Positions 1 to 64,000 of a stretch of DNA of 64,000 nucleotides are shown here, in pieces. How positions within the stretch are numbered: position 1 is the stretch's first letter; every line of letters begins with the position of its first letter. Below the pieces are notes generated by a model. That model saw only the letters and a program-made list of their open reading frames with translations, searched no databases and was not told where the DNA came from. Source of the stretch: an uncultured Ruminiclostridium sp. (lineage in GTDB: Bacteria; Bacillota; Clostridia; Oscillospirales; Ruminococcaceae); the NCBI GenBank assembly GCA_947630685.1, contig CANRII010000001.1, positions 199-64,198 on the forward strand. The letters are read 5' to 3'. The position numbers and the translations under genes were made by a program.

Positions 1-81
1 GACGACGACAGACCCGACGGCGCGGTAAACGTACAGCCAAACCTTGAAGATGTCTGCATCTTCCATTTCGGGGAGATGTGA
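1..81 (+). CDS. ABC transporter ATP-binding protein, C-terminal fragment (truncated by window edge)
   Basis: Frame 1 reads DDDRPDGAVNVQPNLEDVCIFHFGEM*. PNLED is the usual C-terminal motif of ABC-2 ATPases, and the stop lies 1 nt before the permease ATG. Confidence 0.6.
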   Translation, partial: DDDRPDGAVNVQPNLEDVCIFHFGEM

Positions 82-82
82 T

Positions 83-1222
83 ATGATACTTTACGAGCTG
101 AAAAAATACATACTTAAACCCTCGGTATTTGTCTGCTTAATAATATTTGCCGTTGTGAACTTTGTAAAATTTTTCGAGCTGTACTACAATTTCGGAGGAG
201 GAAGAGGTCAGATTGCGGATAACGGCGCCGGTGCGGGCGTTATCGAGCTGTATGAAAAATACGGCGGGACTATCACCGATGAAAAGATAGCGGGGCTGAA
301 AGCCGACCTTGACTTTGCCGAAAAGAGCTTTGCCGAAAACGGCATTACCGAGGAAGCAAGCGACAAGTTTTACACCGGGTACGCTTACGGCGACAAAAAC
401 GAGATAAGCGCTATCATCAAAAAATACCAAAGCGCGATACTTTATGAAAACACCGCGAACGAACTATCGCAAAAGGCGGACGAAAACGCGAGATTTTTCG
501 CGGGCAAGAATGATTATGAACAGCGCAAAAACGAGCTTATCCGCGACACCTTCAGCGGGCGGTATATCGGACAATGCGTGAGAAGCAACGGGTGGGAAAC
601 GCTGTTTGACTTTAAGTTTTCCGCTATACTCACCATGCTACTTATCGCGCTTATGCTCTCCCCGATATTTGCGGGAGAACGCGCGGACGGCTTTGACCGA
701 CTTATAATATCGTCGGGAAAGCGCGGCGCGGCGATACGCTCAAAGCTGCTCACGGCGGGGATCGTCGCGTTTACGGTCACGCTGATATTCTTTATTTTAG
801 ATGTGAGCTATACCTTTACGGTGTACGGGCTCAGCTGCTTTGACGCGCCGCTTTATGCGATATATCCTAACGCCCCGCTAAACGTCACTTTGCTCGGAGC
901 GTTGGCAACGGCGTTTATTATGAGGCTTGCGGCTATGCTGTTTATGGCGGCGTGTGTTGTGCTTATCTCCTCGTTTTGCAAAAACACCGGCGCGGCGCTT
1001 ATCATATCGGTGCTGTTCGGCGCGGCGCTTGTCGTGCTGACCGAGCTTTTGCCGAGCGCGTTCAACCCGTTAGAGCTTGTATATTCGAGCGAGTTTTTCT
1101 CAAATTTTGACACGGTAGATCTTTTCGGCTTGCCGTGCTTACAGCTGTTTGCCTCGATAGGCTTTACGCTGCTGCTTACCTTAGCCGCGGGAGCGGTTAC
1201 GGCGATAAGGGGGCTTAGATAA
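83..1222 (+). CDS. ABC-2 type transporter permease
   Basis: Starts MILYELKK (ATG 83 preferred over TTG 44). N-terminal TM, extracytoplasmic loop, then about 5 TM helices; typical FAGERADG motif. Confidence 0.75.
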   Translation: MILYELKKYILKPSVFVCLIIFAVVNFVKFFELYYNFGGGRGQIADNGAGAGVIELYEKYGGTITDEKIAGLKADLDFAEKSFAENGITEEASDKFYTGYAYGDKNEISAIIKKYQSAILYENTANELSQKADENARFFAGKNDYEQRKNELIRDTFSGRYIGQCVRSNGWETLFDFKFSAILTMLLIALMLSPIFAGERADGFDRLIISSGKRGAAIRSKLLTAGIVAFTVTLIFFILDVSYTFTVYGLSCFDAPLYAIYPNAPLNVTLLGALATAFIMRLAAMLFMAACVVLISSFCKNTGAALIISVLFGAALVVLTELLPSAFNPLELVYSSEFFSNFDTVDLFGLPCLQLFASIGFTLLLTLAAGAVTAIRGLR

Positions 1223-4200
1223 TGGTACTTTCAGAGCTTAAAAAGCTGTTTATAAAGCAGCACGTTTTGCTTTTGATAATAATAATTTCAATAGTAAAGG
1301 TGATCACCTCGCTTAATATGTTCGCTCCCGATTATAACGGGCTTTCTCCCGAACAGCAGAAAAAATATCTCGCATATATAGACGAGCTCGGCGGAAAGCT
1401 CGACGAAAGCAAGGAGGAAAAAATCGTCCTGCTTTACGCCGAATATCAGTCCGCCGCCGAAATGTTAAAGCAGGTGCATGATAAATACGTCGCGGGCGAA
1501 TATGCCACCTCGGAGGAATATTTTGCCGCTATGCGGGAAATACCCGAGATAGCGGAGGACGCCGAGGCTATAGAAAAGCTGTACGCCGCTTATGAAAAGA
1601 TAAGCGAAAACGAAAGCGGTATGCTGCTCGCCTCGGACGCGCCGATAATGTCGGTCGGCATGGAGTACCCGCTTATGCTGCTTATCTGCTACATATCCGC
1701 CGCCGCGTTCTACTACGAGCGCAAAATGGATCCGCTGTCGCTGACATCCGTAAAGGGCAGATCCGCCTGCGCGGGAAGATCGTTCTCGCTGTTTTGCGCG
1801 GTGGGGCTTGCCTGTGTGATATTCTTTATAACGGAATTTTGCGCGTTGTGCGCCGAGATAGGCACAGACAGCCTTTTCGCCTCGGTGACCAGCCTTGAGA
1901 GCTTTGGCAGGTCAAATTACCCCGATATGAATATACTCACCTGCTTTTGCCTAGCACATCTGCTTAAATTTATCGGCTGTCTGCTGACTGCGGCGACCGG
2001 CGCGGTGATAATGAGGGCGGGAAAGAATTTTGCGGCGGCGATATTTACCCCCGCGGCGATACACTTTGTATGGGCGTACCTCTTTTCAAAAAAGGATATC
2101 GAGTTCTATTCCCCCTATTCGCTTATGCAGGGCGGGGTGTTCTTTCAAGGCGACGCTGAATACCGCACCCATCTTGCTATTCCGTCAGGGCAGACTATAG
2201 CGCTCGCCGCAGTGTCGATAGTGCTTATCGCGGCGGCGTGCATATATCTTACAAATTCATACAAAAACCGCCGTATGCGTATCGGCGGCGCGGCGATAAT
2301 TACCGCGGCTGTTATGCTGCTCGGCGGCTGTTCGGCAGCTTCAGGCGGCGATGAATATGCAAATATCGCCTATGATGAAGCCTACGGCGGCGGGTATTAT
2401 TTTAAGTGCCAAGACATATTAGCCGACGCGCCCGTATCAGACAGCTTCAGCAATACGAATGAAGACGATAAATATATTATCGGCACTAAAATAGAGCAGT
2501 ACGACGAATACGGGAAAATCGTCTGCGATCAGATAAACCGCGAGTTGTTTACCAACGGCGGCACCATACAGGATATATCAGTCTGCGGCGGGTATCTTTA
2601 TTATCTTTTCTACGACGGCGGGGGCAGCAAGATAGGCAGGATAAGCCTTGACGATTACTCCGACGACGTAATTTATTCGGGTGGGTACTATCCCGACTTG
2701 ACGGCTTATTTTGATTTGTTTTTGTTCTATGAATCAAGCGACGGTATGCCGCCCGAGCCGAAAGACTTTATTGCGGCTGAAAGCGGGGTGATCTTCCACA
2801 CCTCTAATGAAAACGGCGAGGCGCTTTACAGCTTAGACCCGTCAAGCGGCAGGATCTCTTATCTGCTTGAGGATATAATGATACCGGCTTACGCGTTAGC
2901 GGGCGGAAAGCTGTACTATATAAATTCCGACGGACATCTTACGTTATTTTCCGACAATAAAAAGACTAACGTGTGCGACGGTCAGTATAAGGCTATGTGT
3001 GCGTATGACGGAAAGCTGTATCTTGCGGGCGGACAGGGTATGTTCTGCTATGAGATAAACAGCGGCACGCTCGAAAAAATATCGGATATTACCGAGATCG
3101 TCGACCTCAGGATAGCAAACGATGTGCTTAAATATAAAATTTACGGCACGTCGCAGTGGGAAGAATTAAACCTCGGCTCCGACGCGGCAGACAGTACCAC
3201 CGACAGCACGGAAACCGGCACCGTTCCCGCCCCTGATGAGGAAACGTCCGACAGTGACGAGCCTACCCCGTCAGGAAACATCCACAGCTATACTATCATA
3301 AGCTACATAGACAAGGAGCAAAAGCACCTGCTGATGAGAAGACGGCTACCCTCGGACGACGGTTCATCGATGTATGAATTTGCGGTTTACGACACCGAGA
3401 GCAAAAAAATAATAGGCACGCTTGAAAACGACATTGAGAGATGTTGCTATTATGATGATCATATATCGCTGCCCTCGTTCAACGATCCCCAATCAGAAAC
3501 CACATTCGCTTTATACGATTCATCATTAAATAAAATAAAGATGATCGAGGGAGATGTATGGGAGCTTCCGCTATACCTTGACGACGAGGATATATTTATC
3601 GGCGGATACCATGTAAAGACCGCCGACGGGAAAGACGATTATAAGTGGGCAAGATATGATACCGACGGCAAGCTCATAGACTTTTTCGACGACGAAAATA
3701 AAGAATTATATCCTGCGCCCCCGCCTTTGGCGGTAAACGGAAAGCTTATATTTCAATCTACGGACGAAACTAACGAGAGCGGAGAATTTGTCGAGGTCAT
3801 GAATTATGACGGGAGCGATTACAGAATATGGCAGATATATGATGAAATTGAGTATCACAAAGTCGGTCGGCTCGGCAAATACGTCTACTTTTTGCCCGAT
3901 AATATCAGTGGGCATGAGGGGATACCCGGAAAGGCGTATTTTTACGATACCGAGAAAGACGATCTGATATATGTAGATACCGTCACAGAGCATGAGGTGG
4001 CAAATTCAACGGTCAGCCCCAACGGAAAGTATCTTGTCACCAATTTTACGGAATTAAAAGACAAAATCCCGGTGCGAACATTTATACGCTTTTACGATAT
4101 AGAAAAGAACGAGCTTGTATACACCTATACTAAAGAAGATGTGGAATACGGCTGTATGATAGACGCATATTTTGACGGTGTGCAGGTGAGATCCCTAGAC

Positions 4201-4242
4201 GGAGATTATTTTCTGAAGTATGAGGATCTGGGGCTAAATTAA
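1222..4242 (+). CDS. ABC-2 permease fused to large extracellular beta-propeller-like domains
   Basis: About 350 aa multi-TM permease, then LLGGC lipobox-like segment, Tyr/Asp-rich propeller-like repeats, S/T/D/E linker, and a C-terminal domain paralogous to that of 4258..6321. Start overlaps the previous stop (TAATG). Confidence 0.7.
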   Translation: MVLSELKKLFIKQHVLLLIIIISIVKVITSLNMFAPDYNGLSPEQQKKYLAYIDELGGKLDESKEEKIVLLYAEYQSAAEMLKQVHDKYVAGEYATSEEYFAAMREIPEIAEDAEAIEKLYAAYEKISENESGMLLASDAPIMSVGMEYPLMLLICYISAAAFYYERKMDPLSLTSVKGRSACAGRSFSLFCAVGLACVIFFITEFCALCAEIGTDSLFASVTSLESFGRSNYPDMNILTCFCLAHLLKFIGCLLTAATGAVIMRAGKNFAAAIFTPAAIHFVWAYLFSKKDIEFYSPYSLMQGGVFFQGDAEYRTHLAIPSGQTIALAAVSIVLIAAACIYLTNSYKNRRMRIGGAAIITAAVMLLGGCSAASGGDEYANIAYDEAYGGGYYFKCQDILADAPVSDSFSNTNEDDKYIIGTKIEQYDEYGKIVCDQINRELFTNGGTIQDISVCGGYLYYLFYDGGGSKIGRISLDDYSDDVIYSGGYYPDLTAYFDLFLFYESSDGMPPEPKDFIAAESGVIFHTSNENGEALYSLDPSSGRISYLLEDIMIPAYALAGGKLYYINSDGHLTLFSDNKKTNVCDGQYKAMCAYDGKLYLAGGQGMFCYEINSGTLEKISDITEIVDLRIANDVLKYKIYGTSQWEELNLGSDAADSTTDSTETGTVPAPDEETSDSDEPTPSGNIHSYTIISYIDKEQKHLLMRRRLPSDDGSSMYEFAVYDTESKKIIGTLENDIERCCYYDDHISLPSFNDPQSETTFALYDSSLNKIKMIEGDVWELPLYLDDEDIFIGGYHVKTADGKDDYKWARYDTDGKLIDFFDDENKELYPAPPPLAVNGKLIFQSTDETNESGEFVEVMNYDGSDYRIWQIYDEIEYHKVGRLGKYVYFLPDNISGHEGIPGKAYFYDTEKDDLIYVDTVTEHEVANSTVSPNGKYLVTNFTELKDKIPVRTFIRFYDIEKNELVYTYTKEDVEYGCMIDAYFDGVQVRSLDGDYFLKYEDLGLN
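3295..4242 (+). repeat. Duplicated C-terminal domain, copy 1 (copy 2 at 5371..6321)
   Basis: Both encode II[SG]YIDKEQKHLLMRRRLP...YFLKYE[DE]LGL. Nucleotide similarity is patchy, with a near-identical 159-nt stretch (3445-3603 vs 5521-5679). Confidence 0.9.
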
Positions 4243-4257
4243 AAAAGGAGGATAATT

Positions 4258-6321
4258 ATGAAAATCAAAAGAATTATCGCTATGTTAGCAGCGGCGGCGC
4301 TATGTCTTACGGCTTGCTCGGACACCAGGGCGACGTCCGGCATGGCGAGCGACCCGTTTGCGGACGAAAGCGCGGATTCGGCGGAAGAAACCGAACTCAG
4401 CGACAAAGATTATGAGGAACTGTTCGGAAAATATCAATCGGGCATTGCGGACTTTGACGACAGGAGCTTTGAATACAAGGACGGCGTGATAGAAAAGTCG
4501 TTCACCGCCAAGACCAAAGACAACGAATACGATGTAGAATACGGCTATATGGCTTATATAAACGGCATACCGCAGAAAATAAGCCTAAACGGCGGCGAGC
4601 CGCAGGAAATGGTGAGCGTCACCCTGCCGCCCAATACCGAGCAGAAAATAACGCTTGACATTAAGCCTGCTCTTACCGAGGATATAAAAAGCGAAAAAGA
4701 ATTGCAAGTGAAATTTTTGAGCATATTTAATCCGTCCTACAAGCCGCAGGGGCAGTATGTGGGCTTCGGTAACGCCCATAACGGCACAGCCGACGGCAGA
4801 CAAATCATACAGCCGGACGGCTCGGAGGAGAGTATTTCGGATATAAAAACTACTACCGAGTACGAATCGGTCGCTATTACCAAAGAGGTAAAGAAAAAGT
4901 ATTCGCTGAACGATGTTACCGCGAGCGGCTATATCATGATAAGCGGGGATTATTTACCGCTTAAATCGGGAGAAAGCTCCGTCAAGACAGATATACTTAT
5001 GCTCGGCAATACGGCTAACACCTATCGGGTATTTTTGTACAAAAATCACGAGCGGATACAAATAAACGGCTGTGACTGCGCCGAAATGAAGGTAGAAAAC
5101 GGCAAGCTCAGTATACTCGGCGTCGAGATACCCGACGTACAAAACCGCGATATCCTTTATGCTGTGGCAATACCCATAGACGACACGGAAAATATCATCA
5201 ATCTTTGCAAATCCGGCAGCGCTCTGATACTCAGCGAGGACGATCCGAGCTATAATTTAGTTCAGGAGACCGACGAAACGGAGTCTGTACCGAGCACGGA
5301 AACTTCCGACGAGCCGGAAGAAGAAGAGGAGGAAGAGGAAGAAACCGGCGGCAGTATTTACGATTACGGTATCATAGGCTACATAGACAAGGAGCAAAAG
5401 CACCTGCTGATGCGAAGGCGGCTTCCCACGGACGGGGATCCAACGATGTATGAATTTGCGGTATACGACACCGACAGCGAAAAGATAACAAGCACCCTCG
5501 AAAACGACTATGACGAATACTGCTATTATGATGATCATATATCAATATCCTCGTTCAACGGTCCCCAATCAGAAACCACATTCGCTTTATACGATTCGTC
5601 ATTAAATAAAATAAAGATGATCGAGGGAGATGTATGGACGCTTCCGATATACATTGACGACAAGGATATATTTATCGGCCTGTGCCCCGGAAAAGACGAC
5701 GACGGAAAAGACATTCTTAAGTTGGCAAGATACGATAAGGACGGTAAGCTGATAGATTTTATCAAAGACTGCGATACGTACGATCCGATTAGCATTTTAG
5801 CGGTAAACGATAAGCTGATATGTGAGTCGCAGCACAGCGAATACGGCAAAGGCGAGTTTGTCGAAGTAATGAATTATGACGGCAGCGATTACCGAAGATG
5901 GCAGATATTTGACAGCACCGAATATCATTACGTCGGACAACTCGGGAAATATATTTACTTTTTGCCGAACCTGATAAAAAACCCCAAGGACGGCCCCGGA
6001 AAGGTGTATTTTTACGATACCGAGAAAGATGATCTGATTTATGTGGACACCGTGACAGAAGAAGAGGCGGGAAGCTCCTCGGTCACTCCCGACGGGAAGT
6101 ATCTTGTCACCTGTTACGTGGAGGAAAAGGACAGAATAGCTCAGCAGGAATTTGTACGTTTTTACGATATTGAAAAGAATGAGCTTGTTTACACCTACAA
6201 CAGAGGAAAAGACAAGATAGAGTTTGGACTTGCCGGAGTAACGGCATATTTTGACGGTGTATGGGTGTATTCCCGCGACGGTAATTATTTTCTGAAATAT
6301 GAGGAGCTCGGGCTTTATTAA
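4258..6321 (+). CDS. Lipoprotein with C-terminal beta-propeller-like domain
   Basis: Signal peptide MKIKRIIAMLAAAALCLTAC with lipobox, AGGAGG RBS, poly-Glu linker, C-terminal domain shared with the upstream gene. Confidence 0.8.
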   Translation: MKIKRIIAMLAAAALCLTACSDTRATSGMASDPFADESADSAEETELSDKDYEELFGKYQSGIADFDDRSFEYKDGVIEKSFTAKTKDNEYDVEYGYMAYINGIPQKISLNGGEPQEMVSVTLPPNTEQKITLDIKPALTEDIKSEKELQVKFLSIFNPSYKPQGQYVGFGNAHNGTADGRQIIQPDGSEESISDIKTTTEYESVAITKEVKKKYSLNDVTASGYIMISGDYLPLKSGESSVKTDILMLGNTANTYRVFLYKNHERIQINGCDCAEMKVENGKLSILGVEIPDVQNRDILYAVAIPIDDTENIINLCKSGSALILSEDDPSYNLVQETDETESVPSTETSDEPEEEEEEEEETGGSIYDYGIIGYIDKEQKHLLMRRRLPTDGDPTMYEFAVYDTDSEKITSTLENDYDEYCYYDDHISISSFNGPQSETTFALYDSSLNKIKMIEGDVWTLPIYIDDKDIFIGLCPGKDDDGKDILKLARYDKDGKLIDFIKDCDTYDPISILAVNDKLICESQHSEYGKGEFVEVMNYDGSDYRRWQIFDSTEYHYVGQLGKYIYFLPNLIKNPKDGPGKVYFYDTEKDDLIYVDTVTEEEAGSSSVTPDGKYLVTCYVEEKDRIAQQEFVRFYDIEKNELVYTYNRGKDKIEFGLAGVTAYFDGVWVYSRDGNYFLKYEELGLY
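5371..6321 (+). repeat. Duplicated C-terminal domain, copy 2 (copy 1 at 3295..4242)
   Basis: Offset of 2076 nt from copy 1 at the 5' end. Confidence 0.9.
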
Positions 6322-6393
6322 ATCGCGATTTCCGGCAAAGGCGGCTATTTCCTAAAAGTCGGGTTTGATTACGAAATCGTCAGCCCTACAGGT

Positions 6394-6422
6394 TTGAAAA
6401 CCCTATGCGAATATGATATAAT
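6394..6422 (+). promoter_or_regulatory. Sigma-A type promoter with extended -10
   Basis: TTGAAA-17 nt-TATAAT with TG at the extended position, upstream of the M4 peptidase gene. Confidence 0.75.
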
Positions 6423-6505
6423 TAATATTAGATAAGATACTTATGCAATTCCGAAACGGCATAAGTATCTTATCATATTCGTATAAAAATAAAAGGAGAA
6501 GAAGC

Positions 6506-9139
6506 ATGAAGAAAACAAAGTTTGCCGCAGCGATAACGACCGCCTCGGCTATGCTGTTTGTCTGTGCGTTTTCCGCCTCGGCGGAGAATTACGCCGTTAC
6601 CGGCTCGTTCGACGCATACAGCGAAGGCGATTCGGCGACAGTTACGGCCACCGTTACAAACGATTACTACTATGATGTAGACGGCATCGGCTACAGCGTA
6701 TCGGTATCGGATAACGCGGTGATCAAGGGCGAAACCTCTAAAACCGACGTATCGCTTGCCGCGGGTGAAAGCGACAGCCTTACCTTTGAGGTAGAGCTTT
6801 TACAGCAGGAGGAGTCCTCGCAGCCCGAAGCTTCCAAGCCCGAAAGCTCTCAGCCCGAAAGCTCCGAACCCGAAAGCTCTCAGCCGGAATCTTCACAGTC
6901 GGCGGGCGATAACCCGAATACCGGCGTAGGCGTAAGCGGCGCGGCTATAGCTGTATCCGTTCTGGCTTTGGCGGCGGTAGGTTTCGCGGCTGTAAGAAAG
7001 AAAAAACAGCTGCTTTCACTTATACTTTGCGTAGCTGTAGCGGGTACCGCGGTAGTAACATCCTTGCCGCTTACAGCTGACGCGGAAGAGGCCGAAAGCG
7101 ATCCCTCAACGCAGATAGTTGAGATGGAGCTGGGCGGCGAAACGGTAACGGTAACTCTTGATATTACCGTACCCGAGCAGCCGGAGATACACGATAACTC
7201 CGAAGAGGATATCCAGCGCCTCAACGACGGCAAAGCGGTCATCTCAAGATACACCGACAGCGGAGAGATATCCTTTATAAACGGTAAATACACCGATTAT
7301 AAGGTCACCGACCCCGAAACGGCATTCAATTCTACCAGAGCGGTAGACACACTACTTAACAGCAAGGACGTTGTGCTCGCATACTTAAGGACTGACACGG
7401 CTCAAAACGGCGACACGTTCTACACCTTTACCCAGATGCAGGGAATAGCGCAGGTCTCCAACGCTTTCATCAAGATAGGAGTAGACAAGGACGGCAACAC
7501 TATCAGCCTGTCCAGCTCTATCGACCCCGACGCGACCGCGCTTAATATTTCCGAAGAGGATGTAAGAGCAAACTTTGAAAAAGCTATAGAGGCAGCGGAA
7601 AAATACGTTGAGGAAAACGGCGGTACGCTGGTCCCCGCGGCAGAGCCTAATGTAGTTTTGCACAAGAACGCTTACATGGCGTCCTGCTTCCTGTTTTATG
7701 TCAAGCTGGACGAGAATCCCAATCTGCCGAGCGGTTCGGAATCCTCCGGCTATCTTAAGCTGCTTATAGAAACTCAGTCATGTACGGTATACGACGTGGT
7801 TCCGGTAAAAACTATCGACTCGACTACCGGCGAAAACGTCGATAACAGTAAATATTTCGACGTAGAAACCGAGCAAATGGAATTTACCGACTATTACGGT
7901 CAGAAGGTAACTCTGCCGGTAGCTAAGAACGACGACGGTTATTACTTTGTAGATCCCGAGCGCAAAATTATCTGCGTCGATTCCTGGAAAACCTTTGATA
8001 CCGAAAAAGCAGGAATACAAAACGTTGTTCCGGTGGTATTCGCTTCCGCCGAAGAAGCTCCGGCGCTGCTGGTATCCATATTCAGCAACATGAGGACTAT
8101 CTACGACTTTTATGCCGCAAAGGGCATTAAGTCCTTAGACGGCAACGGACTTCCCTTACTGCTCGGTTTAGGATTTAACGCGGGCTTCGGTCAGGATATG
8201 GAGAACGCGGCGTTCACCTCCGTGATAAGCGGATTCGGCTGCTTCATGTTCGGCAATTATCCGCTAAGCTCTTGCTTTGATTTCTCCGCGCACGAGTTCA
8301 CACACGGAATAAAAGCCTGCCACAACAGCAAAGGCACGGCTATAAATAACGCCGGCTCGATAGAAGAATCCTACGCGGATATACTCGGCAATCTTATCGA
8401 AATGCAGATAGACCCGCCGGGCTGCAACAAGGATATATGGTACATCGGAGAGCAGCAGATGGGTAAAACGAGCATCCTGCGCTGCATGTCCGACCCGCAT
8501 TCCTGCAATCAGCCGGAATATGTAGGCGACGTAAACTTCGTAATGAATACCCGATATGCGTCCTCGCTGGTAATAGACGACAGCGGCGGAGTACATGTAA
8601 ACAACTCCATACTGCCGTATATATGCTATCAGATGGATCAGGCGGGCATAAGCCTTGAAGATAACTTCGATATATGGGCATACACCCTTTATACTGCGGT
8701 ACCCGACAGCGAGTATAAGGATATAGCCGAAATGCTCAAGCTCGCGGTAGTGCGTCTTGGCTTTGAGGATAAGCTAGACACGGTAAGCAAGCTGCTGGAC
8801 AACGCTAACCTTTACGGCGATACAACTTCGTGGGACAGCTACGAAAGGCCGGAGGGTTCGGTAAAGCTTGAATACAAGCTGGAGAACGTTCCCGAAGGCT
8901 GCGAATGGTCGTTGGCTATAAAGAAAAATCTCGGCCGCTCCGGCAACCTTGTATATGCTACCGCCGATGAAAACAACGTTGCGACCAGCTACACCATGCC
9001 CGAAGCTCAAACCACTCTTATGCTGCTGATATCGATGGAGGGAAAAACCTATGCCGCTACCGTCTTTAACGACGATCTGGATTCCGATATGTCGGTAACA
9101 TTAGACTTTGATGAGCTTGAGCTCATGTTCCTTATGTAA
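6506..9139 (+). CDS. Secreted M4 (thermolysin-like) metallopeptidase with N-terminal domain and internal NPNTG sorting signal
   Basis: AAGGAG RBS then ATG 6506; signal peptide ending ASA. HEFTH zinc motif, GSIEESYAD third ligand, GGVHVNNSI, and an FTP-like propeptide region. Confidence 0.85.
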   Translation: MKKTKFAAAITTASAMLFVCAFSASAENYAVTGSFDAYSEGDSATVTATVTNDYYYDVDGIGYSVSVSDNAVIKGETSKTDVSLAAGESDSLTFEVELLQQEESSQPEASKPESSQPESSEPESSQPESSQSAGDNPNTGVGVSGAAIAVSVLALAAVGFAAVRKKKQLLSLILCVAVAGTAVVTSLPLTADAEEAESDPSTQIVEMELGGETVTVTLDITVPEQPEIHDNSEEDIQRLNDGKAVISRYTDSGEISFINGKYTDYKVTDPETAFNSTRAVDTLLNSKDVVLAYLRTDTAQNGDTFYTFTQMQGIAQVSNAFIKIGVDKDGNTISLSSSIDPDATALNISEEDVRANFEKAIEAAEKYVEENGGTLVPAAEPNVVLHKNAYMASCFLFYVKLDENPNLPSGSESSGYLKLLIETQSCTVYDVVPVKTIDSTTGENVDNSKYFDVETEQMEFTDYYGQKVTLPVAKNDDGYYFVDPERKIICVDSWKTFDTEKAGIQNVVPVVFASAEEAPALLVSIFSNMRTIYDFYAAKGIKSLDGNGLPLLLGLGFNAGFGQDMENAAFTSVISGFGCFMFGNYPLSSCFDFSAHEFTHGIKACHNSKGTAINNAGSIEESYADILGNLIEMQIDPPGCNKDIWYIGEQQMGKTSILRCMSDPHSCNQPEYVGDVNFVMNTRYASSLVIDDSGGVHVNNSILPYICYQMDQAGISLEDNFDIWAYTLYTAVPDSEYKDIAEMLKLAVVRLGFEDKLDTVSKLLDNANLYGDTTSWDSYERPEGSVKLEYKLENVPEGCEWSLAIKKNLGRSGNLVYATADENNVATSYTMPEAQTTLMLLISMEGKTYAATVFNDDLDSDMSVTLDFDELELMFLM
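6812..6898 (+). repeat. 15-nt tandem repeats encoding (ESSQP)n linker
   Basis: ESSQP EASKP ESSQP ESSEP ESSQP ESSQ. Confidence 0.9.
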
Positions 9140-9156
9140 TTAAAATAAATTATTTT

Positions 9157-9184
9157 TCCCCCGCTTTAAGCGGGGGATTTTTTT
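9157..9184 (+). terminator. Rho-independent terminator
   Basis: TCCCCCGC-TTTAA-GCGGGGGA stem-loop followed by T7. Confidence 0.85.
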
Positions 9185-9413
9185 GGGGTGGGAGGGTGGG
9201 ATGACCCGCGAAGCGGGGCATGAAAAACGGAGGGCGGAATAGAGGCTGATCTATAGGAAAATAACATCATGTAGGGGAGAAACTGCACTATCCGTTAAAA
9301 AGCACTATCGCTTAAAAAAGTAAACTCGTTTAAGGGAAAAACGTCGAAATAAAGGCAGCTGCGTCGATTTCCCGAAAATCGCTTTTTATTTCGTAAAAAT
9401 CAAAACCGCTATA

Positions 9414-9442
9414 TTGAAAATATTGTTAATTTGTGGTATAAT
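9414..9442 (+). promoter_or_regulatory. Sigma-A type promoter with extended -10
   Basis: TTGAAA-17 nt-TATAAT, TGG before the -10, upstream of the LytTR gene. Confidence 0.75.
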
Positions 9443-9518
9443 TAAATATATATGTCCGGCATTTCCTCTGAACCTAGGGATATCGGCATATTCTTTGACC
9501 CGGTTGGAGGTATCTTCT

Positions 9519-10256
9519 ATGCGTATTGCGATTTGCGACGATGAGCAGCACGAGCGCGAACGGCTTGAACAAGCGCTGCAAGGCTGTGACGCCGCGTACA
9601 GCGCGGAAAAATTTGCCGACGGAGCTTCTTTGTTGGATGCGACAAAAAAATCCCCTCCGTTCGATATTGCGTTTTTGGACATATATATGCCCGGCGAAAA
9701 CGGCATAGATATAGCAAAAATACTGCGGCAGATATCCCCCGATACCGGCATTGTATTTGTGACTACCAGCAGAGAGCACGCCGTGGACGCGTTTTCTCTT
9801 TACGCCCTGCACTATCTGGTAAAGCCCGCTACGACAGACGGGATAGCGGAGGCGTTACACCGTCTTAATCAGTCCCGCCGCGAACAAAGAGAACGCATTA
9901 CCCTTACTGTAGGTGCGGAAAGGCACACGGTGTTTCTCGATCAGATATGCTTATTGCAAAACGATAATCACGCGGTGAATGTAACGCTGTCCGACGGGCG
10001 CAGCCTTAAGGTCTGGATGTCGCTGGGCGAGATGGAAAAGAAAATGAATAAGAACTTTCTTAAGATAAACCGCGGTATAATCGTCAATATGGATTATATC
10101 GAACAGATGAGGACAGACGTCTGCGTTATGCGCAGCGGGATAAGACTGCCAATCGCGGTAAGACAGAGCGCCGTGATACGCGCGGCGTATGATAACTATG
10201 TGTTCGACCGGCTCGCCGGACGAAAAAACCTTACGGCAAAGGAGCCTAGACCATGA
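9519..10256 (+). CDS. LytTR family response regulator
   Basis: MRIAICDDE, FLDIYM (phospho-Asp), YLVKP, C-terminal FLKINRGIIVNMDYI LytTR domain; GGAGG RBS before ATG 9519. Confidence 0.92.
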   Translation: MRIAICDDEQHERERLEQALQGCDAAYSAEKFADGASLLDATKKSPPFDIAFLDIYMPGENGIDIAKILRQISPDTGIVFVTTSREHAVDAFSLYALHYLVKPATTDGIAEALHRLNQSRREQRERITLTVGAERHTVFLDQICLLQNDNHAVNVTLSDGRSLKVWMSLGEMEKKMNKNFLKINRGIIVNMDYIEQMRTDVCVMRSGIRLPIAVRQSAVIRAAYDNYVFDRLAGRKNLTAKEPRP

Positions 10257-11623
10257 TCGCTTTTTTAGAAAATGCTCTGGGATTTATCGTGCAGTTTTTG
10301 CCCTGCGTTATCCTGATATTTCTGCCGTTCCCCGAAGAGGCGTTCCGCTTCAGACGAAGAAATATATTCTTCTGGCTGTCGGTGATCTCGGTGGCGGTAG
10401 CCGTTTTGCTCTCGGCGGTATTATGCCTTAGAGATACGGAAAAATATCCTCAGCATATAGTAATATCCAATTCCTTTATGCTTGCTGCTATACTGCTTAT
10501 CTTAGCGGCGTATATCTGGCTGGTTCGGGAGTCGGTGATAAAAAAGCTGATGATATTTTTTATAGTGATGTTCTACGGCGCGACGGTCTACATACTGGTA
10601 AACTCCACCTACGCGCTTATATTCCCGAATCAGATAGACACCACTATATACCCCTATACCGACCGGTTTCTTATCATGTTCGCCGCCGTGACCGCTTTAC
10701 TGCTGCCTATGATAATCGCGGCGGTGATAAATCCGCTGAAAGAATACGTCCAGCTGATAGAACCGAAAAACATGCGGCGCGAATTTTGCATCGTGACTTT
10801 TTCCACGCTGCTTTATTTTACCACGATGATATGCTGCGTGACGTTTTTCGGAAGCAAAGGGCTTTTGCAGTACGTCCTGCTGCCCATGATATTCATGACG
10901 GCGAATCAGCTGCTGATATACTGGCTGATATTCCGCGAATCCGTCAGGCGCAAGCTGGACGGCGAGCAGCTCCACGCTATCGAGATAAGGCAGCTGCAAT
11001 ATGAAAAGATAGTAAACGACATGGAAAATACCCGCCGTATGCGCCACGATATGCGCCATCATTACAACTCGCTGAACGATATGCTCAGCCGCGGAAAATA
11101 CGACGAAATGAAAGACTACTTGTCCCAGCTGATAGATACCACGGTAAAGCGCGATGATAAGATGTACTGTAAAAACCTCACGGTAAACGGGCTTTTACAA
11201 TATTACGTCGGCATGGCAAGGGACAGGGATATCAGCTGCGACGTCAGCGCGGAATGCGACGAGCTTATGATAGAGCCGGCGGATCTTACCGTGCTGTTCG
11301 GCAACACTATGGAAAACGCGATAAATTCATGCGGAAAATACCCCGGCGAACGTCATATAGAAATACGGCTCGGTACGGTAAACGGCTCGCTTGCGATAGA
11401 GATATCCAATTCCTGCAAGGAGGTAAATCTTGATAAGCGCTTCAGCTCGGAGGACGGCTTTATGCCCGCCAACGCGTTTATCAGCAGCAGGAACGGCGGC
11501 GGATACGGACTTAGCAGTATCACGCATACCGCGCAGAAATACGGCGGCAGCGCTAAATTCAGATTTGACGCGGAAAAAGAATTGTTCACCGTTCGTATAC
11601 GGTTGAATATGCACACGAATTAA
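10253..11623 (+). CDS. GHKL sensor histidine kinase (AgrC/VirS-like)
   Basis: About 7 TM N-terminus, RRMRHDMRHH H-box, NTMENA N-box, GGYGLSSI G-box; ATGA overlap with the regulator. Confidence 0.9.
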   Translation: MIAFLENALGFIVQFLPCVILIFLPFPEEAFRFRRRNIFFWLSVISVAVAVLLSAVLCLRDTEKYPQHIVISNSFMLAAILLILAAYIWLVRESVIKKLMIFFIVMFYGATVYILVNSTYALIFPNQIDTTIYPYTDRFLIMFAAVTALLLPMIIAAVINPLKEYVQLIEPKNMRREFCIVTFSTLLYFTTMICCVTFFGSKGLLQYVLLPMIFMTANQLLIYWLIFRESVRRKLDGEQLHAIEIRQLQYEKIVNDMENTRRMRHDMRHHYNSLNDMLSRGKYDEMKDYLSQLIDTTVKRDDKMYCKNLTVNGLLQYYVGMARDRDISCDVSAECDELMIEPADLTVLFGNTMENAINSCGKYPGERHIEIRLGTVNGSLAIEISNSCKEVNLDKRFSSEDGFMPANAFISSRNGGGYGLSSITHTAQKYGGSAKFRFDAEKELFTVRIRLNMHTN

Positions 11624-11644
11624 TTTTTTTGGGAGGTCGCAAAA

Positions 11645-11941
11645 ATGACGATAAGCAAAAAACAAAACGGAACAGAGCTTGAGATAGCGCTGGAGGGCAG
11701 GCTGGACACCACCACCGCCCCGCAGCTTGAGGGCGAGCTTAAGCACAGTATAGACGGCGTTACCGATCTTATAATGGACTTTTCCAAGCTGGAGTATATT
11801 TCCTCCGCGGGACTGCGCGTTCTGCTTGCCGCTCAAAAGGTGATGAACAGACAAGGCAGTATGGTTATACGCGGCGTAAACGAAACGGTCATGGAAGTAT
11901 TTGAGATAACCGGCTTTGTAGATATACTTACGATAGAATAA
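11645..11941 (+). CDS. STAS-domain anti-sigma factor antagonist (RsbV/SpoIIAA-like)
   Basis: LEGRLDTTTA and DFSKLEYISSAGLRVLL with the phosphorylatable Ser. Confidence 0.92.
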   Translation: MTISKKQNGTELEIALEGRLDTTTAPQLEGELKHSIDGVTDLIMDFSKLEYISSAGLRVLLAAQKVMNRQGSMVIRGVNETVMEVFEITGFVDILTIE

Positions 11942-11943
11942 GC

Positions 11944-13560
11944 ATGGCAAAGAAACGGAAATTCAATCTTCAGCCGAAGCTGCTCATAGGTCTTGTACTT
12001 ATGGCGATCGTGCTGATGTTTTCGCTCATATCCATTCTTATAATCATCTTCTGCGGCGTAATGTACCAATATTACTCCTGGGTAACATTCGACAACGCCT
12101 CCGTCTGCTCCTACGTCATCGACGGCGACCGCATAGAGCGGTATTACAATAACGGCAAGATAGGCGAAAAAGACGATTACTATGAAATGATAGGCGATTA
12201 TCTGCTTGAGGTGAAAAATCAAGTCGGACTGCAATACCTGTATGTAGCCGTTCCCGAGCAGGACAACATAGTTTATGTATGGGACGCGGGCGCTCCCGAC
12301 GAGGATGGCATACATAAGCTCGGCGAATCAATACAGATGTTCGGCGAGATAAAGGACGTAATGCAGACAGCTTACGCGGGCGGCGCGGATATGCTCGACT
12401 CCGTACTATTCACCGAAAGCTCCGCCGTGGCTTTTGTTCCGCTGCTGAATAGTGACAACAAGCCGGTGGCGCTGATAGCGGTAAGCATTCCTATCGAAAG
12501 AGTAAGCCGTCACGTCGAAACGTTTACCGTGCTTGCGCTGATATCCACGATCGTCGTGATGCTCATCTCCTCATTCTTTTACTATCTTTATATCCGTAAA
12601 ATACTCGTCCGTCCTTTGAGGAATCTCCACCATGCCGTTACCGGACTGGTAAGCGACAATATGGAACACCTTGACAGCTTCGACTTAAAAATTAAAACCA
12701 GGGACGAGGTGGGCGACCTTGCCAACGGATTTAATCAGATGGTGAAAGAGCTTAACGAGTACATTAACAATCTCAGCCGCGTTACCGCGGAAAAAGAGCG
12801 TATAGGCGCGGAGCTTGACGTCGCTACTCATATCCAGAAGTCTATGCTCCCCTGCACTTTCCCGGCGTTCCCCGACCGAAAGGAGATAGACATATACGCT
12901 ACCATGACCCCCGCAAAGGAGGTCGGCGGAGATTTCTACGACTTCTTTATGGTGGACGACAGACATCTTGCGATAGTAATGGCGGACGTTTCCGGCAAGG
13001 GCGTTCCCGCGGCGCTGTTTATGGTAATAGGCAAAACGCTTATCAAAGACCATACCGTCCCCGGTTACGATCTCGGTGCGGTGTTCACCGAGGTAAACGA
13101 TCTTTTATGCGAATCAAACAGCGAGGGACTGTTTATAACGGCGTTCGAGGGCGTACTTGACCTTGTCACCGGAGAATTTAATTATGTGAACGCGGGACAT
13201 GAAATGCCGTTTATCTGCCGTTCGGGTGAAAATTTCGCGCCGTATAAGATAAAGGCGGGATTCGTGCTTGCGGGCATGGAGGGAATGAGGTACCGCGCGG
13301 GCAGCCTTACGCTTGCGCCGGGAGATAAGGTATTCCAGTACACCGACGGCGTTACCGAGGCGACAAATTCCGATAACGAGCTTTACGGTATGGAAAGACT
13401 GGAAAATGTGCTGAACCTCAACAAGGACAGCGCTCCTGCCGAGCTTCTCCCCAAGGTAAAAGAGGATATCGACGCGTTTGTAGGCGAGGCTCCTCAGTTT
13501 GACGATATAACGATGCTTTGTCTTGAATATAAGAGCAGAATGGAGGATAACAATGAATGA
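11944..13560 (+). CDS. Membrane sensor PP2C/SpoIIE phosphatase with HAMP domain (RsbU-like)
   Basis: Two TM helices flanking an extracellular domain, HAMP (DEVGDLANGFNQM), EVGGDFYD, DVSGKG, YTDGVTEA, DDIT. Confidence 0.92.
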   Translation: MAKKRKFNLQPKLLIGLVLMAIVLMFSLISILIIIFCGVMYQYYSWVTFDNASVCSYVIDGDRIERYYNNGKIGEKDDYYEMIGDYLLEVKNQVGLQYLYVAVPEQDNIVYVWDAGAPDEDGIHKLGESIQMFGEIKDVMQTAYAGGADMLDSVLFTESSAVAFVPLLNSDNKPVALIAVSIPIERVSRHVETFTVLALISTIVVMLISSFFYYLYIRKILVRPLRNLHHAVTGLVSDNMEHLDSFDLKIKTRDEVGDLANGFNQMVKELNEYINNLSRVTAEKERIGAELDVATHIQKSMLPCTFPAFPDRKEIDIYATMTPAKEVGGDFYDFFMVDDRHLAIVMADVSGKGVPAALFMVIGKTLIKDHTVPGYDLGAVFTEVNDLLCESNSEGLFITAFEGVLDLVTGEFNYVNAGHEMPFICRSGENFAPYKIKAGFVLAGMEGMRYRAGSLTLAPGDKVFQYTDGVTEATNSDNELYGMERLENVLNLNKDSAPAELLPKVKEDIDAFVGEAPQFDDITMLCLEYKSRMEDNNE

Positions 13561-13960
13561 ACTGACCGTTGACGCGACGGTGGAAAATATCCCTACAGTC
13601 ACGGATTTTGTAGACGAACAGCTCGAGGCTCACGGCTGCCCGATGAAAGCGCAAATGCAGATAGACATCGCCATAGACGAGCTGCTCAGCAACATAGCGT
13701 ATTATGCCTACAGCTCCGGTTCGGGGACCGTCACCATCCGCGTGGAGATAGCCGAAGAGCCGCTTTCCGTTCTGATAACGTTCATAGATAACGGCGTACC
13801 TTACGACCCGCTTAAAAAAGAAGACCCCGACACCACGCTTTCCGCAGACCAAAGAGATATAGGCGGGCTTGGGATATACATGGTCAAAAAAAGCATGGAC
13901 GGCGTCGAATATGAATATAAAGACGGTCAGAACGTTCTCAAAATAACCAAAAAATTCTAA
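13553..13960 (+). CDS. Anti-sigma factor Ser/Thr kinase (RsbW/SpoIIAB-like)
   Basis: DELLSNIAYYAY, FIDNGVPYDP, GGLGIYMVK; GGAGG RBS before ATG 13553. Confidence 0.9.
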   Translation: MNELTVDATVENIPTVTDFVDEQLEAHGCPMKAQMQIDIAIDELLSNIAYYAYSSGSGTVTIRVEIAEEPLSVLITFIDNGVPYDPLKKEDPDTTLSADQRDIGGLGIYMVKKSMDGVEYEYKDGQNVLKITKKF

Positions 13961-13982
13961 TATAAAACAAAACATAAAAAAC

Positions 13983-14022
13983 AGGCTTTTACACTTACGT
14001 TTTTACGATAGTGTAAAAGCCT
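13983..14022. terminator. Inverted repeat between convergent operons (probable bidirectional terminator)
   Basis: Perfect 13-bp arms AGGCTTTTACACT / AGTGTAAAAGCCT. Confidence 0.7.
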
Positions 14023-14085
14023 TAAATTATTAGGTATTTAACGGTATAGGAATCACATTTATGTGAAAAAGTCGCTCACACAACT

Positions 14086-14304
14086 TCAAATATACATAAA
14101 CGTACTTCTTCCTCCGGCGACATTTTCAAGCGCTTCATCGGAAAGCTCCGTGCCGGAACGCAGCGTATCGTACAGCTCTTTGGCCTTTTCCTCGGAAAGC
14201 TCAAAGCCGTCTTCCTTTGCCAAAGCTATAAGCTCCTCCGGCGAGTTTGCTTTGTTAAGCTTTTGCAAAAGCTCCTCTTTAGTCATAATAGTATGTTCAG
14301 CCAT
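14086..14304 (-). CDS. Nif11-like leader double-glycine precursor peptide P1
   Basis: Leader ends LSDEALENVAGG; core RSTFMYI. Confidence 0.85.
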   Translation of the reverse strand: MAEHTIMTKEELLQKLNKANSPEELIALAKEDGFELSEEKAKELYDTLRSGTELSDEALENVAGGRSTFMYI

Positions 14305-14354
14305 TTTCGCTTTCCTCCTTTAGATAGGTTTTTGAAGCAAAGGCGAAAAATCGA

Positions 14355-14651
14355 TCACCCTTCCGACCATAACGTTTCGGTGAAAAATTTATCGACTGCT
14401 TTAACGCCTTTTTCAATACCCTTTGCTATATCCTTCCAGAAATCAAGGCAGGAATATCCGCCCGCAACTCCTTCGAGCGCGTCGTCGGAAAGCTCGCCCT
14501 CGGCGTGCAGCGTATCGTACAGCTCTTTGGCCTTTTCCTCGGAAAGCTCAAAGCCGTCTTCCTTTGCCAAAGCTACAAGCTCCTCCGGCGAGTTTGCTTT
14601 GTTCAGCTTTTGCATAAACTCCTCTTTAGTCATAATAGTCTGTTCAGCCAT
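14355..14651 (-). CDS. Nif11-like leader precursor P2
   Basis: LSDDALEGVAGG; core YSCLDFWKDIAKGIEKGVKAVDKFFTETLWSEG. Confidence 0.88.
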   Translation of the reverse strand: MAEQTIMTKEEFMQKLNKANSPEELVALAKEDGFELSEEKAKELYDTLHAEGELSDDALEGVAGGYSCLDFWKDIAKGIEKGVKAVDKFFTETLWSEG

Positions 14652-14682
14652 TTTTTATTATCCTCTTCCGCTGTCTTAAAGC

Positions 14683-15078
14683 TCAAGACCAAGTGCGTTT
14701 GCAATCACCGCAGTAATATTTTTGGGTCTTCTCGCTATACGCTGTATTTTTGCGCGAATGGCAGTAGGGGCAGTCTATGCCCTGAGTAACGTCCCTGAAC
14801 GCTTCGGGTATCGTTTCGGTGAAAAATTTACCTATACTCTCAACGCCCTTTGCTATATCTTTCCAGAAATCAAGGCAGGAATATCCGCCCGCAACTCCCT
14901 CGAGCGCGTCGTCGGGAAGCTCGCCCTCGGCGTGCAGCGTATCATATAGTTTTTCGGAGTCTTCCACGGAAAGCTCGAAGCCGTCTTCCTTTGCCAAAGC
15001 TATAAGCTCCTCCGGCGAGTTTGCTTTGTTGAGCTTTTGCATAAACTCCTCTTTAGTCATAATAGTCTGTTCAGCCAT
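14683..15078 (-). CDS. Nif11-like leader precursor P3 (helix plus CxxC..CxxC core)
   Basis: Core YSCLDFWKDIAKG...CPYC-16aa-CGDC. Confidence 0.88.
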   Translation of the reverse strand: MAEQTIMTKEEFMQKLNKANSPEELIALAKEDGFELSVEDSEKLYDTLHAEGELPDDALEGVAGGYSCLDFWKDIAKGVESIGKFFTETIPEAFRDVTQGIDCPYCHSRKNTAYSEKTQKYYCGDCKRTWS

Positions 15079-15109
15079 TTTTGTTATCTCCTTTCAAAAT
15101 TGTCGGCAG

Positions 15110-15340
15110 TTAAACGAGAGTACGGAACGGACCTATACGGTCGCCGCCTCCTCCTCCGAGCCAGTATCCGCCCGCAACGCTTTCAAGCTGTTCATCGGTC
15201 AGCTCGCCGCCGCTCAGCTGCTCGAAAAGCTCTTTTGCCTTTTCGGGAGTCATTTCGATCCCGTTTTCCTTAGCAAGCGCGAGGATATCATCAGCGGATC
15301 TTACATCTTTCAGCTTTGCTAAAAATTCTTCCTTGTTCAT
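15110..15340 (-). CDS. Nif11-like leader precursor P4
   Basis: LTDEQLESVAGG; core YWLGGGGGDRIGPFRTLV. Confidence 0.88.
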   Translation of the reverse strand: MNKEEFLAKLKDVRSADDILALAKENGIEMTPEKAKELFEQLSGGELTDEQLESVAGGYWLGGGGGDRIGPFRTLV

Positions 15341-15386
15341 ATTTTCTCCTTTTACAACTAGCGATCTGATATTATCAGCGGACTTG

Positions 15387-15629
15387 TTAATAATTTATTA
15401 ATTTCACTCCGCTCATGCTCTCTATTATTTTAATTATCTCATCATCCATACTCCAGCCGCCGGCAACGTTTTGGAGCTGATCATCGGATAACTCGACCGA
15501 GTTTAATTTGCCGAAAAGCTCCTGTGCTTTGTCGGGAGCAATTTCAATGCCGTTTTCTTTGGCAAGAGCGATAATATCATCAGCGGACTTTGCACCTTTC
15601 AGCTTGGAAATAAATTCTTCCTTGTTCAT
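15387..15629 (-). CDS. Nif11-like leader precursor P5
   Basis: LSDDQLQNVAGG; core WSMDDEIIKIIESMSGVKLINY. Confidence 0.88.
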   Translation of the reverse strand: MNKEEFISKLKGAKSADDIIALAKENGIEIAPDKAQELFGKLNSVELSDDQLQNVAGGWSMDDEIIKIIESMSGVKLINY

Positions 15630-15774
15630 TTGTTTAAGCTCCTTTCAAGGGGGCAGATCAGAATAGTAGTTCCTTTATTCTCTTCTTTAATTTGTCCTTC
15701 AAATCCCCGCCTGCGACTTTGTCAAGTTCCTCGTCGGAAAGCTCGCAGTTTGAATTTATCTGATCAAACAGCTC
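15601..15774. repeat. 174-nt exact direct repeat (second copy 16330..16503)
   Basis: Spans the 3' half of P6/P9, the spacer and the first codons of the next precursor (P5/P8). Confidence 0.9.
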
Positions 15775-15882
15775 TTTTGCCTTTTCGGGGGTTAGCTCAA
15801 CACAGTTTTCCCTTGCAAGTACTAGAATATCGTCAGCAGATTTTGCTTCTTTTAGCTTGGCGATAAGTTCTTCATTGTTCAT
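15658..15882 (-). CDS. Nif11-like leader precursor P6
   Basis: LSDEELDKVAGG; core DLKDKLKKRIKELLF. Confidence 0.88.
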   Translation of the reverse strand: MNNEELIAKLKEAKSADDILVLARENCVELTPEKAKELFDQINSNCELSDEELDKVAGGDLKDKLKKRIKELLF

Positions 15883-15906
15883 GTGTTTGCCTCTTTCGTA
15901 AAAATT

Positions 15907-16132
15907 TTATTTTCCAAAAAGGCTACCGAACCACTCTTTGACTGTGTCAACTATGCCGCCCCCGGAAACAGTATCAAGCTGATCGTCGGATAACTCGACC
16001 GAGTTCATACTGTTGAAAATCTCTTGTGCCTTATCGGGGGGGTACGTCAACGCCGGCTTCTTTTGCCAACGCAATAATATCGTCGGCAGATTTTGCTGTT
16101 TTCAGATTTGCAATAAATTCTTCCTTAGTCAT
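15907..16132 (-). pseudogene. Nif11-like leader precursor P7, +1 frameshift in a C7 tract (absent from the ORF track)
   Basis: 226 nt from ATG to TAA. Removing one base from the run at 16036-16042 gives MTKEEFIANLK...LSDDQLDTVSGG-GIVDTVKEWFGSLFGK (74 aa); AAAGGAG RBS upstream. Confidence 0.85.
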
Positions 16133-16160
16133 GTCATTTGCTCCTTTAGCTTATCAATGA

Positions 16161-16358
16161 TCAATGGTATGTCCAGATGCTCATGCCGCCCGCAACGTTT
16201 TCTAACTGCTCATCGGAAAGCTCGCCGCCGCTTAGCTGCTCGAAAAGCTCTTCTGCCTTTTCGGGAGTCATTTCGATCCCGTTTTCCTTAGCAAGAGCGA
16301 GGATATCGTCAGCGGACTTTGCCAATTTAAGCTTGGAAATAAATTCTTCCTTGTTCAT
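16161..16358 (-). CDS. Nif11-like leader precursor P8
   Basis: LSDEQLENVAGG; core MSIWTYH. Confidence 0.88.
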   Translation of the reverse strand: MNKEEFISKLKLAKSADDILALAKENGIEMTPEKAEELFEQLSGGELSDEQLENVAGGMSIWTYH

Positions 16359-16386
16359 TTGTTTAAGCTCCTTTCAAGGGGGCAGA

Positions 16387-16611
16387 TCAGAATAGTAGTT
16401 CCTTTATTCTCTTCTTTAATTTGTCCTTCAAATCCCCGCCTGCGACTTTGTCAAGTTCCTCGTCGGAAAGCTCGCAGTTTGAATTTATCTGATCAAACAG
16501 CTCCTGTGCCTTTTCGGGAGCAATTTCAATGCCGCTTTCATTAGCAAGCGCGATAATATCGTCGGCGGATTTTACGCCTTTAAGCCTTGCTAAAAATTCT
16601 TCCTTGTTCAT
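16387..16611 (-). CDS. Nif11-like leader precursor P9
   Basis: Core DLKDKLKKRIKELLF, identical to P6, on a different leader N-half. Confidence 0.88.
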   Translation of the reverse strand: MNKEEFLARLKGVKSADDIIALANESGIEIAPEKAQELFDQINSNCELSDEELDKVAGGDLKDKLKKRIKELLF

Positions 16612-16646
16612 ATCATTTGCTCCTTTAGTTGATCAATGATCAATGA

Positions 16647-16844
16647 TCAATGGTATGTCCAGATGCTCATGCCGCCCGCGACGTTTTCCAGCTGCTCGTC
16701 GGAAAGCTCATTGCCGCTCATCTGCTCGAAAAGCTCTTTCGCCTTGTCGGGGGTCATCTCAACGCCGTTTTCCTTTGCAAGCGCTAGAATATCATCAGCG
16801 GATTTTGCATCTTTCAGCTTGGCTAAAAATTCTTCCTTGTTCAT
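16647..16844 (-). CDS. Nif11-like leader precursor P10
   Basis: Core MSIWTYH. Confidence 0.88.
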   Translation of the reverse strand: MNKEEFLAKLKDAKSADDILALAKENGVEMTPDKAKELFEQMSGNELSDEQLENVAGGMSIWTYH

Positions 16845-16872
16845 ATCATTTGCTCCTTTAGTTGATCAATGA

Positions 16873-17070
16873 TCAATGGTATGTCCAGATGCTCATGCCG
16901 CCCGCGACGTTTTCCAGCTGCTCGTCGGAAAGCTCATTGCCGCTCAGCTGCTCGAAAAGCTCTTTTGCCTTATCGGTAGTCATTTCTATCCCGTTTTCCT
17001 TAGCAAGCGCGATAATATCGTCAGCGGATTTTACGCCTTTCAGCTTGGCTAAAAAATCTTCCTTTTTCAT
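16873..17070 (-). CDS. Nif11-like leader precursor P11
   Basis: Start reassigned to MKKEDF (ATG 17070) by homology with its siblings; core MSIWTYH. Confidence 0.85.
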   Translation of the reverse strand: MKKEDFLAKLKGVKSADDIIALAKENGIEMTTDKAKELFEQLSGNELSDEQLENVAGGMSIWTYH

Positions 17071-17092
17071 AACATCAGCCTCATTTCGGATT

Positions 17093-17326
17093 TTAATCGT
17101 TATTGTTTGGAAACGGGATAATAAAGTCTTTTTCCCAAATAATGCGGCTGCCGCCGGCAACATTGTCAAGCTCGTCGTCGGACATTTCGCCGCTTGCGGT
17201 TATCCGCTCGAAAAGCTCCTTTGCCTTATCGGGAGTTATCTCTATCCCGTTTTCTTTAGCAAGCGCGATAATATCATCGACGGATTTTACGCCTTTCAGC
17301 TTGGCTAAAAAATCTTCCTTGTTCAT
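17093..17326 (-). CDS. Nif11-like leader precursor P12
   Basis: Start MNKEDF (ATG 17326) after AAAGGAG; core SRIIWEKDFIIPFPNNND. Confidence 0.85.
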   Translation of the reverse strand: MNKEDFLAKLKGVKSVDDIIALAKENGIEITPDKAKELFERITASGEMSDDELDNVAGGSRIIWEKDFIIPFPNNND

Positions 17327-17399
17327 GTTAAGCTCCTTTCGTAAGGTGGGTGGCATACGGGCGTCAGCCGAAAAGGCATCGTCCCGTATGCCTGAACTT

Positions 17400-17627
17400 T
17401 TAGTATTTATACACCGCGATCCATACGTCCGGACCTAAAAGATCGGCAAGGTCTTTTCTTCCGCCCGCAACATTGTCAAGCTCGTCGTCGGATAATTCGT
17501 TTATCTTGTCGAAAAGCTCCTTTGCCTTATCGGGAGCGATCTCTAAGCCGTTTTCTTTTGCAAGAGCGATAACGTCATCGACGGACTTTGCATTCGTCAG
17601 CTTTTTGATAAATTCTTCCTTGTTCAT
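17400..17627 (-). CDS. Nif11-like leader precursor P13
   Basis: LSDDELDNVAGG; core RKDLADLLGPDVWIAVYKY. Confidence 0.88.
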   Translation of the reverse strand: MNKEEFIKKLTNAKSVDDVIALAKENGLEIAPDKAKELFDKINELSDDELDNVAGGRKDLADLLGPDVWIAVYKY

Positions 17628-17655
17628 AAGTTTGACCCTCTCTTTTAATAAGTCG

Positions 17656-17901
17656 TTAAAGTTGGATCTTTATGATCTGTCCGTGACCCTCCGCATAACA
17701 GCAGTCTTCGCAGTTATAACCGCTGGTGCCGCCGGAACGGATATATACTATCCTCTTTGAACCGCAGTTCGGACAGCCGTTCGCCCAACTTTTTATATAT
17801 TCGGGAGAACCCTCTTTCGGAAGCGACGTGTCATTCGATCCGCCCGAAACGCTTTCAAGCTGGTCGTCGAGAAGCTCCGCGTTTTTATCTGATCTTTCCA
17901 T
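17656..17901 (-). CDS. Short-leader double-glycine precursor P14 (CxxC..CxxC core)
   Basis: 21-aa leader ending LLDDQLESVSGG; core contains CPNC-17aa-CEDC. Confidence 0.82.
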   Translation of the reverse strand: MERSDKNAELLDDQLESVSGGSNDTSLPKEGSPEYIKSWANGCPNCGSKRIVYIRSGGTSGYNCEDCCYAEGHGQIIKIQL

Positions 17902-17923
17902 AGTAATTCCTCCTTAAGCCGCT

Positions 17924-18286
17924 TTAATCCTTCTTAGTCATAGATGATACGGCTGCGCTCGTGGAAACTTGTGCTAAAGACTTTGTAAAGTCCGCGAAGC
18001 CCTCGAAATATTCGGGTATGTCCTTTGTGAAGAAGTCCTTTACATCCTCTGTAAAGAATTTATCTATAGACTTGAAAACGTCGGTGAGCCAGCTGCCGCC
18101 GGAAACGCCCTCAAGCTCATCGTCGGAAAGCTCGCCCTCAGCGTGCATGGAATCAAATAATTTCTGCGCGTTTTCCGGACTTAACTCCGCGTCGTACACC
18201 TTAGCAAACTCTATCAGCTCCTCCGGGGACTTCGCACTCATTAACTGAGCCTGAAATTCTTCCTTAGTGAATACTTGCTCTTCCAT
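17924..18286 (-). CDS. Nif11-like leader precursor P15
   Basis: LSDDELEGVSGG; core SWLTDVFKSIDKFFTEDVKDFFTKDIPEYF... Confidence 0.88.
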   Translation of the reverse strand: MEEQVFTKEEFQAQLMSAKSPEELIEFAKVYDAELSPENAQKLFDSMHAEGELSDDELEGVSGGSWLTDVFKSIDKFFTEDVKDFFTKDIPEYFEGFADFTKSLAQVSTSAAVSSMTKKD

Positions 18287-18328
18287 GGTGATTATCCTCC
18301 TTTATCGACCGTAAATTGGGGTCGTTTT

Positions 18329-18691
18329 TTACATTAAGCCTAAACCTTTTGCCGCCTCGCCCACTATGACTTTAGCGGTAGTTTCATACGCATCCGGTAA
18401 TGTTTCGGTAAAGAATTTGGGTACGTCCTTTGTGAAGAAGTCCTTTACATCCTCTGTAAAGAATTTATCTATAGACTTAAAAGCGTCGGTGAGCCAGCAG
18501 CCGCCGGAAACGCCCTCAAGCTGATCGTCGGAAAGCTCGCCCTCGACGTGCATAGAATCAAACAATTTCTGCGCGTTTTCCGGACTTAACTCCGCGTCGT
18601 ACACCTTAGCAAACTCTATCAGCTCCTCCGGGGACTTCGCACTCATTAACTGAGCCTGAAATTCTTCCTTAGTGAATACTTGCTCTTCCAT
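18329..18691 (-). CDS. Nif11-like leader precursor P16
   Basis: Core CWLTDAFKSIDKFFTEDVKDFFTKDVPKFFTETLPDA... Confidence 0.88.
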   Translation of the reverse strand: MEEQVFTKEEFQAQLMSAKSPEELIEFAKVYDAELSPENAQKLFDSMHVEGELSDDQLEGVSGGCWLTDAFKSIDKFFTEDVKDFFTKDVPKFFTETLPDAYETTAKVIVGEAAKGLGLM

Positions 18692-18733
18692 GGTGATTAT
18701 CCTCCTTTATCGACCGTAAATTGGGGTCGTTTT

Positions 18734-19099
18734 TTACATTAAGCCTAAACCTTTTGCCGCCTCGCCCACTATGACTTTAGCGGTAGTTTCATACGCATCC
18801 GGTAATGTTTCGGTAAAGAATTCGGGTACGTCCTTTGTGAAGAAGTCCTTTACATCTTTGGTAAAGAATTTATCTATAGACTTAAAAGCGTCGGTGAGCC
18901 AGCAGCCGCCGGACACGCCCTCAAGCTGATCGTCGGAAAGCTCTCCCTCGACGTGCATGGAATCAAACAATTTCTGCGCGTTTTCCGGGCTTAACTCCGC
19001 GTCGTACACCTTAGCGAACTCTATCAGCTCCTCCGGGGATTTTGCGCTCATTAACTTCTCCTGAAATTCTTCCCTGGTGAGTGTTCTTGCCTCTTCCAT
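18734..19099 (-). CDS. Nif11-like leader precursor P17
   Basis: Near-duplicate of P16 (2 core substitutions). Confidence 0.88.
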   Translation of the reverse strand: MEEARTLTREEFQEKLMSAKSPEELIEFAKVYDAELSPENAQKLFDSMHVEGELSDDQLEGVSGGCWLTDAFKSIDKFFTKDVKDFFTKDVPEFFTETLPDAYETTAKVIVGEAAKGLGLM

Positions 19100-19153
19100 G
19101 TGATTATCCTCCTTTATAGACCGTAAATTTTTATGGGGCGTTTTTGCCCAAAA

Positions 19154-19441
19154 TTATTCAAAAACGTGTCCGCAGAACTTACATACATAATGATACGCCT
19201 TTGTAGGAAAGCCCTTTGGTACAAGCCGGGAATCGGTCACCTGCTCTATCTCAATATCATATTTGCCGCAATACATACATCTTGACGGCTTTTCGGGAAT
19301 AGCGCTGAGCGGCGTGCTTGAATCAGAACCGTATATTACTTTTCCGAACGGCGTTTGCATTTCAAACCACATACCGCTGCCGCCCGACACCGTTTCAAGC
19401 TCTTCGTCGGAAAGCTCGTTCCTCTTTTCCTCTTTGCTCAT
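19154..19441 (-). CDS. Short-leader double-glycine precursor P18 (CxxC..CxxC core)
   Basis: 21-aa leader ending LSDEELETVSGG; core contains CMYC-28aa-CKFC. Confidence 0.82.
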   Translation of the reverse strand: MSKEEKRNELSDEELETVSGGSGMWFEMQTPFGKVIYGSDSSTPLSAIPEKPSRCMYCGKYDIEIEQVTDSRLVPKGFPTKAYHYVCKFCGHVFE

Positions 19442-19456
19442 AATTATCCCTTTCTA

Positions 19457-19846
19457 TTATGATTTTACAAGCTTGCCGCAGTGTTTGCACCTGATCTTTT
19501 GGACGCCGAATTGCCATTCTATCGTAAAGCCTTCGCGTGAACCGCACCACTGGCAATCAGCGCCGTAGAAAATATCTTTGAATTTGTCGCTTATTGCATC
19601 ACCTAATGATTCAAACGTTTCTTTCACGCTTTTTAAAAAGCTGCTTAAGCTTCCTCCCGCTACGCTTTCAAGCTCATCGTCGGAAAGCTCTCCCTCGGCG
19701 TGCAGAGCATCAAACAATTTCTGCGCGTCTTCCGGGCTCAGTTCGAGGTTGCATTCATTAGCGAACGCTATCAGATCCTCCGGAGACTTTGCTTTCTTTA
19801 ACAGCTCCTTTATTTCTTCATCGGTGATTTTTTTCGCTTCTTCCAT
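19457..19846 (-). CDS. Nif11-like leader precursor P19 (helix plus CxxC..CxxC core)
   Basis: Core SLSSFLKSVKETF...CQWC-18aa-CKHC. Confidence 0.88.
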   Translation of the reverse strand: MEEAKKITDEEIKELLKKAKSPEDLIAFANECNLELSPEDAQKLFDALHAEGELSDDELESVAGGSLSSFLKSVKETFESLGDAISDKFKDIFYGADCQWCGSREGFTIEWQFGVQKIRCKHCGKLVKS

Positions 19847-19946
19847 AGTAAATTATCCTCCTTTATCGACCGTAAATTTTTTGGGGTCGTTTTTGCTTGT
19901 TTTTTTGCCGTATCGGCGAAATTAAACCACTATCTGCCCGTAAATC

Positions 19947-20309
19947 TCAGTTTTTCTTGGTCTTTATCACATACTGGCAGTTGCCGCAAATGGTTTTTAT
20001 AACTCCCTTGTCGCTCTGCTGGTAGCTCTTGCGCGAACCGCACCTCGGGCAATCCGCACCTACAAACAGATCAGCTATTTTGTCGCCGAGATTCTTAAAG
20101 AAGTCTGTAAAAGCGTTTCCGCCCGCAACATCCTCAAGCTGCTCGTCGGCAAGCTCGCCCTCAGAATGAAGTGCGGCGAACATGGCCTTAGCGTCCTGCT
20201 CGCTTATGGTCACTCCGTTGCCATCCGCGATAGCGATAAGCTCGTCGGGAGACTTTGCCGCCTTGATCTTAGCAAGTATCTCCTCGTTGGTTATTGTTTT
20301 CTCTTCCAT
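19947..20309 (-). CDS. Nif11-like leader precursor P20 (helix plus CxxC..CxxC core)
   Basis: Core NAFTDFFKNLGDKIADLF...CPRC-17aa-CGNC. Confidence 0.88.
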   Translation of the reverse strand: MEEKTITNEEILAKIKAAKSPDELIAIADGNGVTISEQDAKAMFAALHSEGELADEQLEDVAGGNAFTDFFKNLGDKIADLFVGADCPRCGSRKSYQQSDKGVIKTICGNCQYVIKTKKN

Positions 20310-20364
20310 GTTTTTCCTCCTTTATAATATTTAACTGTTTATTTTTAATGCTTGAAACAGCATT

Positions 20365-20799
20365 TTAATGTAACCACGTATAGCCGCAGTTGCAGCATTT
20401 ATAGTTATACTGACCGCCCGCCTGGGCAGATACGCCAAGCTCTTCTTTAGTGTTTATTGAGCCGCAGCTGGGGCATTTTACATATTTTAGCAGCCTGTCT
20501 ATACCCTCGCCCGCTAGCTTAAACGCTTCCGGCACATCTTTCGTGAATACTTTTTCTACGGCTTTAGCCGCTTTTTTTATTCCCTCTCCTATGTCGCAGA
20601 AGATGCATCCGCCCGAAACCTCAGCAAGCTCATCGTCGGAAAGCTCGCCCATAGCCATCGCGCTTTCATACATCTTCTTTGCGGTCTCCTCACTTACGGT
20701 AACGCCGTTTTCTTTAGCAAGCGCCATTACCCCCTCGGGAGAACCCGCCTCTCTGAATTTTGCAAACAGTTCTTCTTGGCTTATAGTTTTTTCTTCCAT
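20365..20799 (-). CDS. Nif11-like leader precursor P21 (helix plus CxxC..CxxC core)
   Basis: Core CIFCDIGEGIKK...CPSC-22aa-CCNC (80 aa). Confidence 0.88.
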   Translation of the reverse strand: MEEKTISQEELFAKFREAGSPEGVMALAKENGVTVSEETAKKMYESAMAMGELSDDELAEVSGGCIFCDIGEGIKKAAKAVEKVFTKDVPEAFKLAGEGIDRLLKYVKCPSCGSINTKEELGVSAQAGGQYNYKCCNCGYTWLH

Positions 20800-20824
20800 A
20801 TCAATACCTCCTTATGGAAATTAA

Positions 20825-22093
20825 TTACATCTTTAAGTTAGGACAAACAAGCGGCTCTTCGTCGTCCGCGGTCGCCTGTATGCCTACCTGTCTTAACTGC
20901 TCCGCAAAGCCGTCCGACAATGCGTTTCCCGCAAATTCCTGTAAAAACGTAATGCAGAAGTTGCCGCCCACGGCGTTTACTTCAAATAATACATGGCTCG
21001 CGGCAGGGTCTACATAGGTAAATATCGACTTTATATAAGGCTCTAACGCTCCGAGCCGCTGTATATGCACATAGCTTACCGTGAGGTCTACGAACACCTT
21101 GTTCATCTGCGACGATTTTTGAAACGCCTCATGCACCGCGTCGTAATCGCCGAGCGCTAATATCTTTTGTTCCTTTTGCAATCGGTTCTTCACCGCGTTC
21201 AGCATATATTCCTGTGAGGACTGGTGATCCATCATCTGACGGGTAACGCCGCACAGCTTATCCATCGGCATATTTCTCATCTGCTCGGTATAATTCAGCA
21301 CGATATTGCCCAGCACGTTGTTATGCGCTTTCGGAGCTTTTACCGCGTCGCGGTAGTTTTTCATAAGTATCGTTCTGAACGGGTGATTAAGCTTTTCGCA
21401 AAGGTCGAATACCGTTTTCGCCAAGAGATTGGACATCACTATCGCGGGAGTGCCGCCGTTTGCCTTGACGTACTCCATGAATTCGTCCTCCGGCACCGAC
21501 ATTCTGCGCGCCGTTTTACAAACGGGACAGCCGGGAAGTATCTCCTCCCATTGCACGGCGGGCTCGACAGCCTGCGGATTGTGCTTAGGAGCTTCTTCCT
21601 TTGCGGGCTCTATATCAAGATACGGGTCTTTTCGTTCCTCCTCGGTGACAGGATCGTCTAATGTTCTGATACCGTCCGCGGGAAAGCTCTTTTTATATTT
21701 TTCGGTTATGTAGTAATACAGCGTAGTTTTGATAAACTCCAGTATACCCGTTTCGTCGGTTATAGAATGTACTATATCAAAATATACCGTGCTGCCCTCA
21801 TAATTTACCGCAAGCGCGTGCTCGTTCGACTGCTCCGACAGCAGCAGTACCGGAGTTATCCCCTCGGTTATAACTATCTGCTTATCGTTAGGCAGTACCG
21901 AATGTAAAAGCTCGCCCTCTTCGCGGACAAATTTTACCGAATAGTAATCGTAACGCTTTATCGCAATATCCACCGCCTTGCGCAAAGCGGCGGGGTCTAT
22001 ATTTTCGTTAAGCTCCACCGCGGTTCTTACGGTGTGCTGTACGTTTTCGTCGGAACGGTAAAATCCCGATATCCCCGACGGATTGTTCTTCAT
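20825..22093 (-). CDS. CoA-dependent acyltransferase, condensation/CAT fold (alcohol acetyltransferase-like)
   Basis: IDPAALRKAVDIAIKRY N-terminal motif, HSITDETG (HxxxD catalytic motif), FIKTTLYYY, 422 aa. These resemble the clostridial AATase/condensation family. Confidence 0.7.
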   Translation of the reverse strand: MKNNPSGISGFYRSDENVQHTVRTAVELNENIDPAALRKAVDIAIKRYDYYSVKFVREEGELLHSVLPNDKQIVITEGITPVLLLSEQSNEHALAVNYEGSTVYFDIVHSITDETGILEFIKTTLYYYITEKYKKSFPADGIRTLDDPVTEEERKDPYLDIEPAKEEAPKHNPQAVEPAVQWEEILPGCPVCKTARRMSVPEDEFMEYVKANGGTPAIVMSNLLAKTVFDLCEKLNHPFRTILMKNYRDAVKAPKAHNNVLGNIVLNYTEQMRNMPMDKLCGVTRQMMDHQSSQEYMLNAVKNRLQKEQKILALGDYDAVHEAFQKSSQMNKVFVDLTVSYVHIQRLGALEPYIKSIFTYVDPAASHVLFEVNAVGGNFCITFLQEFAGNALSDGFAEQLRQVGIQATADDEEPLVCPNLKM

Positions 22094-22136
22094 CTGTTGT
22101 TCCTCCCTTTTGTTCAGGCGTTTATTTATATATCTC

Positions 22137-22628
22137 TTAGTCGGTATATCCCGCTTCTTCTAAAAAACGCCTTAGCTTTTTTAATGCGCTGTACTGTAAA
22201 AATCTCACGTTGGAATAGCTTACGCCGACGCGCTCCGCCGTTTCCTTTGAGGAAAGTCCGTGATAAAATCTAAGCACTATTATCTTTCGTTCTCTGTCCG
22301 GCAATTGTTCTAACGCTAACGCTAAGGATTCAAGGTTCTCGTTTGTAAGTATCCTGTCGTCCTGAGCCGGTATAAGCTCGATATCTTCGGCTGTAGGCTC
22401 GCGGGAGAGCTTTCTGTAATAATCGTTTACCGCGTTTCTCGTTATCGCGTACAGCCATGTGCCTATCGCGCCGCGCGACGGGTCGTAGCTTTCAAGAGCG
22501 GAAATGGCGTTCAAAAACACCTGATGCACTATATCGGCTCTGTCATGCTCGTTTTGCACATGGGAGCATATATATCTTTCTACCTTTTCGCGGTAACCGT
22601 TATACAGCTCTTCGGGGGTGATGGTCAT
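22137..22628 (-). CDS. ECF-subfamily RNA polymerase sigma factor
   Basis: Region 2 DIVHQVFL...YDPSRGAIGTWLYAITRN; region 4 LPDRERKIIVLRFYHGLSSKETAERVG. Confidence 0.92.
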   Translation of the reverse strand: MTITPEELYNGYREKVERYICSHVQNEHDRADIVHQVFLNAISALESYDPSRGAIGTWLYAITRNAVNDYYRKLSREPTAEDIELIPAQDDRILTNENLESLALALEQLPDRERKIIVLRFYHGLSSKETAERVGVSYSNVRFLQYSALKKLRRFLEEAGYTD

Positions 22629-22813
22629 GGCTTTTCATCGCCTCCCGTTTCGGCGCGCCACGTTTCATTCTCTCCCGCGGCGTTAAGCTCAAGGTCGCTG
22701 TCGTCCAGAGGTACGCCCATGTCCTCCGTGCGCACTATCCTTTCAAGGCGTTCGTTCTTTTGGAACTTTTGAAAATCGAACAATGCGCGCAGCAGTTTTT
22801 CGCTCTTATCCAT
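22625..22813 (-). CDS. Small protein with double-glycine-leader-like motif, translationally coupled to the ECF sigma
   Basis: 62 aa, GGAGG RBS, LFDFQKFQKNERL and LDDSDLELNAAG; ATGA overlap with the sigma start. Confidence 0.75.
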   Translation of the reverse strand: MDKSEKLLRALFDFQKFQKNERLERIVRTEDMGVPLDDSDLELNAAGENETWRAETGGDEKP

Positions 22814-22850
22814 AGATCCCTCCTGCCCGAATATTTGCTTTCATATATTG

Positions 22851-22877
22851 ATACGTTGAGCGGTAGTGTTTTGTTAG
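22851..22877 (-). promoter_or_regulatory. Possible ECF-type promoter upstream of the small ORF-sigma operon
   Basis: Minus strand ctAACa...CGTAt with 17 nt between AAC and CGT, matching the general ECF AAC/CGT pattern. The motif is short and weak. Confidence 0.35.
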
Positions 22878-22897
22878 ATTATTTTTGAAAAATTTTT

Positions 22898-25105
22898 TCA
22901 GCTGTTTACCGGCTCTTTGTCGTCAAGGCGCTGACGCGCTACCAGCTCGGCAAATTTTCCGTTTAAGGCTATAAGCTCGTCGTAAGTGCCCTCCTCGGCG
23001 ATCTTGCCCTTTTCAAGATATATTATCCTGTCGCATTGCTTTATGGTGGAAAGCCTGTGCGCTATCACTATCCTTGTGCATTTAAGGCTGTTCAGCGAAT
23101 CGGAAACGGTCTTTTGCGTGATGTTGTCCAGCGCGCTGGTCGCCTCGTCGAACATAAGTATCTTAGGCCTCGGCGCTATCGCTCTGGCTATCATAAGGCG
23201 CTGACGCTGACCGCCGGAAACGCCGCCGCTGCCCTCGGAGATGATAGTGTTCATTCCCATAGGCATTCTGCGTATGTCCTCCGCTATGCCGGAAAGCTCC
23301 GCCGCCTCCCACGCTTCGTCCATGGTGAGCCACGGCGCGGAAATGGTGATGTTAGAGAATATATCCCCCTGGAACAGCTTGCCGTTTTGCATTACCGTGC
23401 CTATACTGCGGCGCAATGATTTAAGGTCAAGGCTGGAAATATCCTTGCCGTCGTAGTATACCGAGCCTTTCTGCGGAGTTTCAAAGCCCAGCATTACTCT
23501 CATAAGCGTGGATTTACCGCAGCCAGTAGTGCCTACTATCGCGACATACTGACCCGGCCGTATCTTAAGCGACAGATCGTCAAGGACGTTGGGCATGCTG
23601 TCGCTGTAGCGGAACGAAATGTTGTTCAGCTCTATCCCGCCGGAAAGCCTTGTCACTACTTCCTTGCCCTCGGATATTTCGGGTGTAGCGTCAAGTATCG
23701 GCTTTGCCATATCCAATACCGGCTTGATATTCGCCGCGGTGAGCGCTATCCCCGCAAGGGACATGAACGCGCCGGACACCATGCCGTACGCGGTATTGAA
23801 CGCGTAGTAATCCGCTACCGACACGTTGCTTACCACCGCGAGATAATACATAACGAATGTTCCCGCAAGGCTTATAATAGTGGTAAATACCGAGTTGTAT
23901 CTTATTAAAGTCGGCGGGTCGTACAGCAGCTTAGCCTCTTTTGAGTACAGGCTGCCCCATTTGGCGAACGCGCGCCGCTCCGCACCGGACAGCTTTATCT
24001 TCTGGACGCCGGTTATCAGCGCATAATCAAGACCGCTGACCTTAGCGCCGTGCTCCATCTGCTGCTTTGATATTTTCATCTGAGCCAATGCGCTTATCAC
24101 CGAAAACAGCACCGTAACGATTATTATTATCAGCGCGGGAACCACCAGCGTCGGCGCAAACGCGAATATCTGCGCTATATACACCAGCGAGAACACCGAG
24201 GTAAGACCGGTAGAAAGCACCGTATCCACCAGCATGGAGCATATCATATTTATGTACTGCGTTCTTACCGACAGCTCGCCGGAGCTGTATTTTTTGAAAA
24301 ACGACGCGGGTAGTGACATGACGCGCGCCATGGTCGCCGCCTGCACGGTAACGTCCATTTTCGTGCGTATCCTCGCCATAATAAGCGATTTTATCGTGCT
24401 TATCATCAGTGTGGATATTGACAGGCATATCATAAACACCGCTATAGACATAAGCAGCGTAAGATCCTTGTTATCCACTACCAGACCGAAAAGCAGCTGA
24501 TTGAGCTTAGGCGTCAGCATACCTACAACGGTAGCGGCCAGCGTCACCGTTGCCGCTATCAGATAATCCGATACCGATAAGATACCGGCTATGTATTTTA
24601 GCAGGCTGCCTATACTTAACTTCTTTAGCGGGAACGGCTTGTAAAAGGCGACAGCGTCCTCCTCAAACAGCCCCTCGTTCTTTTTGGATATCTTGACGGT
24701 CTTACCGGTCGTGCGGTCGTAGTATGAATACCCCGACATACCGCTGGGTATCAATGCGGCAACGCTGCCGTCCGACTTCATCACCGCGAGCATAGCTCCG
24801 AACGCGTCCTTATACCACCCTTTTTCAAGGGTGACGTTTCTGCGCATGATACCGTGCGGCCGCATGAGATATTCAAGCTGCTCGTTGGTATCCTTTATCG
24901 TATCCGGTACGTCTTTTGATCTCGTTTTGATATGATAATAGCTTAGTATCTCGTCGATAGCGTCCTTAGCGCGGCTCTTATCGTCGGCGAACGCGTCGGA
25001 TATATGCGTTCCGGTCACCGCGTCGGATATGCTTATAAACGCCTCCTCGAAGGTGCTGAGGTCTTTTTCCTTTCGCTGTTTTATCTGTTCATCGAACCAA
25101 CCCAT
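22898..25105 (-). CDS. NHLM/NHLP bacteriocin export ABC transporter, permease/ATPase subunit (TIGR03797-like)
   Basis: Degenerate peptidase-like N-domain without catalytic Cys, ABC membrane domain, GTTGCGKS Walker A, VSGGQRQR, FDEATSALD. Confidence 0.9.
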   Translation of the reverse strand: MGWFDEQIKQRKEKDLSTFEEAFISISDAVTGTHISDAFADDKSRAKDAIDEILSYYHIKTRSKDVPDTIKDTNEQLEYLMRPHGIMRRNVTLEKGWYKDAFGAMLAVMKSDGSVAALIPSGMSGYSYYDRTTGKTVKISKKNEGLFEEDAVAFYKPFPLKKLSIGSLLKYIAGILSVSDYLIAATVTLAATVVGMLTPKLNQLLFGLVVDNKDLTLLMSIAVFMICLSISTLMISTIKSLIMARIRTKMDVTVQAATMARVMSLPASFFKKYSSGELSVRTQYINMICSMLVDTVLSTGLTSVFSLVYIAQIFAFAPTLVVPALIIIIVTVLFSVISALAQMKISKQQMEHGAKVSGLDYALITGVQKIKLSGAERRAFAKWGSLYSKEAKLLYDPPTLIRYNSVFTTIISLAGTFVMYYLAVVSNVSVADYYAFNTAYGMVSGAFMSLAGIALTAANIKPVLDMAKPILDATPEISEGKEVVTRLSGGIELNNISFRYSDSMPNVLDDLSLKIRPGQYVAIVGTTGCGKSTLMRVMLGFETPQKGSVYYDGKDISSLDLKSLRRSIGTVMQNGKLFQGDIFSNITISAPWLTMDEAWEAAELSGIAEDIRRMPMGMNTIISEGSGGVSGGQRQRLMIARAIAPRPKILMFDEATSALDNITQKTVSDSLNSLKCTRIVIAHRLSTIKQCDRIIYLEKGKIAEEGTYDELIALNGKFAELVARQRLDDKEPVNS

Positions 25106-25117
25106 ACAAACACCCCC

Positions 25118-27310
25118 TTATTCATTGGAAACGAGCCTGGTATAAAGCCCGTTCGCGGCGTACAGCTCTTCATGCGTGCCGCGTTCAACGACTTTTCCAT
25201 TATCCAAAACGATTATCTCGTCGCAGTCGCGTATGGTGGAAAGTCTGTGTGCGACGACTATGCAGGTTATTCCCCTGTCCTTTATGGAGCGTACCACGTC
25301 GTACTCGGTCTTTGCGTCCAGCGCGCTGGTCGCCTCGTCCAGGATTATTATAGTGGGATCCTGGGCGAGCACGCGGGCTATCTCCATTCTCTGACGCTGA
25401 CCGCCGGAGAAGTCCTTGCCGTTTTCGGTAATGACGTAATCATATCCGCCGTCGCGCTGCATTATGTCGGAATGTATCTGCGCGTCCTTTGCGGCGAGTA
25501 TCATTTCAAAATCTTCAATGGAGCTGTCCCACATCTTTATATTGTTTCTTATAGAGTCCTCAAACAGGATTATATCCTGATCCACTACCGCCAAAGAGCC
25601 GGTAAACACGCTGCGGTCGATATCCTTTATCGGCTTGCCGTCAAAAAGTATCTCGCCGCTCCACGGCTGATACAGTCCGGAGATGAGCTTTGAAAGGGTG
25701 GATTTTCCACAGCCGGAGCCTCCCACGAAAGCAACGCGGCTGCCCGGCTTTAGGGTAAGGCTGAAATCCTCTATCAGCGGATCGTCAAGACGTGAATAGC
25801 CGAACGTAACGTTCTTTAATTCCACGGTGCCGCTTAGCTTGCTGTACTCCGCGTCGTCGGAGGCGGTATCGTCGTCCCTGTAGTTTACGTCGGTGGGATA
25901 TTCCATAACGTCCTCGATACGCTCCATCTGGGTGCGCATCTCCTGTATGGTCTGACTTGCCGAGATAAGCGTCATGGCAGGCTCGGTAAAGGACGCTAAA
26001 AATCCCTGGAACGCCATTACCATACCTACGGTGAAATTGCCCTGTATAGTAAACAGCACGCCGAGTATCAGCACTATTGTATTGGTAAGCTGAGAAACAA
26101 GTCCCGGCACCATGCCGAGGTATTCGTTCAGCCTTTCGTATCTTACCTGCTGGGTGTTCACGCTCGCCTGATAGCCCGACCATTTTTCAAAATAGCCGTT
26201 CTCCGCGCCGCTGGACTTGATAGTTTCTATCATCTCTATACCCGCGACCGTCGCGCCTGCGAGCTTGCCCTCGTCGCGCATCTGGATACGGGTGATATTG
26301 ACGCGCTTTTTAGAGATTATCTGCGACATTATAAGATTGAGCAATATAGAAGCCACACCGACTATCGTCAATATCCAGCTGTAGCGTATCATTACCACGA
26401 GATAGAATATCATCATCGCCGTATTCAGCACCAGCGGCGCAAAGGTATTTACAAGGCTGCTCGCTATGCCGGAATTAGTGCTTTGCCTTTGCTGGATATC
26501 CCCCGCCATTCGCTGGGAGAAAAACTCCATCGGCATGCGCAGTATCTTCCATAAAAACGACGTATCGCCCACTACCGCTAATTTTCCCTCTATCATTCGG
26601 TTGGATTTTGCGGTGACGTATGCGACGACGATCTGCGCCAGCGAAAATACCGCTAACAGCGCAAGGAACGGATAGAACCATTCTATATCCGTATGCGTCA
26701 AAAGTCTATCCAGAAATACCCGTGAAAACGCGGGCTGTATAATGCCGAGCAGCGACGTTATTATCGTAGTGATAACAGTAAACGCGATGGCTACTCCCGC
26801 GCCTATAAGGCGTTTTCTCGCAAAGGACATCACGCTTTTCGGCTTTCCGCCCGGCTCGAAATTCTCGGTCGGCTCGAACATCAGGCAGATACCGGTAAAG
26901 CTCTTATCAAAGGTTTCCATAGAAACGGTATAATTGCCTTTTGCCGGATCGTTAAGCACGGCTTTATCGCCCTTAAAGCCGCAAAGCACCACAAAGTGAT
27001 TGAAATTCCAATGGACTATGCAGGGGAATTTTCCTTTTTCCTTGAGCTGCTCCGGCTCGTAGCGGTAGCCCTTTGCCGTCATTCCGTAGCTGCGGGCGGC
27101 CTTAAGTACGTTCTTAGCGCTGGAGCCGTCGCGGGACACGCCGCAGTCCGCGCGCACCTGCTCGAGCGGTATCCATTTTCCGTAATAGGCAAGGATCATG
27201 GTAAGCGCCGCCGCTCCGCATTCGAGCGCCTCCATCTGCATTACCACAGGCACCTTTGCCCAGCCTTTCGTTACCGGCGTATGCTGCTTTTTATCGAACA
27301 TCATGCGCAC
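25118..27310 (-). CDS. NHLM/NHLP bacteriocin export ABC transporter, C39 peptidase/permease/ATPase (TIGR03796-like)
   Basis: QMEALECGAA (Cys), HWNFNHF (His), NDPA (Asp), GGSGCGKS, FSGGQRQR. The start may be ATG 27304 or 27301. Confidence 0.93.
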   Translation of the reverse strand: MRMMFDKKQHTPVTKGWAKVPVVMQMEALECGAAALTMILAYYGKWIPLEQVRADCGVSRDGSSAKNVLKAARSYGMTAKGYRYEPEQLKEKGKFPCIVHWNFNHFVVLCGFKGDKAVLNDPAKGNYTVSMETFDKSFTGICLMFEPTENFEPGGKPKSVMSFARKRLIGAGVAIAFTVITTIITSLLGIIQPAFSRVFLDRLLTHTDIEWFYPFLALLAVFSLAQIVVAYVTAKSNRMIEGKLAVVGDTSFLWKILRMPMEFFSQRMAGDIQQRQSTNSGIASSLVNTFAPLVLNTAMMIFYLVVMIRYSWILTIVGVASILLNLIMSQIISKKRVNITRIQMRDEGKLAGATVAGIEMIETIKSSGAENGYFEKWSGYQASVNTQQVRYERLNEYLGMVPGLVSQLTNTIVLILGVLFTIQGNFTVGMVMAFQGFLASFTEPAMTLISASQTIQEMRTQMERIEDVMEYPTDVNYRDDDTASDDAEYSKLSGTVELKNVTFGYSRLDDPLIEDFSLTLKPGSRVAFVGGSGCGKSTLSKLISGLYQPWSGEILFDGKPIKDIDRSVFTGSLAVVDQDIILFEDSIRNNIKMWDSSIEDFEMILAAKDAQIHSDIMQRDGGYDYVITENGKDFSGGQRQRMEIARVLAQDPTIIILDEATSALDAKTEYDVVRSIKDRGITCIVVAHRLSTIRDCDEIIVLDNGKVVERGTHEELYAANGLYTRLVSNE

Positions 27311-27311
27311 C

Positions 27312-27833
27312 TCAATTAAACAAGAACATTATCGGAGAAATACTGTCGGTTATTATCTCCGCCTTATATGTGCCGCTGGGAAAAGAAGCGCCCAGCTTTA
27401 TCGGGTATACCCATTCGCCCTCCATAAGGTCAAAAGCGTGCATGGTATACTCGTTGAACGTGTTTTTATCCACCGTGATAGGCTCCTCGGAGATCTCCTC
27501 TATCGGGTATTCCTTGTTGTCTATCCTTACGGGATCGTCAAGAGATACCCGTTCTATATCCCCCTCTTTGACAAAACAGAACGCTATCTCGTCCATACCC
27601 GCTTCCTGCGCCTGCGGTACGAGGTCTTGGAGCCCTTGCACCGACAAAACGACGCATTCGACCTTGGTCTCTATCTTGCCTACCGCGCCCCATACGATAA
27701 ATCCTATCAGCAGGAGTATCACCGCGCCCAGCGTCAGCCAGATACCGGGACTGGTCACCCGTATGTAGTCGTTGAGCTGCTCCGGAGAGGAGACGCGCTC
27801 TATGCTCTTTTCTCTGAAAATATTGTTTGCCAT
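27312..27833 (-). CDS. NHLP bacteriocin system secretion accessory protein (short form, TIGR03794-like N-terminus)
   Basis: IFREKSIERVSSPEQLNDYIRVTSP followed by one TM helix. Confidence 0.85.
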   Translation of the reverse strand: MANNIFREKSIERVSSPEQLNDYIRVTSPGIWLTLGAVILLLIGFIVWGAVGKIETKVECVVLSVQGLQDLVPQAQEAGMDEIAFCFVKEGDIERVSLDDPVRIDNKEYPIEEISEEPITVDKNTFNEYTMHAFDLMEGEWVYPIKLGASFPSGTYKAEIITDSISPIMFLFN

Positions 27834-27890
27834 TTATTTACCTCCGTTTTATCGTTACGGGGCAAGCCCGTTATTGAAGTCCGCGCGCTG

Positions 27891-29339
27891 TTATTTTGCC
27901 AAAGCGCCGGACGAAGTTCCTTTTTTTCCGTACCATATCAACGCAACTGCATATGCAGCGGTAAGCACTCCCGCTATCGTATAGCTTATCGCCCACGGTA
28001 AATTAAATCCGATAGCCGCGTTGAGGATAAAGCTGGATATCACGAACATATAGAACATACCCGGCAGCAACGCCATGATAAACGGCTTTTTATGCCGTAT
28101 CATGTATATCGCTATCATGGCGAACGCGAACACCGCTATGGTCTGATTTGCCCATGCGAAATACCGCCAAAGTATATTGAATCCGCCGCTGTTCACCTTA
28201 GCGAACACCAGCACCGCCGCCGTTACCGCGAATATTATCAGCGACACGCCGAGCCTTTTTTTAGTCTTGGTCTGGTCTATTTTGAGCGCGTCGGAGATTA
28301 TCAGCCTGAGCGAACGCAAAGCGGTATCGCCGGAGGTTATCGGCAGTACGATAATACCTATCACCGCTATTATGCCGCCGACTCCGCCGAGCAGGTTTTT
28401 GGCGATTATCCCCACCACTTCGGTAGCCTCGGTCTCGGCTCCGGCAAGTCCCAGCTTCATTACGCCCATAGCGGCAGCCGCCCATATCATGGCGATGAAG
28501 CCCTCGGCTATCATCATATTGTAAAAGGTCATGCGGCCTTCCTTTTCGCTGCGCATCGTGCGTGAAATAAGCGTCGCCTGCGTGGAATGAAAGCCGGATA
28601 CTATTCCGCACGCTACGGTAACGAAGAACACCGGTATAAAGTTTAGCCCCTGCGGGTGAACGCCCAGTCCCGTCGTCCATATCTCGTCCAGCGGATAACC
28701 CTTTATCAAAAAGCCTATGAACACGCCTATCGCCGATATTATCAGCAGCAGTCCGAATATGGGATATACCTTTCCGATTATCTTATCTATAGGAAATAAA
28801 GTGGCTATGATATAATATACGAATATCGCGCCGTACACTATCCACACTATGGGATTTGTCACGCCGTTGTCCGCGCCGAGTATCTGCGTTACAAACAAAT
28901 CGCCCGGGGTATAGATAAACACCGTGCCTACCAGCAGCATCAAAAGGCAGACGAACACGTTATAGATAGGATAAGCATACTTGCCGAGATACTTTCTTAT
29001 AAGTCCCGGCATCTGCGCGCCGTCGTTTCGCACCGATATCATGCCGGACATATAATCGTGGAACGCTCCGCCTATCACGCAGCCTATCGGGATAGTCAAA
29101 AAGGCGATAGGTCCGAAAAGAATGCCCTGTATCGGACCGAGTATAGGCCCCGTTCCCGCGATGTTCAGCAATTGTATCAGCGAGTTTTTCCACTTTTTCA
29201 TCGGAACATAGTCCACGCCGTCGTTGAGCCGCACCGCTGGAGTTTCGCGGTCGTCCGGCTTAAAGACCTTTTCGCAGAATTTGCCGTATACCGCTCCTCC
29301 CACGATAAGAAGCGCAAGTCCTATAAAGAATGTAACCAT
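27891..29339 (-). CDS. cstA: Carbon starvation protein A (CstA) family transporter
   Basis: TPAVRLNDGVDYVP, IAGTGPILGP, CGIVSGFHSTQ, TSGDTALRSLR; highly hydrophobic. Confidence 0.88.
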   Translation of the reverse strand: MVTFFIGLALLIVGGAVYGKFCEKVFKPDDRETPAVRLNDGVDYVPMKKWKNSLIQLLNIAGTGPILGPIQGILFGPIAFLTIPIGCVIGGAFHDYMSGMISVRNDGAQMPGLIRKYLGKYAYPIYNVFVCLLMLLVGTVFIYTPGDLFVTQILGADNGVTNPIVWIVYGAIFVYYIIATLFPIDKIIGKVYPIFGLLLIISAIGVFIGFLIKGYPLDEIWTTGLGVHPQGLNFIPVFFVTVACGIVSGFHSTQATLISRTMRSEKEGRMTFYNMMIAEGFIAMIWAAAAMGVMKLGLAGAETEATEVVGIIAKNLLGGVGGIIAVIGIIVLPITSGDTALRSLRLIISDALKIDQTKTKKRLGVSLIIFAVTAAVLVFAKVNSGGFNILWRYFAWANQTIAVFAFAMIAIYMIRHKKPFIMALLPGMFYMFVISSFILNAAIGFNLPWAISYTIAGVLTAAYAVALIWYGKKGTSSGALAK

Positions 29340-29391
29340 AAAATACCACTCCTTAAAAAATTTTTAGCCGCAAGCCCGAAATTCAAAGATA

Positions 29392-30369
29392 TCACAGATC
29401 GTTTTCCAGATACGCTTGTAATCTTGTTTGCACGTTCTTTTCCAGATTGCGGTAGAAAAATTGATAATCGTATAAATGATATATGCCGTCGGTGAAAATA
29501 TCCAATCCCGCGGGATAATCCGCAGGAGAAACGTCGGGGACCTTAAGCGCTCCTCTGCTGTCGTCGATATACGCTCCAGTAAGCGCGGGTATCTCGGTTT
29601 TTATATTGCCGTCGTAATCGGTAAAGCATGCGCCGAGGTTAAGCTCTTTATCGGCGGGAGTATTGTCCGTAGTCCAGTTCAGCGGGTTTATCGCAAGCGT
29701 TTTCGTTCCTTTAGGTATCATCAGAGAATCGTCGATATCCTCCGCCTCGCTGTTGAACGCAACGATAACGCCGGTATCGCTTTCACCCGAGGCAAATTTA
29801 AGCTGAGGATATTCTTCAAGCTCCTGCTCGGTGACGCGCCAGCCTATCGCATAGCACGCGACCAGCTGACTTTGCAGCTTCTCGTCGGTAAAGCGCTCTT
29901 TCAGCAGCCTTATGCACATATCCGCCCCTTGGGAAAAGCCCGCGAGTATTATCGGGCGGCCGTCGTTGAAATTGTCATAGTAATGATCAAACGACGCTTT
30001 TACGTCCTCAAAGGCGGTATCGAAATACTTATCCGCGCCGCTGTCTTCCATTTTGTAAACGTCCAGCGCCGCCTGACGGTAGTACGGCGCGAAAAAGCGG
30101 CATTCATCGTCGTATATGCCCTTTTCCATATTCGTAGCGCCGAGAAAGCTGGCTTTTGCGTCTTGGTCGGAAAGCGGCATGTTATGGATATCCTCCCCGC
30201 CCATATATACCGTCGGACAGATAAAAAATACGTCAGCGGGAAGATCAGTATCGCCGCTGCCGCAGTACGCCCAGTTTTCTTCGGCATGATAATCTACAGA
30301 CGCGCTCTCACAGCCGCAGAATAAAACGGCTGCAAAAACCAGCAAAGCAATAAGTTTTACTCTTTTCAT
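29392..30369 (-). CDS. DUF3089 alpha/beta-hydrolase lipoprotein
   Basis: Lipobox FCGC; ADVFFICPT, FAPYYRQ, GFSQG nucleophile elbow, INPLNW, HLYDYQFFY. Confidence 0.85.
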   Translation of the reverse strand: MKRVKLIALLVFAAVLFCGCESASVDYHAEENWAYCGSGDTDLPADVFFICPTVYMGGEDIHNMPLSDQDAKASFLGATNMEKGIYDDECRFFAPYYRQAALDVYKMEDSGADKYFDTAFEDVKASFDHYYDNFNDGRPIILAGFSQGADMCIRLLKERFTDEKLQSQLVACYAIGWRVTEQELEEYPQLKFASGESDTGVIVAFNSEAEDIDDSLMIPKGTKTLAINPLNWTTDNTPADKELNLGACFTDYDGNIKTEIPALTGAYIDDSRGALKVPDVSPADYPAGLDIFTDGIYHLYDYQFFYRNLEKNVQTRLQAYLENDL

Positions 30370-30423
30370 GCTCTTTCACGCTTTCTTAAAAATCATCCGT
30401 AAAACAACGTATAACTCAAATTA

Positions 30424-30452
30424 ATTATATCATCTTTTTACATTTTTTTCAA
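30424..30452 (-). promoter_or_regulatory. Sigma-A type promoter with extended -10 (drives DUF3089-cstA-export genes)
   Basis: Minus strand TTGAAA-17 nt-TATAAT with TGA before the -10. Confidence 0.75.
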
Positions 30453-30611
30453 TGTTGCCGTTATGACTTTTAGGTAATGAAGATTGACTTTTACGAAATT
30501 GTTAAAATCGTCTATATCAGCGGAAGATAAAATTTACCTCAAAAGTCTGCATATTTCGCGCACGATTGCCTAAAAGTCATATTTTATTACCTAAACGTCA
30601 ATAGTATGGGT

Positions 30612-30640
30612 TTGAAATGTCACTATAAAAGTGATATAAT
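30612..30640 (+). promoter_or_regulatory. Sigma-A type promoter with extended -10
   Basis: TTGAAA-17 nt-TATAAT with TGA before the -10; divergent from the promoter at 30424-30452. Confidence 0.75.
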
Positions 30641-30763
30641 TAGCTTGGATTATTGCGTTTAGGCGATAACTGAAAATAACGAGCAACAAATGCGGTATCT
30701 TCCGTATTTGTCGCATATAAAAGCGCGTTTATACAGCGCGAAATCAAGAAAAGGAGAAAACCA

Positions 30764-33700
30764 ATGAAGCTAAGAAACAGGATCATATCCGTAGTGACCT
30801 GCGCGGCAATGCTGCTTACTATGCTGCCGGCTCAGGTCTTTGCCGAGGAAGAGCCTGTCACGGTCACTATCTTTACGACCAATGACATCCACGGCACTAT
30901 GGAAGGCGACGGCACCGTCGGCATCGTTCAGGCGGCCGCTATGAAAGCGTCTACCCCCAACGCATTGCTTGCGGACGCGGGCGACGCTACGCAGGGTGCG
31001 TCCTTTGCGACTATATCGCAGGGCGAGGACGTTATCCGCATGATGAACGCGGCAGGCTACGACGTTATGGCTGCCGGAAACCATGAATTCGACTACGGCA
31101 CCGAGCAGCTGCTCAGCAACGCCGAAACCGCCGAGTTCCCGATAATCAGCGCAAACGTTAAGCTGAACGACGAGCTTATGCTTCCCCCGACCGCGATCGT
31201 TGAGCAGGCGGGAAAAACCATAGGATTTATCGGACTTACCACGGTAAACACTCTTACTACCGCAAACCCCGAAAAGCTCGCTGGCGTAAGCTTTTCCGAT
31301 GAAGCGGCGGCCGCTAAGGAGCAGATAAAGGCGCTCGCAGACCAGACCGACGCTATCGTGCTTATCTGCCATCTCGGCGATAACGAGGCCGCGGTAAAAT
31401 GCACCAGCAAGGACCTGCTGGACGCTCTGTCCGACAGCGAGCTTGCCGAGGTAGCCGCAGTTATAGACGGTCACAGCCACTCTGTAGAAGATGTGACGTA
31501 TGAACGCGGCGGAGTTACCGTTCCGGTAGTGCAGACCGGCGTATATTCCTCCGGTATAGGCAAGCTGGAGCTTACCTTTGATAACGGCAAGGTTACCGCT
31601 GACGGCGACGTGCTCACCGCAGCCGAGGCAAGCGAGTATCAGCTTACCGACGCGGGCAAAGCGGCAGCCGAAAAGGTACAGAAAGCGCTTGACGATATAA
31701 AGGCCGAGCAGGAAAAGACTCTCGGCGAGGAACTCTGCTATAACAGAATTCCTCTCTGGGGCGGCTACATTTATTATGATTATGCCGAGCCGCGTATAGT
31801 AGAAACCAGCTACGGCGATTTTGTCACCGACGCATTTGCGGAATACGCAGCCGCATTCAACGAGCAGAACAAGCTTTCCCTGCCTGTTATCGCGGTAGAG
31901 AACGGCGGCGGCATCTCGGCGGCGCTTCCTATGGGCAAGGTGACCCGCGGCGATGTGCTGAACGCCTTTAACCACGGCAACATGGTGGAGGTGTACACCG
32001 TTACTCCCGCACAGCTCAAGACCGCACTGGAGGCGGGACTTACCATGACCGGACAGGACGAGACCGGACTTTTGATAAGAGAGCGCGTGAGCGGCAGCTT
32101 CTTACAGGTAAGCGGCTTTGAATACACCTATGACCCCTCCGGCGAATCCGGCAATAAAGTTAAAGAAATAAAGCTTGAAGACGGTACCGCGCTCAGCCTT
32201 ACCGATACTTCCACCAAGCTGCTGCTTGCCACCAACAATTATGTAGGAGGCAGCTTTGCGGCGCTCGGCTGTGAAAAATTAGGCGAGCTCGGCGGCGAGG
32301 ACCAGCTGATAAGTGACTATATACTTTCGTTTACCTCGGTCAGCTCACTGCTTAATTATCAGGTTTTAGGGAACCGTATAAAGATCTATAACGACAAAGC
32401 TCCCGACACCTATACCGTGAAGATACCGGTATACCTCCCCGACGGCAAGACCGTACAGCCCGGAGCAAAGGCTAATATCTGCGTGGACGGCGAACAGTCC
32501 CAGCCCGTAGCGACCGACGAGGACGGCAATATAGTTATGACCGTTCCGAGCGGCGCGCATACCTTTGTTCTTGTAGAATCCTCCGACAACATGCCGGTAT
32601 ACGTCAACAACTATTCCGGCTCCGGCACAGTTACCACTAAGCCGGGTTATTACAGCCTTTCCTTCAAGGCGGAAAAGCTGCCGGCGTTCGATCCCGAGGT
32701 AGAAAAGGATATCGACGAGGCGGTACAGTACCTCAGAGAGAAAGCCGTAGAATACAACGAATGGGTAGAGAACAATATAAATTATCTCGCCGATGAGAGA
32801 AAAGAAGGCTTCTATAACGACATAGAGCAGCTCCTTGACGTTGCCGAGCATGATCTTAGAAGTCTCGGAACTATCGACGAGATAGAGGAAAGAAAAGCAT
32901 ACTACGACAACAATATGCAGATCAACGAGTACAGTATCTATGTACAGAATCTGATCGAATTCTACTACATGGAGATCGACGATCTGGAGTTTGCTCCGGA
33001 TGAAGTAAAGCAGGAAGCAAAGACCAGCGTAGCTAATGCGGCGCTGCAATACTCCGCTTATATAATAAACGACATGCTGAACGGCGTCGATCCCGCCGAA
33101 ACGCTGGACAACATCAAGGTGTATGACTCCATTATGTATCTAGGCGCATGCGAGGCGTACATTGAAGATAATTACCTTTACTGCAAAGGCTACTTAGACC
33201 TCCTTCGCCATCATTCCGACGCGGATATCAACGAATACCGTGAAAAAATAGAGGAAATGTACAAAGAGGCAAAGGATATCCTCGCTAATTATACCGACGC
33301 CGAAGCTGCCGCAAACAGCATAAACAAGTACTTTAATGATTCCGACGCTTTTATTGACAGTATTCTTATGAGCGAATATACCAATCTGGTGAACGGCTTT
33401 ATTCCCGACACATTTGACTGGATTGTAACGAATTACTCCGAAAAGCTTGCCGATATAAGCGATGAAGAGGTAAAGGCTATCCGCGACGAGTTTATTAAGG
33501 TCGCCGAAGAGTCGGTCGAGCCTATTAGAGAGGAAACTCAAAAAGATCAGCCGAGCAGCGATAATCTTAAAGCCATCGTAAACAAAGTTATAAGCAAATT
33601 CGACCAATCGGTGCTGGAAGTGTTCTACACCAATTCCAAAAACAAGCTGAGCGCTGCTGCTTCCGACGCAAAGGCAGCGCTTGAGGGTATGGAAGAGGAA

Positions 33701-34147
33701 TACAATGTGGACCTTTCAGACTATATCGCAGACATTGATAAAGCACTTGAGGCGGGTATAGATTCGCTTAATACCGAATATCAGAAGCTTGCCGACGAAA
33801 ATTACTCCATATCGCTGATTGAAGAAGAAGATGCGCCGTTTGACGTATCAGACGAAGCGATAGCAGAGGCATACGACAGATTAAACTCCGCCATCACTTC
33901 CGCTCAAGAACAGATATATACTGTACTTGATAGTGCTGCCGACGCTGCTACGAGCGAGCCTGAAAGCGAGCCCGAAAGCGAACCTGAGAGCCAGCCCGAA
34001 AGCGAACCCGAAAGCAAACCCGATGAAAATCCCGATACCGGTTATCCTATCGGCGGAGCGGTGCTCGTTACATTGATACTGTCTGGCTGCGCGGCTGCCG
34101 CAATGCCTATCAGTAAAAAGCTGAGAAGAGAAAAGAACGATAAATAA
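30764..34147 (+). CDS. Cell-wall-anchored 5'-nucleotidase/metallophosphoesterase
   Basis: Signal peptide; TNDIHG, DAGD, GNHEFD, GHSH metal motifs; nucleotidase C-domain; long acidic helical region; SEPE repeats; NPDTG + TM + KKLRR sorting signal. Confidence 0.9.
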   Translation: MKLRNRIISVVTCAAMLLTMLPAQVFAEEEPVTVTIFTTNDIHGTMEGDGTVGIVQAAAMKASTPNALLADAGDATQGASFATISQGEDVIRMMNAAGYDVMAAGNHEFDYGTEQLLSNAETAEFPIISANVKLNDELMLPPTAIVEQAGKTIGFIGLTTVNTLTTANPEKLAGVSFSDEAAAAKEQIKALADQTDAIVLICHLGDNEAAVKCTSKDLLDALSDSELAEVAAVIDGHSHSVEDVTYERGGVTVPVVQTGVYSSGIGKLELTFDNGKVTADGDVLTAAEASEYQLTDAGKAAAEKVQKALDDIKAEQEKTLGEELCYNRIPLWGGYIYYDYAEPRIVETSYGDFVTDAFAEYAAAFNEQNKLSLPVIAVENGGGISAALPMGKVTRGDVLNAFNHGNMVEVYTVTPAQLKTALEAGLTMTGQDETGLLIRERVSGSFLQVSGFEYTYDPSGESGNKVKEIKLEDGTALSLTDTSTKLLLATNNYVGGSFAALGCEKLGELGGEDQLISDYILSFTSVSSLLNYQVLGNRIKIYNDKAPDTYTVKIPVYLPDGKTVQPGAKANICVDGEQSQPVATDEDGNIVMTVPSGAHTFVLVESSDNMPVYVNNYSGSGTVTTKPGYYSLSFKAEKLPAFDPEVEKDIDEAVQYLREKAVEYNEWVENNINYLADERKEGFYNDIEQLLDVAEHDLRSLGTIDEIEERKAYYDNNMQINEYSIYVQNLIEFYYMEIDDLEFAPDEVKQEAKTSVANAALQYSAYIINDMLNGVDPAETLDNIKVYDSIMYLGACEAYIEDNYLYCKGYLDLLRHHSDADINEYREKIEEMYKEAKDILANYTDAEAAANSINKYFNDSDAFIDSILMSEYTNLVNGFIPDTFDWIVTNYSEKLADISDEEVKAIRDEFIKVAEESVEPIREETQKDQPSSDNLKAIVNKVISKFDQSVLEVFYTNSKNKLSAAASDAKAALEGMEEEYNVDLSDYIADIDKALEAGIDSLNTEYQKLADENYSISLIEEEDAPFDVSDEAIAEAYDRLNSAITSAQEQIYTVLDSAADAATSEPESEPESEPESQPESEPESKPDENPDTGYPIGGAVLVTLILSGCAAAAMPISKKLRREKNDK
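33953..34024 (+). repeat. 12-nt tandem repeats encoding (SEPE)n wall-spanning linker
   Basis: SEPE SEPE SEPE SQPE SEPE SKPD. Confidence 0.9.
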
Positions 34148-34177
34148 CAGGATCTCTCAACGATAAAACATAAAATT

Positions 34178-34211
34178 ATCCTCCCGAAATAAAACTTCGG
34201 GAGGATTTTTT
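34178..34211. terminator. Rho-independent terminator (probably bidirectional)
   Basis: ATCCTCCCGAA / TTCGGGAGGAT 11-bp stem, T-run downstream and A-run upstream, between convergent genes. Confidence 0.85.
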
Positions 34212-34273
34212 GTTTGAATTTGTGTAAGAGGGAGCGTTTCGTTTGGGTGGAAATTTGTCTAATGTATCAATGC

Positions 34274-34456
34274 TCATATCCCGCAATCGTCGTAATCCTT
34301 CCATTTATCCCTATACATCTGTTCCTGGCGCGCTATTTTAGCGACGATGAACGCCACGCCGGCTATTATAAGCACCAGCGCGCCGATTATTGCGGGGATA
34401 GTATAGCTTTTGCCGCAGAGCTTATTATTTTCTTCCTTTTTGCACATTGTATTCAT
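34274..34456 (-). CDS. Small single-TM hypothetical protein
   Basis: 60 aa, one hydrophobic helix, AAAGGATG RBS-like sequence, starts 4 nt after the rsmI stop. Confidence 0.6.
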   Translation of the reverse strand: MNTMCKKEENNKLCGKSYTIPAIIGALVLIIAGVAFIVAKIARQEQMYRDKWKDYDDCGI

Positions 34457-34460
34457 CCTT

Positions 34461-35312
34461 TCACTCTTTATTTTCAGTAGCGTATGCCCTGAGATATTCC
34501 TTATATATCTCGCTTTTCTTAAATGCCGAGGTAAGCGCCGCCTGCCTGCACGCCTCGGACGGCTTCATCCCGTCGGCGATAAGCGCGGCTGCCTTTTTCA
34601 CGGCGTCTTCGAGAGTAGTTTCGCTTATCTCGGTATTTTGATAATTGCCCTGCACGACTATCACATATTCTCCGCGCGGGGTCTTATCCTTATATAACTC
34701 GTTCAGATTCGACAGGGTGGAGCGTATTACCTCCTCGTGCAGCTTGGTAAGCTCTCTGCACAACGACGCGGGACGGTCGCCCAGCGCCTCCAACAGATCG
34801 GCGAGCGTGTTTTTCAGCTTATGCGGCGCTTCGTAAAATATCAGCGTATGGGGCAGGTTTTTTATCTCGTTCAAATGCTTTTCGCGCTGCTTTTTTGTTA
34901 CGCTTAAAAATCCCTCGAACGAAAAGCGCGAGGTGTCCAGTCCGCTGACGCTCAATGCGGTTATTACCGCCGACGGACCCGGCACGGCTTCTATTTCCAC
35001 CCCATAGTCGCGGCACAGCTTTACCAATTGCTCGCCCGGGTCGGATATGCAGGGCATTCCCGCGTCGGTTATCACCGCGCAGCTTTCCCCGGAAAGTATC
35101 CGGTCTATGATAGCCTGCTCCCGCTGCTCTCCGGTAAATTTGTGATAGCTCACCATCGGCGTTTTTATGCCGAATTTAGCAAGCAGCACCGCGCTTACTC
35201 TCGTGTCCTCCGCCGCGATAAAATCCACCTCGGACAGCGTTTTCACCGCGCGCGGCGACATATCCGACATATTGCCTATCGGCGTACCAACAACATACAG
35301 TCTGCCGGTCAT
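34461..35312 (-). CDS. rsmI: 16S rRNA (cytidine1402-2'-O)-methyltransferase
   Basis: LYVVGTPIGN, IAAEDTR, TDAGMPCISDPG, FYEAPHKL, RELTKLHEE, RGEYV. Confidence 0.95.
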   Translation of the reverse strand: MTGRLYVVGTPIGNMSDMSPRAVKTLSEVDFIAAEDTRVSAVLLAKFGIKTPMVSYHKFTGEQREQAIIDRILSGESCAVITDAGMPCISDPGEQLVKLCRDYGVEIEAVPGPSAVITALSVSGLDTSRFSFEGFLSVTKKQREKHLNEIKNLPHTLIFYEAPHKLKNTLADLLEALGDRPASLCRELTKLHEEVIRSTLSNLNELYKDKTPRGEYVIVVQGNYQNTEISETTLEDAVKKAAALIADGMKPSEACRQAALTSAFKKSEIYKEYLRAYATENKE

Positions 35313-36040
35313 CAGCTTTCTTCCTTTATCATGTACATTTTCTTTATCGTATCGGTGTATTCCATATTTTCATTATATACCGCAAGCTGCGGCAATATCT
35401 CCATGCCCGGCTTTGCTCCGCGCTTTCCGCTTATCAAAAACAGCCATGGCTTTTCCCCCTCGCGCTTTACCACAAAGCGCAGCAGCTTAGGTTCTATCCC
35501 CGCCTGCCTCATGGCGCATATCACGTCCGACAGCCGTGAGGGTATATGACACAGCTTTAAGCTGCCGCCGTATTTTAACAGCGCCGCCGCCGCTTTGGCA
35601 ACGTCGTTTATATCGCACAAAAGCTCGGTTCGTGCCGCCGCCTGGGCGGGGCTGAGCCTTACTCCGCCGCTGTCCTTTTTATAGTACGGCGGATTTACCG
35701 TGACTATATCGCAGCTTTCCCTCGGAACTATACTGCCGTTTATCTCTTTTATATCCGAAAGCACGGGTATTACCCTGTCGCTCAGCTTGTTTGCTTCAAC
35801 GCTTTTTTGAAAAAGCATTATCGCTTCTTCGTTTATATCCAGACCGTAAATTTTCATCGGCGGCCTTTCCCGGCAGAACAGCAGCGGTATTATCCCGCAG
35901 CCGGTGCAAAGGTCGCAGACGGTGTGAGAGGGCAGCACAGCGGCGAAATCCGCCAGCAAAAACGCGTCGGTGCCGAACCTGTGATCGCCGGACACGAACA
36001 TTTCCAGTTTCCCCAGGCAAAAGCTTTCGATATTCTCCAC
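35312..36040 (-). CDS. tRNA1(Val) (adenine37-N6)-methyltransferase family (YfiC/YabB-like)
   Basis: HRFGTDAFLLA, DLCTGCGIIP, NPPY motif; GTG start 36040 after AAGGAGG. Confidence 0.88.
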   Translation of the reverse strand: MENIESFCLGKLEMFVSGDHRFGTDAFLLADFAAVLPSHTVCDLCTGCGIIPLLFCRERPPMKIYGLDINEEAIMLFQKSVEANKLSDRVIPVLSDIKEINGSIVPRESCDIVTVNPPYYKKDSGGVRLSPAQAAARTELLCDINDVAKAAAALLKYGGSLKLCHIPSRLSDVICAMRQAGIEPKLLRFVVKREGEKPWLFLISGKRGAKPGMEILPQLAVYNENMEYTDTIKKMYMIKEES

Positions 36041-36050
36041 GCTTTCCTCC

Positions 36051-37877
36051 TTATGCCCTTGATTCCGACGGAGGAGCAAGCGATATATCCTCGCCCTCCT
36101 CGGAGCTGTTGTACAGCAGCGTTTCCGCGCCCCTGACGTAGATATTTATGCCGTTTTCTCTGCCGACCAATACGCTCAGTCCGTCGCTGCCGACCGATCT
36201 TTCACTCACTACAAAGCAATCGTCCGGGATAAGGCTTTCATCGGATATATACATTACTTCACAGTTTTGATTGAAGTATTGAAGATTCATCGCCAGCATT
36301 TCACTTGTCTTATATACCGCGACCACCGGCCGGCTGTCGCCGCGGGAACCGTCTTCTATATACTCGCTCACCGCCGCGGACAGTTCGGCGCTCTGTGCGG
36401 TAAGCTCCGCGGTATACGGTATCACCGCCGCCGAGATATATATCGCGCTGTACGCCACCAGTCCGGTACAGATACAGGTGACTATGCTGCCCGCGTATTT
36501 TTTCGCGCAGCATACCACCGAGGTCATCACGGCATAGGCGGTAAGTATCAGGCAGACCGGATATATTATAGAATCCTCGGTAAACGGCTCATATGCGGGC
36601 GTTCCTATCCTAAGCGCGCTTATATCTCCGCAGACTACCGACACCGGGTCGGAAAATACCGCGGTCGAAAACACGCACAGCGCCGCCGCCAATACCGCGC
36701 TTACCCCTCCGGTCACGGCTATGGACATCATCAGTCTTCCGTAGCTTATCCTGTATTCGATAAGATGTATAAACAGCATAAATACTGCCGGAGCGGCGGT
36801 AAACGCCGATACCGAGGAGGATATAACGGTCGCGCCTCCGTCGGGGTATGTGCTCATCGAGATGAACGCGTCGCCGAGCGTCAGCAGTATTATCATCAAG
36901 GTGCAGAGCATTCCGCCTGCGGCATACACTCCGGTATACATCTTTTCCGGAGATTTTTTACGCCTCAGACAGTTGAATAATGCGTACATGCCCAGCGCGC
37001 AGGACGCGGGTACAAGTCCCCAGGACGCCACCGACAGGTGGTACAGTCTGCCCGCAAGCAGCGAAACGAAGCCCGCCGGGTCGGATAATATCGCCGAAAA
37101 CGAGCTTATCACCGTGCCGTAAAGGCCGCCGTTCGCGCCGCCCGGCACCGAAAAATCCAATATAAAGGTTATCACAAAATCCGCCGCGAACAGCAGCAGA
37201 TACACTACCGTGTAGACGGATATATATATGCCGTCCCGGCCGGTCAGCTTTTTTTGCAGCAGCAATGTTATCAATACCGCCGGGAACAATACAAAGCAGG
37301 AGGGGCTGAAGTAATACGCCGCTGCGGTAAATATTGCCGCAGCCGCCGAAACATAGCCCCTTCGCAGCTTTCCGCGCCCGCTTTCGTCGCGAAGCACGAA
37401 CAACATTATCAGCCAGATCATCACCGAGGAAAATCCGTCCGGCAGCAAAAGGTGCGCGTGTATCATAAGCGTCGGGAATATCCCGCTCACCGCGGCCGCC
37501 AATACCCTTAGGGATATTTTGCTTACTCCCAGATGAATAGACAGCCGATACGCTATTACCGGAATAAACGAATATATAACGGAATTTGTAAGCAAAAACA
37601 GTTTATACTGCATACCGGGATCGGGACAGAGCAGCATAGACGGCAGGTATATAAGCCCGTGCAGCAACCCTCCCGCTCCGTTTATCGCAGGCATGGAGGA
37701 AAACCAATCCCTGCCCATAAGCAGCGCGGCCGCGGCGGGACCGGTATATTCCCGCTCCAGCGACATATTCTGCAAAAACAGTACCACGACACAGTTTATC
37801 AATAAAAATATAAGGAAGATAAGCAGGCAGACGGATCTGTCGCTTAAGCTGCCGCAATGCTCTTTTATTCTTTTCAG
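36051..37877 (-). CDS. Polytopic membrane protein, possibly GT-C-like; probable CTG start
   Basis: About 11-13 hydrophobic segments plus a small C-terminal soluble domain. The frame stays open upstream of the track's TTG (37802) to a CTG at 37877, 9 nt after AAAGGAGG. Confidence 0.6.
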   Translation of the reverse strand: MKRIKEHCGSLSDRSVCLLIFLIFLLINCVVVLFLQNMSLEREYTGPAAAALLMGRDWFSSMPAINGAGGLLHGLIYLPSMLLCPDPGMQYKLFLLTNSVIYSFIPVIAYRLSIHLGVSKISLRVLAAAVSGIFPTLMIHAHLLLPDGFSSVMIWLIMLFVLRDESGRGKLRRGYVSAAAAIFTAAAYYFSPSCFVLFPAVLITLLLQKKLTGRDGIYISVYTVVYLLLFAADFVITFILDFSVPGGANGGLYGTVISSFSAILSDPAGFVSLLAGRLYHLSVASWGLVPASCALGMYALFNCLRRKKSPEKMYTGVYAAGGMLCTLMIILLTLGDAFISMSTYPDGGATVISSSVSAFTAAPAVFMLFIHLIEYRISYGRLMMSIAVTGGVSAVLAAALCVFSTAVFSDPVSVVCGDISALRIGTPAYEPFTEDSIIYPVCLILTAYAVMTSVVCCAKKYAGSIVTCICTGLVAYSAIYISAAVIPYTAELTAQSAELSAAVSEYIEDGSRGDSRPVVAVYKTSEMLAMNLQYFNQNCEVMYISDESLIPDDCFVVSERSVGSDGLSVLVGRENGINIYVRGAETLLYNSSEEGEDISLAPPSESRA

Positions 37878-37917
37878 ACGGTTTCCCCTCCTTTCCCGAA
37901 AATCGGTATTTGTACTT

Positions 37918-38826
37918 TTACATTCCCAGCCAGCCGTTCAACATTCTGAACAGCACCGACATTACAAAGAATATGCACAGCGGGTAAGCTATCGCGTTGA
38001 ACAGGCTGGGTCTGCCCTCGACGTATATCCTCATATCCGCCTCTTCTTTTGATAGTGAATCCCGCTTTATTCGCGCGATACGTTTTATCGTGGTGCGCAG
38101 ATACAGGATATTAAAGAACAGCAGCATACACACCATCAGCACGACTATCCCCGCGCACATTATCATGACGATAGTCTGCGCTCCGTCGACCGACACGTCG
38201 GGCGAGGTGCTGAGCGTGCCGGCGATAAGCAGCCTCAGCTCGTACACCATCGCTATCGCAATGGTAATAAGCGTGCCAAACAGGTTCATGTGCCTATAAA
38301 AACAATGGAACGGCGAAAACAAAAACGCTGCGAAATTCGGCTTTACTATTTTATTGTGCAGCACTATATCCAAAAATACCGGAAGATAGTACATAGCATT
38401 TTTCCCGACATACTGGGCTATATCGTCGCCGTTCACGCCGTTTCTCTCCGGTATGCGGCCGGACATTTTTTCGACGTGCTTATCTACCGCCGCTTTGAAA
38501 TCCTCATAGTTTTCGTGACGTCTTATCTCTTCTTCTATGCTGAATTCCTCAAACTCGTCTTCGGAGTCGTTTTCTTCTTCGGCGTTTTCCGCGTCCTCAG
38601 CCTCCATATTTGCCTGTTCGATATTCAAAAAATGCTCGCGCAGCTTATCTTTCCTGCTTTGCCATTCAAACTCGCCGTGCTGCTCTGAAAACAGACATTT
38701 ACCCTCTTTTAAGTAGCATTCGCGGTGATAAGGTGCTCCGCACTCCGGGCATACCACTATATCGCTGTCCTCAGCGAACGGCTCGCTGCAGATGGGGCAT
38801 TTTTCATCTATAAAATTCTCGTGCAT
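37918..38826 (-). CDS. Prokaryotic RING-like zinc finger plus DUF2628-like membrane domain protein
   Basis: CPIC...DIVVCPECGAPYHREC...C; acidic linker; YYLPVF and NFAAFLFSPF, then TM helices. Confidence 0.8.
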   Translation of the reverse strand: MHENFIDEKCPICSEPFAEDSDIVVCPECGAPYHRECYLKEGKCLFSEQHGEFEWQSRKDKLREHFLNIEQANMEAEDAENAEEENDSEDEFEEFSIEEEIRRHENYEDFKAAVDKHVEKMSGRIPERNGVNGDDIAQYVGKNAMYYLPVFLDIVLHNKIVKPNFAAFLFSPFHCFYRHMNLFGTLITIAIAMVYELRLLIAGTLSTSPDVSVDGAQTIVMIMCAGIVVLMVCMLLFFNILYLRTTIKRIARIKRDSLSKEEADMRIYVEGRPSLFNAIAYPLCIFFVMSVLFRMLNGWLGM

Positions 38827-38912
38827 TTGTTATTCCTCTTAAAATTAAAAACAACAGATCGATCTGTCTTTGCCTAAAATCGTTTCCAAAACGATAAAGT
38901 CGCTCTGCGATA

Positions 38913-38941
38913 ATTGTACCACATATCGCCGCACATGTCAA
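38913..38941 (-). promoter_or_regulatory. Sigma-A type promoter with extended -10
   Basis: Minus strand TTGACA-17 nt-TACAAT with TGG before the -10. Confidence 0.8.
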
Positions 38942-38967
38942 TATTGAGGGAACAACGCAACATATAA

Positions 38968-38997
38968 AACAATACCCGCCTTTCGACGGGTATTGTT
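38968..38997 (-). terminator. Terminator after metY
   Basis: AACAATACCCG / CGGGTATTGTT 11-bp stem directly after the stop codon. Confidence 0.8.
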
Positions 38998-40278
38998 CTA
39001 TGCTTTGGATAAAGCCTGTTCTATATCTGCGATTATATCCTTTTTATCTTCGATGCCTATGCTTAGTCTTACCGTGCCTTCGGTTATGCCCGCGTCGGCG
39101 AGCTGTTTTGCTGAAAGCTGGCTGTGAGTGGTGGAGGCGGGATGTATCACCTGGCTCCTTACATCGCCGACATTCGCTACTATCTGAAGCAGTTTAAGAT
39201 TATCCATGAAGTTTATACCCGCCTGCTTGCCTCCCGCAAGCTCGAAGGTGAACACGCCGCCGCAGCCCTTGGGCGTGTACTTTTTCGCCAGCTCATGATA
39301 CGGGCTTGACGGCAAAGCGGGGTAGTTTACCTTCGCGGCCTTGGGATGATTTTCAAGAAACTGCGCCACGGCAAGCGCGTTTTCACAATGCCTTTGCATA
39401 CGCAGCGATAGTGTTTGTATACCGGTAAGGCAGCTCATCGCGTTAAAGGGGGCAAGGCACGCGCCGAGGTCTCTCATTATAAGCGCGCGCAGTCTGGAGA
39501 TGAATGCCGCTTCGCCCAAGTCGGCGAACACCACTCCGTGGTAGGATACGTCCGGCTCGTTGAACAACGGGAAACGCGGATTGTCCTTGAATTTGAATTT
39601 TCCGCTGTCTACCACTACTCCCGCCATGACCTGACCGTGTCCGCTTAAAAATTTTGTTGCGGAGTGTATTACAAAGTCCGCGCCCCATTCTATCGGGCGG
39701 CAGAGGTAAGGGGTGGTAAAGGTGCTGTCCGCCATGAACGGTATGCCGTGCTTATGCGCTATATCCGCTATCTTGGCCAAGTCGGACATGTTGGCGTTGG
39801 GATTGCCTATCACCTCGGTGAAGAACAGCCGCGTTTTGTCGGTCACCGCGTTTTCCCACGCGTCGAGATCGTCGGGATCCACAAACGTCACCTTGACTCC
39901 CATTCTTTTAAGAGTGATACCGAGCAGATTTATCGCGCCGCCGTAAATATTTATAGAAGATACCACCTCGTCGCCCTCCACGCAAAGGTTGGCTATCACA
40001 TTGAAGATAGCCGCGTGTCCGGAGGAGAACGACAGCGCCGCATATCCGCCGTCCAGCGCCGCTACCCTGCGCTCAAACATTTCGGAGGTGGGATTTTGCA
40101 GCCGGGAATAGATATTCCCCGGTTCTTTAAGTTCAAATAATTCTCTGGCGTGCGCCGCGCTGTGAAAAACATAAGCGTTAGTCTGGTAAAGCGGCGGCGT
40201 CACCGACATGGTGGCCTCGTCCGTCTCATAGCCCGCATGCACCGCGAGCGTATCTATGCCGTAGTTGTTATTGTCCAT
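38998..40278 (-). CDS. metY: O-acetylhomoserine aminocarboxypropyltransferase (sulfhydrylase)
   Basis: GNIYSRLQNPT, HSATKFLSGHG (PLP Lys), ANVGDVRSQVIHPASTTHSQL, VRLSIGIED. Confidence 0.93.
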   Translation of the reverse strand: MDNNNYGIDTLAVHAGYETDEATMSVTPPLYQTNAYVFHSAAHARELFELKEPGNIYSRLQNPTSEMFERRVAALDGGYAALSFSSGHAAIFNVIANLCVEGDEVVSSINIYGGAINLLGITLKRMGVKVTFVDPDDLDAWENAVTDKTRLFFTEVIGNPNANMSDLAKIADIAHKHGIPFMADSTFTTPYLCRPIEWGADFVIHSATKFLSGHGQVMAGVVVDSGKFKFKDNPRFPLFNEPDVSYHGVVFADLGEAAFISRLRALIMRDLGACLAPFNAMSCLTGIQTLSLRMQRHCENALAVAQFLENHPKAAKVNYPALPSSPYHELAKKYTPKGCGGVFTFELAGGKQAGINFMDNLKLLQIVANVGDVRSQVIHPASTTHSQLSAKQLADAGITEGTVRLSIGIEDKKDIIADIEQALSKA

Positions 40279-40316
40279 AATTTTCTTCCTTTCCTGCTGA
40301 TGGATATTTCTTTATT

Positions 40317-40345
40317 ATTGTATCACAAATCAAGGAAAATGTCTA
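40317..40345 (-). promoter_or_regulatory. Sigma-A type promoter for metY
   Basis: Minus strand TAGACA-17 nt-TACAAT with TGA before the -10. Confidence 0.65.
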
Positions 40346-40438
40346 TAGGTGGGAATTAAGGTGTGGATGGGAAAAGGCAAAATCCGAGTGCGTTTCGGTT
40401 TGAATGCGACGAATGTAAACCCCCTAAAAAATAATTTG

Positions 40439-40473
40439 ACCTTCGGTAGACTCATAATGAGCCTTCCGAAGGT
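40439..40473 (-). terminator. Hairpin at the end of the glycan operon
   Basis: ACCTTCGG / CCGAAGGT outer stem with inner CTCAT/ATGAG, followed by a T-rich run on the minus strand. Confidence 0.6.
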
Positions 40474-40532
40474 TTTTAGGTTATTTAGTTGTTTATGTAT
40501 TCTGTTAATATGAAAAATCGGGTTATTTCCTC

Positions 40533-41780
40533 TTAAAAAAGGATAGCATTTACTGCGTCGATCAGCGTCATATCATTTTCAAGCAATACTGTATGACACC
40601 CGGCTGATTCTCCGGCTTTCATATCAGTCACGGAATCTCCAATCATCCAGCTTTGTGACAGATCAATGTTGTATTTTTCCGCTGCTTGAAAAATAAGACC
40701 CGGCTTAGGCTTGCGACAGTCACACTCGAATTTATATTCCGGTCTTTCACCCGGAAATCCTTTATCCGGATGGTGAGGACATATAAATATATCATCAATA
40801 TATGCGCCTTGTTGACCGAGCAGCGTCTCCATCTTCCTGTGTATTTCATACAACTCTTCCCATGTGACGTCGCCTCTGGCGATCACCGGTTGATTCGTAA
40901 TTACGATCACCAGATAACCGCTGCGGTTTATTCGACGTATAGCCTCAGCGACACCGTCGATCAGTTCAAAGTCATCTATATTACGCAGAAAGCCTATGTA
41001 TTTATTTATAGTTCCATCCCTGTCCAAAAAGACAGCCTTTTGTTTGCAGCTGAGATTCCTGCTTTTAACAAAGCCTGTTTGTATGTCTTTCTCTACTTCA
41101 CGTATTCGTTCGGGTGTACCCATATCCTTCACATACTCAGGAGAACGGTAAGCATATATCTTTCCCGACGGTATCAACGGTTTGAGAAGCTCCCTGTCCA
41201 GATCTGTCTTTTTTGCTTCTCTTAAATTTTCGATCACACGCAAAGACAATACATGAATTCCCGCGTTGACGCAATTTGAATACCATCCGCGCTCGTCCTC
41301 TTTAGTAAGCCAATCAAGTACGCAGCCGTTTTCATCTGTGATAATGATACCGCTGTCATAAGGGTGATCGTTCGGATGAGCGAGAAGTGTAACATCAGCG
41401 TTATGGGCTTTGTGAAAATCCATCAAGCGGTGAAAATCAACGTCAAAGATCATATCACCGTTCAAAAGCAGAAAATCATCTTTAATTTTTCCATTCAGAT
41501 AATACAGCGCACCTGCTGTGCCAAGAGGAACATCCTCACGGATATACTCTATATTAACGCCGAATCTGCTTCCGTCACCGAAATGATTGCAGATCTGATC
41601 TGCCATATATCCAACGGTGATGATAATATCTGTAATGCCTTGTTTTGCCAAGCATTCAATTTCATGCTCTAACACCGGTTTTCCTGCTATCGGCAGAAGA
41701 GGCTTAGGGATAGTGCTGTTCAATGACGCTATCCGCGTACCCTTGCCGCCCGCCATAATGACTGCGGTCATATTACTCAT
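40533..41780 (-). CDS. Fused heptose-1-phosphate guanylyltransferase (HddC-like) / heptose-1,7-bisphosphate phosphatase (GmhB-like)
   Basis: AGGKGTR nucleotidyltransferase N-domain; C-domain FLDRDGTIN, TNQP, CPHHP, CRKPKPG, MIGDS. Confidence 0.9.
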   Translation of the reverse strand: MSNMTAVIMAGGKGTRIASLNSTIPKPLLPIAGKPVLEHEIECLAKQGITDIIITVGYMADQICNHFGDGSRFGVNIEYIREDVPLGTAGALYYLNGKIKDDFLLLNGDMIFDVDFHRLMDFHKAHNADVTLLAHPNDHPYDSGIIITDENGCVLDWLTKEDERGWYSNCVNAGIHVLSLRVIENLREAKKTDLDRELLKPLIPSGKIYAYRSPEYVKDMGTPERIREVEKDIQTGFVKSRNLSCKQKAVFLDRDGTINKYIGFLRNIDDFELIDGVAEAIRRINRSGYLVIVITNQPVIARGDVTWEELYEIHRKMETLLGQQGAYIDDIFICPHHPDKGFPGERPEYKFECDCRKPKPGLIFQAAEKYNIDLSQSWMIGDSVTDMKAGESAGCHTVLLENDMTLIDAVNAILF

Positions 41781-42405
41781 GCCCCCAGAACTGACACTCC
41801 AAAGCCGCACAGATAACGTGATAAATAGTGGAATGGATATCCTGTATGTCCTCTGTGATTTGGGAATCGGCAATAATGGTAAGATCAAATATGTCTTTCA
41901 TCTTTCCTCCGTCACGACCTGTCAGACCTATGGTCTTGACGCCCATTGCTTTTGCAGCATCCGCGGCGTAAAGGATATTTTTAGAATTTCCGGAAGTGCT
42001 TATACCGAGGAACACATCTCCCGCACGTCCGTAACTTATTACCTGCTGAGCAAATATGTATTCTCCGCCTACATCGTTTATCATAGCGGTAACCAATGAC
42101 GTATGAGCACCAAGGTCTATTGCCGGCAGTCCGCCCTGAAGCTTGTCCTTAAGCTCGTCTATAAGCATCGCATCCTTTATATCATCGGTCAGCGGGCGCT
42201 GAAGTCTGAATGATTTTACCAGTTCTCCGACAATATGACCGGCATCCGCATTGCTGCCGCCGTTGCCGCATATAAGGAGTTTGCCGCCGTTCTTGAAAGA
42301 ATCCTCCATGATCTCCACAGCTTGACGGATATTCGATTCCAATGGCGCTATGAATTTATGCTGTGCTCTGTATTTATCAAACAATTCTTCTGTACTTTTT
42401 TTCAT
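41773..42405 (-). CDS. gmhA: Phosphoheptose (sedoheptulose-7-phosphate) isomerase
   Basis: LLICGNGGSNADAGHIVGEL, GISTSGNSKN, GLTGRDGG, IQDIH. Confidence 0.92.
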   Translation of the reverse strand: MKKSTEELFDKYRAQHKFIAPLESNIRQAVEIMEDSFKNGGKLLICGNGGSNADAGHIVGELVKSFRLQRPLTDDIKDAMLIDELKDKLQGGLPAIDLGAHTSLVTAMINDVGGEYIFAQQVISYGRAGDVFLGISTSGNSKNILYAADAAKAMGVKTIGLTGRDGGKMKDIFDLTIIADSQITEDIQDIHSTIYHVICAALECQFWGHE

Positions 42406-43415
42406 GCTTCCCAAACCTTTCTTTTGTCCGGATCGTATATCTCCGGAGTGTAATATAATATCCTGCTGCCTCCGTTATCAAAATCGAACGGGATCTCCAT
42501 CAGATCTTCGAGAGCCTTTCGTACTGCTCCCTGCTTGTTTTGCGGAACATAGAACAACAGGAATCCGCCTCCGCCGGCGCCTAAAAGCTTCCCTCCGAGT
42601 GCTCCTGCGGATACAGCTTTCTGGTAATGCGCATCAATAGCGGGATTGGATACTTTTCCGTTGATTTCACGTTTTAAGTTCCACTCATAATCCAACATCG
42701 CTCCAAAATCGTCGATGCGTTTTTCTATTAACGCCTTTTCAGCGTCATCTACCAAGTCTTTCATTTTCAGGAGCTGACTGTTTTTCTTATCAATATTTTT
42801 CTCCTGCTCCACCTGAATATCTGAGGAAAAGCGTGAGATACCCGTAAAGAACAGCATCAAGTTATCGCTTAGCGCTTGTTTAGTATCATTATCTACGATC
42901 ACAGGCAGTACTTCATAACCTTCCTGATTAAATACTATCTTATTCAGACCGCCAAATGACGCGGCTATCTGATCCTGTACTCCGCCGCTTTCTTTGCATA
43001 GTACTCGTTCAAGATAGATAGCTTCGTCCGCAAGACGACGCTTGTCCACGTATTTTCCTTTAAGAGCATAGAATGCCGAGAGCAGTCCCACCGCAAAGGA
43101 ACTGCTTGTTCCAAGTCCTGTCCGAGCCGGAAGATCAGCATCATAAAGTATGTTTAACTCGTGCATATCCAAAAATTTCATGGCTTCCCTGACCGCAGGA
43201 TGCTGGATCTCCTCTATACTTATCGTGCGTTCCGTCCTGGAATAGGAAATGTAATTGGAATAATCAAAGAAAGGCGGAAGATGCCGCACCGTTAAATAAC
43301 AGTATTTGTCTATGCTGGTGGATAAAACTTGTCCGCCGTATTTCTCATAAAATCCCGGAAAATCTGTTCCGCCCCCAAAAAAAGAGATTCGGAACGGTGT
43401 CTGTGTAATAACCAT
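42402..43415 (-). CDS. hddA: D-glycero-alpha-D-manno-heptose 7-phosphate kinase (GHMP)
   Basis: TPFRISFFGGGTDF, PARTGLGTSSS, GGVQDQ, GKLLGAGGGGF. Confidence 0.92.
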   Translation of the reverse strand: MVITQTPFRISFFGGGTDFPGFYEKYGGQVLSTSIDKYCYLTVRHLPPFFDYSNYISYSRTERTISIEEIQHPAVREAMKFLDMHELNILYDADLPARTGLGTSSSFAVGLLSAFYALKGKYVDKRRLADEAIYLERVLCKESGGVQDQIAASFGGLNKIVFNQEGYEVLPVIVDNDTKQALSDNLMLFFTGISRFSSDIQVEQEKNIDKKNSQLLKMKDLVDDAEKALIEKRIDDFGAMLDYEWNLKREINGKVSNPAIDAHYQKAVSAGALGGKLLGAGGGGFLLFYVPQNKQGAVRKALEDLMEIPFDFDNGGSRILYYTPEIYDPDKRKVWEA

Positions 43416-43435
43416 ATCATTTACCCTCACTTAAT

Positions 43436-44452
43436 TTATCTGGTTAAGAATTGTTCTCCATTTCCTATGCGCATCCTCCAATAATCGAGAAGATCACGCA
43501 TGGTTTGTTCATATGGTATGATCGGCTCCCAGCCGGAATGCTTTTTGAACTTAGTGCAATCCGGTACCTGAAGATCTGCATCTATTGGACGCAGGCGTTC
43601 CGGATCAACTTCTATTCGGATCTCATCTTTCTTTGGAGAGAATGCCAGCAGCGTATTTAGCGTATCTTCCACAGTACAGGTGTAACTGCCGCCTATATTG
43701 TAATACTCACCGGGAATGGGATCTATCGTTACAAGCATATAATATGCTCTTACCGCGTCACGTACATCGGCGTATGTCCTCAGAGATTTGAGATTACCTA
43801 CTTTTACAACAGGTTCTATAAGCCCTGCCTCGATCATGGCTATCTGTTTTGCAAATGTAGATTCATGAAACACATCTCCGCGCCGCGGACCCGTATGGGT
43901 GAACATACGCGTTGTCATTACTTTCATATTATACGCTTCTGCATAATACCGCCCCAAAAGATCGGTACCTACTTTAGAGATAGCATACGGCGACGCCGGA
44001 TGAAACGGACATTCCTCATGAATACCTGTTGCAGGCTTCTTTTCCGGCGGTATCTTACCGAATACTTCCGAAGATGCACACACATGAATTACAGGGTCGA
44101 TACCTACCACACGCACCGCTTCCAATAAACGGCAGGTACCAAGTATGTTCGTGTTCAGCGTATCTATCGGCGAATCGAAACTTGTCAGCGGATAACTTTG
44201 CGCCGCCAAATGAAATATATAGTCCGGTTTTACTTTTTCTATTAAATGTATGAGCGATACTGTGTCATTCAGATCGGCATATTCAAAATATACACGGTCT
44301 TTATTGTTTACTCTCTCGATCAAATGTGATACATTATCTAACGGACTCCTCCATCTGCACGCTCCGTATATATCCCAATCTGTTTCTTCCAATAAATAGT
44401 CTGCTAAATGCGAACCTACCATTCCCGTTATACCGGTTATTAACGCTTTCAT
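43436..44452 (-). CDS. GDP-manno-heptose/GDP-mannose 4,6-dehydratase (DmhA/DdahA-like)
   Basis: LITGITGMVGSH, HLAAQS, SSEVFG, SPYAISK, THTGPRRGDVFHESTFAKQIA, RLRPIDAD. From memory this resembles heptose-specific dehydratases more than canonical Gmd. Confidence 0.85.
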   Translation of the reverse strand: MKALITGITGMVGSHLADYLLEETDWDIYGACRWRSPLDNVSHLIERVNNKDRVYFEYADLNDTVSLIHLIEKVKPDYIFHLAAQSYPLTSFDSPIDTLNTNILGTCRLLEAVRVVGIDPVIHVCASSEVFGKIPPEKKPATGIHEECPFHPASPYAISKVGTDLLGRYYAEAYNMKVMTTRMFTHTGPRRGDVFHESTFAKQIAMIEAGLIEPVVKVGNLKSLRTYADVRDAVRAYYMLVTIDPIPGEYYNIGGSYTCTVEDTLNTLLAFSPKKDEIRIEVDPERLRPIDADLQVPDCTKFKKHSGWEPIIPYEQTMRDLLDYWRMRIGNGEQFLTR

Positions 44453-44477
44453 TTGTATTCCTCCTTGAAATAAAATT

Positions 44478-45386
44478 TTATCGACCGTAAAGATTCCTAT
44501 AACGCTGGATCAGTCCTTCTCGCAGTCCGATTTTTGGCGTCCAGCCTAAACGACCTATCTTTGTGCAATCCAGCTTTTCCCGCTGTGCTCCCTCGGGTTT
44601 TGATAAATCATGCTCTATCTCTCCGCAATATCCGCTTATTTCTTTCATAAGCTCCGCAAGATGAGAGATCGTATCCATTTCCGACGCACCGATATTTATA
44701 TAAGGTTCGGAAAAATCGCTGTTTATCAAGATATCTATAGCGCTTGCAAGATCATAAACGTGCAGAAATTCTCTTTTTACACGGCCGGTACCCCAAATAG
44801 TAACGGTTTTCGCACCATCTGCAACAGCTTGATAAAAACGTTCCATCATTGACGGCAATACCGATGACATATCGGGTTTGTACCCTTCTCCGTCCCCATA
44901 AAGATTTGGAAGCAGAACAGATGTATATCTAAGTCCCATACTCAAATTGTAGTATTCACAAAGTTTCATGCCGGCAGCCTTTGCCATACCGTATGGTTCT
45001 GTAGCTTTTTGGACATTTCCGTTAAAGATCATATCCTCTGTGAGCGGACCTTTCAGCCCCTCAGCATAAACACAACTTGCTCCAATATTAATTAGTCTTT
45101 CGACTCCGTTTTCAGCCGCCGCAGTAATGGAGTTGGCGCATATCAGCAAGTTATCCCTGTAATATTCCAGTGGTGAAGCCATATAGCTTGCTACGCCGCC
45201 GTGTTTTGCCGCCGAAAGGATCATAACATCAGGTTTCGTCTTGCGCAAATAATTACTGATCTGACTATGATCCCGCAGATCGACCTCCGCCGAGGATGTC
45301 GACGTCAGTTCTACGTCTTTGTCTTTATAATATCTGCGTATTGCACTTCCGACCAATCCGTTTTTTCCTGCTAAATATATCTTCAT
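44478..45386 (-). CDS. GDP-L-fucose-synthase-like epimerase/reductase (second copy; ColC-like candidate)
   Basis: GKNGLVGS, SAAKHGG, GASCVY, PYGMAK, WGTGRVKREFLHV, KPEG. Confidence 0.85.
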   Translation of the reverse strand: MKIYLAGKNGLVGSAIRRYYKDKDVELTSTSSAEVDLRDHSQISNYLRKTKPDVMILSAAKHGGVASYMASPLEYYRDNLLICANSITAAAENGVERLINIGASCVYAEGLKGPLTEDMIFNGNVQKATEPYGMAKAAGMKLCEYYNLSMGLRYTSVLLPNLYGDGEGYKPDMSSVLPSMMERFYQAVADGAKTVTIWGTGRVKREFLHVYDLASAIDILINSDFSEPYINIGASEMDTISHLAELMKEISGYCGEIEHDLSKPEGAQREKLDCTKIGRLGWTPKIGLREGLIQRYRNLYGR

Positions 45387-45459
45387 TCCGACATCACCTC
45401 CAAATGATCTTTTCCCGTATGTTTTATACTCAAGTCATTTCCTCCTTATTTATCTTTTC

Positions 45460-46626
45460 TCAAACTTTGTTCAACAGCTCGCAAAGTCTTATAATTTTCT
45501 CTCTTTCCAAACTCGGATAGTTGCCCGTATAAAGGCCATAGAAATGAATAAAATCCGCGTTTTTCAGTAAGGAAGGGTCAAATTCAGGCATACGACATCT
45601 AACAAAAGGCTGCCGAGCCAAATTTCCTCCGCCGGCTGTACCCCTTCTAAATTCCACGTTTTCCGATCTCAATAGTTCCGTCAGTACGTCAAACTGTTTA
45701 CGGTCGGGATGACGCAGAAGAATAATAAACGCATAATTGACCTGACCTTCCATCTTAAAATCCGTATAATACTTTTCGGGATCAAGATTTTCAATAAAAA
45801 GCTTAAAATTCTCTACCCGTCTTTTGTTGTTTTCGTCCAATCGCTTCAACTGATTCAACCCGATAACGGCATTCAATTCGGTACTGCGCATATTATAACC
45901 GGGTACCGCAAAAAGAAATTCCGGACGCAGCTCCGAATATTTCTTTGCATACTCCTGCTTCATGCTCTCGTCTGTTAATTCTCTTATCATACCGTGACTG
46001 CGGAACATACGGCACATCTGATAAAATCTATCGTCATTTGTGCATATTACTCCTCCTTCTATCGTACTCATATGATGAGCATAGTAAAATGAAAAGTTAG
46101 ACGCAAGACCAAACGATCCGCATTTCTTTCCGCCCATTGTTGTACCGTGAGATTCGCAGACATCTTCGATCAAAGGGATACCGCGTTTTTCAAGCTCTGT
46201 CAGCAAACCGAGAGTCAGACCGTTAAGGCCCAAAACATGGGTAAGAAATACTGCTCGCGTTTTATCTGTGATATGTGACAGTATCTCATTTTCGTCCATG
46301 GAAAGGGTACTGATATTAACATCCGCAAAAACCGGCGTAAGCCCTGCCGCAAGCACAGACGAAATGTCGCTGCTCCATGCTATAGGCGGAACTATTACTT
46401 CTCCCTCTCCGTAAAGCTCTTTAAGTACCGCCATGGTTATGTAATTCGCCGACGCTCCGGAATTAACGAACAAGCTGTGTTTAACTCCCAGCCAACTGCT
46501 CCAGGCATCCTCAAATTCCCGTACTTTTGATCCGTTGGTAAATCGATCTGATGTGCGGATAAAATCGATAAGCTTCTCTTTATCCTCTTGGGATATGTTG
46601 TTGCTCATTAAAGGAAGGTTAAGCAT
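45460..46626 (-). CDS. DegT/DnrJ-fold PLP enzyme with His at the catalytic Lys position (ColD-like 3-dehydratase)
   Basis: NSGASAN, EDVCESHG, FSFYYAHHMSTIEGG (H where aminotransferases have K), GYNMRSTE; 388 aa. Confidence 0.85.
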   Translation of the reverse strand: MLNLPLMSNNISQEDKEKLIDFIRTSDRFTNGSKVREFEDAWSSWLGVKHSLFVNSGASANYITMAVLKELYGEGEVIVPPIAWSSDISSVLAAGLTPVFADVNISTLSMDENEILSHITDKTRAVFLTHVLGLNGLTLGLLTELEKRGIPLIEDVCESHGTTMGGKKCGSFGLASNFSFYYAHHMSTIEGGVICTNDDRFYQMCRMFRSHGMIRELTDESMKQEYAKKYSELRPEFLFAVPGYNMRSTELNAVIGLNQLKRLDENNKRRVENFKLFIENLDPEKYYTDFKMEGQVNYAFIILLRHPDRKQFDVLTELLRSENVEFRRGTAGGGNLARQPFVRCRMPEFDPSLLKNADFIHFYGLYTGNYPSLEREKIIRLCELLNKV

Positions 46627-46671
46627 ACAGCCTGCCTCCCCTCTGTTTTAAGGATCGGCTTGGCGGTAATA

Positions 46672-47037
46672 TTATGACATCCGGAAGATGTCTAATACCC
46701 CCCCACCCCAATCATTTTCAACACCAACGTCATACAAGCTGATCAGTAAAGTATCTTCCAAATACTTGAAACTATGTACCGTATTAGTTTCTATGGCGAA
46801 AAAATCTCCTGACGAAAAAGTTTTGTTCTGTTGTTCCCCGTCTAATGATAATGTAACCTCGCAAGAACCGCTGATTATATAGAACGCTTCTCTGTTTTTC
46901 TTGTGATAATGCCCACCCCGAACGGTATTACCCTTTGAAAATATAACATTAACTTGACGCCAACCGTCATGCACCAGTTGTGCTAAGCTTCCCCGTTCAT
47001 CCTCATGTATAAAATCGGGATGCATAATCTTATACAT
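46672..47037 (-). CDS. Cupin-fold sugar-nucleotide isomerase/epimerase (QdtA/WxcM-like)
   Basis: DERGSL, RGGHYH, HSF; ATG 47037 overlaps the upstream stop (TAATG). Confidence 0.75.
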   Translation of the reverse strand: MYKIMHPDFIHEDERGSLAQLVHDGWRQVNVIFSKGNTVRGGHYHKKNREAFYIISGSCEVTLSLDGEQQNKTFSSGDFFAIETNTVHSFKYLEDTLLISLYDVGVENDWGGGVLDIFRMS

Positions 47038-47981
47038 TACAAGTCCTCCTTTTGCTGCACAATATTCTTCAAATACCACTCATACTCCCGTTTTAAGCCT
47101 TCAGACAATGTTACTTTCGGACTCCAACCCATGGCAATAATTTTTTGGCTATCCAACAGACGACGCGGCATACCGTCGGGCTTTGTGGTGTCATAGTATA
47201 TTTGGCCTTCATATCCAACCGTTTTGCGAATTTCCTCTGCTAATTCCCGAATTGACATTGTGAAACCCATTCCTATGTTGATGGTCCCTATTTCATCATA
47301 ATGTTCCATGATCAACATGCAGGCGTCCGCTGCGTCATCAATGTGCATAAACTCCCGTTCTGCACTTCCGGTCCCCCATATCTCCACACGATTTTTGCCG
47401 GTTGTTTTTGCCTGATGAAACCTCTTGAGCAATGCCGGTATCACATGGTTGCCTTCATCAAAGCTATCGTTTTCACCATAAACATTTGCAGGAATACAGC
47501 TTACGAAATTATCGCCATATTGTCGTTTATAATAATCACACAAACGCACGCCTGCGATTTTTGCTATAGCATATCCCTCGTTTGTAGGTTCAGGCAAGCC
47601 TGTCAGCAAGTATTCCTCTTTTACGGGCTGAGCCGCTTCTCTCGGATATATACAGGACGAACCAAGATAAAGCAGTTTTTTTACACCTGTTTCATGTGCA
47701 GCTTTGAGAACATTGCAAGTGATCAGCAGATTTTCCATGGCAAAATCCGCCATGTATGCATTGTTCACGTCGATGCCGCCTACTTTAGCCGCTGCAACGA
47801 AAACATATTCTGGTTTTTCGTCTTCAAAGAACTTTTTAGTTGCAGCTCCATCTGTCAGATCAAGCTCGGTATGTGTCCGGGTGAGGATATTGTCAAAACC
47901 GTTCCGTTCCAATGCGCGCATTATAGCGGAACCAAACAACCCGCTGTGACCGGCCACATAAATTTTTGAATCTTTTTTCAT
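47037..47981 (-). CDS. fcl: GDP-L-fucose synthase family epimerase/reductase
   Basis: IYVAGHSGLFGSA, AAAKVGGI, LGSSCIYP, PTNEGYAIAK, HVIPAL, WGTGSAEREF, KPDGMPR. Confidence 0.9.
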   Translation of the reverse strand: MKKDSKIYVAGHSGLFGSAIMRALERNGFDNILTRTHTELDLTDGAATKKFFEDEKPEYVFVAAAKVGGIDVNNAYMADFAMENLLITCNVLKAAHETGVKKLLYLGSSCIYPREAAQPVKEEYLLTGLPEPTNEGYAIAKIAGVRLCDYYKRQYGDNFVSCIPANVYGENDSFDEGNHVIPALLKRFHQAKTTGKNRVEIWGTGSAEREFMHIDDAADACMLIMEHYDEIGTINIGMGFTMSIRELAEEIRKTVGYEGQIYYDTTKPDGMPRRLLDSQKIIAMGWSPKVTLSEGLKREYEWYLKNIVQQKEDL

Positions 47982-48166
47982 GTGTGATACCACCCTTACT
48001 ATAATAAATTTAGAAGTTAGATCCATAACAAGCCGTTATGGTCTTAATACACTTATACAATGTATAATGACAGGCAAACTCATAGTATATCCTCCTTTTT
48101 TAATCAAAAATCCCAACAGGTATAAACCGTTTTGTAAGGCAAATAAAGACTTTTTGCCCTCCAAAA

Positions 48167-48791
48167 TTATATAAGTTTCATTACTTCCGCAGTCTTGCGG
48201 GCGATTTTCTCGCTGCCTTCTTTTGAAAAATGGACTCGATCACGATGGATCTCGCTAAACATAAGCGAATAAAGATCATTGACTTTCAGTTTATATTTTT
48301 CGGCGATCTTTTTTGCGATTTGATTGCGCTTTATTATTTCGTTATTGATTTTTTCATCCAGTTCAGATAAGTTACTCTGTTTAACAATAGAAGTAGTTAG
48401 TGCGATCGTCAAATCGGGAATATATCTCAAAACATAAGTAACCAATTTTTCATACGCTTTTTCAAACTCATCAATGGAATCGCTTTGAATTGCATTTCCA
48501 AATCCGTCAATGCCGTGTACGCCGATTTGAATCTGCGCTTTGTACTGACGGTACTCCTCATAGGAAAAGAATAGATCAAGCGTTTTATAAAACTTATCGT
48601 CAGAAATATTTGTAGTTGTCGCAAAAAAGTCTACCGGCTTTTTTGTTAACTGCGCAAGCGGCCCTCTGTACTCACGAGCAACCGAATCACCTATCAGCAG
48701 TATCCTGTCGGTGCGTTTTTCATTTGCATAGTCAAACCAGAAATTAAGCCATTCAACGTATTCTCTGCCTTTAATTATACCCCCCCCGCAT
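48167..48791 (-). pseudogene. SGNH/GDSL hydrolase-family gene lacking an in-frame start in the G8 state
   Basis: Open frame IKGREYVEW...RILLIGDSV...DRVH continues into track ORF 48167..48445. ATG 48791 is out of frame by one base across the run at 48780-48787. Confidence 0.75.
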
Positions 48792-51495
48792 TATTTTGGG
48801 GTTCCGCAGCAGACTGCATATTGGAAGCAGCGGCTTTTTCTTTAGCGTCTTTCTCGTTGATATCTATAACTGCTTCCTCTTTGAAATTTCTAACATCATA
48901 TTTATTTTTTCTTACATATTGTTGAAATAAATTCATTCTATTCTTGTCGGAAGTAACAAACACTTCCCATCTATCACTATACAAAGCGGCAATTGTCGGA
49001 AAATAACTTTGGCTTGCAATAATAACTTTTCCAAGGGCCATTAACTGAATATCCCTGTAACTTTCTTCTCCTTTATTTGAATCCACAAAAAACAACTTAT
49101 CTTTTTCGATCTTATCAATTCCCAACTGCTCTAAATTTAATTTACACCATTTTATGTCATCTGAGAAAATAAAGATTTTTTTGTTTAGATAATCATCGAT
49201 TTTCATTACCGATTGAATGGTTGATTTATAATATTCATTATCAACAGACACACCGGCTGTAACATAATCTCCTCGTCTTACATGCATGACAATAGCGTCA
49301 CATGACGTCATTTCATCAGCTAAACTAATTAGTTGTTCGCTTTCAAAAGGTGGAAATGCTATAAAATCACTCAACTTAAAATCATAATATTGCTTTAAGG
49401 TTTCTATTCTTAACAATAAATTGTAATACATGTGCGGGCTTTTGAATTCAATAAAATCTTTTTTGTTTTCCCCACATAAATAACACGGAGCTCCTTTAGC
49501 GTTTTTTTCATATCTTACATAATTAAAACTCTGTGTCATGTAAGTATATTTTTCTGATAATTTCAAATAGATTTTTTTGAACAATTGATTGCCATATTCT
49601 CGTATTGGCGTCAGTCTGGGTGATAGCTTCGAAGTTAATAAACTCATCGGTTCTTTAGCAAATTTATCGACCTCAAATCCGTTGAATGCAGAACACTTAG
49701 TCGTATCATAAATAACTTTTTTATGCGCATACTTTTCAATAATTTTTCCCATTACAAAATTGCACAGCTGATCGCCTAATCCTGCTTCTATATTAACTGT
49801 CACTATGTCAGGATCTAATAATTCCGTAAGATCCATAATTGGAATAAAGTCATTAATATCAGCAGGATCTTTGTTATCGCCTATAACAAATACAAACCTC
49901 TCATTTTTCAATAAGTCGCAATAATTTATAAAATACAAGCTTTCAACAAGCTCCTGCTTACTGTTAAATCTTAGATATGTCGGCTTGTTGCCATCTTTAT
50001 TTCTTGCCTTTTCAACATAATAGTCATAGCTGTATGTCAATGCGTCGGCGCTGTCTATAGAACAGATATAGCCGTCGGCGATAATTTTCTTATAATCAAG
50101 CTCTTTCGCATTAAATTCAAATTTCCTTATAGGCGTTTCGGAATTTGGATTCAACACGAGCCAGCAGTTATTTACCAAGGGCACATACACGTCACCATTA
50201 TCTTCCGTAAATTCTTTTACAGATATATACGGATACTCTTTAAGAAAAGCTATATTTTTCTCTTTGAATTTTCTTGCAGAGTTCACAGAAATACAATCGC
50301 TGTTGCTTAAAATATTAGAAACGATTTTTTTGTATTCTGCTGCATTTTCGCAATTGCTGCATAGCAAATAAACCGCAATAATATCGTTCAGCTCCAGCTT
50401 AAAATAACGGGTGTAAAGCTCGACCAGTTCAATATCAGCGGTAATTTTTTTACTTTGCACATCAACTGCGTATTCTGCAAGACGATATTTATTTTCAACA
50501 TCAAGAAATTGTCTGAGCTTTATTATATTATCAAAAAATTCACAAGTACCTGACTGAAGTTTGCTCAGCTTATCTACGTTGAGCATATTATCGTCAATAT
50601 ACTTCAAATGCTCCGCATTGTGAGAAATTATATCTTTTGATAGTCTTGAAAGCAAAGTCTTGAAAAAGTCGCTTGTATATCCGTAAAAATGCGGTTTATA
50701 TGCGTCTGTGTTTTTATTGACGATGATATCGTAGATCTCTTCAGCAACAGCCTTAGCCGAATCCGCGCTCATCTGGATATAAGGAAACCAACATTCAACA
50801 TATTTCGGCGGGATGTTATTACAATGTTCATTTACAACTAAGCAATGTGTTCTTTCGATAAAATAATTGTCTATCCGCTCCATCATCCCAACAAATTGTC
50901 CGGATAACTTTTCAAACACTCCGACGTCATGGTCGCTCATATAAAAACGCGAGCAATTTGAACGGATAAGAATAATATGATCCGGATCGTACTCTTTCAA
51001 GACGATATCAATAAATCTGTCATAATAATACTTCCAGTTGAACGAGCCTGTGAAAGGAAACGTTCTTCTTGTGAACCCGCCCTCGCTGTTTTTTATGGCG
51101 TTTCTTATTTCTTCGGTAGTATATTCGGAATAAACCATGTCTGCTTTTTCCAGAACAGGAAGTTCTATGCTGGAATTCATATAAATCAGATATTCTGATG
51201 TGTTGCTCAATCTAACCTCTTTGCTTCTGGGTTGAATATTGTAATTATCGGAAAAATTCTTTGGATCGTGCGACAATACCTTATCTAAATTTTTTCTTAT
51301 ATTAAGCAGTTCGTGTGGCTTCAAATCAGGCATATCGGAGTATTTCTGATATGCCTGATCAAACGTGCCTGTCATTGCTAAGGGGCTGCAGCCATTAATC
51401 ATACTTTCAGTCAATATGCCCATATTATTTAATTTTTTACTAACCGAATCAAGAAAACTGCCTATAATTTGTATTCTGTTTTTGTGACACGACAT
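48775..51495 (-). CDS. Large protein with C-terminal GT11 (alpha-1,2-fucosyltransferase-like) domain
   Basis: AGLGDQL, MHVRRGDYV, FIFSDDIKWC, DIQLM...SQSYF...AALY; about 570 aa unassigned N-terminal region. Confidence 0.82.
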   Translation of the reverse strand: MSCHKNRIQIIGSFLDSVSKKLNNMGILTESMINGCSPLAMTGTFDQAYQKYSDMPDLKPHELLNIRKNLDKVLSHDPKNFSDNYNIQPRSKEVRLSNTSEYLIYMNSSIELPVLEKADMVYSEYTTEEIRNAIKNSEGGFTRRTFPFTGSFNWKYYYDRFIDIVLKEYDPDHIILIRSNCSRFYMSDHDVGVFEKLSGQFVGMMERIDNYFIERTHCLVVNEHCNNIPPKYVECWFPYIQMSADSAKAVAEEIYDIIVNKNTDAYKPHFYGYTSDFFKTLLSRLSKDIISHNAEHLKYIDDNMLNVDKLSKLQSGTCEFFDNIIKLRQFLDVENKYRLAEYAVDVQSKKITADIELVELYTRYFKLELNDIIAVYLLCSNCENAAEYKKIVSNILSNSDCISVNSARKFKEKNIAFLKEYPYISVKEFTEDNGDVYVPLVNNCWLVLNPNSETPIRKFEFNAKELDYKKIIADGYICSIDSADALTYSYDYYVEKARNKDGNKPTYLRFNSKQELVESLYFINYCDLLKNERFVFVIGDNKDPADINDFIPIMDLTELLDPDIVTVNIEAGLGDQLCNFVMGKIIEKYAHKKVIYDTTKCSAFNGFEVDKFAKEPMSLLTSKLSPRLTPIREYGNQLFKKIYLKLSEKYTYMTQSFNYVRYEKNAKGAPCYLCGENKKDFIEFKSPHMYYNLLLRIETLKQYYDFKLSDFIAFPPFESEQLISLADEMTSCDAIVMHVRRGDYVTAGVSVDNEYYKSTIQSVMKIDDYLNKKIFIFSDDIKWCKLNLEQLGIDKIEKDKLFFVDSNKGEESYRDIQLMALGKVIIASQSYFPTIAALYSDRWEVFVTSDKNRMNLFQQYVRKNKYDVRNFKEEAVIDINEKDAKEKAAASNMQSAAEPQNNAGGV

Positions 51496-51600
51496 ATATC
51501 TACTCTCCTTTAATAGTATTAAGATATATTCCCCGTTATTTATATTGCTGCAAAATCATTTCAAATCCTGCGAGCAATATAAAATATAAAAGGAAATAAA

Positions 51601-51993
51601 TCACATCATATCTATAAGTTTACCATGCTTTTCATATCGGCTGGTTCTGAAGATTCGATTTTCTTCGTCCACAAACACAACCTTCGGAGGATTATTTTTT
51701 ATTTCCTCCGGACTCATATCCGCATATGACATGATTATAACAAAGTCGCCTTTCTGACCGCAGCGTGCAGCCGCTCCGTTAAGACAAATAACACCGCTTC
51801 CGCGTTCTCCGGCAATCACATAAGTTTCGATCCTGCTACCGCTATTAATATTCACTATATGAACATGCTCATATTCCACTATTCCTGAAGCATCCATAAG
51901 GTCTTCATCAATAGTGATACTCCCTACATAATTAAGCTCTGCCTGTGTAATAACGGCACGGTGAATCTTGCTTTTTAATACAGAAATATTCAT
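51601..51993 (-). CDS. panD: Aspartate 1-decarboxylase
   Basis: [11 protein letters not shown]|SITID self-cleavage site, [16 protein letters not shown]. Confidence 0.95.
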
Positions 51994-52127
51994 TTCTCTT
52001 CCTCCATTTATTTTGTTTTTTTATTTCAACACCATATATGATATGGTGCGAATAAACCATAATACATCCGGGTTATAACCCTACATTATTGTTTAATGTC
52101 TCAGATGTTATTCTAAAACAGCTTATA

Positions 52128-54443
52128 CTATATAGAAGCCGTTTTTCTAATATCATCTAATTTCCCTTCAAGAGTTTGTACTTTCTCTTGCATTGTTTTG
52201 ACCAAATTTTTTTCTTTTCGAATATCATGTGGTATCCACGTGGTATCAATATATATAATGTCTCCATCGTCAACTTTACGAGAATACTTAAACGGTTTGT
52301 CATGAGTTATTGATTTTGTTTCGTTAAATACTATCTCGCCATTGACAATAAGCTTTTGAAAATCCATTTTTATAGGGATCCTGCTATTATCTGCATATTT
52401 AACATCCATCGTTCTTAAGAAAATATCAAATCTCCCGCTTTTTTTACAACGAAATATAATACTTATTGAGCCGGAACTTGACTGAATTATATAGCCGTTC
52501 CCATTTTTATTGAACCAAGTCGGTGAAGAAATTGACGCATTTGTATCTGATACTTTTATAAGCTCAATTCTGTTATCATCAGAATCAGAATTTTTTATAT
52601 CTATTCTTCCGGTAATATAAAAATCTATCAACTCGTGAAAACGTAGTGATGACCGACTTGTGCTGTAGTTTGGCTCGTCTTTATTATACTTAGCTGCGGT
52701 ATTTTTTATAAAATCCGCCGGTAATGAGGGGGTTGCTTTAGGCGATGAAATATCTTCAATTATATTACATATTGCAAGTGCCGCAAAAACGTTTCGCATC
52801 GGAAAATACGACCTTTTCTTAGAATCGTCGGAAATATAATTATATACTTCTTCGTTGTAATAAAGCAAAAATGTATTTTTCATTTCATTACTGTGAAAAG
52901 CGTCGCTTAACAATTGCTCAGGCAGCTTTGAGTCAAACTTTTTGACCTTAGCCATTTGAACAGCTTTTACATCTGTTTTTATACAACTGTTGTTTTGAAC
53001 ATCAACATAAGGAAAAGCTTTATTAACCGTTTTTACATTTTGAATTGTAGAGTCCTTAAATCCGCGATTACTGTCAAATTTAAAGTCAAGCAGCTTACTA
53101 CAATAACGATCCAATATTATAGCGTAAAGTGCACTCATATCATCTTTGTCCCGTGAAACATACAGCTTCAACTTTTGCAAATCTGAGTCTAAAAGCGGAG
53201 ATAAATAAAAAACATTTGAATAGTAATTTTCCACAGTCATCTTTCCAAAATGACTTCTGTTTCCTGTTTCACGCCATAAAATATTTGCTAAATTTTGAGG
53301 GTCTATAGATGCTCTTCCAAACGATTTGAATTTATCTCTGATTTCGCTGAAAGTTTTTTCAAATATGGTTTTTATAGATTCTCTGTATTTTTCAATATCA
53401 TCAAAGCGATACTGCAAACCGAAATTTATTAGTTTTTCTATGAAAAATGTTTCATTTTTACACCAATACACACGATCTCTTACGCATTCTCCTCCAAAGC
53501 CCGAGAAACTGTATTTAGGTTTTTTATAACGAAACATATGAAAATGATTTTCCTTATGAAAACATGCTTGCATATACCAAGAAATATTAAGAGCATCTTC
53601 CAAACTGTAATTATCCGCTTCTGCAGAAAAAGTTTGATTGTTCAAACCAAAACCAAAATATTTAGAAATCTGTGAGGCGATTTCATAATCTTCAGTATGA
53701 GTATGTAAGCCGTCATTTAAGGATTTAACAAACATTTTATTCAAATCCACGCCTGAATTTAATGCTAACGCAAATACTACTCTGGAGTCGAATCCGCCCG
53801 TTAATTCAAATTTTATATCTTCGCCGTTTTCCGCAAGACTTTTTATTATTCCTATCCATTTTCTGTACCAATTATCAAGTATTGATATTCCCTCTTCAGA
53901 GTCAAGCTCAACGGTGTTTTCTTTATAGTCTACACAATACCAGTCAATAGATTTATCTGAAATATTTAATTCAACAACTGCGCTGCGATCCAAAAGTGAT
54001 ATCTCATTTACCATGGTTTCGGAATAAACATAAGAGCTCAGATTGGATGTAAGCATAAAATTCGCATAATTTCGATTAAAAGTTATTTTTCGGGATGCCT
54101 TTATATAATCAATAAGATATATAAACGAATTGCTTAAGGCAAAATAACTCTCATCTTTGTATAAATACAAACCGTAAGAACCAATAAAATCTTGTTTTAT
54201 TGTGATTTTATTGCCGTCACGTTTTATATACATATATGCTCCGCTGCCATTTGGCTCAGCACCTGCAAGCGATTCAAATTTATCGGTTATCACATTATTA
54301 ATAACGCAGAAACCGTATAGTTTGCTCGTTACATTCTGCATATTGTCAGAATCAATTACAAAAAATGCCTCGTTCGGATCAAAATTCCTAGTATTGACAT
54401 TTTCATTTGTTGATCCTTTATTCAAAAAATTCATTTCAACCAC
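52128..54443 (-). CDS. Asparagine-synthetase-like ATP pyrophosphatase domain protein (no N-terminal Cys)
   Basis: DFIGSYGLY Ntn-like segment, LTGGFDSR PP-loop, SGFGGECVR, SPLLD; C-terminal beta-rich domain and short coiled coil. Confidence 0.65.
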   Translation of the reverse strand: MVEMNFLNKGSTNENVNTRNFDPNEAFFVIDSDNMQNVTSKLYGFCVINNVITDKFESLAGAEPNGSGAYMYIKRDGNKITIKQDFIGSYGLYLYKDESYFALSNSFIYLIDYIKASRKITFNRNYANFMLTSNLSSYVYSETMVNEISLLDRSAVVELNISDKSIDWYCVDYKENTVELDSEEGISILDNWYRKWIGIIKSLAENGEDIKFELTGGFDSRVVFALALNSGVDLNKMFVKSLNDGLHTHTEDYEIASQISKYFGFGLNNQTFSAEADNYSLEDALNISWYMQACFHKENHFHMFRYKKPKYSFSGFGGECVRDRVYWCKNETFFIEKLINFGLQYRFDDIEKYRESIKTIFEKTFSEIRDKFKSFGRASIDPQNLANILWRETGNRSHFGKMTVENYYSNVFYLSPLLDSDLQKLKLYVSRDKDDMSALYAIILDRYCSKLLDFKFDSNRGFKDSTIQNVKTVNKAFPYVDVQNNSCIKTDVKAVQMAKVKKFDSKLPEQLLSDAFHSNEMKNTFLLYYNEEVYNYISDDSKKRSYFPMRNVFAALAICNIIEDISSPKATPSLPADFIKNTAAKYNKDEPNYSTSRSSLRFHELIDFYITGRIDIKNSDSDDNRIELIKVSDTNASISSPTWFNKNGNGYIIQSSSGSISIIFRCKKSGRFDIFLRTMDVKYADNSRIPIKMDFQKLIVNGEIVFNETKSITHDKPFKYSRKVDDGDIIYIDTTWIPHDIRKEKNLVKTMQEKVQTLEGKLDDIRKTASI

Positions 54444-54531
54444 CTCTATACTATCACTTTCGTGGCTTTTGCCGCGATTAGTTTCTTTTAATATAAATTC
54501 CTATTCGTCCGGCGATTCGCTTTATCATTAT

Positions 54532-55374
54532 TTACAGAGTACACAAAAATTTCAGATCCTCCGACGTTATTATATAAGTAAATTTGTTTCCCTTATATTC
54601 ACCTGTACTATATTTTATATTGTTTTTCTCAAGGACTGCCAGCATCTCTTTTATTGTCTGCTTTTCGCCGGGGCGGTTTGAATCATCCATAAAAATTACA
54701 AAGCTATCCTCAAGGCAACTCGGTAAAACGCGCAGAATATCTACACGGGCATATATTTTCGCATAACCTCCGAACGGTCCATCAATTGAAATAAGATCGA
54801 ATTTTTTGCCTTTTAATGCCTCTTCAAATCCCTCGTAAGCATAAACTTCGGTGTCGTTCTTATAAACCGATTTATCAGTCAGCGGTAACAACTGAATGCG
54901 TATATTATCCGGAAGGTGATTAGCTTGCTTGTAAAAGTCTATCCACTTCTCGTCGTGCTCCACAACGGTATGAGATATGCTCTTATTTTTAGCGGCATAC
55001 TGAGAAATCATATTCGTTGTCTGTCCCAAACCAAGTTCCAAAATACTATGCGGACGAAACTCGTCCAATGTTCGGTAGAGGGCGTACAGGAAAGGATATC
55101 CCGCTGCCCATCTGCCGGGTGAAAACTTTTTGTTCTCCAACCAATCTGAACGAGCTATTGTGCTGTTAAAGACCTCTGCCCAAACTATCTCGCCGGAGTT
55201 TCTGCTGGCGTCATTGCTGAGCCTCATGATTTCTTTCGCGTTTTTCAAGAGCATTTGTATCTGTTCTTGTTGTTCTTTTTGCAACGCGTCCATATGCTCC
55301 ACAATTTGTTTTAATTCGGATACCTGCTCGGTAAGCTCGGATATTAACCGTTTATCTGTTGTTTCCATTGGCAA
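54532..55374 (-). CDS. Coiled-coil plus class I SAM-dependent methyltransferase-like protein
   Basis: N-terminal heptads LTEQVSELKQIVEHMDALQKEQQEQIQML; ILELGLGQTT, VVEHD, DLISIDGP, MDDSNR. Confidence 0.65.
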   Translation of the reverse strand: MPMETTDKRLISELTEQVSELKQIVEHMDALQKEQQEQIQMLLKNAKEIMRLSNDASRNSGEIVWAEVFNSTIARSDWLENKKFSPGRWAAGYPFLYALYRTLDEFRPHSILELGLGQTTNMISQYAAKNKSISHTVVEHDEKWIDFYKQANHLPDNIRIQLLPLTDKSVYKNDTEVYAYEGFEEALKGKKFDLISIDGPFGGYAKIYARVDILRVLPSCLEDSFVIFMDDSNRPGEKQTIKEMLAVLEKNNIKYSTGEYKGNKFTYIITSEDLKFLCTL

Positions 55375-55449
55375 ATTCCCTATTTAATAATTAAATTTTT
55401 GTGTATGAAAGTACAAGCAAACGCTGCCCTCGGCCCCCACACAGCCGTT

Positions 55450-58400
55450 CTACTTTTTATGTTGTTCCAGAGCTGCGATTTTTTTTGCCTGCTCTGCAAC
55501 TTTAGTTTCAAGGGTTTTTCTTTCTTTTCTGTTCCACGTTAATTTTTCGATAACTTCTTTTTCCGTTCGAATTTCGGTGTCGGAAACCTTTATTTTTCTG
55601 TCGGGGCTGCTGAGCTCAGCAACTTTTTGGCTTAGGGCTTTTAGCTTGTAATCAAAGTAAGCGGTACAGCCATCATGATCTTGTGCTTCGGAAATATTGA
55701 TAAATTGACTGTATTCCGATTTATTATCATAAAAATTCTTACCATAATCCCTTATATCAAGGTTTTCAAACCACTCTTCTCGCAGCTTATCAAACAGCAT
55801 GATCGCCTGTTCCTGAGGGAGCGTATTGAAATTCCATAAACAGCTGTGCAAAGCATAATTAACAAACGACCTTCTGTATCTGTCATATACTCCCATATTG
55901 ACAAGCTCACCGCGAACCTTGTTTAACGCGTAGTAGAAGCATTGCCATGAGAGATATCGGGTAGATGAAAGAGAATCGGGATTGTTTCTCCTCTGATTGT
56001 ACAGGCTTTCTTTCACAATAGTTATTGAATCAGCCTTAAAAAGAGAAGCAAACACGAAATACATATCATTTGTCGTTCTCTGTTCTTGGAACAAAAGTCC
56101 GTTATCAAGTACGAAATCTTTTCTGTAAAGCTTATCCCATGCCCATCCCATAAAGACTTTGAATTCATTGCCGTTAATTTCGGAAATATTGAAAACATCC
56201 TCTTTGGGGAGCATTTCGGGTCTTATCGAAAATGTGCAGGGTTTTCTTTCACGAGTCTGATAGTCAAATAGGCTTGATGCAAATATGCAAATATCTGCAT
56301 TTCGGCTTGTGATCGCCGTATATGTCTTTTTAAGCAGATCACGCTCAACGTAATCGTCCGCGTCGGGAAAATAAAGATACTCGCCGTTAGCCGCCGCGAT
56401 CCCTTTATTTCTCGCCACTCCTGCTCCGCCGTTTTCCTGGTCAATAATGACAACACGATCATCAAGAAGAGCATATTCCGTTAAAATCTCCAACGAATTA
56501 TCCGTTGAGCCGTCATTTACACAGATAAGCTCTATATCATCAAGCGTCTGATCCAAAAAGCTGTCAAGGCACTCACACAAATACTTGCCTACATTGTAAA
56601 CCGGAAGGATAACAGATACCTTAACACCGCCGTTTCTCTTTATTGAATAGAAATAATCCTCCGGATCGCGTATAATATAATTCAGCTCATTCCACTGCCG
56701 GTCTGTAAACGCGCTTTTATCAAGTCCGTTGGCGTTTTTTTCTTCGATGAATATATCGTGAATATAATTTATATATTCCTGTTTTGCATTTATATCAATA
56801 TCAGATAATAAGGACATATAAGCATCGTATTTTCTTTCCTGATAAGAGGATAAGAATCTTTCCTTGGCGACAGGCTTAGCGTCAAGATAATCAAGAATAT
56901 GAGCATATTCCGACTGTATGCTTTTGCATTTATTAACATAAGATGCTTTATCAGTTTTAACGCATCTGTTAAAGTAAAAAGGCTTATCGATAAACATACA
57001 TTTTTCAGCTTCTGCAAACACCTTGAATATAAACACGCTGTCGGCAGGAAGTGCATCGGCATCTTCGGTATACCGAATTAGTCTTTTCTTCAAAAACAAT
57101 GTACGATAAACGGCGCTTAATCCGTTTTTGCCGTATTTTAAGCAATGTGTGTAAATGTAAGGATGAATAACTCTGTTATAATCACTTGATCCATCGCACA
57201 GCTTTACATCTCGATTTCTAGATATCGCAAAATTGCTGAAATCTGACATAACAAAATCCAGATCGTTCTTAACAGCCCGACTGTAAAGTGTTTCAAGCAT
57301 ACCGGGAAGAATATAGTCTTTTGCATTTATTATGGTGACATATTCACCTGAAGCCATGTCTATTCCCAGATTAACAGTCCGACCGTAATCTTTATCCGAT
57401 TTATCAATAACCTTAACGCTCGATTCAACAGCGGCAATTTCTTTTAACACATCAAGAGAATTATCGGTTGAACCGTAATTTATGCATATAACTTCGACAT
57501 CGCCCAATGTCTGCCCGATTATACTATTTATGCATTTTCTGACATAGCTTTCCGCATTATAAACAGGAACAATGACTGAAACTTTAGCTTTGTCTTTAGA
57601 TCCTTTGCAGTTAATACGCTCTTTTATTAAACTTTTTTCAACCGTATTCCTAACAACCGGCATACTTCTAAACGCATTCTCATCAAATCTACTGCCATAG
57701 ACATATATGTATTCTTCCTCGTCAAGACGGATGATTTCGCTGTATTCGGCGTACCAGGATCTGACAGAATAGTCGCTATAAGTATTTTTTATAAAATCAA
57801 TATCCGACGAAATATTCTCGAAGAAACGCTTAGTAGGTTCAAATACAATATGAAAACGCTTATCCGATATTGCTTTGAATTCATCAAGTATGCATCTTAT
57901 TTCTCCTTGATAAACATCTGCTTTGACCTTGCTTTCTTCGTCACGGATCAACTCTGAAACAGCCTTATAGGACTCAAAACGTTCCAGGAAGCGTTTTGTG
58001 CATTGTTCGGAAAAAACATTATCCTTTTCTGATACACTAAAAACAAGCTCTTCATTAAGGAAAAGCGTTTTCTCGGCATTTAACAAAGCATTTACACACG
58101 GGAGCCAATCAAAGGAATAATCAAAATTGCCGAAATGAAAATTAATTTCATCCGAATAATCTTTGCGCAGCATAACTCCGGAAAGCGTCATATTAATTTT
58201 AAGGAATAAATCGCTGTTGTATCTGAAATTAATAAGTTTTCCGGTTTTATCAACGGCAACATCGGACATTTCTTTAATTCCGGTATTGAGTCTGTAACTT
58301 GTTTTTACGATATCAGCACCGATTTTTTCAGCGCTGCTGTACATAGTTTTAAGCGCATTGGGATTGAGATACTCATCGGGCTCGATGAAAATATAATACT

Positions 58401-61400
58401 TACCAAAGACATATTCAAGAGCCTTGTTCCTCGCTTCTCCGCTGCTTAATCTTTCTGCTGTGTCGATCATTAAAATGCGGCTGTCATTAACCGCATATTT
58501 TTTTATAATGTCAACAGAACTGTCATCAGAGCAGTTATTTACACATATAATTTCCAACTTCGTAAAAGTCTGACGCAATATACTCTCAATACACTTTTTT
58601 ATTGTCGAAGCATTATTATTAAAAGTAACTATAACAGAAACCTGAATTTTCTTACTCAAGTCATCATCAACGAATTTGTCCGGATCCTCGATCATTCGTT
58701 CTATCTTATCCCATTCGTTATCATTAAAAAGGCTTCTGTCCAGCTCATTATTATCCATAGCCTGCCGATATTCGTCAGCAAAATGCCTTGCGAAATCGTG
58801 TTTGTATATATTATTTATTCTGTTGTAATTAAAAAGATAATTTCTGAATCTTGAAATATGATATATCCCAATAAATTTTTCAAAAATATATCGGTTCTGT
58901 TCAAGAATAGTCCTCACATGGCTGTATTCATCCTTCATGCACCATACCTTAGTAGGACTCATAACCGAGGAATTCGGATTGTCGCGTCTGTTCATATAAT
59001 ACGGATTGTTACAGAACATTGCTCTTTTTGCGAAAATAAATGTCTGAAACCAAAAACCGTTATCTTGAAAAGAGGCTCCGGGAGTTTCGTTGTGCCTTAT
59101 TCCATGCTGCTCAAGAAAACTTCTCTTATATATACCGCTCCATGTGTTGAGGGTATATCTGAAACAATCAGGATGATTGCCGGGTGTCATAACAAAGTTA
59201 TAATTTTTGTCATCACCGGCAATTTTGTTGTACATTAACACAAACTGTCCAAATTCATCATGAGTAAACCTGTTGAAATCAGCCTTGATAAAGTCGAGAT
59301 CGTTTTCAACTGCGATATTATACAGATCTCCGAACATATTTACATCAACAAAATCATCGGGCTCGATTATGCCGATATACTCGCCTTTAGCCTTATCAAT
59401 GCCGTAATTCATAGCCATGCCGTAACCGCCGTTTTCCTTATCGATGATTAAAATGCGGTCGTCCTCGGCGGCATACTCCTTGATTATCTCAAGGCAGTTA
59501 TCTGTCGAACCGTCGTTCACAACAATAATTTCGATATCGTCAAGCGTCTGATTAACAGCGCTGTCAAGACATATCCTCATATACTGTTCCACGTTATATG
59601 TAGGTATAATTATAGAAACCTTGGGTGCGGCGTTTTTGTCTATCTCTTTTCTTTCGGATATTATTTGACGCATTTCATCGTATAAGTCCTGATTGACAAA
59701 AAGCTCCCGCGGCGATGAGGCGATATCCAGAGCATCGAAAAATTTGCGCTTCAGACTTTGGCGGATAAGATCGCGAAAATGCTCGCGATAATTATGCATA
59801 TTCCATATTGAAAAATCGATCGCCCAGTTCACAAAGCTCTTTTTATATTCTTTATAGATCTTATGGTCGATAAGATAATTCTTCAGAGCAAGCAGCGCGT
59901 CATAGAAATTATGCCACAAATATTCGATATCCTTGGAAAGAGTTTTTGTGTGATTTACTCTTTGATGCACAAGGATCCTATCCAATGTTGTGATCTTATC
60001 CGCGGCGGTATAAGCCGATAATGTAAACAGCATATCGTTGCAGGAAAGCACGCTCTGAAATTCAAGTTTATTCTCCATAACAAACGAACGCTTGTACAGC
60101 TTATCCCAGGCTGTACAGCTTGTCATGGTAAAGATCACATCTGCGCAGTCGCGGCGGGAAAAAGGACGCTGCTCCGGCATAACTTCGAGCTTGAGCGTCC
60201 ACGGGCATTCGTGAAACTGCTTTGACGGTTCGTCAAACTGATCACATCTGAAAGCGCATATCTCGGAATCCGTATCTTTAATAACTGTATACGCCGCTTC
60301 CAGCATATCCGGCTCGAAAAAGTCGTCTGCGTCAAGGAATGAAAGATATTCTCCTTCCGCAAGCTCTATACCGGCATTTCGGCTTTCGCCCGCGTTTGAA
60401 TGTTCTTTATCAATAACAATAATCCTATCGTCGCGCGACTCATATTCCTTGAGGATATCAGCGGTGCTGTCTGTAGAACCGTCGTTTACGCAAATTATCT
60501 GTATCTCCCCAAGCGTCTGGCCGCATACGCTGTCAAGGCATTGACGAATGTACTTTTCCCCGTTATATACGGGTATAATAACGGAGACCCTGACCTCGCT
60601 CATTATCCTTTGCAAACGCTTATATTCATGATCGTACAAAAAATAGGACGGCGCGTTATTCAGAATATCCAGCTTTTCAAAATATTCTTCCCTGCATTTT
60701 TGCTTTATTTCTCTGCTAAACTTCTTATCCAGCGTGTCGATATTCCATAAGCTGAAATTCAGCGCCCAGTTTACAAAGCTGTGTCTGAAAATATCATATA
60801 CTCCGTCGGTAATAAGCTGCTCCTTTAACGCCATAAGCGCAAGGTAAAAGTTGTCGCACGACAATTCACGCGTTACGGATAAAGTATTGTATGCGTTTAT
60901 CCTCCTGTGGGCAAACAGCGTATCCATTACATAAATGCTTTTTGCTTTAGAATAAAGGTAAAATACAAAAAACATATCGTTGGAGGTCCGTATCTCCTGA
61001 AAACGAGCATTGTTTTCTTCTACAAAATCTCTCCTGAACAGCTTGTCCCACGCCCAGCCGCAGCCTATATTGAATATCCTGTCAGGTATGTCCATAGCGC
61101 CGAACGGATTGATATCCGGCAGTACGTCCTCTTTCACGCTGTAATCGCAAGGTATAAACTTATGCTCTTGTTCATCATAGAAATCAGACTTAAACACAAC
61201 GATATCCGCGTCCTCGACTTTTGCGGCATAGTACGCCTTTTTCAGCATATCGGGTTCAAAAAAATCATCTGAGTCCAAAACAGACAGATACTCGCCCTTA
61301 GCCGCCGGCAAGCCTTTGTTGCGTGCCGCTCCCGCGCCGGCGTGCTCCTGCCGGATTATCTGTATCCTGCTGTCCTTTAGCCGATATTCTTCAAGTATTT

Positions 61401-61590
61401 GAGGCGATCGATCCGTTGAGCCGTCATCGACGCAAATAATTTCAATATTATTGAGCGTTTGTCCGATAACGCTTTCCAGGCACTGCTTCAAATATGCTTC
61501 CACATTATATACGGCAATTATGACAGATACCATCGGCGAATTATTCGCGGCCGACCCTGACATATTTGTATTGGCAGATTTATCATTCAT
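55450..61590 (-). CDS. Six-domain GT2 glycosyltransferase (2046 aa)
   Basis: Six VS[VI]I-type GT-A starts. DxD-region motifs in order: LDSDD, LDADD, IEPDD, IEPDE, INAKD, PDADD. C-terminal coiled coil. Confidence 0.9.
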   Translation of the reverse strand: MNDKSANTNMSGSAANNSPMVSVIIAVYNVEAYLKQCLESVIGQTLNNIEIICVDDGSTDRSPQILEEYRLKDSRIQIIRQEHAGAGAARNKGLPAAKGEYLSVLDSDDFFEPDMLKKAYYAAKVEDADIVVFKSDFYDEQEHKFIPCDYSVKEDVLPDINPFGAMDIPDRIFNIGCGWAWDKLFRRDFVEENNARFQEIRTSNDMFFVFYLYSKAKSIYVMDTLFAHRRINAYNTLSVTRELSCDNFYLALMALKEQLITDGVYDIFRHSFVNWALNFSLWNIDTLDKKFSREIKQKCREEYFEKLDILNNAPSYFLYDHEYKRLQRIMSEVRVSVIIPVYNGEKYIRQCLDSVCGQTLGEIQIICVNDGSTDSTADILKEYESRDDRIIVIDKEHSNAGESRNAGIELAEGEYLSFLDADDFFEPDMLEAAYTVIKDTDSEICAFRCDQFDEPSKQFHECPWTLKLEVMPEQRPFSRRDCADVIFTMTSCTAWDKLYKRSFVMENKLEFQSVLSCNDMLFTLSAYTAADKITTLDRILVHQRVNHTKTLSKDIEYLWHNFYDALLALKNYLIDHKIYKEYKKSFVNWAIDFSIWNMHNYREHFRDLIRQSLKRKFFDALDIASSPRELFVNQDLYDEMRQIISERKEIDKNAAPKVSIIIPTYNVEQYMRICLDSAVNQTLDDIEIIVVNDGSTDNCLEIIKEYAAEDDRILIIDKENGGYGMAMNYGIDKAKGEYIGIIEPDDFVDVNMFGDLYNIAVENDLDFIKADFNRFTHDEFGQFVLMYNKIAGDDKNYNFVMTPGNHPDCFRYTLNTWSGIYKRSFLEQHGIRHNETPGASFQDNGFWFQTFIFAKRAMFCNNPYYMNRRDNPNSSVMSPTKVWCMKDEYSHVRTILEQNRYIFEKFIGIYHISRFRNYLFNYNRINNIYKHDFARHFADEYRQAMDNNELDRSLFNDNEWDKIERMIEDPDKFVDDDLSKKIQVSVIVTFNNNASTIKKCIESILRQTFTKLEIICVNNCSDDSSVDIIKKYAVNDSRILMIDTAERLSSGEARNKALEYVFGKYYIFIEPDEYLNPNALKTMYSSAEKIGADIVKTSYRLNTGIKEMSDVAVDKTGKLINFRYNSDLFLKINMTLSGVMLRKDYSDEINFHFGNFDYSFDWLPCVNALLNAEKTLFLNEELVFSVSEKDNVFSEQCTKRFLERFESYKAVSELIRDEESKVKADVYQGEIRCILDEFKAISDKRFHIVFEPTKRFFENISSDIDFIKNTYSDYSVRSWYAEYSEIIRLDEEEYIYVYGSRFDENAFRSMPVVRNTVEKSLIKERINCKGSKDKAKVSVIVPVYNAESYVRKCINSIIGQTLGDVEVICINYGSTDNSLDVLKEIAAVESSVKVIDKSDKDYGRTVNLGIDMASGEYVTIINAKDYILPGMLETLYSRAVKNDLDFVMSDFSNFAISRNRDVKLCDGSSDYNRVIHPYIYTHCLKYGKNGLSAVYRTLFLKKRLIRYTEDADALPADSVFIFKVFAEAEKCMFIDKPFYFNRCVKTDKASYVNKCKSIQSEYAHILDYLDAKPVAKERFLSSYQERKYDAYMSLLSDIDINAKQEYINYIHDIFIEEKNANGLDKSAFTDRQWNELNYIIRDPEDYFYSIKRNGGVKVSVILPVYNVGKYLCECLDSFLDQTLDDIELICVNDGSTDNSLEILTEYALLDDRVVIIDQENGGAGVARNKGIAAANGEYLYFPDADDYVERDLLKKTYTAITSRNADICIFASSLFDYQTRERKPCTFSIRPEMLPKEDVFNISEINGNEFKVFMGWAWDKLYRKDFVLDNGLLFQEQRTTNDMYFVFASLFKADSITIVKESLYNQRRNNPDSLSSTRYLSWQCFYYALNKVRGELVNMGVYDRYRRSFVNYALHSCLWNFNTLPQEQAIMLFDKLREEWFENLDIRDYGKNFYDNKSEYSQFINISEAQDHDGCTAYFDYKLKALSQKVAELSSPDRKIKVSDTEIRTEKEVIEKLTWNRKERKTLETKVAEQAKKIAALEQHKK

Positions 61591-61621
61591 AACTTATACC
61601 TCTCTATAATTATTTGAATTT

Positions 61622-62836
61622 TCAATCTCTCTTGAAAATGTCTTTTGTATACACCTTTTCAGCTACGTCGTCCAGACAGTTGTCATATCTGTTTGCGATT
61701 ATTATATCGCAGACTCGCTTGAATTTTGAAATATCGTTTATTATCGGAGTACCCTCAAATACAGCATTGTCGCTGATCGTAGGTTCATAAATAACCAGCT
61801 TTGCTCCCGCCGCTTTAAGGCGTCTCATAATGCCCTGAACCGAGCTGTGACGAAAATTGTCGCTGTTGCTCTTCATTATAAGTCTGAATATTCCTACGGT
61901 TGGCGGCCGATCGGACGGCGCTTTGTTATATCCCGACTTTTCAAGTATACGTTGAGCGATAAAATCTTTCCTCGTTCGGTTGCTCTCAACTATTGCTCCG
62001 ATAAGATTTTCCGGAACATCATGATAATTTGCAAGCAATTGCTTGGTATCTTTCGGCAGGCAATACCCGCCGTATCCAAAGCTGGGATTATTATAAAAAT
62101 CCCCTATTCTCGGATCAAGGCAGACTCCCGATATTATCTGTCTGCTGTCAAGGCCTTTCATTTCCGCATAAGTGTCCAGCTCGTTGAAATAGCTCACTCT
62201 AAGCGCAAGGTATGTATTTGCAAATAATTTTACAGCTTCCGCTTCTGCCGAGCCCATATGAAGGACAGGTATATTTTCTTTTATCGCGCCTTCCTGCATA
62301 AGCTCCGAATAAATTTTGGCCGCTTTGACAAGATCCTGATTTGTAATATCATAACCGATGATTATTCTCGACGGATAAAGATTATCATATAAAGCTTTGG
62401 ATTCTCTCAGAAATTCAGGGCTGAACATTATTTTTTCATATCCCGTTTTTTCCTTTAGCTGCTTTGTATATCCGACAGGAATTGTAGATTTGATGATTAT
62501 AACGGCGTTTTTATTGCAGCTCAATATTTTTTCTGCCGTGTCTTCAATGCACGATGTATCAAAATAATTTTTCTCAGGATCATAATTCGTCGGGACTGCA
62601 ACAATGATCATCTCTGCATCGGAATAAGCCGCGTCAGCATCAACTGTCGCAATCAGATTTAATTCCTTTTCCCGAAAATATGCTTCAATTTCTTTATCTG
62701 CAATAGGGGATCTTCTGTTGTTGACCATGTCAACTTTATCCTTGACAACATCAACCGCGATAACTTCATTCTTCTGGGCAAGCAATGTAGCAATTGACAG
62801 TCCCACATATCCAAGTCCCACAACAACAGTTTTCAT
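61622..62836 (-). CDS. ugd: UDP-glucose 6-dehydrogenase
   Basis: [48 protein letters not shown]. Confidence 0.93.
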
Positions 62837-62879
62837 ATATCTTTCCTTTCAACGATTCGTTATATCGATATACATTTCG

Positions 62880-63791
62880 TTACATTTTTTCTTTAATAAT
62901 ATAATCCATTGTCCTTTTTATCCCCTCTTCAAAGGGTATTTCGGATCTAAACCCCGTATCTTTTTCTGTAGCTGAGCAGTCAAAGCATTCTAACGGAAGA
63001 TTCACACCGGTAAACGGTACATCTCCAAAAAGAAATTCTTTGTGCGGCGCAACAGTTGATTTTATCTTCAAAAGAAATTCTTTGAGCGGTTTAGCGTCCG
63101 AACTGCCTATAAGATAATGGTAAAACGGCTTTCCGTTCTCGCCGATCAGACGAAACGCCCTCGCCACATCTGTTATATATACAAAATCATAATTCTGAGT
63201 CCCTGATGTAAATTCAAGAGGTTCATCGGCAAGTATTTTTCGCAAAGTAGAATTTATCAGTCTAGGTGAATTTTCTCCCGCGCCATAAGCGTTGGTAATT
63301 TCAGCCCATACCGTTTCTATTCCGATTTGAGCGCCTTTTATCATACATAATGCTCTGGCAGCAAGCTTTGCCGCACCGTATGTATAATTTATACCGGGCT
63401 TGTTTCCTTGTTCGGTAACCGCATAATAGGTCTCATACTCCATTATGCTGCCCGCTCCGACAAAGCGTTTACAGCCTATTTCTTCGGCTTGTTGAAGAGC
63501 GTCTATTGTCCACCCGGTATTTTTGATCTGAACAGAAGCGTCACCTCTTGTTTTTCCGTTCATTCCGAACCATGCTAAGTGGTAATACAGGTCAGGCTTA
63601 AGGTCTGAAAGTCTTTTTGCCACGGCGGACATATTATTCATATCAAATTGGATAAAAACGATTTTATCATCAACGGGAATATTGTTATTGTACAAATCAA
63701 GAGCAATGACCTCGATGCCGTTATTTACGAGCTCCTGCACCAAGGCGCTTCCCACAAATCCGTTCGCACCGGTAACGATCGCTCTTTTCAT
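62880..63791 (-). CDS. NAD-dependent epimerase/dehydratase (CDP-paratose/abequose-synthase-like reductase)
   Basis: GANGFVGS, HLAW, GAGSIMEY, YGAAK; directly downstream of the CDP-glucose dehydratase. Confidence 0.75.
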   Translation of the reverse strand: MKRAIVTGANGFVGSALVQELVNNGIEVIALDLYNNNIPVDDKIVFIQFDMNNMSAVAKRLSDLKPDLYYHLAWFGMNGKTRGDASVQIKNTGWTIDALQQAEEIGCKRFVGAGSIMEYETYYAVTEQGNKPGINYTYGAAKLAARALCMIKGAQIGIETVWAEITNAYGAGENSPRLINSTLRKILADEPLEFTSGTQNYDFVYITDVARAFRLIGENGKPFYHYLIGSSDAKPLKEFLLKIKSTVAPHKEFLFGDVPFTGVNLPLECFDCSATEKDTGFRSEIPFEEGIKRTMDYIIKEKM

Positions 63792-63795
63792 CTGC

Positions 63796-64000
63796 TCAGT
63801 CCTCCCAAAATTCCCCTATCTGCCTTTCCATGCAGATATTGACGTCCTCGCCGGACAGCCATGCTTTCGTCCACTCGACCGTCTTTGTTATCGCGGTTTC
63901 AAGAGCCCAATGCGGCTTCCAACCGAAAGTGGTTTTTAACTTTGAACAGTCCAGCTTCAGAAAATTAGCCTCGTGCGGGCCGCCGTCCGATTTATTTATC
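63796..64000 (-). CDS. rfbG: CDP-glucose 4,6-dehydratase, C-terminal fragment (truncated by window edge)
   Basis: Manual translation: ...GPHEANFLKLDCSKLKTTFGWKPHWALETAITKTVEW...*. Confidence 0.8.
   Translation of the reverse strand, partial: INKSDGGPHEANFLKLDCSKLKTTFGWKPHWALETAITKTVEWTKAWLSGEDVNICMERQIGEFWED

Follow-up and report, generated by a model that had tools for sequence, protein, structure and literature searches.

Anchoring of surface proteins by sortase is taught as a C-terminal mechanism. To our knowledge, the N-terminal LPXTG of the streptococcal IgA1/Zmp proteases is the only documented exception, confined to one family and poorly understood. PMC3518915 describes these M26 proteases as having a signal peptide, an LPXTG motif and two hydrophobic segments, with a proposed second signal peptide and its signal-peptidase site, S2. 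That paper attributes the second-signal-peptide model to Bender and Weiser (2006) and Poulsen et al. (1996), and states that wall localization of Zmp requires the atypical N-terminal LPXTG (PMC3518915). In its mature form, IgA1 protease begins at residue 154 (PMC7695701).

The ORF analyzed here lies in a 64,000-nucleotide stretch of DNA (the window), whose source bacterium belongs to the Clostridia of the rabbit gut. An earlier note on this DNA had read the ORF at 6506-9139 as two surface proteins in one frame, and each element that it named, from the signal peptide through the M4 domain, was found at the coordinates it gave. From the start of the ORF to the motif, the order is signal peptide, DUF11-like Ig domain (~75 aa), ESSQP linker and DNPNTG. 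Next come a first hydrophobic helix (TM1), RKKK, a second one (TM2) ending ADA↓EE and a two-strand β-hairpin, followed by a propeptide, an intact M4 protease and a C-terminal β-sandwich. The features are as follows (arrows mark predicted cuts).

6394-6422, + strand: promoter-like site (TTGAAA, 17-nt spacer, (TG)TATAAT), a consensus match only (11/12)
6494-6499, + strand: ribosome binding site (RBS) AGGAGA, 6 nt 5′ of ATG 6506, from the sequence
6506-9139, + strand: whole ORF (P0001, 877 aa), leader-module M4 metalloprotease precursor, from sequence and Pfam
6506-6583, + strand: first signal peptide, aa 1-26, predicted cut ASA↓EN, from its n-h-c layout by inspection
6584-6808, + strand: DUF11-like Ig-type β-sandwich of six strands, aa 27-101 (AF2 pLDDT 84-95)
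6809-6910, + strand: low-complexity (P-E-S-S-Q/E)n linker, aa 102-135, from the sequence
6911-6925, + strand: NPNTG sortase motif, aa 136-140, with Asp135 before it, from a Rumino_NPXTG match and conservation
6926-6994, + strand: TM1, aa 141-163, hydrophobic part of the putative sorting signal, out-to-in, from the alignment with homologues
6995-7006, + strand: RKKK, predicted cytoplasmic loop, aa 164-167 (K165 conserved in at least 90% of homologues)
7007-7084, + strand: TM2, putative second signal peptide, aa 168-193, predicted signal peptidase I cut ADA↓EE (193/194), from conservation
7103-7171, + strand: conserved two-strand β-hairpin, aa 200-222, at the predicted new N-terminus, from AF2 and conservation
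7172-7885, + strand: propeptide region, FTP/PepSY-like, aa 223-460, with the conserved motif PEQPEIHDNSEEDI
7886-8737, + strand: M4 thermolysin-type catalytic domains, aa 461-744 (PF01447, PF02868)
8843-9136, + strand: C-terminal β-sandwich, aa 780-877 (AF2 strands 786-867, pLDDT 78-91)
9157-9187, + strand: intrinsic terminator-like hairpin (9-bp stem, 7 G-C pairs) followed by TTTTTTT

The start codon was assigned to ATG 6506, which has an RBS 5′ of it; a longer ORF from ATG 6443 was judged unlikely. The gene looks monocistronic. The first signal peptide reads MKKTKFAAAITTASAMLFVCAFSASA↓EN, and its S25 and A26 were invariant in 22 homologues. The linker, presumably the wall-spanning segment, ranged from ~3 to ~110 aa among homologues and had an AF2 pLDDT below 50.

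The arrangement is not unprecedented, as the streptococcal Zmp/IgA1 proteases follow an equal logic. That family (IgA1 protease/ZmpA, ZmpB, ZmpC, ZmpD; MEROPS M26) has the same order of elements, with a zinc metalloprotease last, and likewise a charged loop between the hydrophobic segments (PMC3518915). The protease here, however, is of the M4 and not the M26 type, the leaders are without sequence similarity, and NPXTG with class B sortases stands in place of LPXTG with sortase A. Here the first signal peptide is separated from the motif by a folded DUF11-like domain and a linker of variable length, the predicted second cleavage site is followed by a conserved β-hairpin, and the G5 domain or repeat region of Zmp is missing; a Pfam scan of P0001 gave no match to M26 or G5. 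The hosts are gut Clostridia rather than streptococci, and the leader here is a shuffled module carried by many unrelated passengers. The likeness to Zmp is one of architecture, not of ancestry.

Ordinary M4 precursors have one signal peptide with the propeptide directly after it, whereas this one adds a 193-residue anchoring leader and an extra C-terminal β-sandwich. With thermolysin, aureolysin and vibriolysin MCP-02 it has in common the catalytic fold, all zinc and catalytic residues and, probably, the type of propeptide. Pfam matches were found to Peptidase_M4 (44.1 bits; cut-off 22.4) and Peptidase_M4_C (57.3 bits; cut-off 24.4), and Foldseek returned the thermolysin fold (aureolysin 7skm_C, E 2.6e-12, TM-score 0.75; thermolysin, E ~1e-10) for a full AF2 model with a pLDDT of 73.9. 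HEFTH occupies aa 596-600 (nt 8291-8305), with E620 as third zinc ligand; H697 is also in place. Across the 22 homologues H596, E597, H600, E620, D625 and H697 were invariant, as was W801 in the C-terminal β-sandwich, for which (aa 780-877) Pfam gave no match. The propeptide scored 16.3 bits against Pfam FTP, below the 21-bit cut-off, and was matched by Foldseek to the vibriolysin MCP-02 propeptide chain 3nqz_A (E 1.2e-3).

The internal signal consists of DNPNTG, 23 hydrophobic residues and RKKK, in agreement with what defines an NPXTG signal. Against NF033846 (Rumino_NPXTG; curated cut-off 23.5 bits), the site scored 25.1 bits when the whole genome was searched in six frames and 18.6 bits with hmmscan on the whole protein. 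Taken alone, the HMM evidence for a sorting signal at this place is borderline, and the case is strong because of the comparative evidence rather than the HMM score alone. With the NPXTG-anchored proteins of NF033846 the site shares DNPNTG, the hydrophobic helix and the Lys/Arg tail, its spacing and composition match those of ~20 host signals, and TM1 is similar to a true C-terminal signal of contig C85 (NPNTGVGLDGAAG...). Unlike theirs, the signal is internal (aa 136-167 of 877) and its basic tail runs into the putative second signal peptide, not into a stop codon; the frame runs on past the signal in every homologue. When every ORF of 150 aa or more in this genome was scanned with a regular expression (xxxT[GS], TM, basic residues, TM), four matched, including this gene and a paralogue on contig C17. 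The two others, on contigs C30 and C157, were unrelated, loose matches (SSMTG, VNPTS) without an NPxTG motif. The layout of this gene goes beyond chance.

The earlier note had proposed that RKKK serves both as the sorting tail and as the n-region of a second signal peptide. This dual role is consistent with RKKK being the sole spacer between the two helices, and a basic loop of 3-8 residues was found at the same position in 52 of the 52 module-bearing proteins that are complete across this region.

That NPxTG is the sorting signal of the host, as had also been claimed, is borne out by ~20 proteins that end in NPxTG or xTxTG followed by a TM segment and KKRK, and by the presence of cognate class B sortases. 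The nucleotidase in the window, cited earlier as having the same unit at its true C-terminus, does end in ENPDTG, a hydrophobic segment and KKLRREKNDK; its ORF (30764-34147) contains the Pfam domains 5_nucleotid_C and Metallophos.

34028-34147, + strand: comparator, NPDTG sorting signal at the true C-terminus of the 5′-nucleotidase (ORF 30764-34147), from the Rumino_NPXTG search and sequence

The only sortases of this genome are three class B enzymes encoded in tandem (G000:C39:9996-13414), with scores of 163, 157 and 126 bits against TIGR03064 (cut-off 153.75). NPXTG and NPQTN are the targets of class B sortases, and the class B enzyme of B. anthracis prefers Asp at P5 (PMC11987632), a preference matched by DNPNTG.

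A different class of motif was seen in the orthologues of genomes G001-G004, where the internal site reads I[KDN]TGDD or VKTGN. These genomes gave weak or no matches to the NPXTG model (best E 0.03-0.7), and their true C-terminal signals were of the xxTGD type (VNTGDNY, PKTGDNG, SPQTGDNSN, VATGDSRS, SIKTGAAS). Genomes with an internal NPxTG gave 8-20 NPXTG-model matches, as did G006 and G008. The internal class switches together with the host C-terminal class, a pattern difficult to account for unless sortase exerts selection. This switch bears on an alternative in which the helical hairpin is merely a membrane anchor: sortase would not act, signal peptidase would free the protease, and the DUF11 domain would stay behind through TM1 and a signal peptide remnant. 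Sorting signals are normally found at the C-terminus, the whole-protein scan fell below the NPXTG cut-off, P0025 keeps the hairpin with no recognizable sortase motif, and TS or TD replaces TG in three proteins (ADTSGG in P0016 of G006, VQTSDH in P0019 of G008 and IKTDDN in P0024), all of which would fit such an anchor. The decayed or absent motifs in these four proteins suggest that the sortase step is perhaps dispensable in some lineages. Besides the switch of motif class, the anchor reading is opposed by the conservation of the motif in the M4 family, where T139 never varied and G140 was kept in at least 90%, and in the wider module set, where TG was conserved in ~90%; Zmp needs its N-terminal LPXTG for wall localization (PMC3518915). 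We consider the membrane-anchor alternative unlikely.

The second hydrophobic stretch, QLLSLILCVAVAGTAVVTSLPLTADA, ends at nt 7084 and is followed by EEAESD. By inspection it has the layout of a Sec type I signal peptide (basic n-region, h-region of ~10-16 residues, small residues at -3/-1), with RKKK as n-region, LLSLILCVAVAGTAVV as h-region and TSLPLTADA↓EE as c-region and cut; S171, L174 and C175 are conserved. The signal-peptide character that had been claimed for it extends to the homologues examined, in which a small-x-small (AxA-type) site and acidic residues occur ~25-35 residues past the basic loop, the sites having been judged by eye and a crude automatic site-picker being noisy. Profile positions 24-84 also matched ordinary N-terminal signal peptides of other Clostridia ('MKKLLSLILC...VSA↓'), from which TM2 is indistinguishable. 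A lipobox built around Cys175, itself conserved, would call for L-[ASTVI]-[GAS]-C with a small -1 residue and no fewer than 7 residues of h-region. It was ruled out because the residue at -1 is never small, being always Leu, Val or Ile (LILC, IMLC, LAVC), and the h-region of 6 residues before the Cys is too short. In the L027 orthologue Thr replaces this Cys, and the MKKLLSLILC pattern occurs in ordinary Clostridia signal peptides as well.

Internal signal-like segments often behave as signal anchors, and AF2 places two helices here, at 145-164 and 167-186. TM2 might persist as an uncleaved second span, the hairpin holding the protease at the membrane with its active site outside, with or without cleavage by sortase. 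Against this stand a sequence indistinguishable from N-terminal signal peptides that are cleaved in this bacterial class, an h-region of only ~16 residues, and the helix-breaking Pro/Gly, small-x-small site and acidic residues kept in the carriers examined, in a c-region otherwise free to vary. We regard an uncleaved TM2 as quite improbable.

Since the junction falls within an A-rich run (AAGAAAGAAAAAACAG), adjacent genes could in principle have been fused by an assembly or sequencing error, and one relative, the second copy in L013 (gene call P0017), seems to begin at TM2. The earlier note had named misassembly of two genes as the result that would overturn its reading. An alignment of 22 full-length homologues (33-80% identity), from separate MAG assemblies of rabbit, rumen, chicken and human gut, showed the same architecture: signal peptide, domain, linker, xTG, TM1, basic loop, TM2 and an AxA-type site, in frame, with the motif decayed in some. 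Misassembly is rejected because the junction is conserved, being in frame in every complete homologue from these independent MAGs and in the paralogue on contig C17 of this genome. The P0017/L013 case proved to be a frameshift within the linker repeat and not a gene boundary, and TM2 is without a preceding start codon or RBS. For practical purposes, the sequence comparison refutes an artefact. A separate translation start for the protease was likewise discarded, as no ATG, GTG or TTG with an RBS was found near TM2 in this gene.

Taken as a whole, the comparative evidence makes well supported the reading that sortase and signal peptidase divide one precursor, and the precursor probably undergoes three cuts, all at the outside of the membrane. 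The first signal peptide would lead the N-terminus through Sec and be removed at ASA↓EN. The DUF11-like domain and the PESSQ linker would then be exported until TM1 acts as a stop-transfer segment, leaving RKKK in the cytoplasm, and TM2 would restart export in the manner of an ordinary signal peptide. With this stop and re-initiation, the small domain and the pro-protease would both come to lie outside, with a helical hairpin between them. Signal peptidase I would cut past ADA193 and free the N-terminus of the pro-protease, and one of the class B sortases would cut NPNT↓G and link Thr139 to peptidoglycan, the 54-residue hairpin (G140-A193) being left behind in the membrane. Two products are predicted: a DUF11 domain held to the wall by a flexible stalk, and a zymogen of the thermolysin type.

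Once signal peptidase had exposed the new N-terminus, another fate for the sortase intermediate would be ligation of ...NPNT to it instead of peptidoglycan, so that the ectodomains are joined again and the membrane hairpin drops out. Ala occupies +1 of the predicted cut in many relatives (AKA↓AD, VNA↓AE), and sortase B of B. anthracis accepts alanine nucleophiles (PMC11987632). Here, Glu or Asp rather than Ala or Gly would stand at the new N-terminus; such ligation would yield an ordinary secreted fusion, for which the hairpin is superfluous, and there is no known precedent. We hold such excision to be highly improbable.

What is new is the portability of the whole leader, which is carried by many different secreted enzymes. 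From the first signal peptide to the β-hairpin, it also occurs on S8, lipase, VWA and giant (2,000-residue) surface proteins, and the β-hairpin is its last piece, conserved on carriers with unrelated passengers. In literature on second signal peptides with sortase and LPXTG, and on DUF11 with sortase in Clostridia, this module is undescribed. Homologue searches with aa 1-240 or with the module alignment yielded little beyond the M4 family, as the M4 part or words of low complexity dominated the word index. Among the matches, no free-standing N-module ending after the basic tail was convincing; of the short ones, P0026 and P0029 seem to carry frameshifts, and P0054 seems truncated.

The N-terminal domain of P0001 itself had no Pfam match to DUF11 (PF01345; cut-off 24.6 bits), and the homologous domain was matched in the wider module carriers P0063 (29.1 bits) and P0057 (24.8 bits), with a weak TIGR01451 match in P0025. 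Foldseek returned only generic Ig-like folds for aa 27-101. In an AF2 model of the module alone (pTM 0.47), 122 of 226 residues were disordered, and besides the β-hairpin only the DUF11-like domain was ordered. The hairpin strands span residues 202-209 and 212-221; pLDDT there was 75-86 when the full protein was modelled and 87-91 for the module alone.

The 'released protease' of the earlier note may be too simple, as the β-hairpin past the cut could hold the passenger on the anchored domain. From AF2 confidence values only, we tentatively suggest, at somewhat short of an even chance, that the hairpin (aa 200-222) docks on the DUF11 domain and keeps the zymogen wall-tethered until the propeptide is autoprocessed. 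The N-domain already covers the whole length of the DUF11 profile, so it has no obvious missing strand. Being N-terminal to the propeptide, such a tether would in any case release the mature protease. It is conceivable, if doubtful, that the leader as a whole is a portable N-terminal wall tether, in which sortase fixes the DUF11 domain to peptidoglycan and signal peptidase exposes the hairpin, which plugs into or onto that domain, so that any passenger is held. The M4, S8, lipase, VWA and giant β-proteins would be its passengers on this doubtful reading, fixed to the wall by their N-terminal end rather than through a C-terminal sorting signal, and for zymogens such as the M4 protease, autoprocessing of the propeptide might double as a release switch. 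If docking is true, the module could be reused for displaying enzymes via their N-terminus.

The locus appears to show Zmp-like logic that has arisen independently in gut Clostridia, with another sortase class and motif. It offers a second, much more diverse system for studying how internal sorting signals are processed, and one that bears on the fate of the excised membrane hairpin and on whether both products stay together. Surface predictors that check C-termini only miss the module proteins. Gene callers sometimes place the starts of module proteins at TM2.

The ORF at 6506-9139 (+) of the window begins with an ATG at 6506, preceded by AGGAGA at 6494-6499, and ends with a stop codon at 9137-9139, encoding the 877-aa M4 protease precursor P0001. 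The gene looks monocistronic, since a strong promoter-like site (6394-6422, consensus match) was found upstream and, on its 3′ side, a T-run preceded by a GC-rich hairpin (9157-9187). The earlier note had read this ORF as two surface proteins joined by an internal sortase signal, and the order and coordinates of the elements it described agreed exactly with the translated sequence, as listed here.

Elements of P0001 (residue numbers of the precursor; gene on the + strand)
aa 1-26, first signal peptide (MKKTKF...SASA, then EN after the site)
aa 27-101, folded domain
aa 102-135, (PESSQ)n linker
aa 136-140, NPNTG, with Asp135 just before it
aa 141-163, TM1, hydrophobic helix VGVSGAAIAVSVLALAAVGFAAV
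aa 164-167, RKKK
aa 168-193, TM2, QLLSLILCVAVAGTAVVTSLPLTADA, with EEAESD next
aa 194-877, thermolysin-type protease region
aa 461-602, Peptidase_M4 (Pfam, above cut-off)
aa 614-744, Peptidase_M4_C (Pfam, above cut-off)

Downstream, genes for a LytTR response regulator and a GHKL histidine kinase (9414-11623) adjoin the terminator of the protease gene, the regulator having its own promoter-like site at 9414-9442. The upstream neighbors, at 4258-6321 (687 aa) and 1222-4242 (1,006 aa), had no Pfam match; the 687-aa ORF has a lipoprotein-type signal at its N-terminus, MKIKRIIAMLAAAALCLTAC, as well as an acidic, E-rich stretch.

Residues H596, E597, H600, E620, D625, and H697 were invariant in an alignment of 22 homologues. 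In a structure comparison, an AlphaFold2 model of full-length P0001 (pLDDT 73.9, pTM 0.72) matched M4 enzymes, thermolysin and aureolysin among them (for aureolysin, E 2.6e-12 and TM-score 0.75), and the segment ahead of the catalytic domain resembled the propeptide of vibriolysin MCP-02 (E 1.2e-3). A beta-sandwich at the C-terminus (aa 780-877) gave no family match. Judged by its predicted fold and catalytic residues, the protease is a genuine, intact M4 enzyme.

Among 5.8 billion proteins searched, 24 relatives with 27-77% identity were found, and scanning a single genome for each prokaryote species yielded 27 loci. These lie in gut MAGs of rabbit, rumen, chicken, and human origin, labeled Ruminiclostridium, Ruminococcus, Acutalibacteraceae, or Oscillospiraceae. 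Every complete copy had, in a single frame, a signal peptide, domain, linker, xTG motif, TM1, basic loop, TM2, and AxA-type site. The hairpin architecture is thus present in frame in all complete relatives, which rules out the possibility that the leader-protease junction is an artefact. One gene call, P0017, seems to begin at TM2; it reflects a frameshift within the repetitive linker rather than a gene boundary. Its locus (L013:9900-10800, Lapin-002 bin51) carries two leader-M4 genes in tandem, and because of the frameshift in the PETEA linker repeat of the second copy, gene callers begin that copy at "MWACAKKK" within TM1/TM2. The frameshift is either a misassembled repeat or a true inactivation of the gene, which might be phase-variable.

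Only the basic loop separates TM1 from TM2. We collected 55 hairpin-bearing proteins, 52 of which were complete through the TM1-TM2 region, and judged the pattern by eye. In all 52, the h-region starts with (L/M)(L/M)S(L/I)x(L/V)C followed by a helix breaker, and a small-x-small site with acidic residues on its C-terminal side lies ~25-35 residues past the loop (52/52), a result that rests on inspection, the automatic cleavage-site picker being crude and noisy. When a 92-position core profile was searched in an even sample of 399 genomes from the class, the weaker matches mostly covered positions 24-84 only, starting right after a stop codon, and were ordinary N-terminal signal peptides, for example MKKLLSLILCVAILVTAITTVSA with N after the cleavage site. 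TM2 therefore appears to be the Sec signal peptide usual in these bacteria, RKKK having taken the place of "MKK". The predicted topology is coherent: the N-domain would lie outside, TM1 run out-to-in, RKKK lie inside, TM2 run in-to-out, and the protease lie outside. T139 and S171 were invariant in the M4 family, as was C175 in the alignment, though it is Thr in one orthologue. A lipobox at this conserved TM2 Cys was rejected given that Thr, a run of only six hydrophobic residues ahead of it, and a -1 residue that is never small.

Among all ORFs of the 2.25-Mb host assembly, ~20 proteins carry at the C-terminus a motif followed by a hydrophobic helix and then basic residues; its forms are NPDTG, NPITG, NPPTG, NPGTG, NPNTG, STDTG, STNTG, NVDTG, and VPDTG. 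One of these C-terminal signals, NNPNTGVGLDGAAG... on contig C85, closely resembles the internal DNPNTGVGVSGAAI... of P0001. The NCBIfam model NF033846 ("NPXTG-anchored protein") had 20 matches in the genome; on the internal P0001 site it scored 25.1 bits in the genome search (cut-off 23.5) and 18.6 bits in a whole-protein scan. The sole sortases of the host are encoded by three tandem genes (C39:9996-13414; 362, 404, and 359 aa); all three have a TM at the N-terminus and belong to class B (TIGR03064; 163, 157, and 126 bits, cut-off 153.75). The 5′-nucleotidase of the window is among the ~20 proteins, and its C-terminal signal had led the earlier note to regard the motif as the host sorting signal; the full set of signals, together with the class B sortases, bears this out. 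Class B sortases are the enzymes that recognize NPXTG/NPQTN, and that of Bacillus anthracis prefers Asp before the Asn (PMC11987632), the same arrangement as Asp135 before NPNTG. The sortase triplet is flanked by cinA-like and SpoIID-like genes and recurs in two other genomes (G005:C21 and G009:C57). Residues 179-253 of a relative, P0020, and 144-220 of P0001 gave weak matches, far below cut-off, to two NCBIfam models named as if for anchoring signals of other kinds, inverted or mid-protein: NF058595 ("lipo-invert putative C-terminal anchoring domain") at 15.1 bits and NF033207 ("midcut-by-XrtH protein") at 13.6 bits. These matches probably reflect only double-helix composition.

The internal motif of orthologues was NPNTG, NPGTG, or NPKTG in close relatives and I[KDN]TGDD or IKTGQ(D/N) in distant ones. 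Genomes with an internal NPxTG (the host, G005, G007, and G009) had 10-20 matches to the NPXTG model, with best E-values of 1e-5 to 1e-9. The "TGD"-type genomes (G001-G004) gave no match to this model better than E 0.03; conventional sortases numbered 8-11 in each of G001-G003 and 2 in G004. A profile built from "TGD" signals and searched in these four genomes retrieved the C-terminal signals VNTGDNY, APKTGDNG, TPKTGDESN, SPQTGDNSN, VATGDSRS, TTTGDNTP, and SIKTGAAS, all of which lead into a helix and a basic tail that ends at a stop codon. On these counts and signals, the internal motif is of the same class as the C-terminal signals of its host in both groups. Exceptions are P0016 and P0019, both in NPXTG-using genomes (G006 and G008, with 14 and 8 model matches and internal motifs decayed to ADTSGG and VQTSDH), as well as P0024 (IKTDDN) and P0025, which has the hairpin without the motif. 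Co-variation with the host is the strongest available sign that a sortase reads the internal motif. Taken comparatively, the proposal that sortase and signal peptidase split the precursor into a wall-anchored domain and a released protease is probably right in outline.

Residues 1-212 had 94 matches in a full HMMER pass over 1.84 billion representative proteins. Some were plain C-terminal sorting signals; ~40 showed the entire N-terminal layout ahead of unrelated passengers, identified by Pfam as S8 subtilase with BspA repeats, class 3 lipase with VWA, VWA with TSP3 and Listeria-Bacteroides repeats, and CarboxypepD_reg-rich giants. The N-domain of these proteins scored above the Pfam DUF11 cut-off, and the ~92 residues that begin at the xTG motif and finish with a two-strand segment past the cleavage site were nearly gapless across carriers. 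Sortase motifs in the wider set included NPKTG, PPKTG, NPNTA, NPETD, and many xQTGD/xKTGD forms. The distribution of the full-length module is patchy: it was present in 4/399 genomes of the class and 5/301 of the order, four of these five being among the eight sampled from this genus. A complete genome of the genus, G582, carries the leader on proteins of 2,025 and 2,254 aa (C1:648877-654954 and C1:2144365-2151129), with NPETD and NPSTD, Asp standing where Gly is expected. Each of G001-G003 encodes additional module proteins besides its M4 copies.

The module extends past the predicted cleavage site, where aa 200-222 (TQIVEMELGGETVTVTLDITVPE) were modeled as two strands, with pLDDT 75-86 in the full-length model. 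When residues 1-226 were modeled on their own, this segment reached 87-91 and the N-domain 88-95, the stretch between them fell below 50, and pTM was 0.47. A lone hairpin rarely reaches such model confidence. By a rough count of ordered residues, the expected pTM is ~0.33 with the N-domain fixed alone and ~0.42 with the hairpin fixed to it. These confidence values indirectly support the idea that the new N-terminus may dock on the domain predicted to be wall-anchored.

We found no description of the leader module in the full-text literature. The layout of P0001 is no new principle: streptococcal Zmp/IgA1 proteases also have a sortase motif near the N-terminus, an atypical LPXTG that is needed for wall localization (PMC3518915), and the mature IgA1 protease is taken to begin at residue 154 (PMC7695701). 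Unlike these enzymes, P0001 is an M4 rather than an M26 protease, involves another motif and another sortase class, and has a folded DUF11-like domain ahead of the motif, a conserved hairpin past the cut, and a leader with a modular spread. What is new beyond the earlier note is the match of motif to sortase class, the co-variation of motif with host, the portability of the leader, and the possible docking hairpin.

The host genome also encodes a paralogue, P0006 (C17:22415-25027). The two genes shared 91-97% nucleotide identity over the first ~540 nt, from the leader through TM2, and ~40-70% beyond, which argues that the leader evolves as its own unit; the 400 nt upstream were only 53% identical. 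It seems, from these identities, that the leader has been homogenized or exchanged between the copies. At another locus (L081; G102:C8:16900-17650), an otherwise normal sortase substrate ends in ...PKTGDESN, a TM, and GRRRKREDAEV, and the signal peptide of the next gene, MKSKTIKSILLCVAML..., lies in the same frame one codon past its stop. A gene pair of this type could, by stop loss, give rise to a fused leader.

What the first reader, a model, noticed from the sequence alone, without database searches (positions are those of the whole stretch)
14086..30369. Candidate new peptide system: 21-gene Nif11 precursor library with exporter, acyltransferase and ECF sigma, but no canonical maturase
Seen: 21 co-oriented precursor genes in 6.7 kb (20 intact, 1 frameshifted; 18 distinct cores of 7-80 aa), all with an [EL]LS[DE][DE]xL[ED]xV[AS]GG-type cleavage motif. 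They follow, in order, DUF3089, CstA, accessory protein, C39-ABC, second ABC, small ORF, ECF sigma and acyltransferase. Known: Nif11/NHLP leaders with this two-ABC cassette usually accompany LanM, YcaO or radical-SAM enzymes. None is in this window, and most cores lack lanthipeptide- or azole-type Cys/Ser/Thr patterns. Inference: this is a dedicated secretion system for a library of unmodified or acylated peptides and mini-proteins (competition or signalling), with its own sigma factor. I cannot check the literature, so novelty is not established.
Basis: partly seen in the sequence, partly recalled or inferred. Interest (0 to 1): 0.9.

Follow-up and report, generated by a model that had tools for sequence, protein, structure and literature searches.

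The report
Maturase-less Nif11 peptide export island
A rabbit-gut Clostridia genome carries a gain-and-loss gene island that cuts and exports 21 leader-tagged small peptides and mini-proteins, apparently without chemical modification; it is a new variant of a known export system, and its own sigma factor is paired with a small protein that mimics the export tag.

Summary
They lie downstream of DUF3089, CstA, a 173-aa adaptor, a C39-ABC, a second ABC, a 62-aa ORF, an ECF sigma and a 422-aa protein.

The system belongs to the known Nif11/NHLM export kind (Haft 2010; the LahT cluster). No maturase was found: no YcaO, LanC, LanM or LanB hit, and the only SPASM radical-SAM enzyme is the SCIFF maturase beside its own peptide. 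Maturases that relatives couple to the same exporter have no homologue here.

Comparison with about 25 related loci corrects the interpretation. CstA, DUF3089 and the 422-aa protein (a true condensation/CAT-fold acyltransferase) are resident genes, still present where the island is missing. The island proper is the adaptor, two ABCs, the 62-aa ORF, the ECF sigma and the precursors, plus a PP2C phosphatase that is lost along with it.

The most novel part is the 62-aa ORF. It belongs to a family of 423 clusters, is nearly always followed by an ECF sigma, usually lies near a PCAT exporter, and copies the leaders' LSDDELxxV recognition helix but ends in AAG instead of GG.

No transcript or peptide data could be obtained.

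The parts
20365..20799 (-). Precursor 1 (144 aa). Nif11 leader ...LSDDELAEVSGG, then an 80-aa core: amphipathic helix plus a CxxC...CxxC tail.
   Evidence: Orthologues in L010 and L011. The AF2 model is low-confidence.
19947..20309 (-). Precursor 2 (120 aa). Core NAFTDFFKNLG... with CPRC...CGNC.
19457..19846 (-). Precursor 3 (129 aa). Core SLSSFLKSVKETF... with CQWC...CKHC.
19154..19441 (-). Precursor 4 (95 aa). Short 21-aa leader MSKEEKRNELSDEELETVSGG, then a 74-aa core with CMYC...CKFC.
   Evidence: leader HMM E = 4e-4.
18734..19099 (-). Precursor 5 (121 aa). Core CWLTDAFKSIDKFFTKDVKDFFTKDVP...
   Evidence: Member of the 405-bp tandem repeat.
18329..18691 (-). Precursor 6 (120 aa), a near-copy of precursor 5.
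17924..18286 (-). Precursor 7 (120 aa). Core SWLTDVFKSIDKFFTEDVKDFF...
17656..17901 (-). Precursor 8 (81 aa). Short leader, then a 60-aa core with CPNC...CEDCC.
   Evidence: Near-identical in L010.
17400..17627 (-). Precursor 9 (75 aa). Core RKDLADLLGPDVWIAVYKY.
   Evidence: Identical core in L010.
17093..17326 (-). Precursor 10 (77 aa). Core SRIIWEKDFIIPFPNNND.
16873..17070 (-). Precursor 11 (65 aa). Core MSIWTYH.
   Evidence: One of three copies. L010 has two copies and L012 has RCIWTYH.
16647..16844 (-). Precursor 12 (65 aa). Core MSIWTYH.
16387..16611 (-). Precursor 13 (74 aa). Core DLKDKLKKRIKELLF.
16161..16358 (-). Precursor 14 (65 aa). Core MSIWTYH.
15907..16132 (-). Precursor 15, frameshifted. 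Core GIVDTVKEWFGSLFGK.
   Evidence: The intact orthologue GIVDTIKHWVGSLFGR (GIVDTIKKWVGGLFGR in L020) is the first array gene in 6 related species.
15658..15882 (-). Precursor 16 (74 aa). Core DLKDKLKKRIKELLF, second copy.
15387..15629 (-). Precursor 17 (80 aa). Core WSMDDEIIKIIESMSGVKLINY.
15110..15340 (-). Precursor 18 (76 aa). Core YWLGGGGGDRIGPFRTLV.
   Evidence: The core is 17/18 identical in L012, against 45/58 for the leader.
14683..15078 (-). Precursor 19 (131 aa). Core YSCLDFWKDIAKGV... with CPYC...CGDC.
   Evidence: Nif11 PF07862, E = 4e-8; weak Zn-ribbon hits. Orthologue in L012.
14355..14651 (-). Precursor 20 (98 aa). Core YSCLDFWKDIAKGIEKGVKAVDKFFTETLWSEG.
14086..14304 (-). Precursor 21 (72 aa). 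Core RSTFMYI.
   Evidence: Identical core in L010.
20825..22093 (-). X422: a 422-aa stand-alone condensation/CAT-fold acyltransferase (H109xxxD113). It is a resident gene embedded in the island's operon, not island-specific.
   Evidence: No Pfam or NCBIfam hit. AF2 pLDDT 82; Foldseek matches to the SrfA-C C domain, TRI101, PapA5 and BAHD enzymes at probability 1.0. Present without the island in at least 9 species.
22137..22628 (-). ECF sigma factor (163 aa; regions 2 and 4 only).
   Evidence: TIGR02937, 111 bits. Conserved in 8 of 9 island lineages.
22625..22813 (-). s62: a 62-aa partner of the sigma factor with the leader-mimic motif LDDSDLELNAAGE. Its stop overlaps the sigma start by 4 nt.
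22851..22878 (-). ECF-type promoter TCTAAC-N17-CGTAT upstream of s62.
   Evidence: Both blocks are invariant in 8 loci from two clades and present in L029, L030 and L033. The function is inferred; the bare pattern is not enriched in the window.
22898..25105 (-). ABC2: NHLP-type export ABC permease/ATPase with no recognisable peptidase domain.
   Evidence: TIGR03797, 721.7 bits against cutoff 709.4.
25118..27310 (-). ABC1: C39-peptidase ABC exporter (PCAT), the only one in the genome.
   Evidence: TIGR03796, 946.6 bits against cutoff 853.3; Peptidase_C39 E = 2e-36. It is the only genome hit covering model positions 1-125. The Cys (ECGAA) and His (HFVVL) motifs are visible in the sequence.
27312..27833 (-). 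173-aa minimal HlyD-like adaptor: N-terminal membrane anchor plus a small domain.
   Evidence: It matches only positions 1-65 of the 421 in TIGR03794. Conserved next to ABC1 in all island loci, in L029 and in many metagenome loci.
27891..29339 (-). CstA-family transporter: resident gene, probably co-transcribed with the exporter.
   Evidence: PF02554. Present with and without the island. The gap to the adaptor gene is 57 nt.
29392..30369 (-). DUF3089 lipoprotein-like protein: resident gene.
   Evidence: PF11288. Present in island-less L001 and L005. The best sigma-70-like promoter lies at 30452-30424, minus strand.
9414..10256 (+). LytTR-type response regulator.
   Evidence: Adjacent to the exporter module in L029.
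10253..11623 (+). AgrC-like (HATPase_c_5) sensor histidine kinase.
11645..11938 (+). STAS anti-anti-sigma-type protein.
   Evidence: PF01740, E = 4e-16.
11944..13560 (+). Membrane HAMP-PP2C (SpoIIE/RsbU-like) phosphatase, deleted together with the island in sister species.
13523..13960 (+). RsbW-like anti-sigma kinase.
   Evidence: Island-less L018 keeps only a truncated remnant.

Best explanation
What it is. This is a fast-turnover accessory island in uncultured rabbit-gut Oscillospiraceae. It is a maturase-less variant of the Nif11/NHLM peptide-export system.

Transcription (inferred). The s62-ECF-X422-array stretch is probably one operon, transcribed from an ECF-type promoter in front of s62 by the island's own ECF sigma.

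Export (inferred from family membership). ABC1 is the genome's only C39-peptidase ABC exporter. It probably works as a heterodimer with ABC2 and with the 173-aa minimal adaptor. It recognises the LSD[DE]ELxxV[AS]GG end of each leader, cuts after Gly-Gly and exports the core.

Cargo. Most or all cores probably leave the cell unmodified. They are short linear amphipathic peptides, a conserved multi-copy heptapeptide, and 56-80-aa mini-proteins made of an amphipathic helix plus a four-Cys ribbon-like tail. The most likely role is a strain-variable cocktail for competition between bacteria, possibly including signal peptides. This role is inferred from population behaviour: copy-number change, orphan precursors and broken exporters in relatives.

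Regulation. s62 is the sigma factor's dedicated partner, most likely its anti-sigma factor. The neighbouring two-component and STAS/PP2C/RsbW genes probably feed into the same control.

Resident genes. CstA, DUF3089 and the condensation-fold X422 are resident genes around which the island is wrapped. They are not needed by the peptide system.
For: Membership and completeness of the export machinery.

Real genes: each has an RBS; cores are conserved across species, for example 17/18 identity in a core against 45/58 in its leader.

No maturase:
- YcaO: none, and the control genomes rang.
- LANC_like, DUF4135 and Lant_dehydr_N: none.
- The single SPASM rSAM is ScfB (TIGR03974, 719 bits; only 267 bits on the Nif11-rSAM model, whose cutoff is 519), with SCIFF adjacent.
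- The maturases of L029 and L047, which are coupled to the same exporter-s62-ECF module, have no homologue in this genome. The only exception is a 28% match of one rSAM to ScfB.
- No maturase gene was seen between the exporter and the precursors in any of the 9 island-bearing lineages.
- 12 of 21 cores have no Cys.

Island boundaries: island-plus and island-minus sister loci differ by three clean indels, namely the PP2C segment, the exporter-s62-ECF segment and the precursors. Presence and absence are interleaved on the X422 and CstA trees. X422 and CstA persist without the island.

Sigma control:
- The -35 and -10 blocks are invariant in a diverged intergenic region.
- s62 and the sigma gene overlap by 4 nt.
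- In 64 of 72 metagenomic loci an ECF sigma gene follows the s62 homologue directly, and 11 of 12 loci with full flanks contain PCAT genes.
- The hexamer CGTATA occurs in 25 of 67 regions upstream of s62 homologues, against 0 of 67 in the reverse-complement control.
Against:
- The lanthipeptide-domain searches had silent controls.
- About 3% of the genome is missing, and unknown or generic enzymes cannot be excluded.
- No immunity gene is visible, and the cores are neutral to acidic rather than cationic. That is atypical for class II bacteriocins.
- X422 sits inside the presumed operon in every island-bearing lineage, so a side role cannot be ruled out.
- Relatives with similar CxxC mini-protein cargo often carry an rSAM enzyme.
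- The exact ECF promoter motif is confined to the close clade.
Confidence: 0.6

Rival explanations
1. The peptides are acylated, or otherwise condensed, by X422 before export. The condensation-fold enzyme would then be the system's maturase.
For: X422 has a bona fide condensation/CAT acyltransferase fold with a conserved catalytic His. It lies between the sigma gene and the first precursor in all 9 island-bearing lineages, with gaps of 15-43 nt upstream and 25 nt downstream in the window. Acylated Nif11-leader RiPPs exist: the nostolysamides (PMC13060382, listed). C-domain or NRPS genes recur near related cassettes (L094).
Against: X422 is intact and conserved, with H109 invariant, in at least 9 species that lack the exporter and precursors. 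L029 has the exporter-s62-ECF module without X422. The cores share no common acceptor residue. The N-terminus is only exposed during export. The L094 NRPS is unrelated in sequence.
Confidence: 0.12
2. A maturase acting in trans, encoded elsewhere, modifies at least the Cys-rich cores. Candidates are ScfB moonlighting, an unrecognised enzyme, or a gene in the missing 3% of the genome. That would make them a known RiPP class such as ranthipeptide- or sactipeptide-like.
For: Related gut-Clostridia cassettes with similar CxxC mini-protein cargo carry an rSAM/SPASM gene next to s62. ScfB is 28% identical to one L029 rSAM. The MAG is fragmented into 174 contigs.
Against: ScfB scores as an equivalog of the SCIFF maturase and sits next to its own substrate. 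The cassette-type rSAMs have no homologue in the genome. 12 of 21 cores have no Cys. Nine island lineages show no linked maturase.
Confidence: 0.15
3. The array mainly encodes signalling peptides (pheromones) rather than antimicrobials. Candidates are the multi-copy, cross-species conserved xxIWTYH heptapeptide and the other short cores. They would be read by the adjacent AgrC-like kinase with its LytTR regulator, or by the membrane PP2C.
For: MSIWTYH is present in three copies here and two in L010, and RCIWTYH occurs in L012. An AgrC-type kinase and a LytTR regulator are adjacent, and in L029 they directly precede the exporter. No immunity genes are present and the cores are not cationic. The PP2C is lost together with the island.
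Against: The kinase and regulator persist in island-less species next to CstA. 18 different cores, including 56-80-aa mini-proteins, are more than signalling needs. The strain-level turnover resembles that of bacteriocin loci.
Confidence: 0.2
4. The island is decaying or silent, and the array is a non-functional relic.
For: One precursor is frameshifted. In L012 ABC1 is split and one cleavage site reads GR. L011 keeps precursors without an exporter.
Against: In the window all exporter genes are intact and above the equivalog cutoffs. 20 of 21 precursors are intact, each with an RBS. The cores are conserved across species.
Confidence: 0.05

Closest known systems
Nif11-derived peptide (N11P, TIGR03798) with the NHLM export cluster TIGR03794/03796/03797 (Haft, Basu & Mitchell 2010, PMC2887384)
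   Same: Long Nif11-type leaders ending in Gly-Gly, a large paralogous family with variable cores, and an adjacent C39-ABC plus a second ABC that score above the equivalog cutoffs.
   Different: No LanM, YcaO or rSAM partner. The HlyD component is reduced to 173 aa. The host is a gut Oscillospiraceae, not a cyanobacterium. Cores are conserved between species rather than hypervariable. The system has its own s62-ECF regulatory pair.
The lah cluster of Lachnospiraceae bacterium C6A11: PCAT LahT with nine Nif11-type precursors LahA1-9 (Bobeica et al. 2019, PMC6363468)
   Same: A gut or rumen Clostridia array of Nif11-type double-Gly precursors with diverse cores, served by one tolerant C39 PCAT. 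The recognition determinant lies in the last 13 or so leader residues.
   Different: 21 genes; two-ABC architecture; no maturase found; sigma plus leader-mimic regulator. I did not compare sequences with LahT or LahA.
Class II (unmodified) double-glycine bacteriocin loci such as pneumococcal blp or Lactobacillus pln (own knowledge)
   Same: A peptide cocktail cleaved and exported by a PCAT, strain-to-strain variation in content, orphan precursors and broken transporters in relatives, and an adjacent AgrC-type kinase with a LytTR regulator.
   Different: Leaders are 56-65 aa and Nif11-type rather than 15-30 aa. No immunity genes. Cores are neutral or acidic. Control is by an ECF sigma.
FlgM / sigma-28 export checkpoint (own knowledge), as an analogy for s62-ECF
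   Same: A small soluble partner of an alternative sigma factor that carries the recognition signal of a dedicated export machine encoded in the same regulon.
   Different: A different sigma class and a different exporter (ABC/PCAT rather than flagellar T3SS). s62-sigma binding and s62 export are untested.
MibX/MibW and PspX/PspW: ECF sigma/anti-sigma pairs in actinomycete lantibiotic clusters (own knowledge)
   Same: A pathway-specific ECF sigma drives a ribosomal peptide cluster.
   Different: Those anti-sigmas are membrane proteins without a leader-like motif. Those systems have maturases.

Membership tests
Nif11/NHLM export system (Haft 2010) | Precursors match the Nif11-like leader model TIGR03798. 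| tested here: met
   18 of 20 match. 10 genome hits reach the 32.3-bit cutoff; the best scores 46.7. The two short-leader genes keep only the cleavage-proximal part.
Nif11/NHLM export system (Haft 2010) | Gly-Gly cleavage motif at the leader end, followed by a variable core. | tested here: met
   GG is invariant in all 21; there are 18 distinct cores.
Nif11/NHLM export system (Haft 2010) | Peptidase-containing ABC, TIGR03796 above cutoff. | tested here: met
   946.6 bits against 853.3.
Nif11/NHLM export system (Haft 2010) | Second ABC, TIGR03797 above cutoff. | tested here: met
   721.7 bits against 709.4.
Nif11/NHLM export system (Haft 2010) | HlyD-like secretion protein, TIGR03794 above cutoff. 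| tested here: not met
   38.7 bits against 156.2; only model positions 1-65 of 421 match. The short adaptor is conserved in relatives.
Nif11/NHLM export system (Haft 2010) | Linked modification enzyme (cyclodehydratase, LanM or rSAM). Typical of the family, not strictly defining. | tested here: not met
   None in the window. None detectable in the genome.
Class II unmodified double-glycine bacteriocins | Double-Gly leader processed by a C39 ABC exporter, with no modification genes. | tested here: met
   plus the maturase searches listed above. Processing itself is inferred.
Class II unmodified double-glycine bacteriocins | Dedicated immunity gene next to the structural genes. | tested here: not met
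   The gaps between precursor genes are 15-100 nt and hold no credible extra ORF.
Class II unmodified double-glycine bacteriocins | Cationic mature peptides with antimicrobial activity. | tested here: inconclusive
   Net charge runs from -3 to +5 and is mostly near 0. Activity cannot be tested here.
Lanthipeptides (prochlorosin-like Nif11 arrays) | LanM/LanC-type synthetase in the genome, and Cys plus Ser/Thr in the cores. | tested here: not met
   No LANC_like, DUF4135 or Lant_dehydr_N hit, but the controls were silent. 12 of 21 cores lack Cys.
rSAM-modified Nif11 peptides (TIGR04064 type / gut-Clostridia rSAM cassettes) | Dedicated rSAM/SPASM maturase. | tested here: not met
   The only SPASM protein is ScfB: 267 bits on TIGR04064 (cutoff 518.7) against 719 bits on TIGR03974. 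The rSAMs of L029 and L047 have no homologue in the genome, apart from a 28% match of L029 rSAM441 to ScfB.
ECF sigma / anti-sigma pair | Sigma with regions 2 and 4 only. | tested here: met
   PF04542 and PF04545/PF08281; TIGR02937, 111 bits.
ECF sigma / anti-sigma pair | Co-transcribed partner protein that binds the sigma. | tested here: inconclusive
   s62 overlaps the sigma start, and homologues precede an ECF sigma in 64 of 72 loci. It matches no anti-sigma domain model. Binding is not testable here.
ECF sigma / anti-sigma pair | Autoregulatory AAC-N16/17-CGT promoter. | tested here: met
   TCTAAC-N16/17-CGTAT is invariant in 8 loci and present in L029, L030 and L033. It is valid only for the close clade. 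The transcription start is untested.
Condensation/CAT-superfamily acyltransferases (for X422) | Two-lobed CAT-like fold with a catalytic HxxxD. | tested here: met
   Foldseek probability 1.0, TM 0.55-0.63 to SrfA-C C domain, PapA5, TRI101 and BAHD enzymes. H109 is invariant; D113 is present in 15 of 16.
Condensation/CAT-superfamily acyltransferases (for X422) | Match to the sequence model PF00668 or related models. | tested here: not met
   No Pfam or NCBIfam hit at E <= 0.01.

The most novel reading that the evidence does not exclude
s62 is an export-sensing anti-sigma factor. It holds the island's ECF sigma inactive and carries a copy of the exporter's own recognition helix (LSDDELxxV) with an altered cut site (AAG in place of GG). 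The C39 exporter therefore binds, cleaves or expels it. Sigma activity, and with it precursor synthesis, would then be tuned to the free capacity of the pump, because precursors compete with s62 for the exporter. This would be a FlgM-like checkpoint for ABC peptide exporters, conserved across gut and rumen Clostridia (423 protein clusters), and absent from the literature I could search.
Probability: 0.35. Interest if true: 0.85.

Novelty: new variant of a known kind. Interest (0 to 1): 0.62.

Why it matters
Three things would follow if this is right.

1. Nif11-type leaders and the NHLM exporter are usually read as flags for modified RiPPs. Here they would also serve as a plain secretion route for unmodified peptides and small Cys-rich proteins in gut anaerobes. 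Genome-mining tools would therefore misclassify such loci.

2. The locus is a natural presence/absence experiment. Sister species differ by three clean deletions, and strains differ in array size (12 against 21 genes). That makes it useful for studying how peptide arsenals turn over in a gut community.

3. The s62-ECF pair offers a directly testable hypothesis for how cells match precursor synthesis to exporter capacity. How PCATs avoid flooding the cytoplasm with their substrates is an open question, stated as such in PMC6363468.

The 18 cores are short enough to synthesise and test.

Tried and rejected
Transcription, operon structure and array copy number could not be checked.
- My first regex census of precursors missed VTGG and VVGG sites and wrongly scored L011 as precursor-free. 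I replaced it with a leader HMM.
- The bare promoter pattern TAAC-N15-18-CGTA is not enriched in the window: 7 matches against 7.6 expected. Only positional conservation counts. The exact motif does not generalise to the broad s62 family (2 of 69). Only the CGTATA element does.
- AF2 of the largest cargo gave pLDDT 57.6. I did not use it for a fold search, so the zinc-ribbon call rests on the CxxC pattern and weak Pfam hits.
BLASTP of the ABC2 N-terminus against the ABC1 C39 domain found nothing (E = 9), so this is not confirmed here.
- The idea that the L094 ORF after CstA is an X422 homologue is rejected: hhalign probability 1.8%. It is an NRPS C-A fragment.
- The remote X422 homologue P0015 sits next to an rSAM gene on a 4.5-kb contig. 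That is too little context to use.
- The literature search for Nif11 in gut Clostridia returned noise. Searches combining anti-sigma or ECF with double-glycine, PCAT or Nif11 found no relevant paper.
- I considered a lanthipeptide library and rejected it: no synthetase was found and most cores lack Cys.

Full report
OBSERVATION

The finding is accurate. On the minus strand between 14086 and 20799 there are 21 small ORFs. Twenty are intact, and one (15907-16132) is split by a frameshift. Each has an AAGGAG-type ribosome-binding site 6-10 nt before its start codon, and the gaps between genes are 15-100 nt.

All 21 end their N-terminal part in E-L-S-D-[DE]-x-L-x-x-V-[AS]-G-G. Eighteen of the 20 intact proteins match the Nif11-like leader model TIGR03798. 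The other two (precursors 4 and 8) have 21-aa leaders that keep only the part next to the cleavage site. Across the whole 2.25-Mb genome (a MAG of 174 contigs, 96.7% complete) the model hits nothing outside this array.

- 12 have no cysteine.
- 6 carry CxxC...CxxC.
- Many contain a strongly amphipathic stretch.
- Net charge is mostly neutral to acidic.

Two tandem duplications are visible: a 405-bp unit (2.8 copies, 95% matches) and a 226-bp unit (2.6 copies, 85%).

Upstream genes, listed in order of increasing window coordinate:
- a 422-aa protein with no Pfam or NCBIfam hit
- an ECF sigma factor
- a 62-aa ORF (s62)
- ABC2 (TIGR03797, 722 bits, cutoff 709)
- the C39-peptidase ABC1 (TIGR03796, 947 bits, cutoff 853)
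- a 173-aa protein that matches only the first 65 positions of the HlyD-like model TIGR03794
- CstA
- DUF3089

ABC1 is the only transporter in the genome that covers the peptidase part of the model.

IS THERE A MATURASE?

- Pfam scans of 26 large ORFs across the window found none.
- Genome-wide, YcaO gave no hit and the control genomes rang.
- LANC_like, DUF4135 (LanM) and Lant_dehydr_N (LanB) gave no hit, but the controls were silent, so this evidence is weaker.
- One SPASM radical-SAM gene exists, on contig C89. It is the SCIFF maturase ScfB: 719 bits on TIGR03974, against 267 bits on the Nif11-specific rSAM model TIGR04064, whose cutoff is 518.7. Its own SCIFF peptide gene is adjacent.

A sharper test came from relatives that use the same exporter module. 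L029 couples it to two NHLP-type precursors, a B12-rSAM, a second rSAM and three unnamed proteins. L047 and L094 couple it to an rSAM/SPASM. Apart from a 28% match of one L029 rSAM to ScfB, none of these enzymes has a homologue in the window's genome.

So 'no canonical maturase' holds as far as these tools can show. Three reservations remain: 3% of the genome is missing, the assembly is fragmented, and unknown enzymes cannot be excluded.

WHAT BELONGS TO THE SYSTEM

The 422-aa protein (X422) belongs to a tiny family: 15 clusters among 5.8 billion proteins, all without Pfam domains. Its AlphaFold model (pLDDT 82) matches NRPS condensation domains, PapA5, TRI101 and BAHD acyltransferases at Foldseek probability 1.0. 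His109 of an HxxxD motif is invariant.

Its context tells a different story. Every relative is a rabbit-gut MAG, labelled Ruminiclostridium, Clostridia or Oscillospiraceae.

In at least 9 species, CstA and X422 are adjacent with no exporter, sigma or precursor. The loci are L001/L022, L023, L024, L002/L018, L019, L021, L025, and L005/L011.

In 9 lineages the identical split arrangement recurs: CstA - adaptor - ABC1 - ABC2 - s62 - ECF - X422 - precursors (2 to 21) - 5'-nucleotidase.

On the X422 and CstA trees, island-bearing and island-less taxa are interleaved. Well-supported branches force at least 2 changes, and the best tree needs about 4.

DNA comparison of island-less L018 with island-bearing L016 and L027 shows three clean indels:
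- a 2-kb PP2C phosphatase segment, whose loss leaves a truncated RsbW remnant, so the island-less state is derived by deletion
- the 5.7-kb adaptor-to-ECF segment
- the 1.2-kb precursor segment

L029 has the exporter-s62-ECF module directly after a LytTR regulator, a kinase and a STAS gene, with neither CstA nor X422.

Conclusion: CstA, DUF3089 and X422 are resident genes, and the island is wrapped around X422. X422 is probably co-transcribed with the array, since its gaps are 43 and 25 nt. It is kept, with its catalytic His, wherever the island is absent, so its main job is independent of the peptides.

THE ARRAY IN ITS POPULATION

A leader-HMM census gave the following precursor counts:
- 21, one of them frameshifted, in the window
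- 12 in a sister strain of the same species (L010)
- 2-8 in the other species

L011 keeps two intact precursors but has no exporter at the locus. In L012, ABC1 is split, one cleavage site reads GR, s62 is truncated, and the sigma gene is replaced by a zeta-toxin-like gene.

Cores recur across species:
- GIVDTIKHWVGSLFGR (one variant in L020) is the first array gene in six species, and it is the frameshifted gene in the window.
- YWLGGGGGDRIGPFR[T/P]LV is 17/18 identical between species whose leaders are 45/58 identical.
- xxIWTYH is present three times here, twice in L010 and once in L012.

The cores are therefore under purifying selection, unlike the hypervariable prochlorosin cores. This pattern of variable content, orphan precursors and broken transporters resembles class II bacteriocin loci such as pneumococcal blp (own knowledge). 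Two things do not fit that model: there are no immunity genes, and the cores are not cationic.

REGULATION

The ABC2-s62 intergenic region has diverged between clades, but TCTAACAAAA and CGTAT stay invariant, 16-17 nt apart. They are also present in L029, L030 and L033. This matches Bacillus-type ECF promoters (xAAC-N16/17-CGTA; own knowledge). The bare pattern is not enriched in the window, so only the conservation carries weight.

s62 overlaps the sigma start codon by 4 nt. An exhaustive profile search shows that s62 belongs to a family of 423 representative clusters, almost all 58-90 aa. In 80 gut and rumen metagenome loci:
- an ECF sigma gene follows the s62 homologue directly in 64 of the 72 loci with room downstream
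- 11 of the 12 loci with full 8-kb flanks contain PCAT-type ABC genes
- many loci carry Nif11-leader arrays, often with CxxC-rich mini-protein cores

The s62 C-terminal consensus is L-S-D-D-[DE]-L-E-x-V-[NS]-A-A-G, with AAG in 55 of 55 aligned motifs. It repeats the local leaders' L-S-D-[DE]-E-L-D-N-V-[AS]-G-G but has a consistently altered cut site. The hexamer CGTATA occurs upstream of s62 homologues in 25 of 67 regions, against 0 of 67 in the reverse-complement control.

The window also encodes, next to the 3' end of the array, a LytTR regulator, an AgrC-type kinase, a STAS protein, a HAMP-PP2C phosphatase and an RsbW-like kinase. The PP2C is deleted together with the island.

I infer that s62 is the sigma's partner, probably its anti-sigma factor. 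The leader mimicry suggests contact with the C39 exporter. Binding, cleavage and export are all untested.

COMPARISON WITH WHAT IS KNOWN

Haft et al. 2010 defined Nif11-derived peptides, their paralogous expansion and the TIGR03794/96/97 export cluster. They also noted that the leader end resembles class II bacteriocin leaders, and that the transporter seems to constrain it more than the maturases do. Bobeica et al. 2019 described nine Nif11-type precursors with the PCAT LahT in a Lachnospiraceae.

The present locus meets the family's precursor and ABC criteria. It fails the HlyD criterion because its adaptor is minimal, and it has no maturase. I found no paper that links a sigma or anti-sigma factor to a PCAT or to Nif11 leaders. 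Earlier notes of this scan flag the same sigma-partner protein in other genomes. Those are unchecked AI notes. I tested their core claims here through.

VERDICT

The feature is real, intact and well delimited. It is a new variant of a known kind: a maturase-less, sigma-controlled Nif11/NHLM secretion island with a 21-gene cargo array. The acyltransferase, CstA and DUF3089 should be removed from the 'system'. The PP2C/STAS/RsbW genes and the s62-ECF pair should be added. Function (competition or signalling) and the absence of modification remain inferences, because no expression or peptide data could be obtained.

Noticed in passing
L029:2218-15668: The same adaptor-ABC1-ABC2-s62-ECF module (ABC1 81% identical) serves a classic modified-RiPP cluster here: two NHLP-type precursors with Cys/Gly/Val-rich cores, a B12-binding rSAM, a second rSAM and three proteins without Pfam hits (461, 299 and 402 aa). 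The export-and-regulation module is evidently portable between cargo types.
   Followed up: partly
L094:3069-6130: In an unrelated gut lineage, s62-ECF is followed by a lipoprotein, CstA and then an NRPS fragment (Condensation plus AMP-binding domains). A CstA gene followed by a C-domain protein thus recurs next to these cassettes, although the NRPS is unrelated in sequence to X422.
   Followed up: partly
L011:8761-12134: This species has two intact Nif11 precursors after X422 but no exporter at the locus. A 405-aa protein with a C-terminal STAS domain occupies the exporter's position.
   Followed up: partly
L012 (same record as L006):4450-11700: A decaying version of the island. ABC1 is split into two ORFs, s62 is truncated to 52 aa, the ECF sigma is replaced by a 91-aa ORF plus a Zeta_toxin-like gene, and one precursor has GR instead of GG.
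   Followed up: partly
window 17327-17399: The 73-nt gap between precursors 9 and 10 holds a 10-bp perfect inverted repeat (GGCATACGGG...CCCGTATGCC). It could be an internal attenuator or an RNA-stabilising hairpin within the array.
   Followed up: no
L015, L016, L017, L020 and L027, about 50-90 nt after the X422 stop: A conserved hairpin-like element (GTGAAxCCACGCAGGTGCGTTTCA) lies between X422 and the first precursor in the 'Clostidia bacterium' clade. It is absent from the window, where the gap is only 25 nt.
   Followed up: no
window 6443-9139: An 898-aa thermolysin-like M4 metallopeptidase is encoded just upstream of the LytTR regulator and kinase pair. Any relation to the peptide island is unknown.
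   Followed up: no
window 37918-38826: A 302-aa protein with a prokaryotic RING finger domain (Prok-RING_1, E = 2e-22).
   Followed up: no
window 40500-63800: A sugar-nucleotide and glycan biosynthesis cluster (nucleotidyltransferase-HAD, GHMP kinase, epimerases/dehydratases, DegT aminotransferase, a GT11-like 906-aa protein, UDP-glucose dehydrogenase). At 48-60 kb the G+C drops to 0.32-0.38, and an unscanned 2046-aa ORF lies at 55450-61590. It is probably a horizontally acquired surface-polysaccharide locus.
   Followed up: no
window 1222-6321 and 36051-37802: Three large ORFs (1006, 687 and 583 aa) have no Pfam match at E <= 0.001.
   Followed up: no

What the first reader, a model, noticed from the sequence alone, without database searches (positions are those of the whole stretch)
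14683..20799. Six precursors carry Zn-ribbon-like CxxC-X16-28-CxxC cargo, built modularly onto helical cores
Seen: P3, P14, P18, P19, P20 and P21 end in paired CxxC motifs (spacers 16, 17, 28, 18, 17, 22 aa), mostly CxxCGS-type. P2 shares the leader and helix of P3 but stops before the cysteine module. Known: CxxC..CxxC ribbons bind Zn or Fe and are normally cytoplasmic. Inference: the exporter secretes folded metal-binding mini-proteins behind an amphipathic helix. These could be membrane-targeted toxins, metal scavengers or disulfide-bonded peptides.
Basis: partly seen in the sequence, partly recalled or inferred. Interest (0 to 1): 0.68.

Follow-up and report, generated by a model that had tools for sequence, protein, structure and literature searches.

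The report
Exported peptides carrying zinc-ribbon-like ends
Six of 21 secreted-peptide precursor genes in a gut Clostridia operon end in a small four-cysteine module predicted to fold as a zinc ribbon, a fold normally found inside cells, and the genome has no enzyme to modify those cysteines, so the cell probably exports small metal-clasped proteins.

Summary
P3, P14, P18, P19, P20 and P21 each carry CxxC-Xn-CxxC with n = 16, 17, 28, 18, 17 and 22. Residue shuffles of the cores give 0.05 such cores on average.

All 21 genes follow a TIGR03796 peptidase-ABC exporter and a TIGR03797 ABC partner. Their leaders are Nif11-type, or short in P14 and P18, and end in V[A/S]GG.

P3, P19 and P20 are one homologous helix-plus-ribbon family found only in this lineage. 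The AlphaFold model of the P20 core has a three-stranded sheet (pLDDT 78-86) whose best PDB matches are zinc ribbons. P18 folds as a beta domain with no credible structural match.

The helix claim holds for four of the six. P3 is a mosaic of P2 and a P21-like tail.

In 80 related loci, Cys-rich cores are common. Those that start with "GC" are tightly linked to an uncharacterised radical-SAM/SPASM gene. This genome lacks that enzyme, and so do nine others with ribbon cores. It also has no LanM, YcaO or Dsb-type oxidoreductase.

Best reading (about 0.5): unmodified exported mini-proteins, held together by metal or possibly by disulfides, and probably bacteriocin-like. Metal binding, export and activity are untested. 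I found no published description.

The parts
14683..15078 (-). P3 precursor. Nif11-type leader of 65 aa ending GVAGG, then a 66-aa core: amphipathic helix, FFTETIPEAF joint, and the ribbon CPYC-x16-CGDC.
   Evidence: TIGR03798 42 bits, above the cut-off; aligned with P19 and P20; mosaic of P2 and P21 at DNA level.
17656..17901 (-). P14 precursor. Short 21-aa double-glycine leader, then a 60-aa core with CPNC-x17-CEDC(C) and no helix.
   Evidence: ortholog in L001 keeps all Cys; sub-threshold zinc-ribbon hits.
19154..19441 (-). P18 precursor. Short 21-aa double-glycine leader, then a 74-aa beta-rich core with CMYC-x28-CKFC.
   Evidence: AF2 pLDDT 77, core 75-91; no credible Foldseek match; a relative has CPMCG in the first knuckle.
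19457..19846 (-). P19 precursor. Nif11-type leader, then a 64-aa core: helix plus CQWC-x18-CKHC.
19947..20309 (-). P20 precursor. Nif11-type leader, then a 56-aa core: helix plus CPRC-x17-CGNC. This is the core that was modelled.
   Evidence: AF2 ribbon pLDDT 78-86 with three strands; Foldseek top matches are zinc ribbons.
20365..20799 (-). P21 precursor. Nif11-type leader, then an 80-aa core: CIFC at +1, helix with VFTKDVPEAF, and CPSC-x22-CCNC.
   Evidence: weak TFS/TFIIS-type ribbon hits; only close copies found in 5.8 billion proteins.
14355..14651 (-). P2, the helix-only sibling of P3. Same leader and helix, stops after FFTETLWSEG.
25118..27310 (-). Peptidase-containing ABC exporter (C39 domain + ABC), the enzyme expected to cut after GG and export the cores.
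   Evidence: PF03412 2e-36; TIGR03796 947 bits against a cut-off of 853.
22898..25105 (-). Second ABC permease/ATPase subunit without a peptidase domain.
   Evidence: TIGR03797 722 bits against a cut-off of 709.
27312..27833 (-). 173-aa accessory protein with an HlyD-like N-terminus, conserved beside the exporter in 68 of 83 loci.
   Evidence: no curated family hit.
14086..20799 (-). Whole array of 21 precursor genes (P1-P21; P7 is frameshifted). It holds every Nif11-leader match found in the genome.

Best explanation
The six genes encode precursors of exported mini-proteins that are not enzymatically modified.

Shown:
- Each has a leader ending in E-L-x-D-x-x-L-x-x-V-[AS]-G-G.
- They lie in one operon-like array behind a TIGR03796 peptidase-ABC exporter and its TIGR03797 partner.
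- Each core ends in a 4-Cys module with zinc-knuckle signatures.

Inferred:
- The C39 domain binds the last ~13 leader residues and cuts after GG.
- The 56-80-residue core passes through the transporter cavity.
- The C-terminal module folds as a three-stranded zinc ribbon whose four cysteines hold one metal ion, most likely Zn2+. This gives a compact, stable knob in the anoxic gut, where disulfides are unreliable.
- In P3, P19, P20 and P21 the knob is fused, by recombination within the array, to an N-terminal amphipathic helix of the kind that forms the whole core of neighbouring peptides.

The likely role is interbacterial antagonism: helix as the membrane-active part, ribbon for stability or target recognition. 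This last step is the weakest.
For: Genes and motifs:
- Genes, ribosome-binding sites, leaders and cleavage motifs.
- The pattern is far above chance.

Export:
- The exporter genes pass the curated cut-offs, and the C39 domain is intact.
- LahT150 needs only the last 13 leader residues (PMC6363468).
- The PCAT1 cavity holds a whole cargo peptide (PMC8794836).

Fold:
- The P20 core model has strands at 31-36, 39-44 and 50-55 with pLDDT 78-86.
- Its best PDB matches are zinc ribbons: 9k2g_V with TMt 0.79 and rmsd 1.1 A over 32 columns, then aIF2-beta, eL43 and ZifS.
- Nearly all weak family and PDB sequence hits are zinc ribbons.

No modifying enzyme:
- No LanC, YcaO or array-type radical-SAM enzyme in a 96.7%-complete genome. 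The only SPASM enzyme is the SCIFF maturase, which sits beside its own peptide.
- No DsbA-like, DsbB or VKOR proteins.
- Nine other genomes have ribbon cores and no such radical-SAM enzyme.

Conservation and modularity:
- All Cys are kept in a relative with 95% nucleotide identity, where the leader dN/dS is 0.07.
- Cores are modular.
Against: - No metal, export, expression or activity data exist.
- No family hit reaches a curated threshold.
- The P18 model has no credible structural match.
- The helix part of the P20 model has low confidence.
- Foldseek E-values are weak (0.07-1), as expected for a domain of about 30 residues.
- In 30 sister loci, Cys-rich cores, some with ribbon-like CxxC pairs, sit beside a radical-SAM/SPASM gene. 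The motif therefore does not by itself indicate a metal site.
- No immunity gene lies in the array.
- Net charges are only 0 to +5, low for membrane-active bacteriocins.
- The ribbon dN/dS of 0.46 rests on very few substitutions.
Confidence: 0.5

Rival explanations
1. The cores are exported unmodified, but the four cysteines form two disulfides outside the cell, as in disulfide-braced class II bacteriocins and glycocins, rather than binding a metal.
For: The leader and exporter context is the same as in the best explanation. Secreted Cys-containing bacteriocins are usually disulfide-bonded (general knowledge). The CxxC pairs are brought close together in the model.
Against: No DsbA-like, DsbB or VKOR protein in the genome. 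The organism is a gut anaerobe living in a reducing habitat. CPxCG-type knuckles and the ribbon fold are typical of metal sites.
Confidence: 0.18
2. The cysteines are substrates of a trans-acting radical-SAM enzyme and become thioether (sactionine or ranthionine) cross-links. The enzyme would be the SCIFF maturase or a gene in the unassembled ~3% of the genome. This matches what is likely for the GC-start Cys-rich cores of sister loci.
For: Thirty of 81 related loci carry a 465-aa radical-SAM/SPASM gene right after the array, tied to Cys-rich cores. Cys-rich small proteins next to such enzymes do receive ranthionine links (PMC13692751). The SCIFF maturase is a paralog of a Nif11-peptide maturase family.
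Against: The family profile scores 392-860 bits on its members but only 64.8 bits on the best hit in this genome, which is the SCIFF maturase beside its own peptide. The locus is complete on both sides and holds no such gene. The six cores lack the GC start that marks the enzyme-linked class. Nine further genomes with ribbon cores also lack the enzyme.
Confidence: 0.12
3. The products are exported but are not toxins. They could act as signals sensed by the adjacent LytTR/kinase and ECF-sigma circuits, or as zinc-scavenging peptides.
For: No immunity gene in the array. Regulators flank the array. Charges are near neutral. A Cys4 site would bind Zn tightly (general knowledge).
Against: No uptake system or receptor specific to these cores was found nearby. 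Multi-copy arrays with conserved leaders and hypervariable cores are typical of antagonistic peptides. Cores of 56-80 residues are large for pheromones.
Confidence: 0.12
4. The proteins are not exported. They are small cytoplasmic zinc-ribbon proteins that only retain a leader-like N-terminus.
For: Zinc ribbons are normally cytoplasmic. A folded cargo might hinder export.
Against: The leader ends are under strong purifying selection (dN/dS 0.07). All Nif11-leader matches in the genome lie in this one array behind the exporter. The same architecture recurs in dozens of exporter loci.
Confidence: 0.05

Closest known systems
Nif11-derived precursor peptides (N11P, TIGR03798) with the NHLP/N11P export cassette TIGR03794/03796/03797 (Haft, Basu and Mitchell 2010, PMC2887384); examples are the prochlorosin ProcA peptides and LahA1-9 of Lachnospiraceae C6A11 (PMC6363468)
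   Same: Long helical Nif11-type leader ending in ELSDxxLxxVAGG. Many paralogous precursors with conserved leader and hypervariable core. Exporter pair above the curated cut-offs.
   Different: No LanM, YcaO or radical-SAM enzyme in the locus or genome. Cores are 56-80-residue mini-proteins with a zinc-ribbon-like module, not short Cys/Ser/Thr-rich peptides. P14 and P18 use 21-residue leaders. The HlyD-like partner is a 173-aa protein that does not match TIGR03794.
Unmodified class II bacteriocins with double-glycine leaders, in particular the two-domain pediocin-like class IIa peptides
   Same: Double-glycine leader cut by a C39 ABC exporter. No modification enzyme. A small beta-sheet domain braced through cysteines, joined to an amphipathic helix.
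   Different: Domain order is reversed: helix first, sheet last. The brace is a Cys4 knuckle pair rather than a single disulfide. There is no YGNGV box, no immunity gene and no demonstrated activity.
Classical zinc ribbons (TFIIB/Brf, TFIIS/RPB9, aIF2-beta, eL43, FmdB family)
   Same: Two CxxC knuckles, often CPxCG. An aromatic residue before the second knuckle. A three-stranded sheet in the model. Best structural and weak sequence matches.
   Different: All sequence matches are below the family thresholds. Known ribbons are cytoplasmic, whereas these sit behind a secretion leader. No paralog elsewhere in the genome.
Radical-SAM-modified Cys-rich peptides and small proteins (sactipeptides such as ruminococcin C, ranthipeptides/SCIFF, CrpA/CrpC of Methanococcus voltae, PMC13692751)
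   Same: Paired cysteine motifs in small secreted or Cys-rich products. Sister loci of the same exporter family carry a radical-SAM/SPASM gene next to Cys-rich cores.
   Different: That enzyme family is absent here. The six cores lack the GC start of the enzyme-linked class.

Membership tests
N11P / Nif11-like leader RiPP precursor (TIGR03798) | Leader matches the family model above its curated cut-off (32.3 bits) | tested here: inconclusive
   P3 42.0 and P20 37.6 bits are above the cut-off. P19 30.2 and P21 25.0 bits are below it. P14 and P18 have 21-aa leaders with no match.
N11P / Nif11-like leader RiPP precursor (TIGR03798) | Gly-Gly cleavage motif at the end of the conserved region | tested here: met
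   All six end in V[AS]GG, preceded by ELxDxxLxx.
N11P / Nif11-like leader RiPP precursor (TIGR03798) | Co-location with the export cassette TIGR03796 + TIGR03797 (+ TIGR03794) | tested here: met
   947 against 853 bits and 722 against 709 bits. The HlyD-like 173-aa protein does not match TIGR03794, so two of the three parts are confirmed.
N11P / Nif11-like leader RiPP precursor (TIGR03798) | A post-translational modification enzyme acting on the core (which makes it a RiPP) | tested here: not met
   No LanC-like protein above cut-off, no YcaO, no array-type radical-SAM enzyme in the locus or genome.
Zinc ribbon fold | Two CxxC knuckles flanking a beta hairpin, forming a three-stranded sheet | tested here: met
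   Motifs are present in all six. The P20 model has three strands and its best Foldseek matches are zinc ribbons. P18 is beta-rich but has no credible match.
Zinc ribbon fold | Match to a curated zinc-ribbon family above its threshold | tested here: not met
   Best Pfam and NCBIfam scores are 15-19 bits against cut-offs of 21-34.
Zinc ribbon fold | One metal ion bound by four Cys | not testable with these tools
   Needs ICP-MS or a PAR assay, or a solved structure.
Radical-SAM thioether peptides (sacti-/ranthipeptides) | Dedicated radical-SAM/SPASM maturase in the cluster or genome | tested here: not met
   The only SPASM enzyme is the SCIFF maturase beside the SCIFF peptide. The profile of the array-linked family gives 64.8 bits at best, against 392-860 for members.
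Radical-SAM thioether peptides (sacti-/ranthipeptides) | Cys-to-carbon thioether links in the product | not testable with these tools
   Needs mass spectrometry.
Lanthipeptides (prochlorosin type) | LanM or LanC cyclase | tested here: not met
   Best LANC_like hit is 16.7 bits, below the cut-off of 23.2.
Thiazole/oxazole-modified microcins | YcaO cyclodehydratase | tested here: not met
   No match in the genome.
Class II (unmodified) bacteriocins | Double-glycine leader with a C39 ABC exporter and no modification enzyme | tested here: met
Class II (unmodified) bacteriocins | Cognate immunity gene next to the structural gene | tested here: not met
   The array holds only precursor genes. The role of the 422-aa acyltransferase-fold gene is unknown.
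Class II (unmodified) bacteriocins | Antimicrobial activity | not testable with these tools
   Needs a bioassay.
Disulfide-braced secreted peptides (e.g. glycocins) | Extracytoplasmic thiol-disulfide oxidoreductase | tested here: not met
   No Thioredoxin_4, DsbB or VKOR match in the genome.

The most novel reading that the evidence does not exclude
Gut anaerobes secrete true metallo-mini-proteins. In these, a Cys4 zinc ribbon, an otherwise intracellular fold, is exported by a peptidase-ABC transporter and serves as the anoxic-habitat counterpart of a disulfide brace. Within one exporter family there would then be two parallel ways to stiffen Cys-rich cargo: radical-SAM staples on GC-start cores, and an enzyme-free metal clasp on cores such as these. 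The clasp module would be grafted by recombination onto amphipathic helices to make new two-domain effectors.
Probability: 0.3. Interest if true: 0.75.

Novelty: new variant of a known kind. Interest (0 to 1): 0.6.

Why it matters
Double-glycine/Nif11 export systems are known for short modified peptides and for linear bacteriocins. A folded metal-binding domain as cargo would widen what these exporters are thought to carry. It would also be a rare case of a secreted zinc ribbon.

The split found here gives a clean, testable contrast for how anaerobes stabilise secreted peptides. One class is linked to a radical-SAM enzyme and starts with GC. The other has no enzyme and carries a ribbon only.

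The helix-only and helix-plus-ribbon siblings (P2 and P3) are a natural experiment for what the ribbon adds.

The cores are small, probably stable scaffolds from gut bacteria and could be of interest as antimicrobial leads.

Tried and rejected
Homolog searches:
- Word-indexed searches for the P20 core, P18 and the P21 core found only near-identical copies.
- An exhaustive profile search over 1.84 billion representatives found only the P19 and P20 clusters, plus weak hits to multi-ribbon repeat proteins. The family cannot be traced to a donor.
- tblastn of the six modules against the organism's own genome and the 83 loci found no paralog.

Enzyme candidates:
- Lanthipeptide, TOMM and radical-SAM readings were rejected for this genome.
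- The acyltransferase-fold 422-aa gene is not a ribbon-specific partner. It occurs in only 7 loci, and those arrays otherwise hold low-Cys helical cores.

Other analyses:
- The promoter and terminator scan gave nothing above chance.
- The P18 model has no credible match in the PDB.
- Six literature searches found no description of zinc-ribbon cargo behind double-glycine or Nif11 leaders.


Full report
**What is there**

On the minus strand, 27833 to 14086, lies one gene train:
- a 173-aa protein with an HlyD-like N-terminus
- a peptidase-containing ABC exporter (C39 + ABC)
- a second ABC subunit
- a 62-aa ORF
- an ECF-type sigma factor
- a 422-aa protein with no family hit
- 21 small genes (P21 to P1), each with an AGGAGG-type ribosome-binding site; P7 is frameshifted

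The two transporters pass the curated cut-offs of TIGR03796 (947 against 853 bits) and TIGR03797 (722 against 709 bits). These are the export cassette that Haft et al. tied to NHLP/Nif11 precursors (PMC2887384). All Nif11-leader matches in the 2.25-Mb genome lie in this array.

**The observation**

P3, P14, P18, P19, P20 and P21 end in CxxC-Xn-CxxC with n = 16, 17, 28, 18, 17 and 22. Four of the six first knuckles read CxxCGS. Six of the 18 unique cores match the pattern, whereas shuffling the residues of the same cores gives 0.05 on average.

P14 and P18 have 21-residue double-glycine leaders. The other four have 64-65-residue Nif11-type leaders.

Strong amphipathic helices (18-residue hydrophobic moment 0.59-0.69) precede the ribbon in P3, P19, P20 and P21, but not in P14 or P18.

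**Modularity**

P3, P19 and P20 align along the whole core, through F.K....LG....D.F.D.F.G.DCP.CGSR...K..C..C, so they form one helix-plus-ribbon family.

P2 and P3 share nearly identical DNA through the leader and helix up to FFTET. P3 then continues with a PEAF...GID joint that it shares with P21. The FFT[EK][DT] unit recurs in P2, P3, P15, P16 and P21.

**Is it a zinc ribbon?**

Sequence evidence:
- No core reaches a curated family threshold.
- The weak hits are almost all zinc-ribbon families: TFIIB, IS1595, PaaD, TFIIS, FmdB and RpoP.
- A PDB sequence search gives Tim15 and RPB9 (CPKCHSRENV) as the best sub-threshold hits.

P20 core model:
- Mean pLDDT is 70.
- The helix has low confidence.
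- The ribbon part scores 78-86, with strands at 31-36, 39-44 and 50-55.
- The best Foldseek matches in the PDB are zinc ribbons: the Brf ribbon 9k2g_V (TMt 0.79, rmsd 1.1 A over 32 columns), then aIF2-beta, eL43 and ZifS. E-values are 0.07-1, as expected for about 30 residues.

P18 model:
- Confidence is good (core pLDDT 75-91) and the domain is beta-rich.
- It has no credible structural match.

The fold assignment is therefore good for the P3/P19/P20 family, plausible from motifs for P14 and P21, and open for P18.

**How widespread**

The helix-plus-ribbon family is an orphan:
- Word-based searches find only near-identical copies.
- An exhaustive profile search of 1.84 billion representatives finds only the P19 and P20 clusters, plus weak hits to multi-ribbon repeat proteins.
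- A syntenic locus with 95% nucleotide identity (L001) keeps P14, P18, P19, P20 and P21 with all Cys, and lacks P3.
- Between the two loci, leader dN/dS is 0.07, pre-ribbon about 1 and ribbon 0.46. These rest on few substitutions.

Cys-rich cargo as a type is common in this exporter family. In the window plus 83 loci fetched with the second ABC gene (gut Clostridia MAGs from rabbit, mouse and human, plus Sporofaciens musculi), I found 279 double-glycine precursors. Of these, 98 in 44 loci carry CxxC...CxxC.

**The key complication**

Thirty of 81 related loci have a 465-aa radical-SAM/SPASM gene just after the array. It matches no curated family.

Its presence is tightly linked to two core features:

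| Core feature | Loci with the radical-SAM gene | Loci without it | Fisher p |
|---|---|---|---|
| Starts GC (or [ATS]C) | 96/121 | 29/145 | 4.5e-23 |
| At least 4 Cys | 100/121 | 52/145 | 4.8e-15 |

Cys-rich small proteins next to such enzymes can receive ranthionine links (PMC13692751). A CxxC pair pattern alone is therefore not proof of a metal site.

**Why that rival is weak here**

- The locus is bounded on both sides by unrelated genes and holds no such enzyme.
- tblastn with four family members finds only a weak SPASM match in the organism's own genome.
- A profile of 28 members scores 392-860 bits on the family but only 64.8 bits at best in this genome.
- That best hit is the SCIFF maturase (TIGR03974, 719 bits), which sits beside its own SCIFF peptide.
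- The genome has no LanC-like protein above cut-off and no YcaO.
- None of the six cores starts with GC.
- Searching the genomes behind 13 loci with the enzyme profile finds it in both positive controls and in the genomes of L004 and L075. It is absent from the genomes of nine loci that have ribbon cores: L017, L018, L026, L030, L031, L032, L035, L079 and L082.

An enzyme-free ribbon class therefore recurs in at least ten genomes.

**Metal or disulfide?**

The genome has no DsbA-like, DsbB or VKOR protein, and the habitat is anoxic. Together with the CPxCG knuckles, this favours a metal site. It is an inference, not a measurement.

**Mechanism proposed**

1. The leader's last ~13 residues dock on the C39 domain. 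LahT150 needs only these residues (PMC6363468), which also makes the short leaders of P14 and P18 competent.
2. The peptide is cut after GG.
3. The 56-80-residue core passes through the large transmembrane cavity. PCAT1 accommodates its whole cargo peptide (PMC8794836).
4. The ribbon folds around a metal ion, before or after export.

In four products an amphipathic helix would provide membrane activity, and the ribbon would add stability or targeting. Against a toxin role, there is no immunity gene and the net charges are modest, 0 to +5.

**Comparison with what is known, and verdict**

This is an N11P/NHLP-type export system. It carries a new type of cargo and, in this genome, has no tailoring enzyme. 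In that respect it works like an unmodified class II bacteriocin system with an unusual Cys4 beta domain.

Six literature searches found no description of such cargo. Earlier notes of this scan report similar Nif11-leader/zinc-ribbon genes in other gut and rumen genomes. I treat those notes as leads only.

I rate this a new variant of a known kind, interest 0.6, with confidence 0.5 in the metal-clasped, unmodified, exported reading.

Noticed in passing
L024:13207-14604 and 29 other loci (e.g. L049:12731-14128, L061:15725-17188): An uncharacterised 465-aa radical-SAM/SPASM family with a ~90-aa N-terminal extension lies directly after the precursor array in 30 related exporter loci. It matches no curated NCBIfam model (best sub-threshold hits are ScmE, AhbD and NirJ). 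It is tightly linked to cores that start with GC.
   Followed up: partly
L021, L027, L061, L073 and others (cores listed): Large recurrent families of ~70-residue cores with 8-10 Cys sit behind Nif11 leaders. Examples are GCHxxDGRLVVT..C..W.CK.CG...C..C.Y.SYEKGLWLCNHP.N.K and GCYxxDGxLxTTIGYKCKYFE...GTCCxCKYWD. No curated family matches them.
   Followed up: partly
window 15907-16132 (-): P7 is a frameshifted precursor gene. Its leader and its GIVDTVKEWFGSLFGK core lie in two different frames.
   Followed up: no
window 16161-17070 (-) and 15658-15882, 16387-16611 (-): Three precursors share the heptapeptide core MSIWTYH, and two share DLKDKLKKRIKELLF. The very short cores on full-length leaders look more like signals than toxins.
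   Followed up: no
window 20365-20799 (-), core residues 1-4: P21 has a third CxxC (CIFC) immediately after the GG cleavage site. P2, P3, P16 and P17 also have a Cys within the first three core residues.
   Followed up: no
genome contig C89, locus L084:1447-3022: The genome carries a standard SCIFF system: a 47-aa six-Cys peptide next to its TIGR03974 maturase. This is the only SPASM enzyme in the assembly.
   Followed up: yes
L079:9092-10833: An array of six ribbon cores on 25-aa double-glycine leaders, some with two ribbons in tandem, lies in a genome that lacks the array-type radical-SAM enzyme.
   Followed up: partly
window 20825-22093 (-): The 422-aa gene between the sigma factor and the array has an HxxxD-like VHSITDETG motif and no family hit. 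Homologs occur in only 7 of the 83 loci. Apart from the near-identical L001-L003 copies, those arrays hold low-Cys helical cores.
   Followed up: partly
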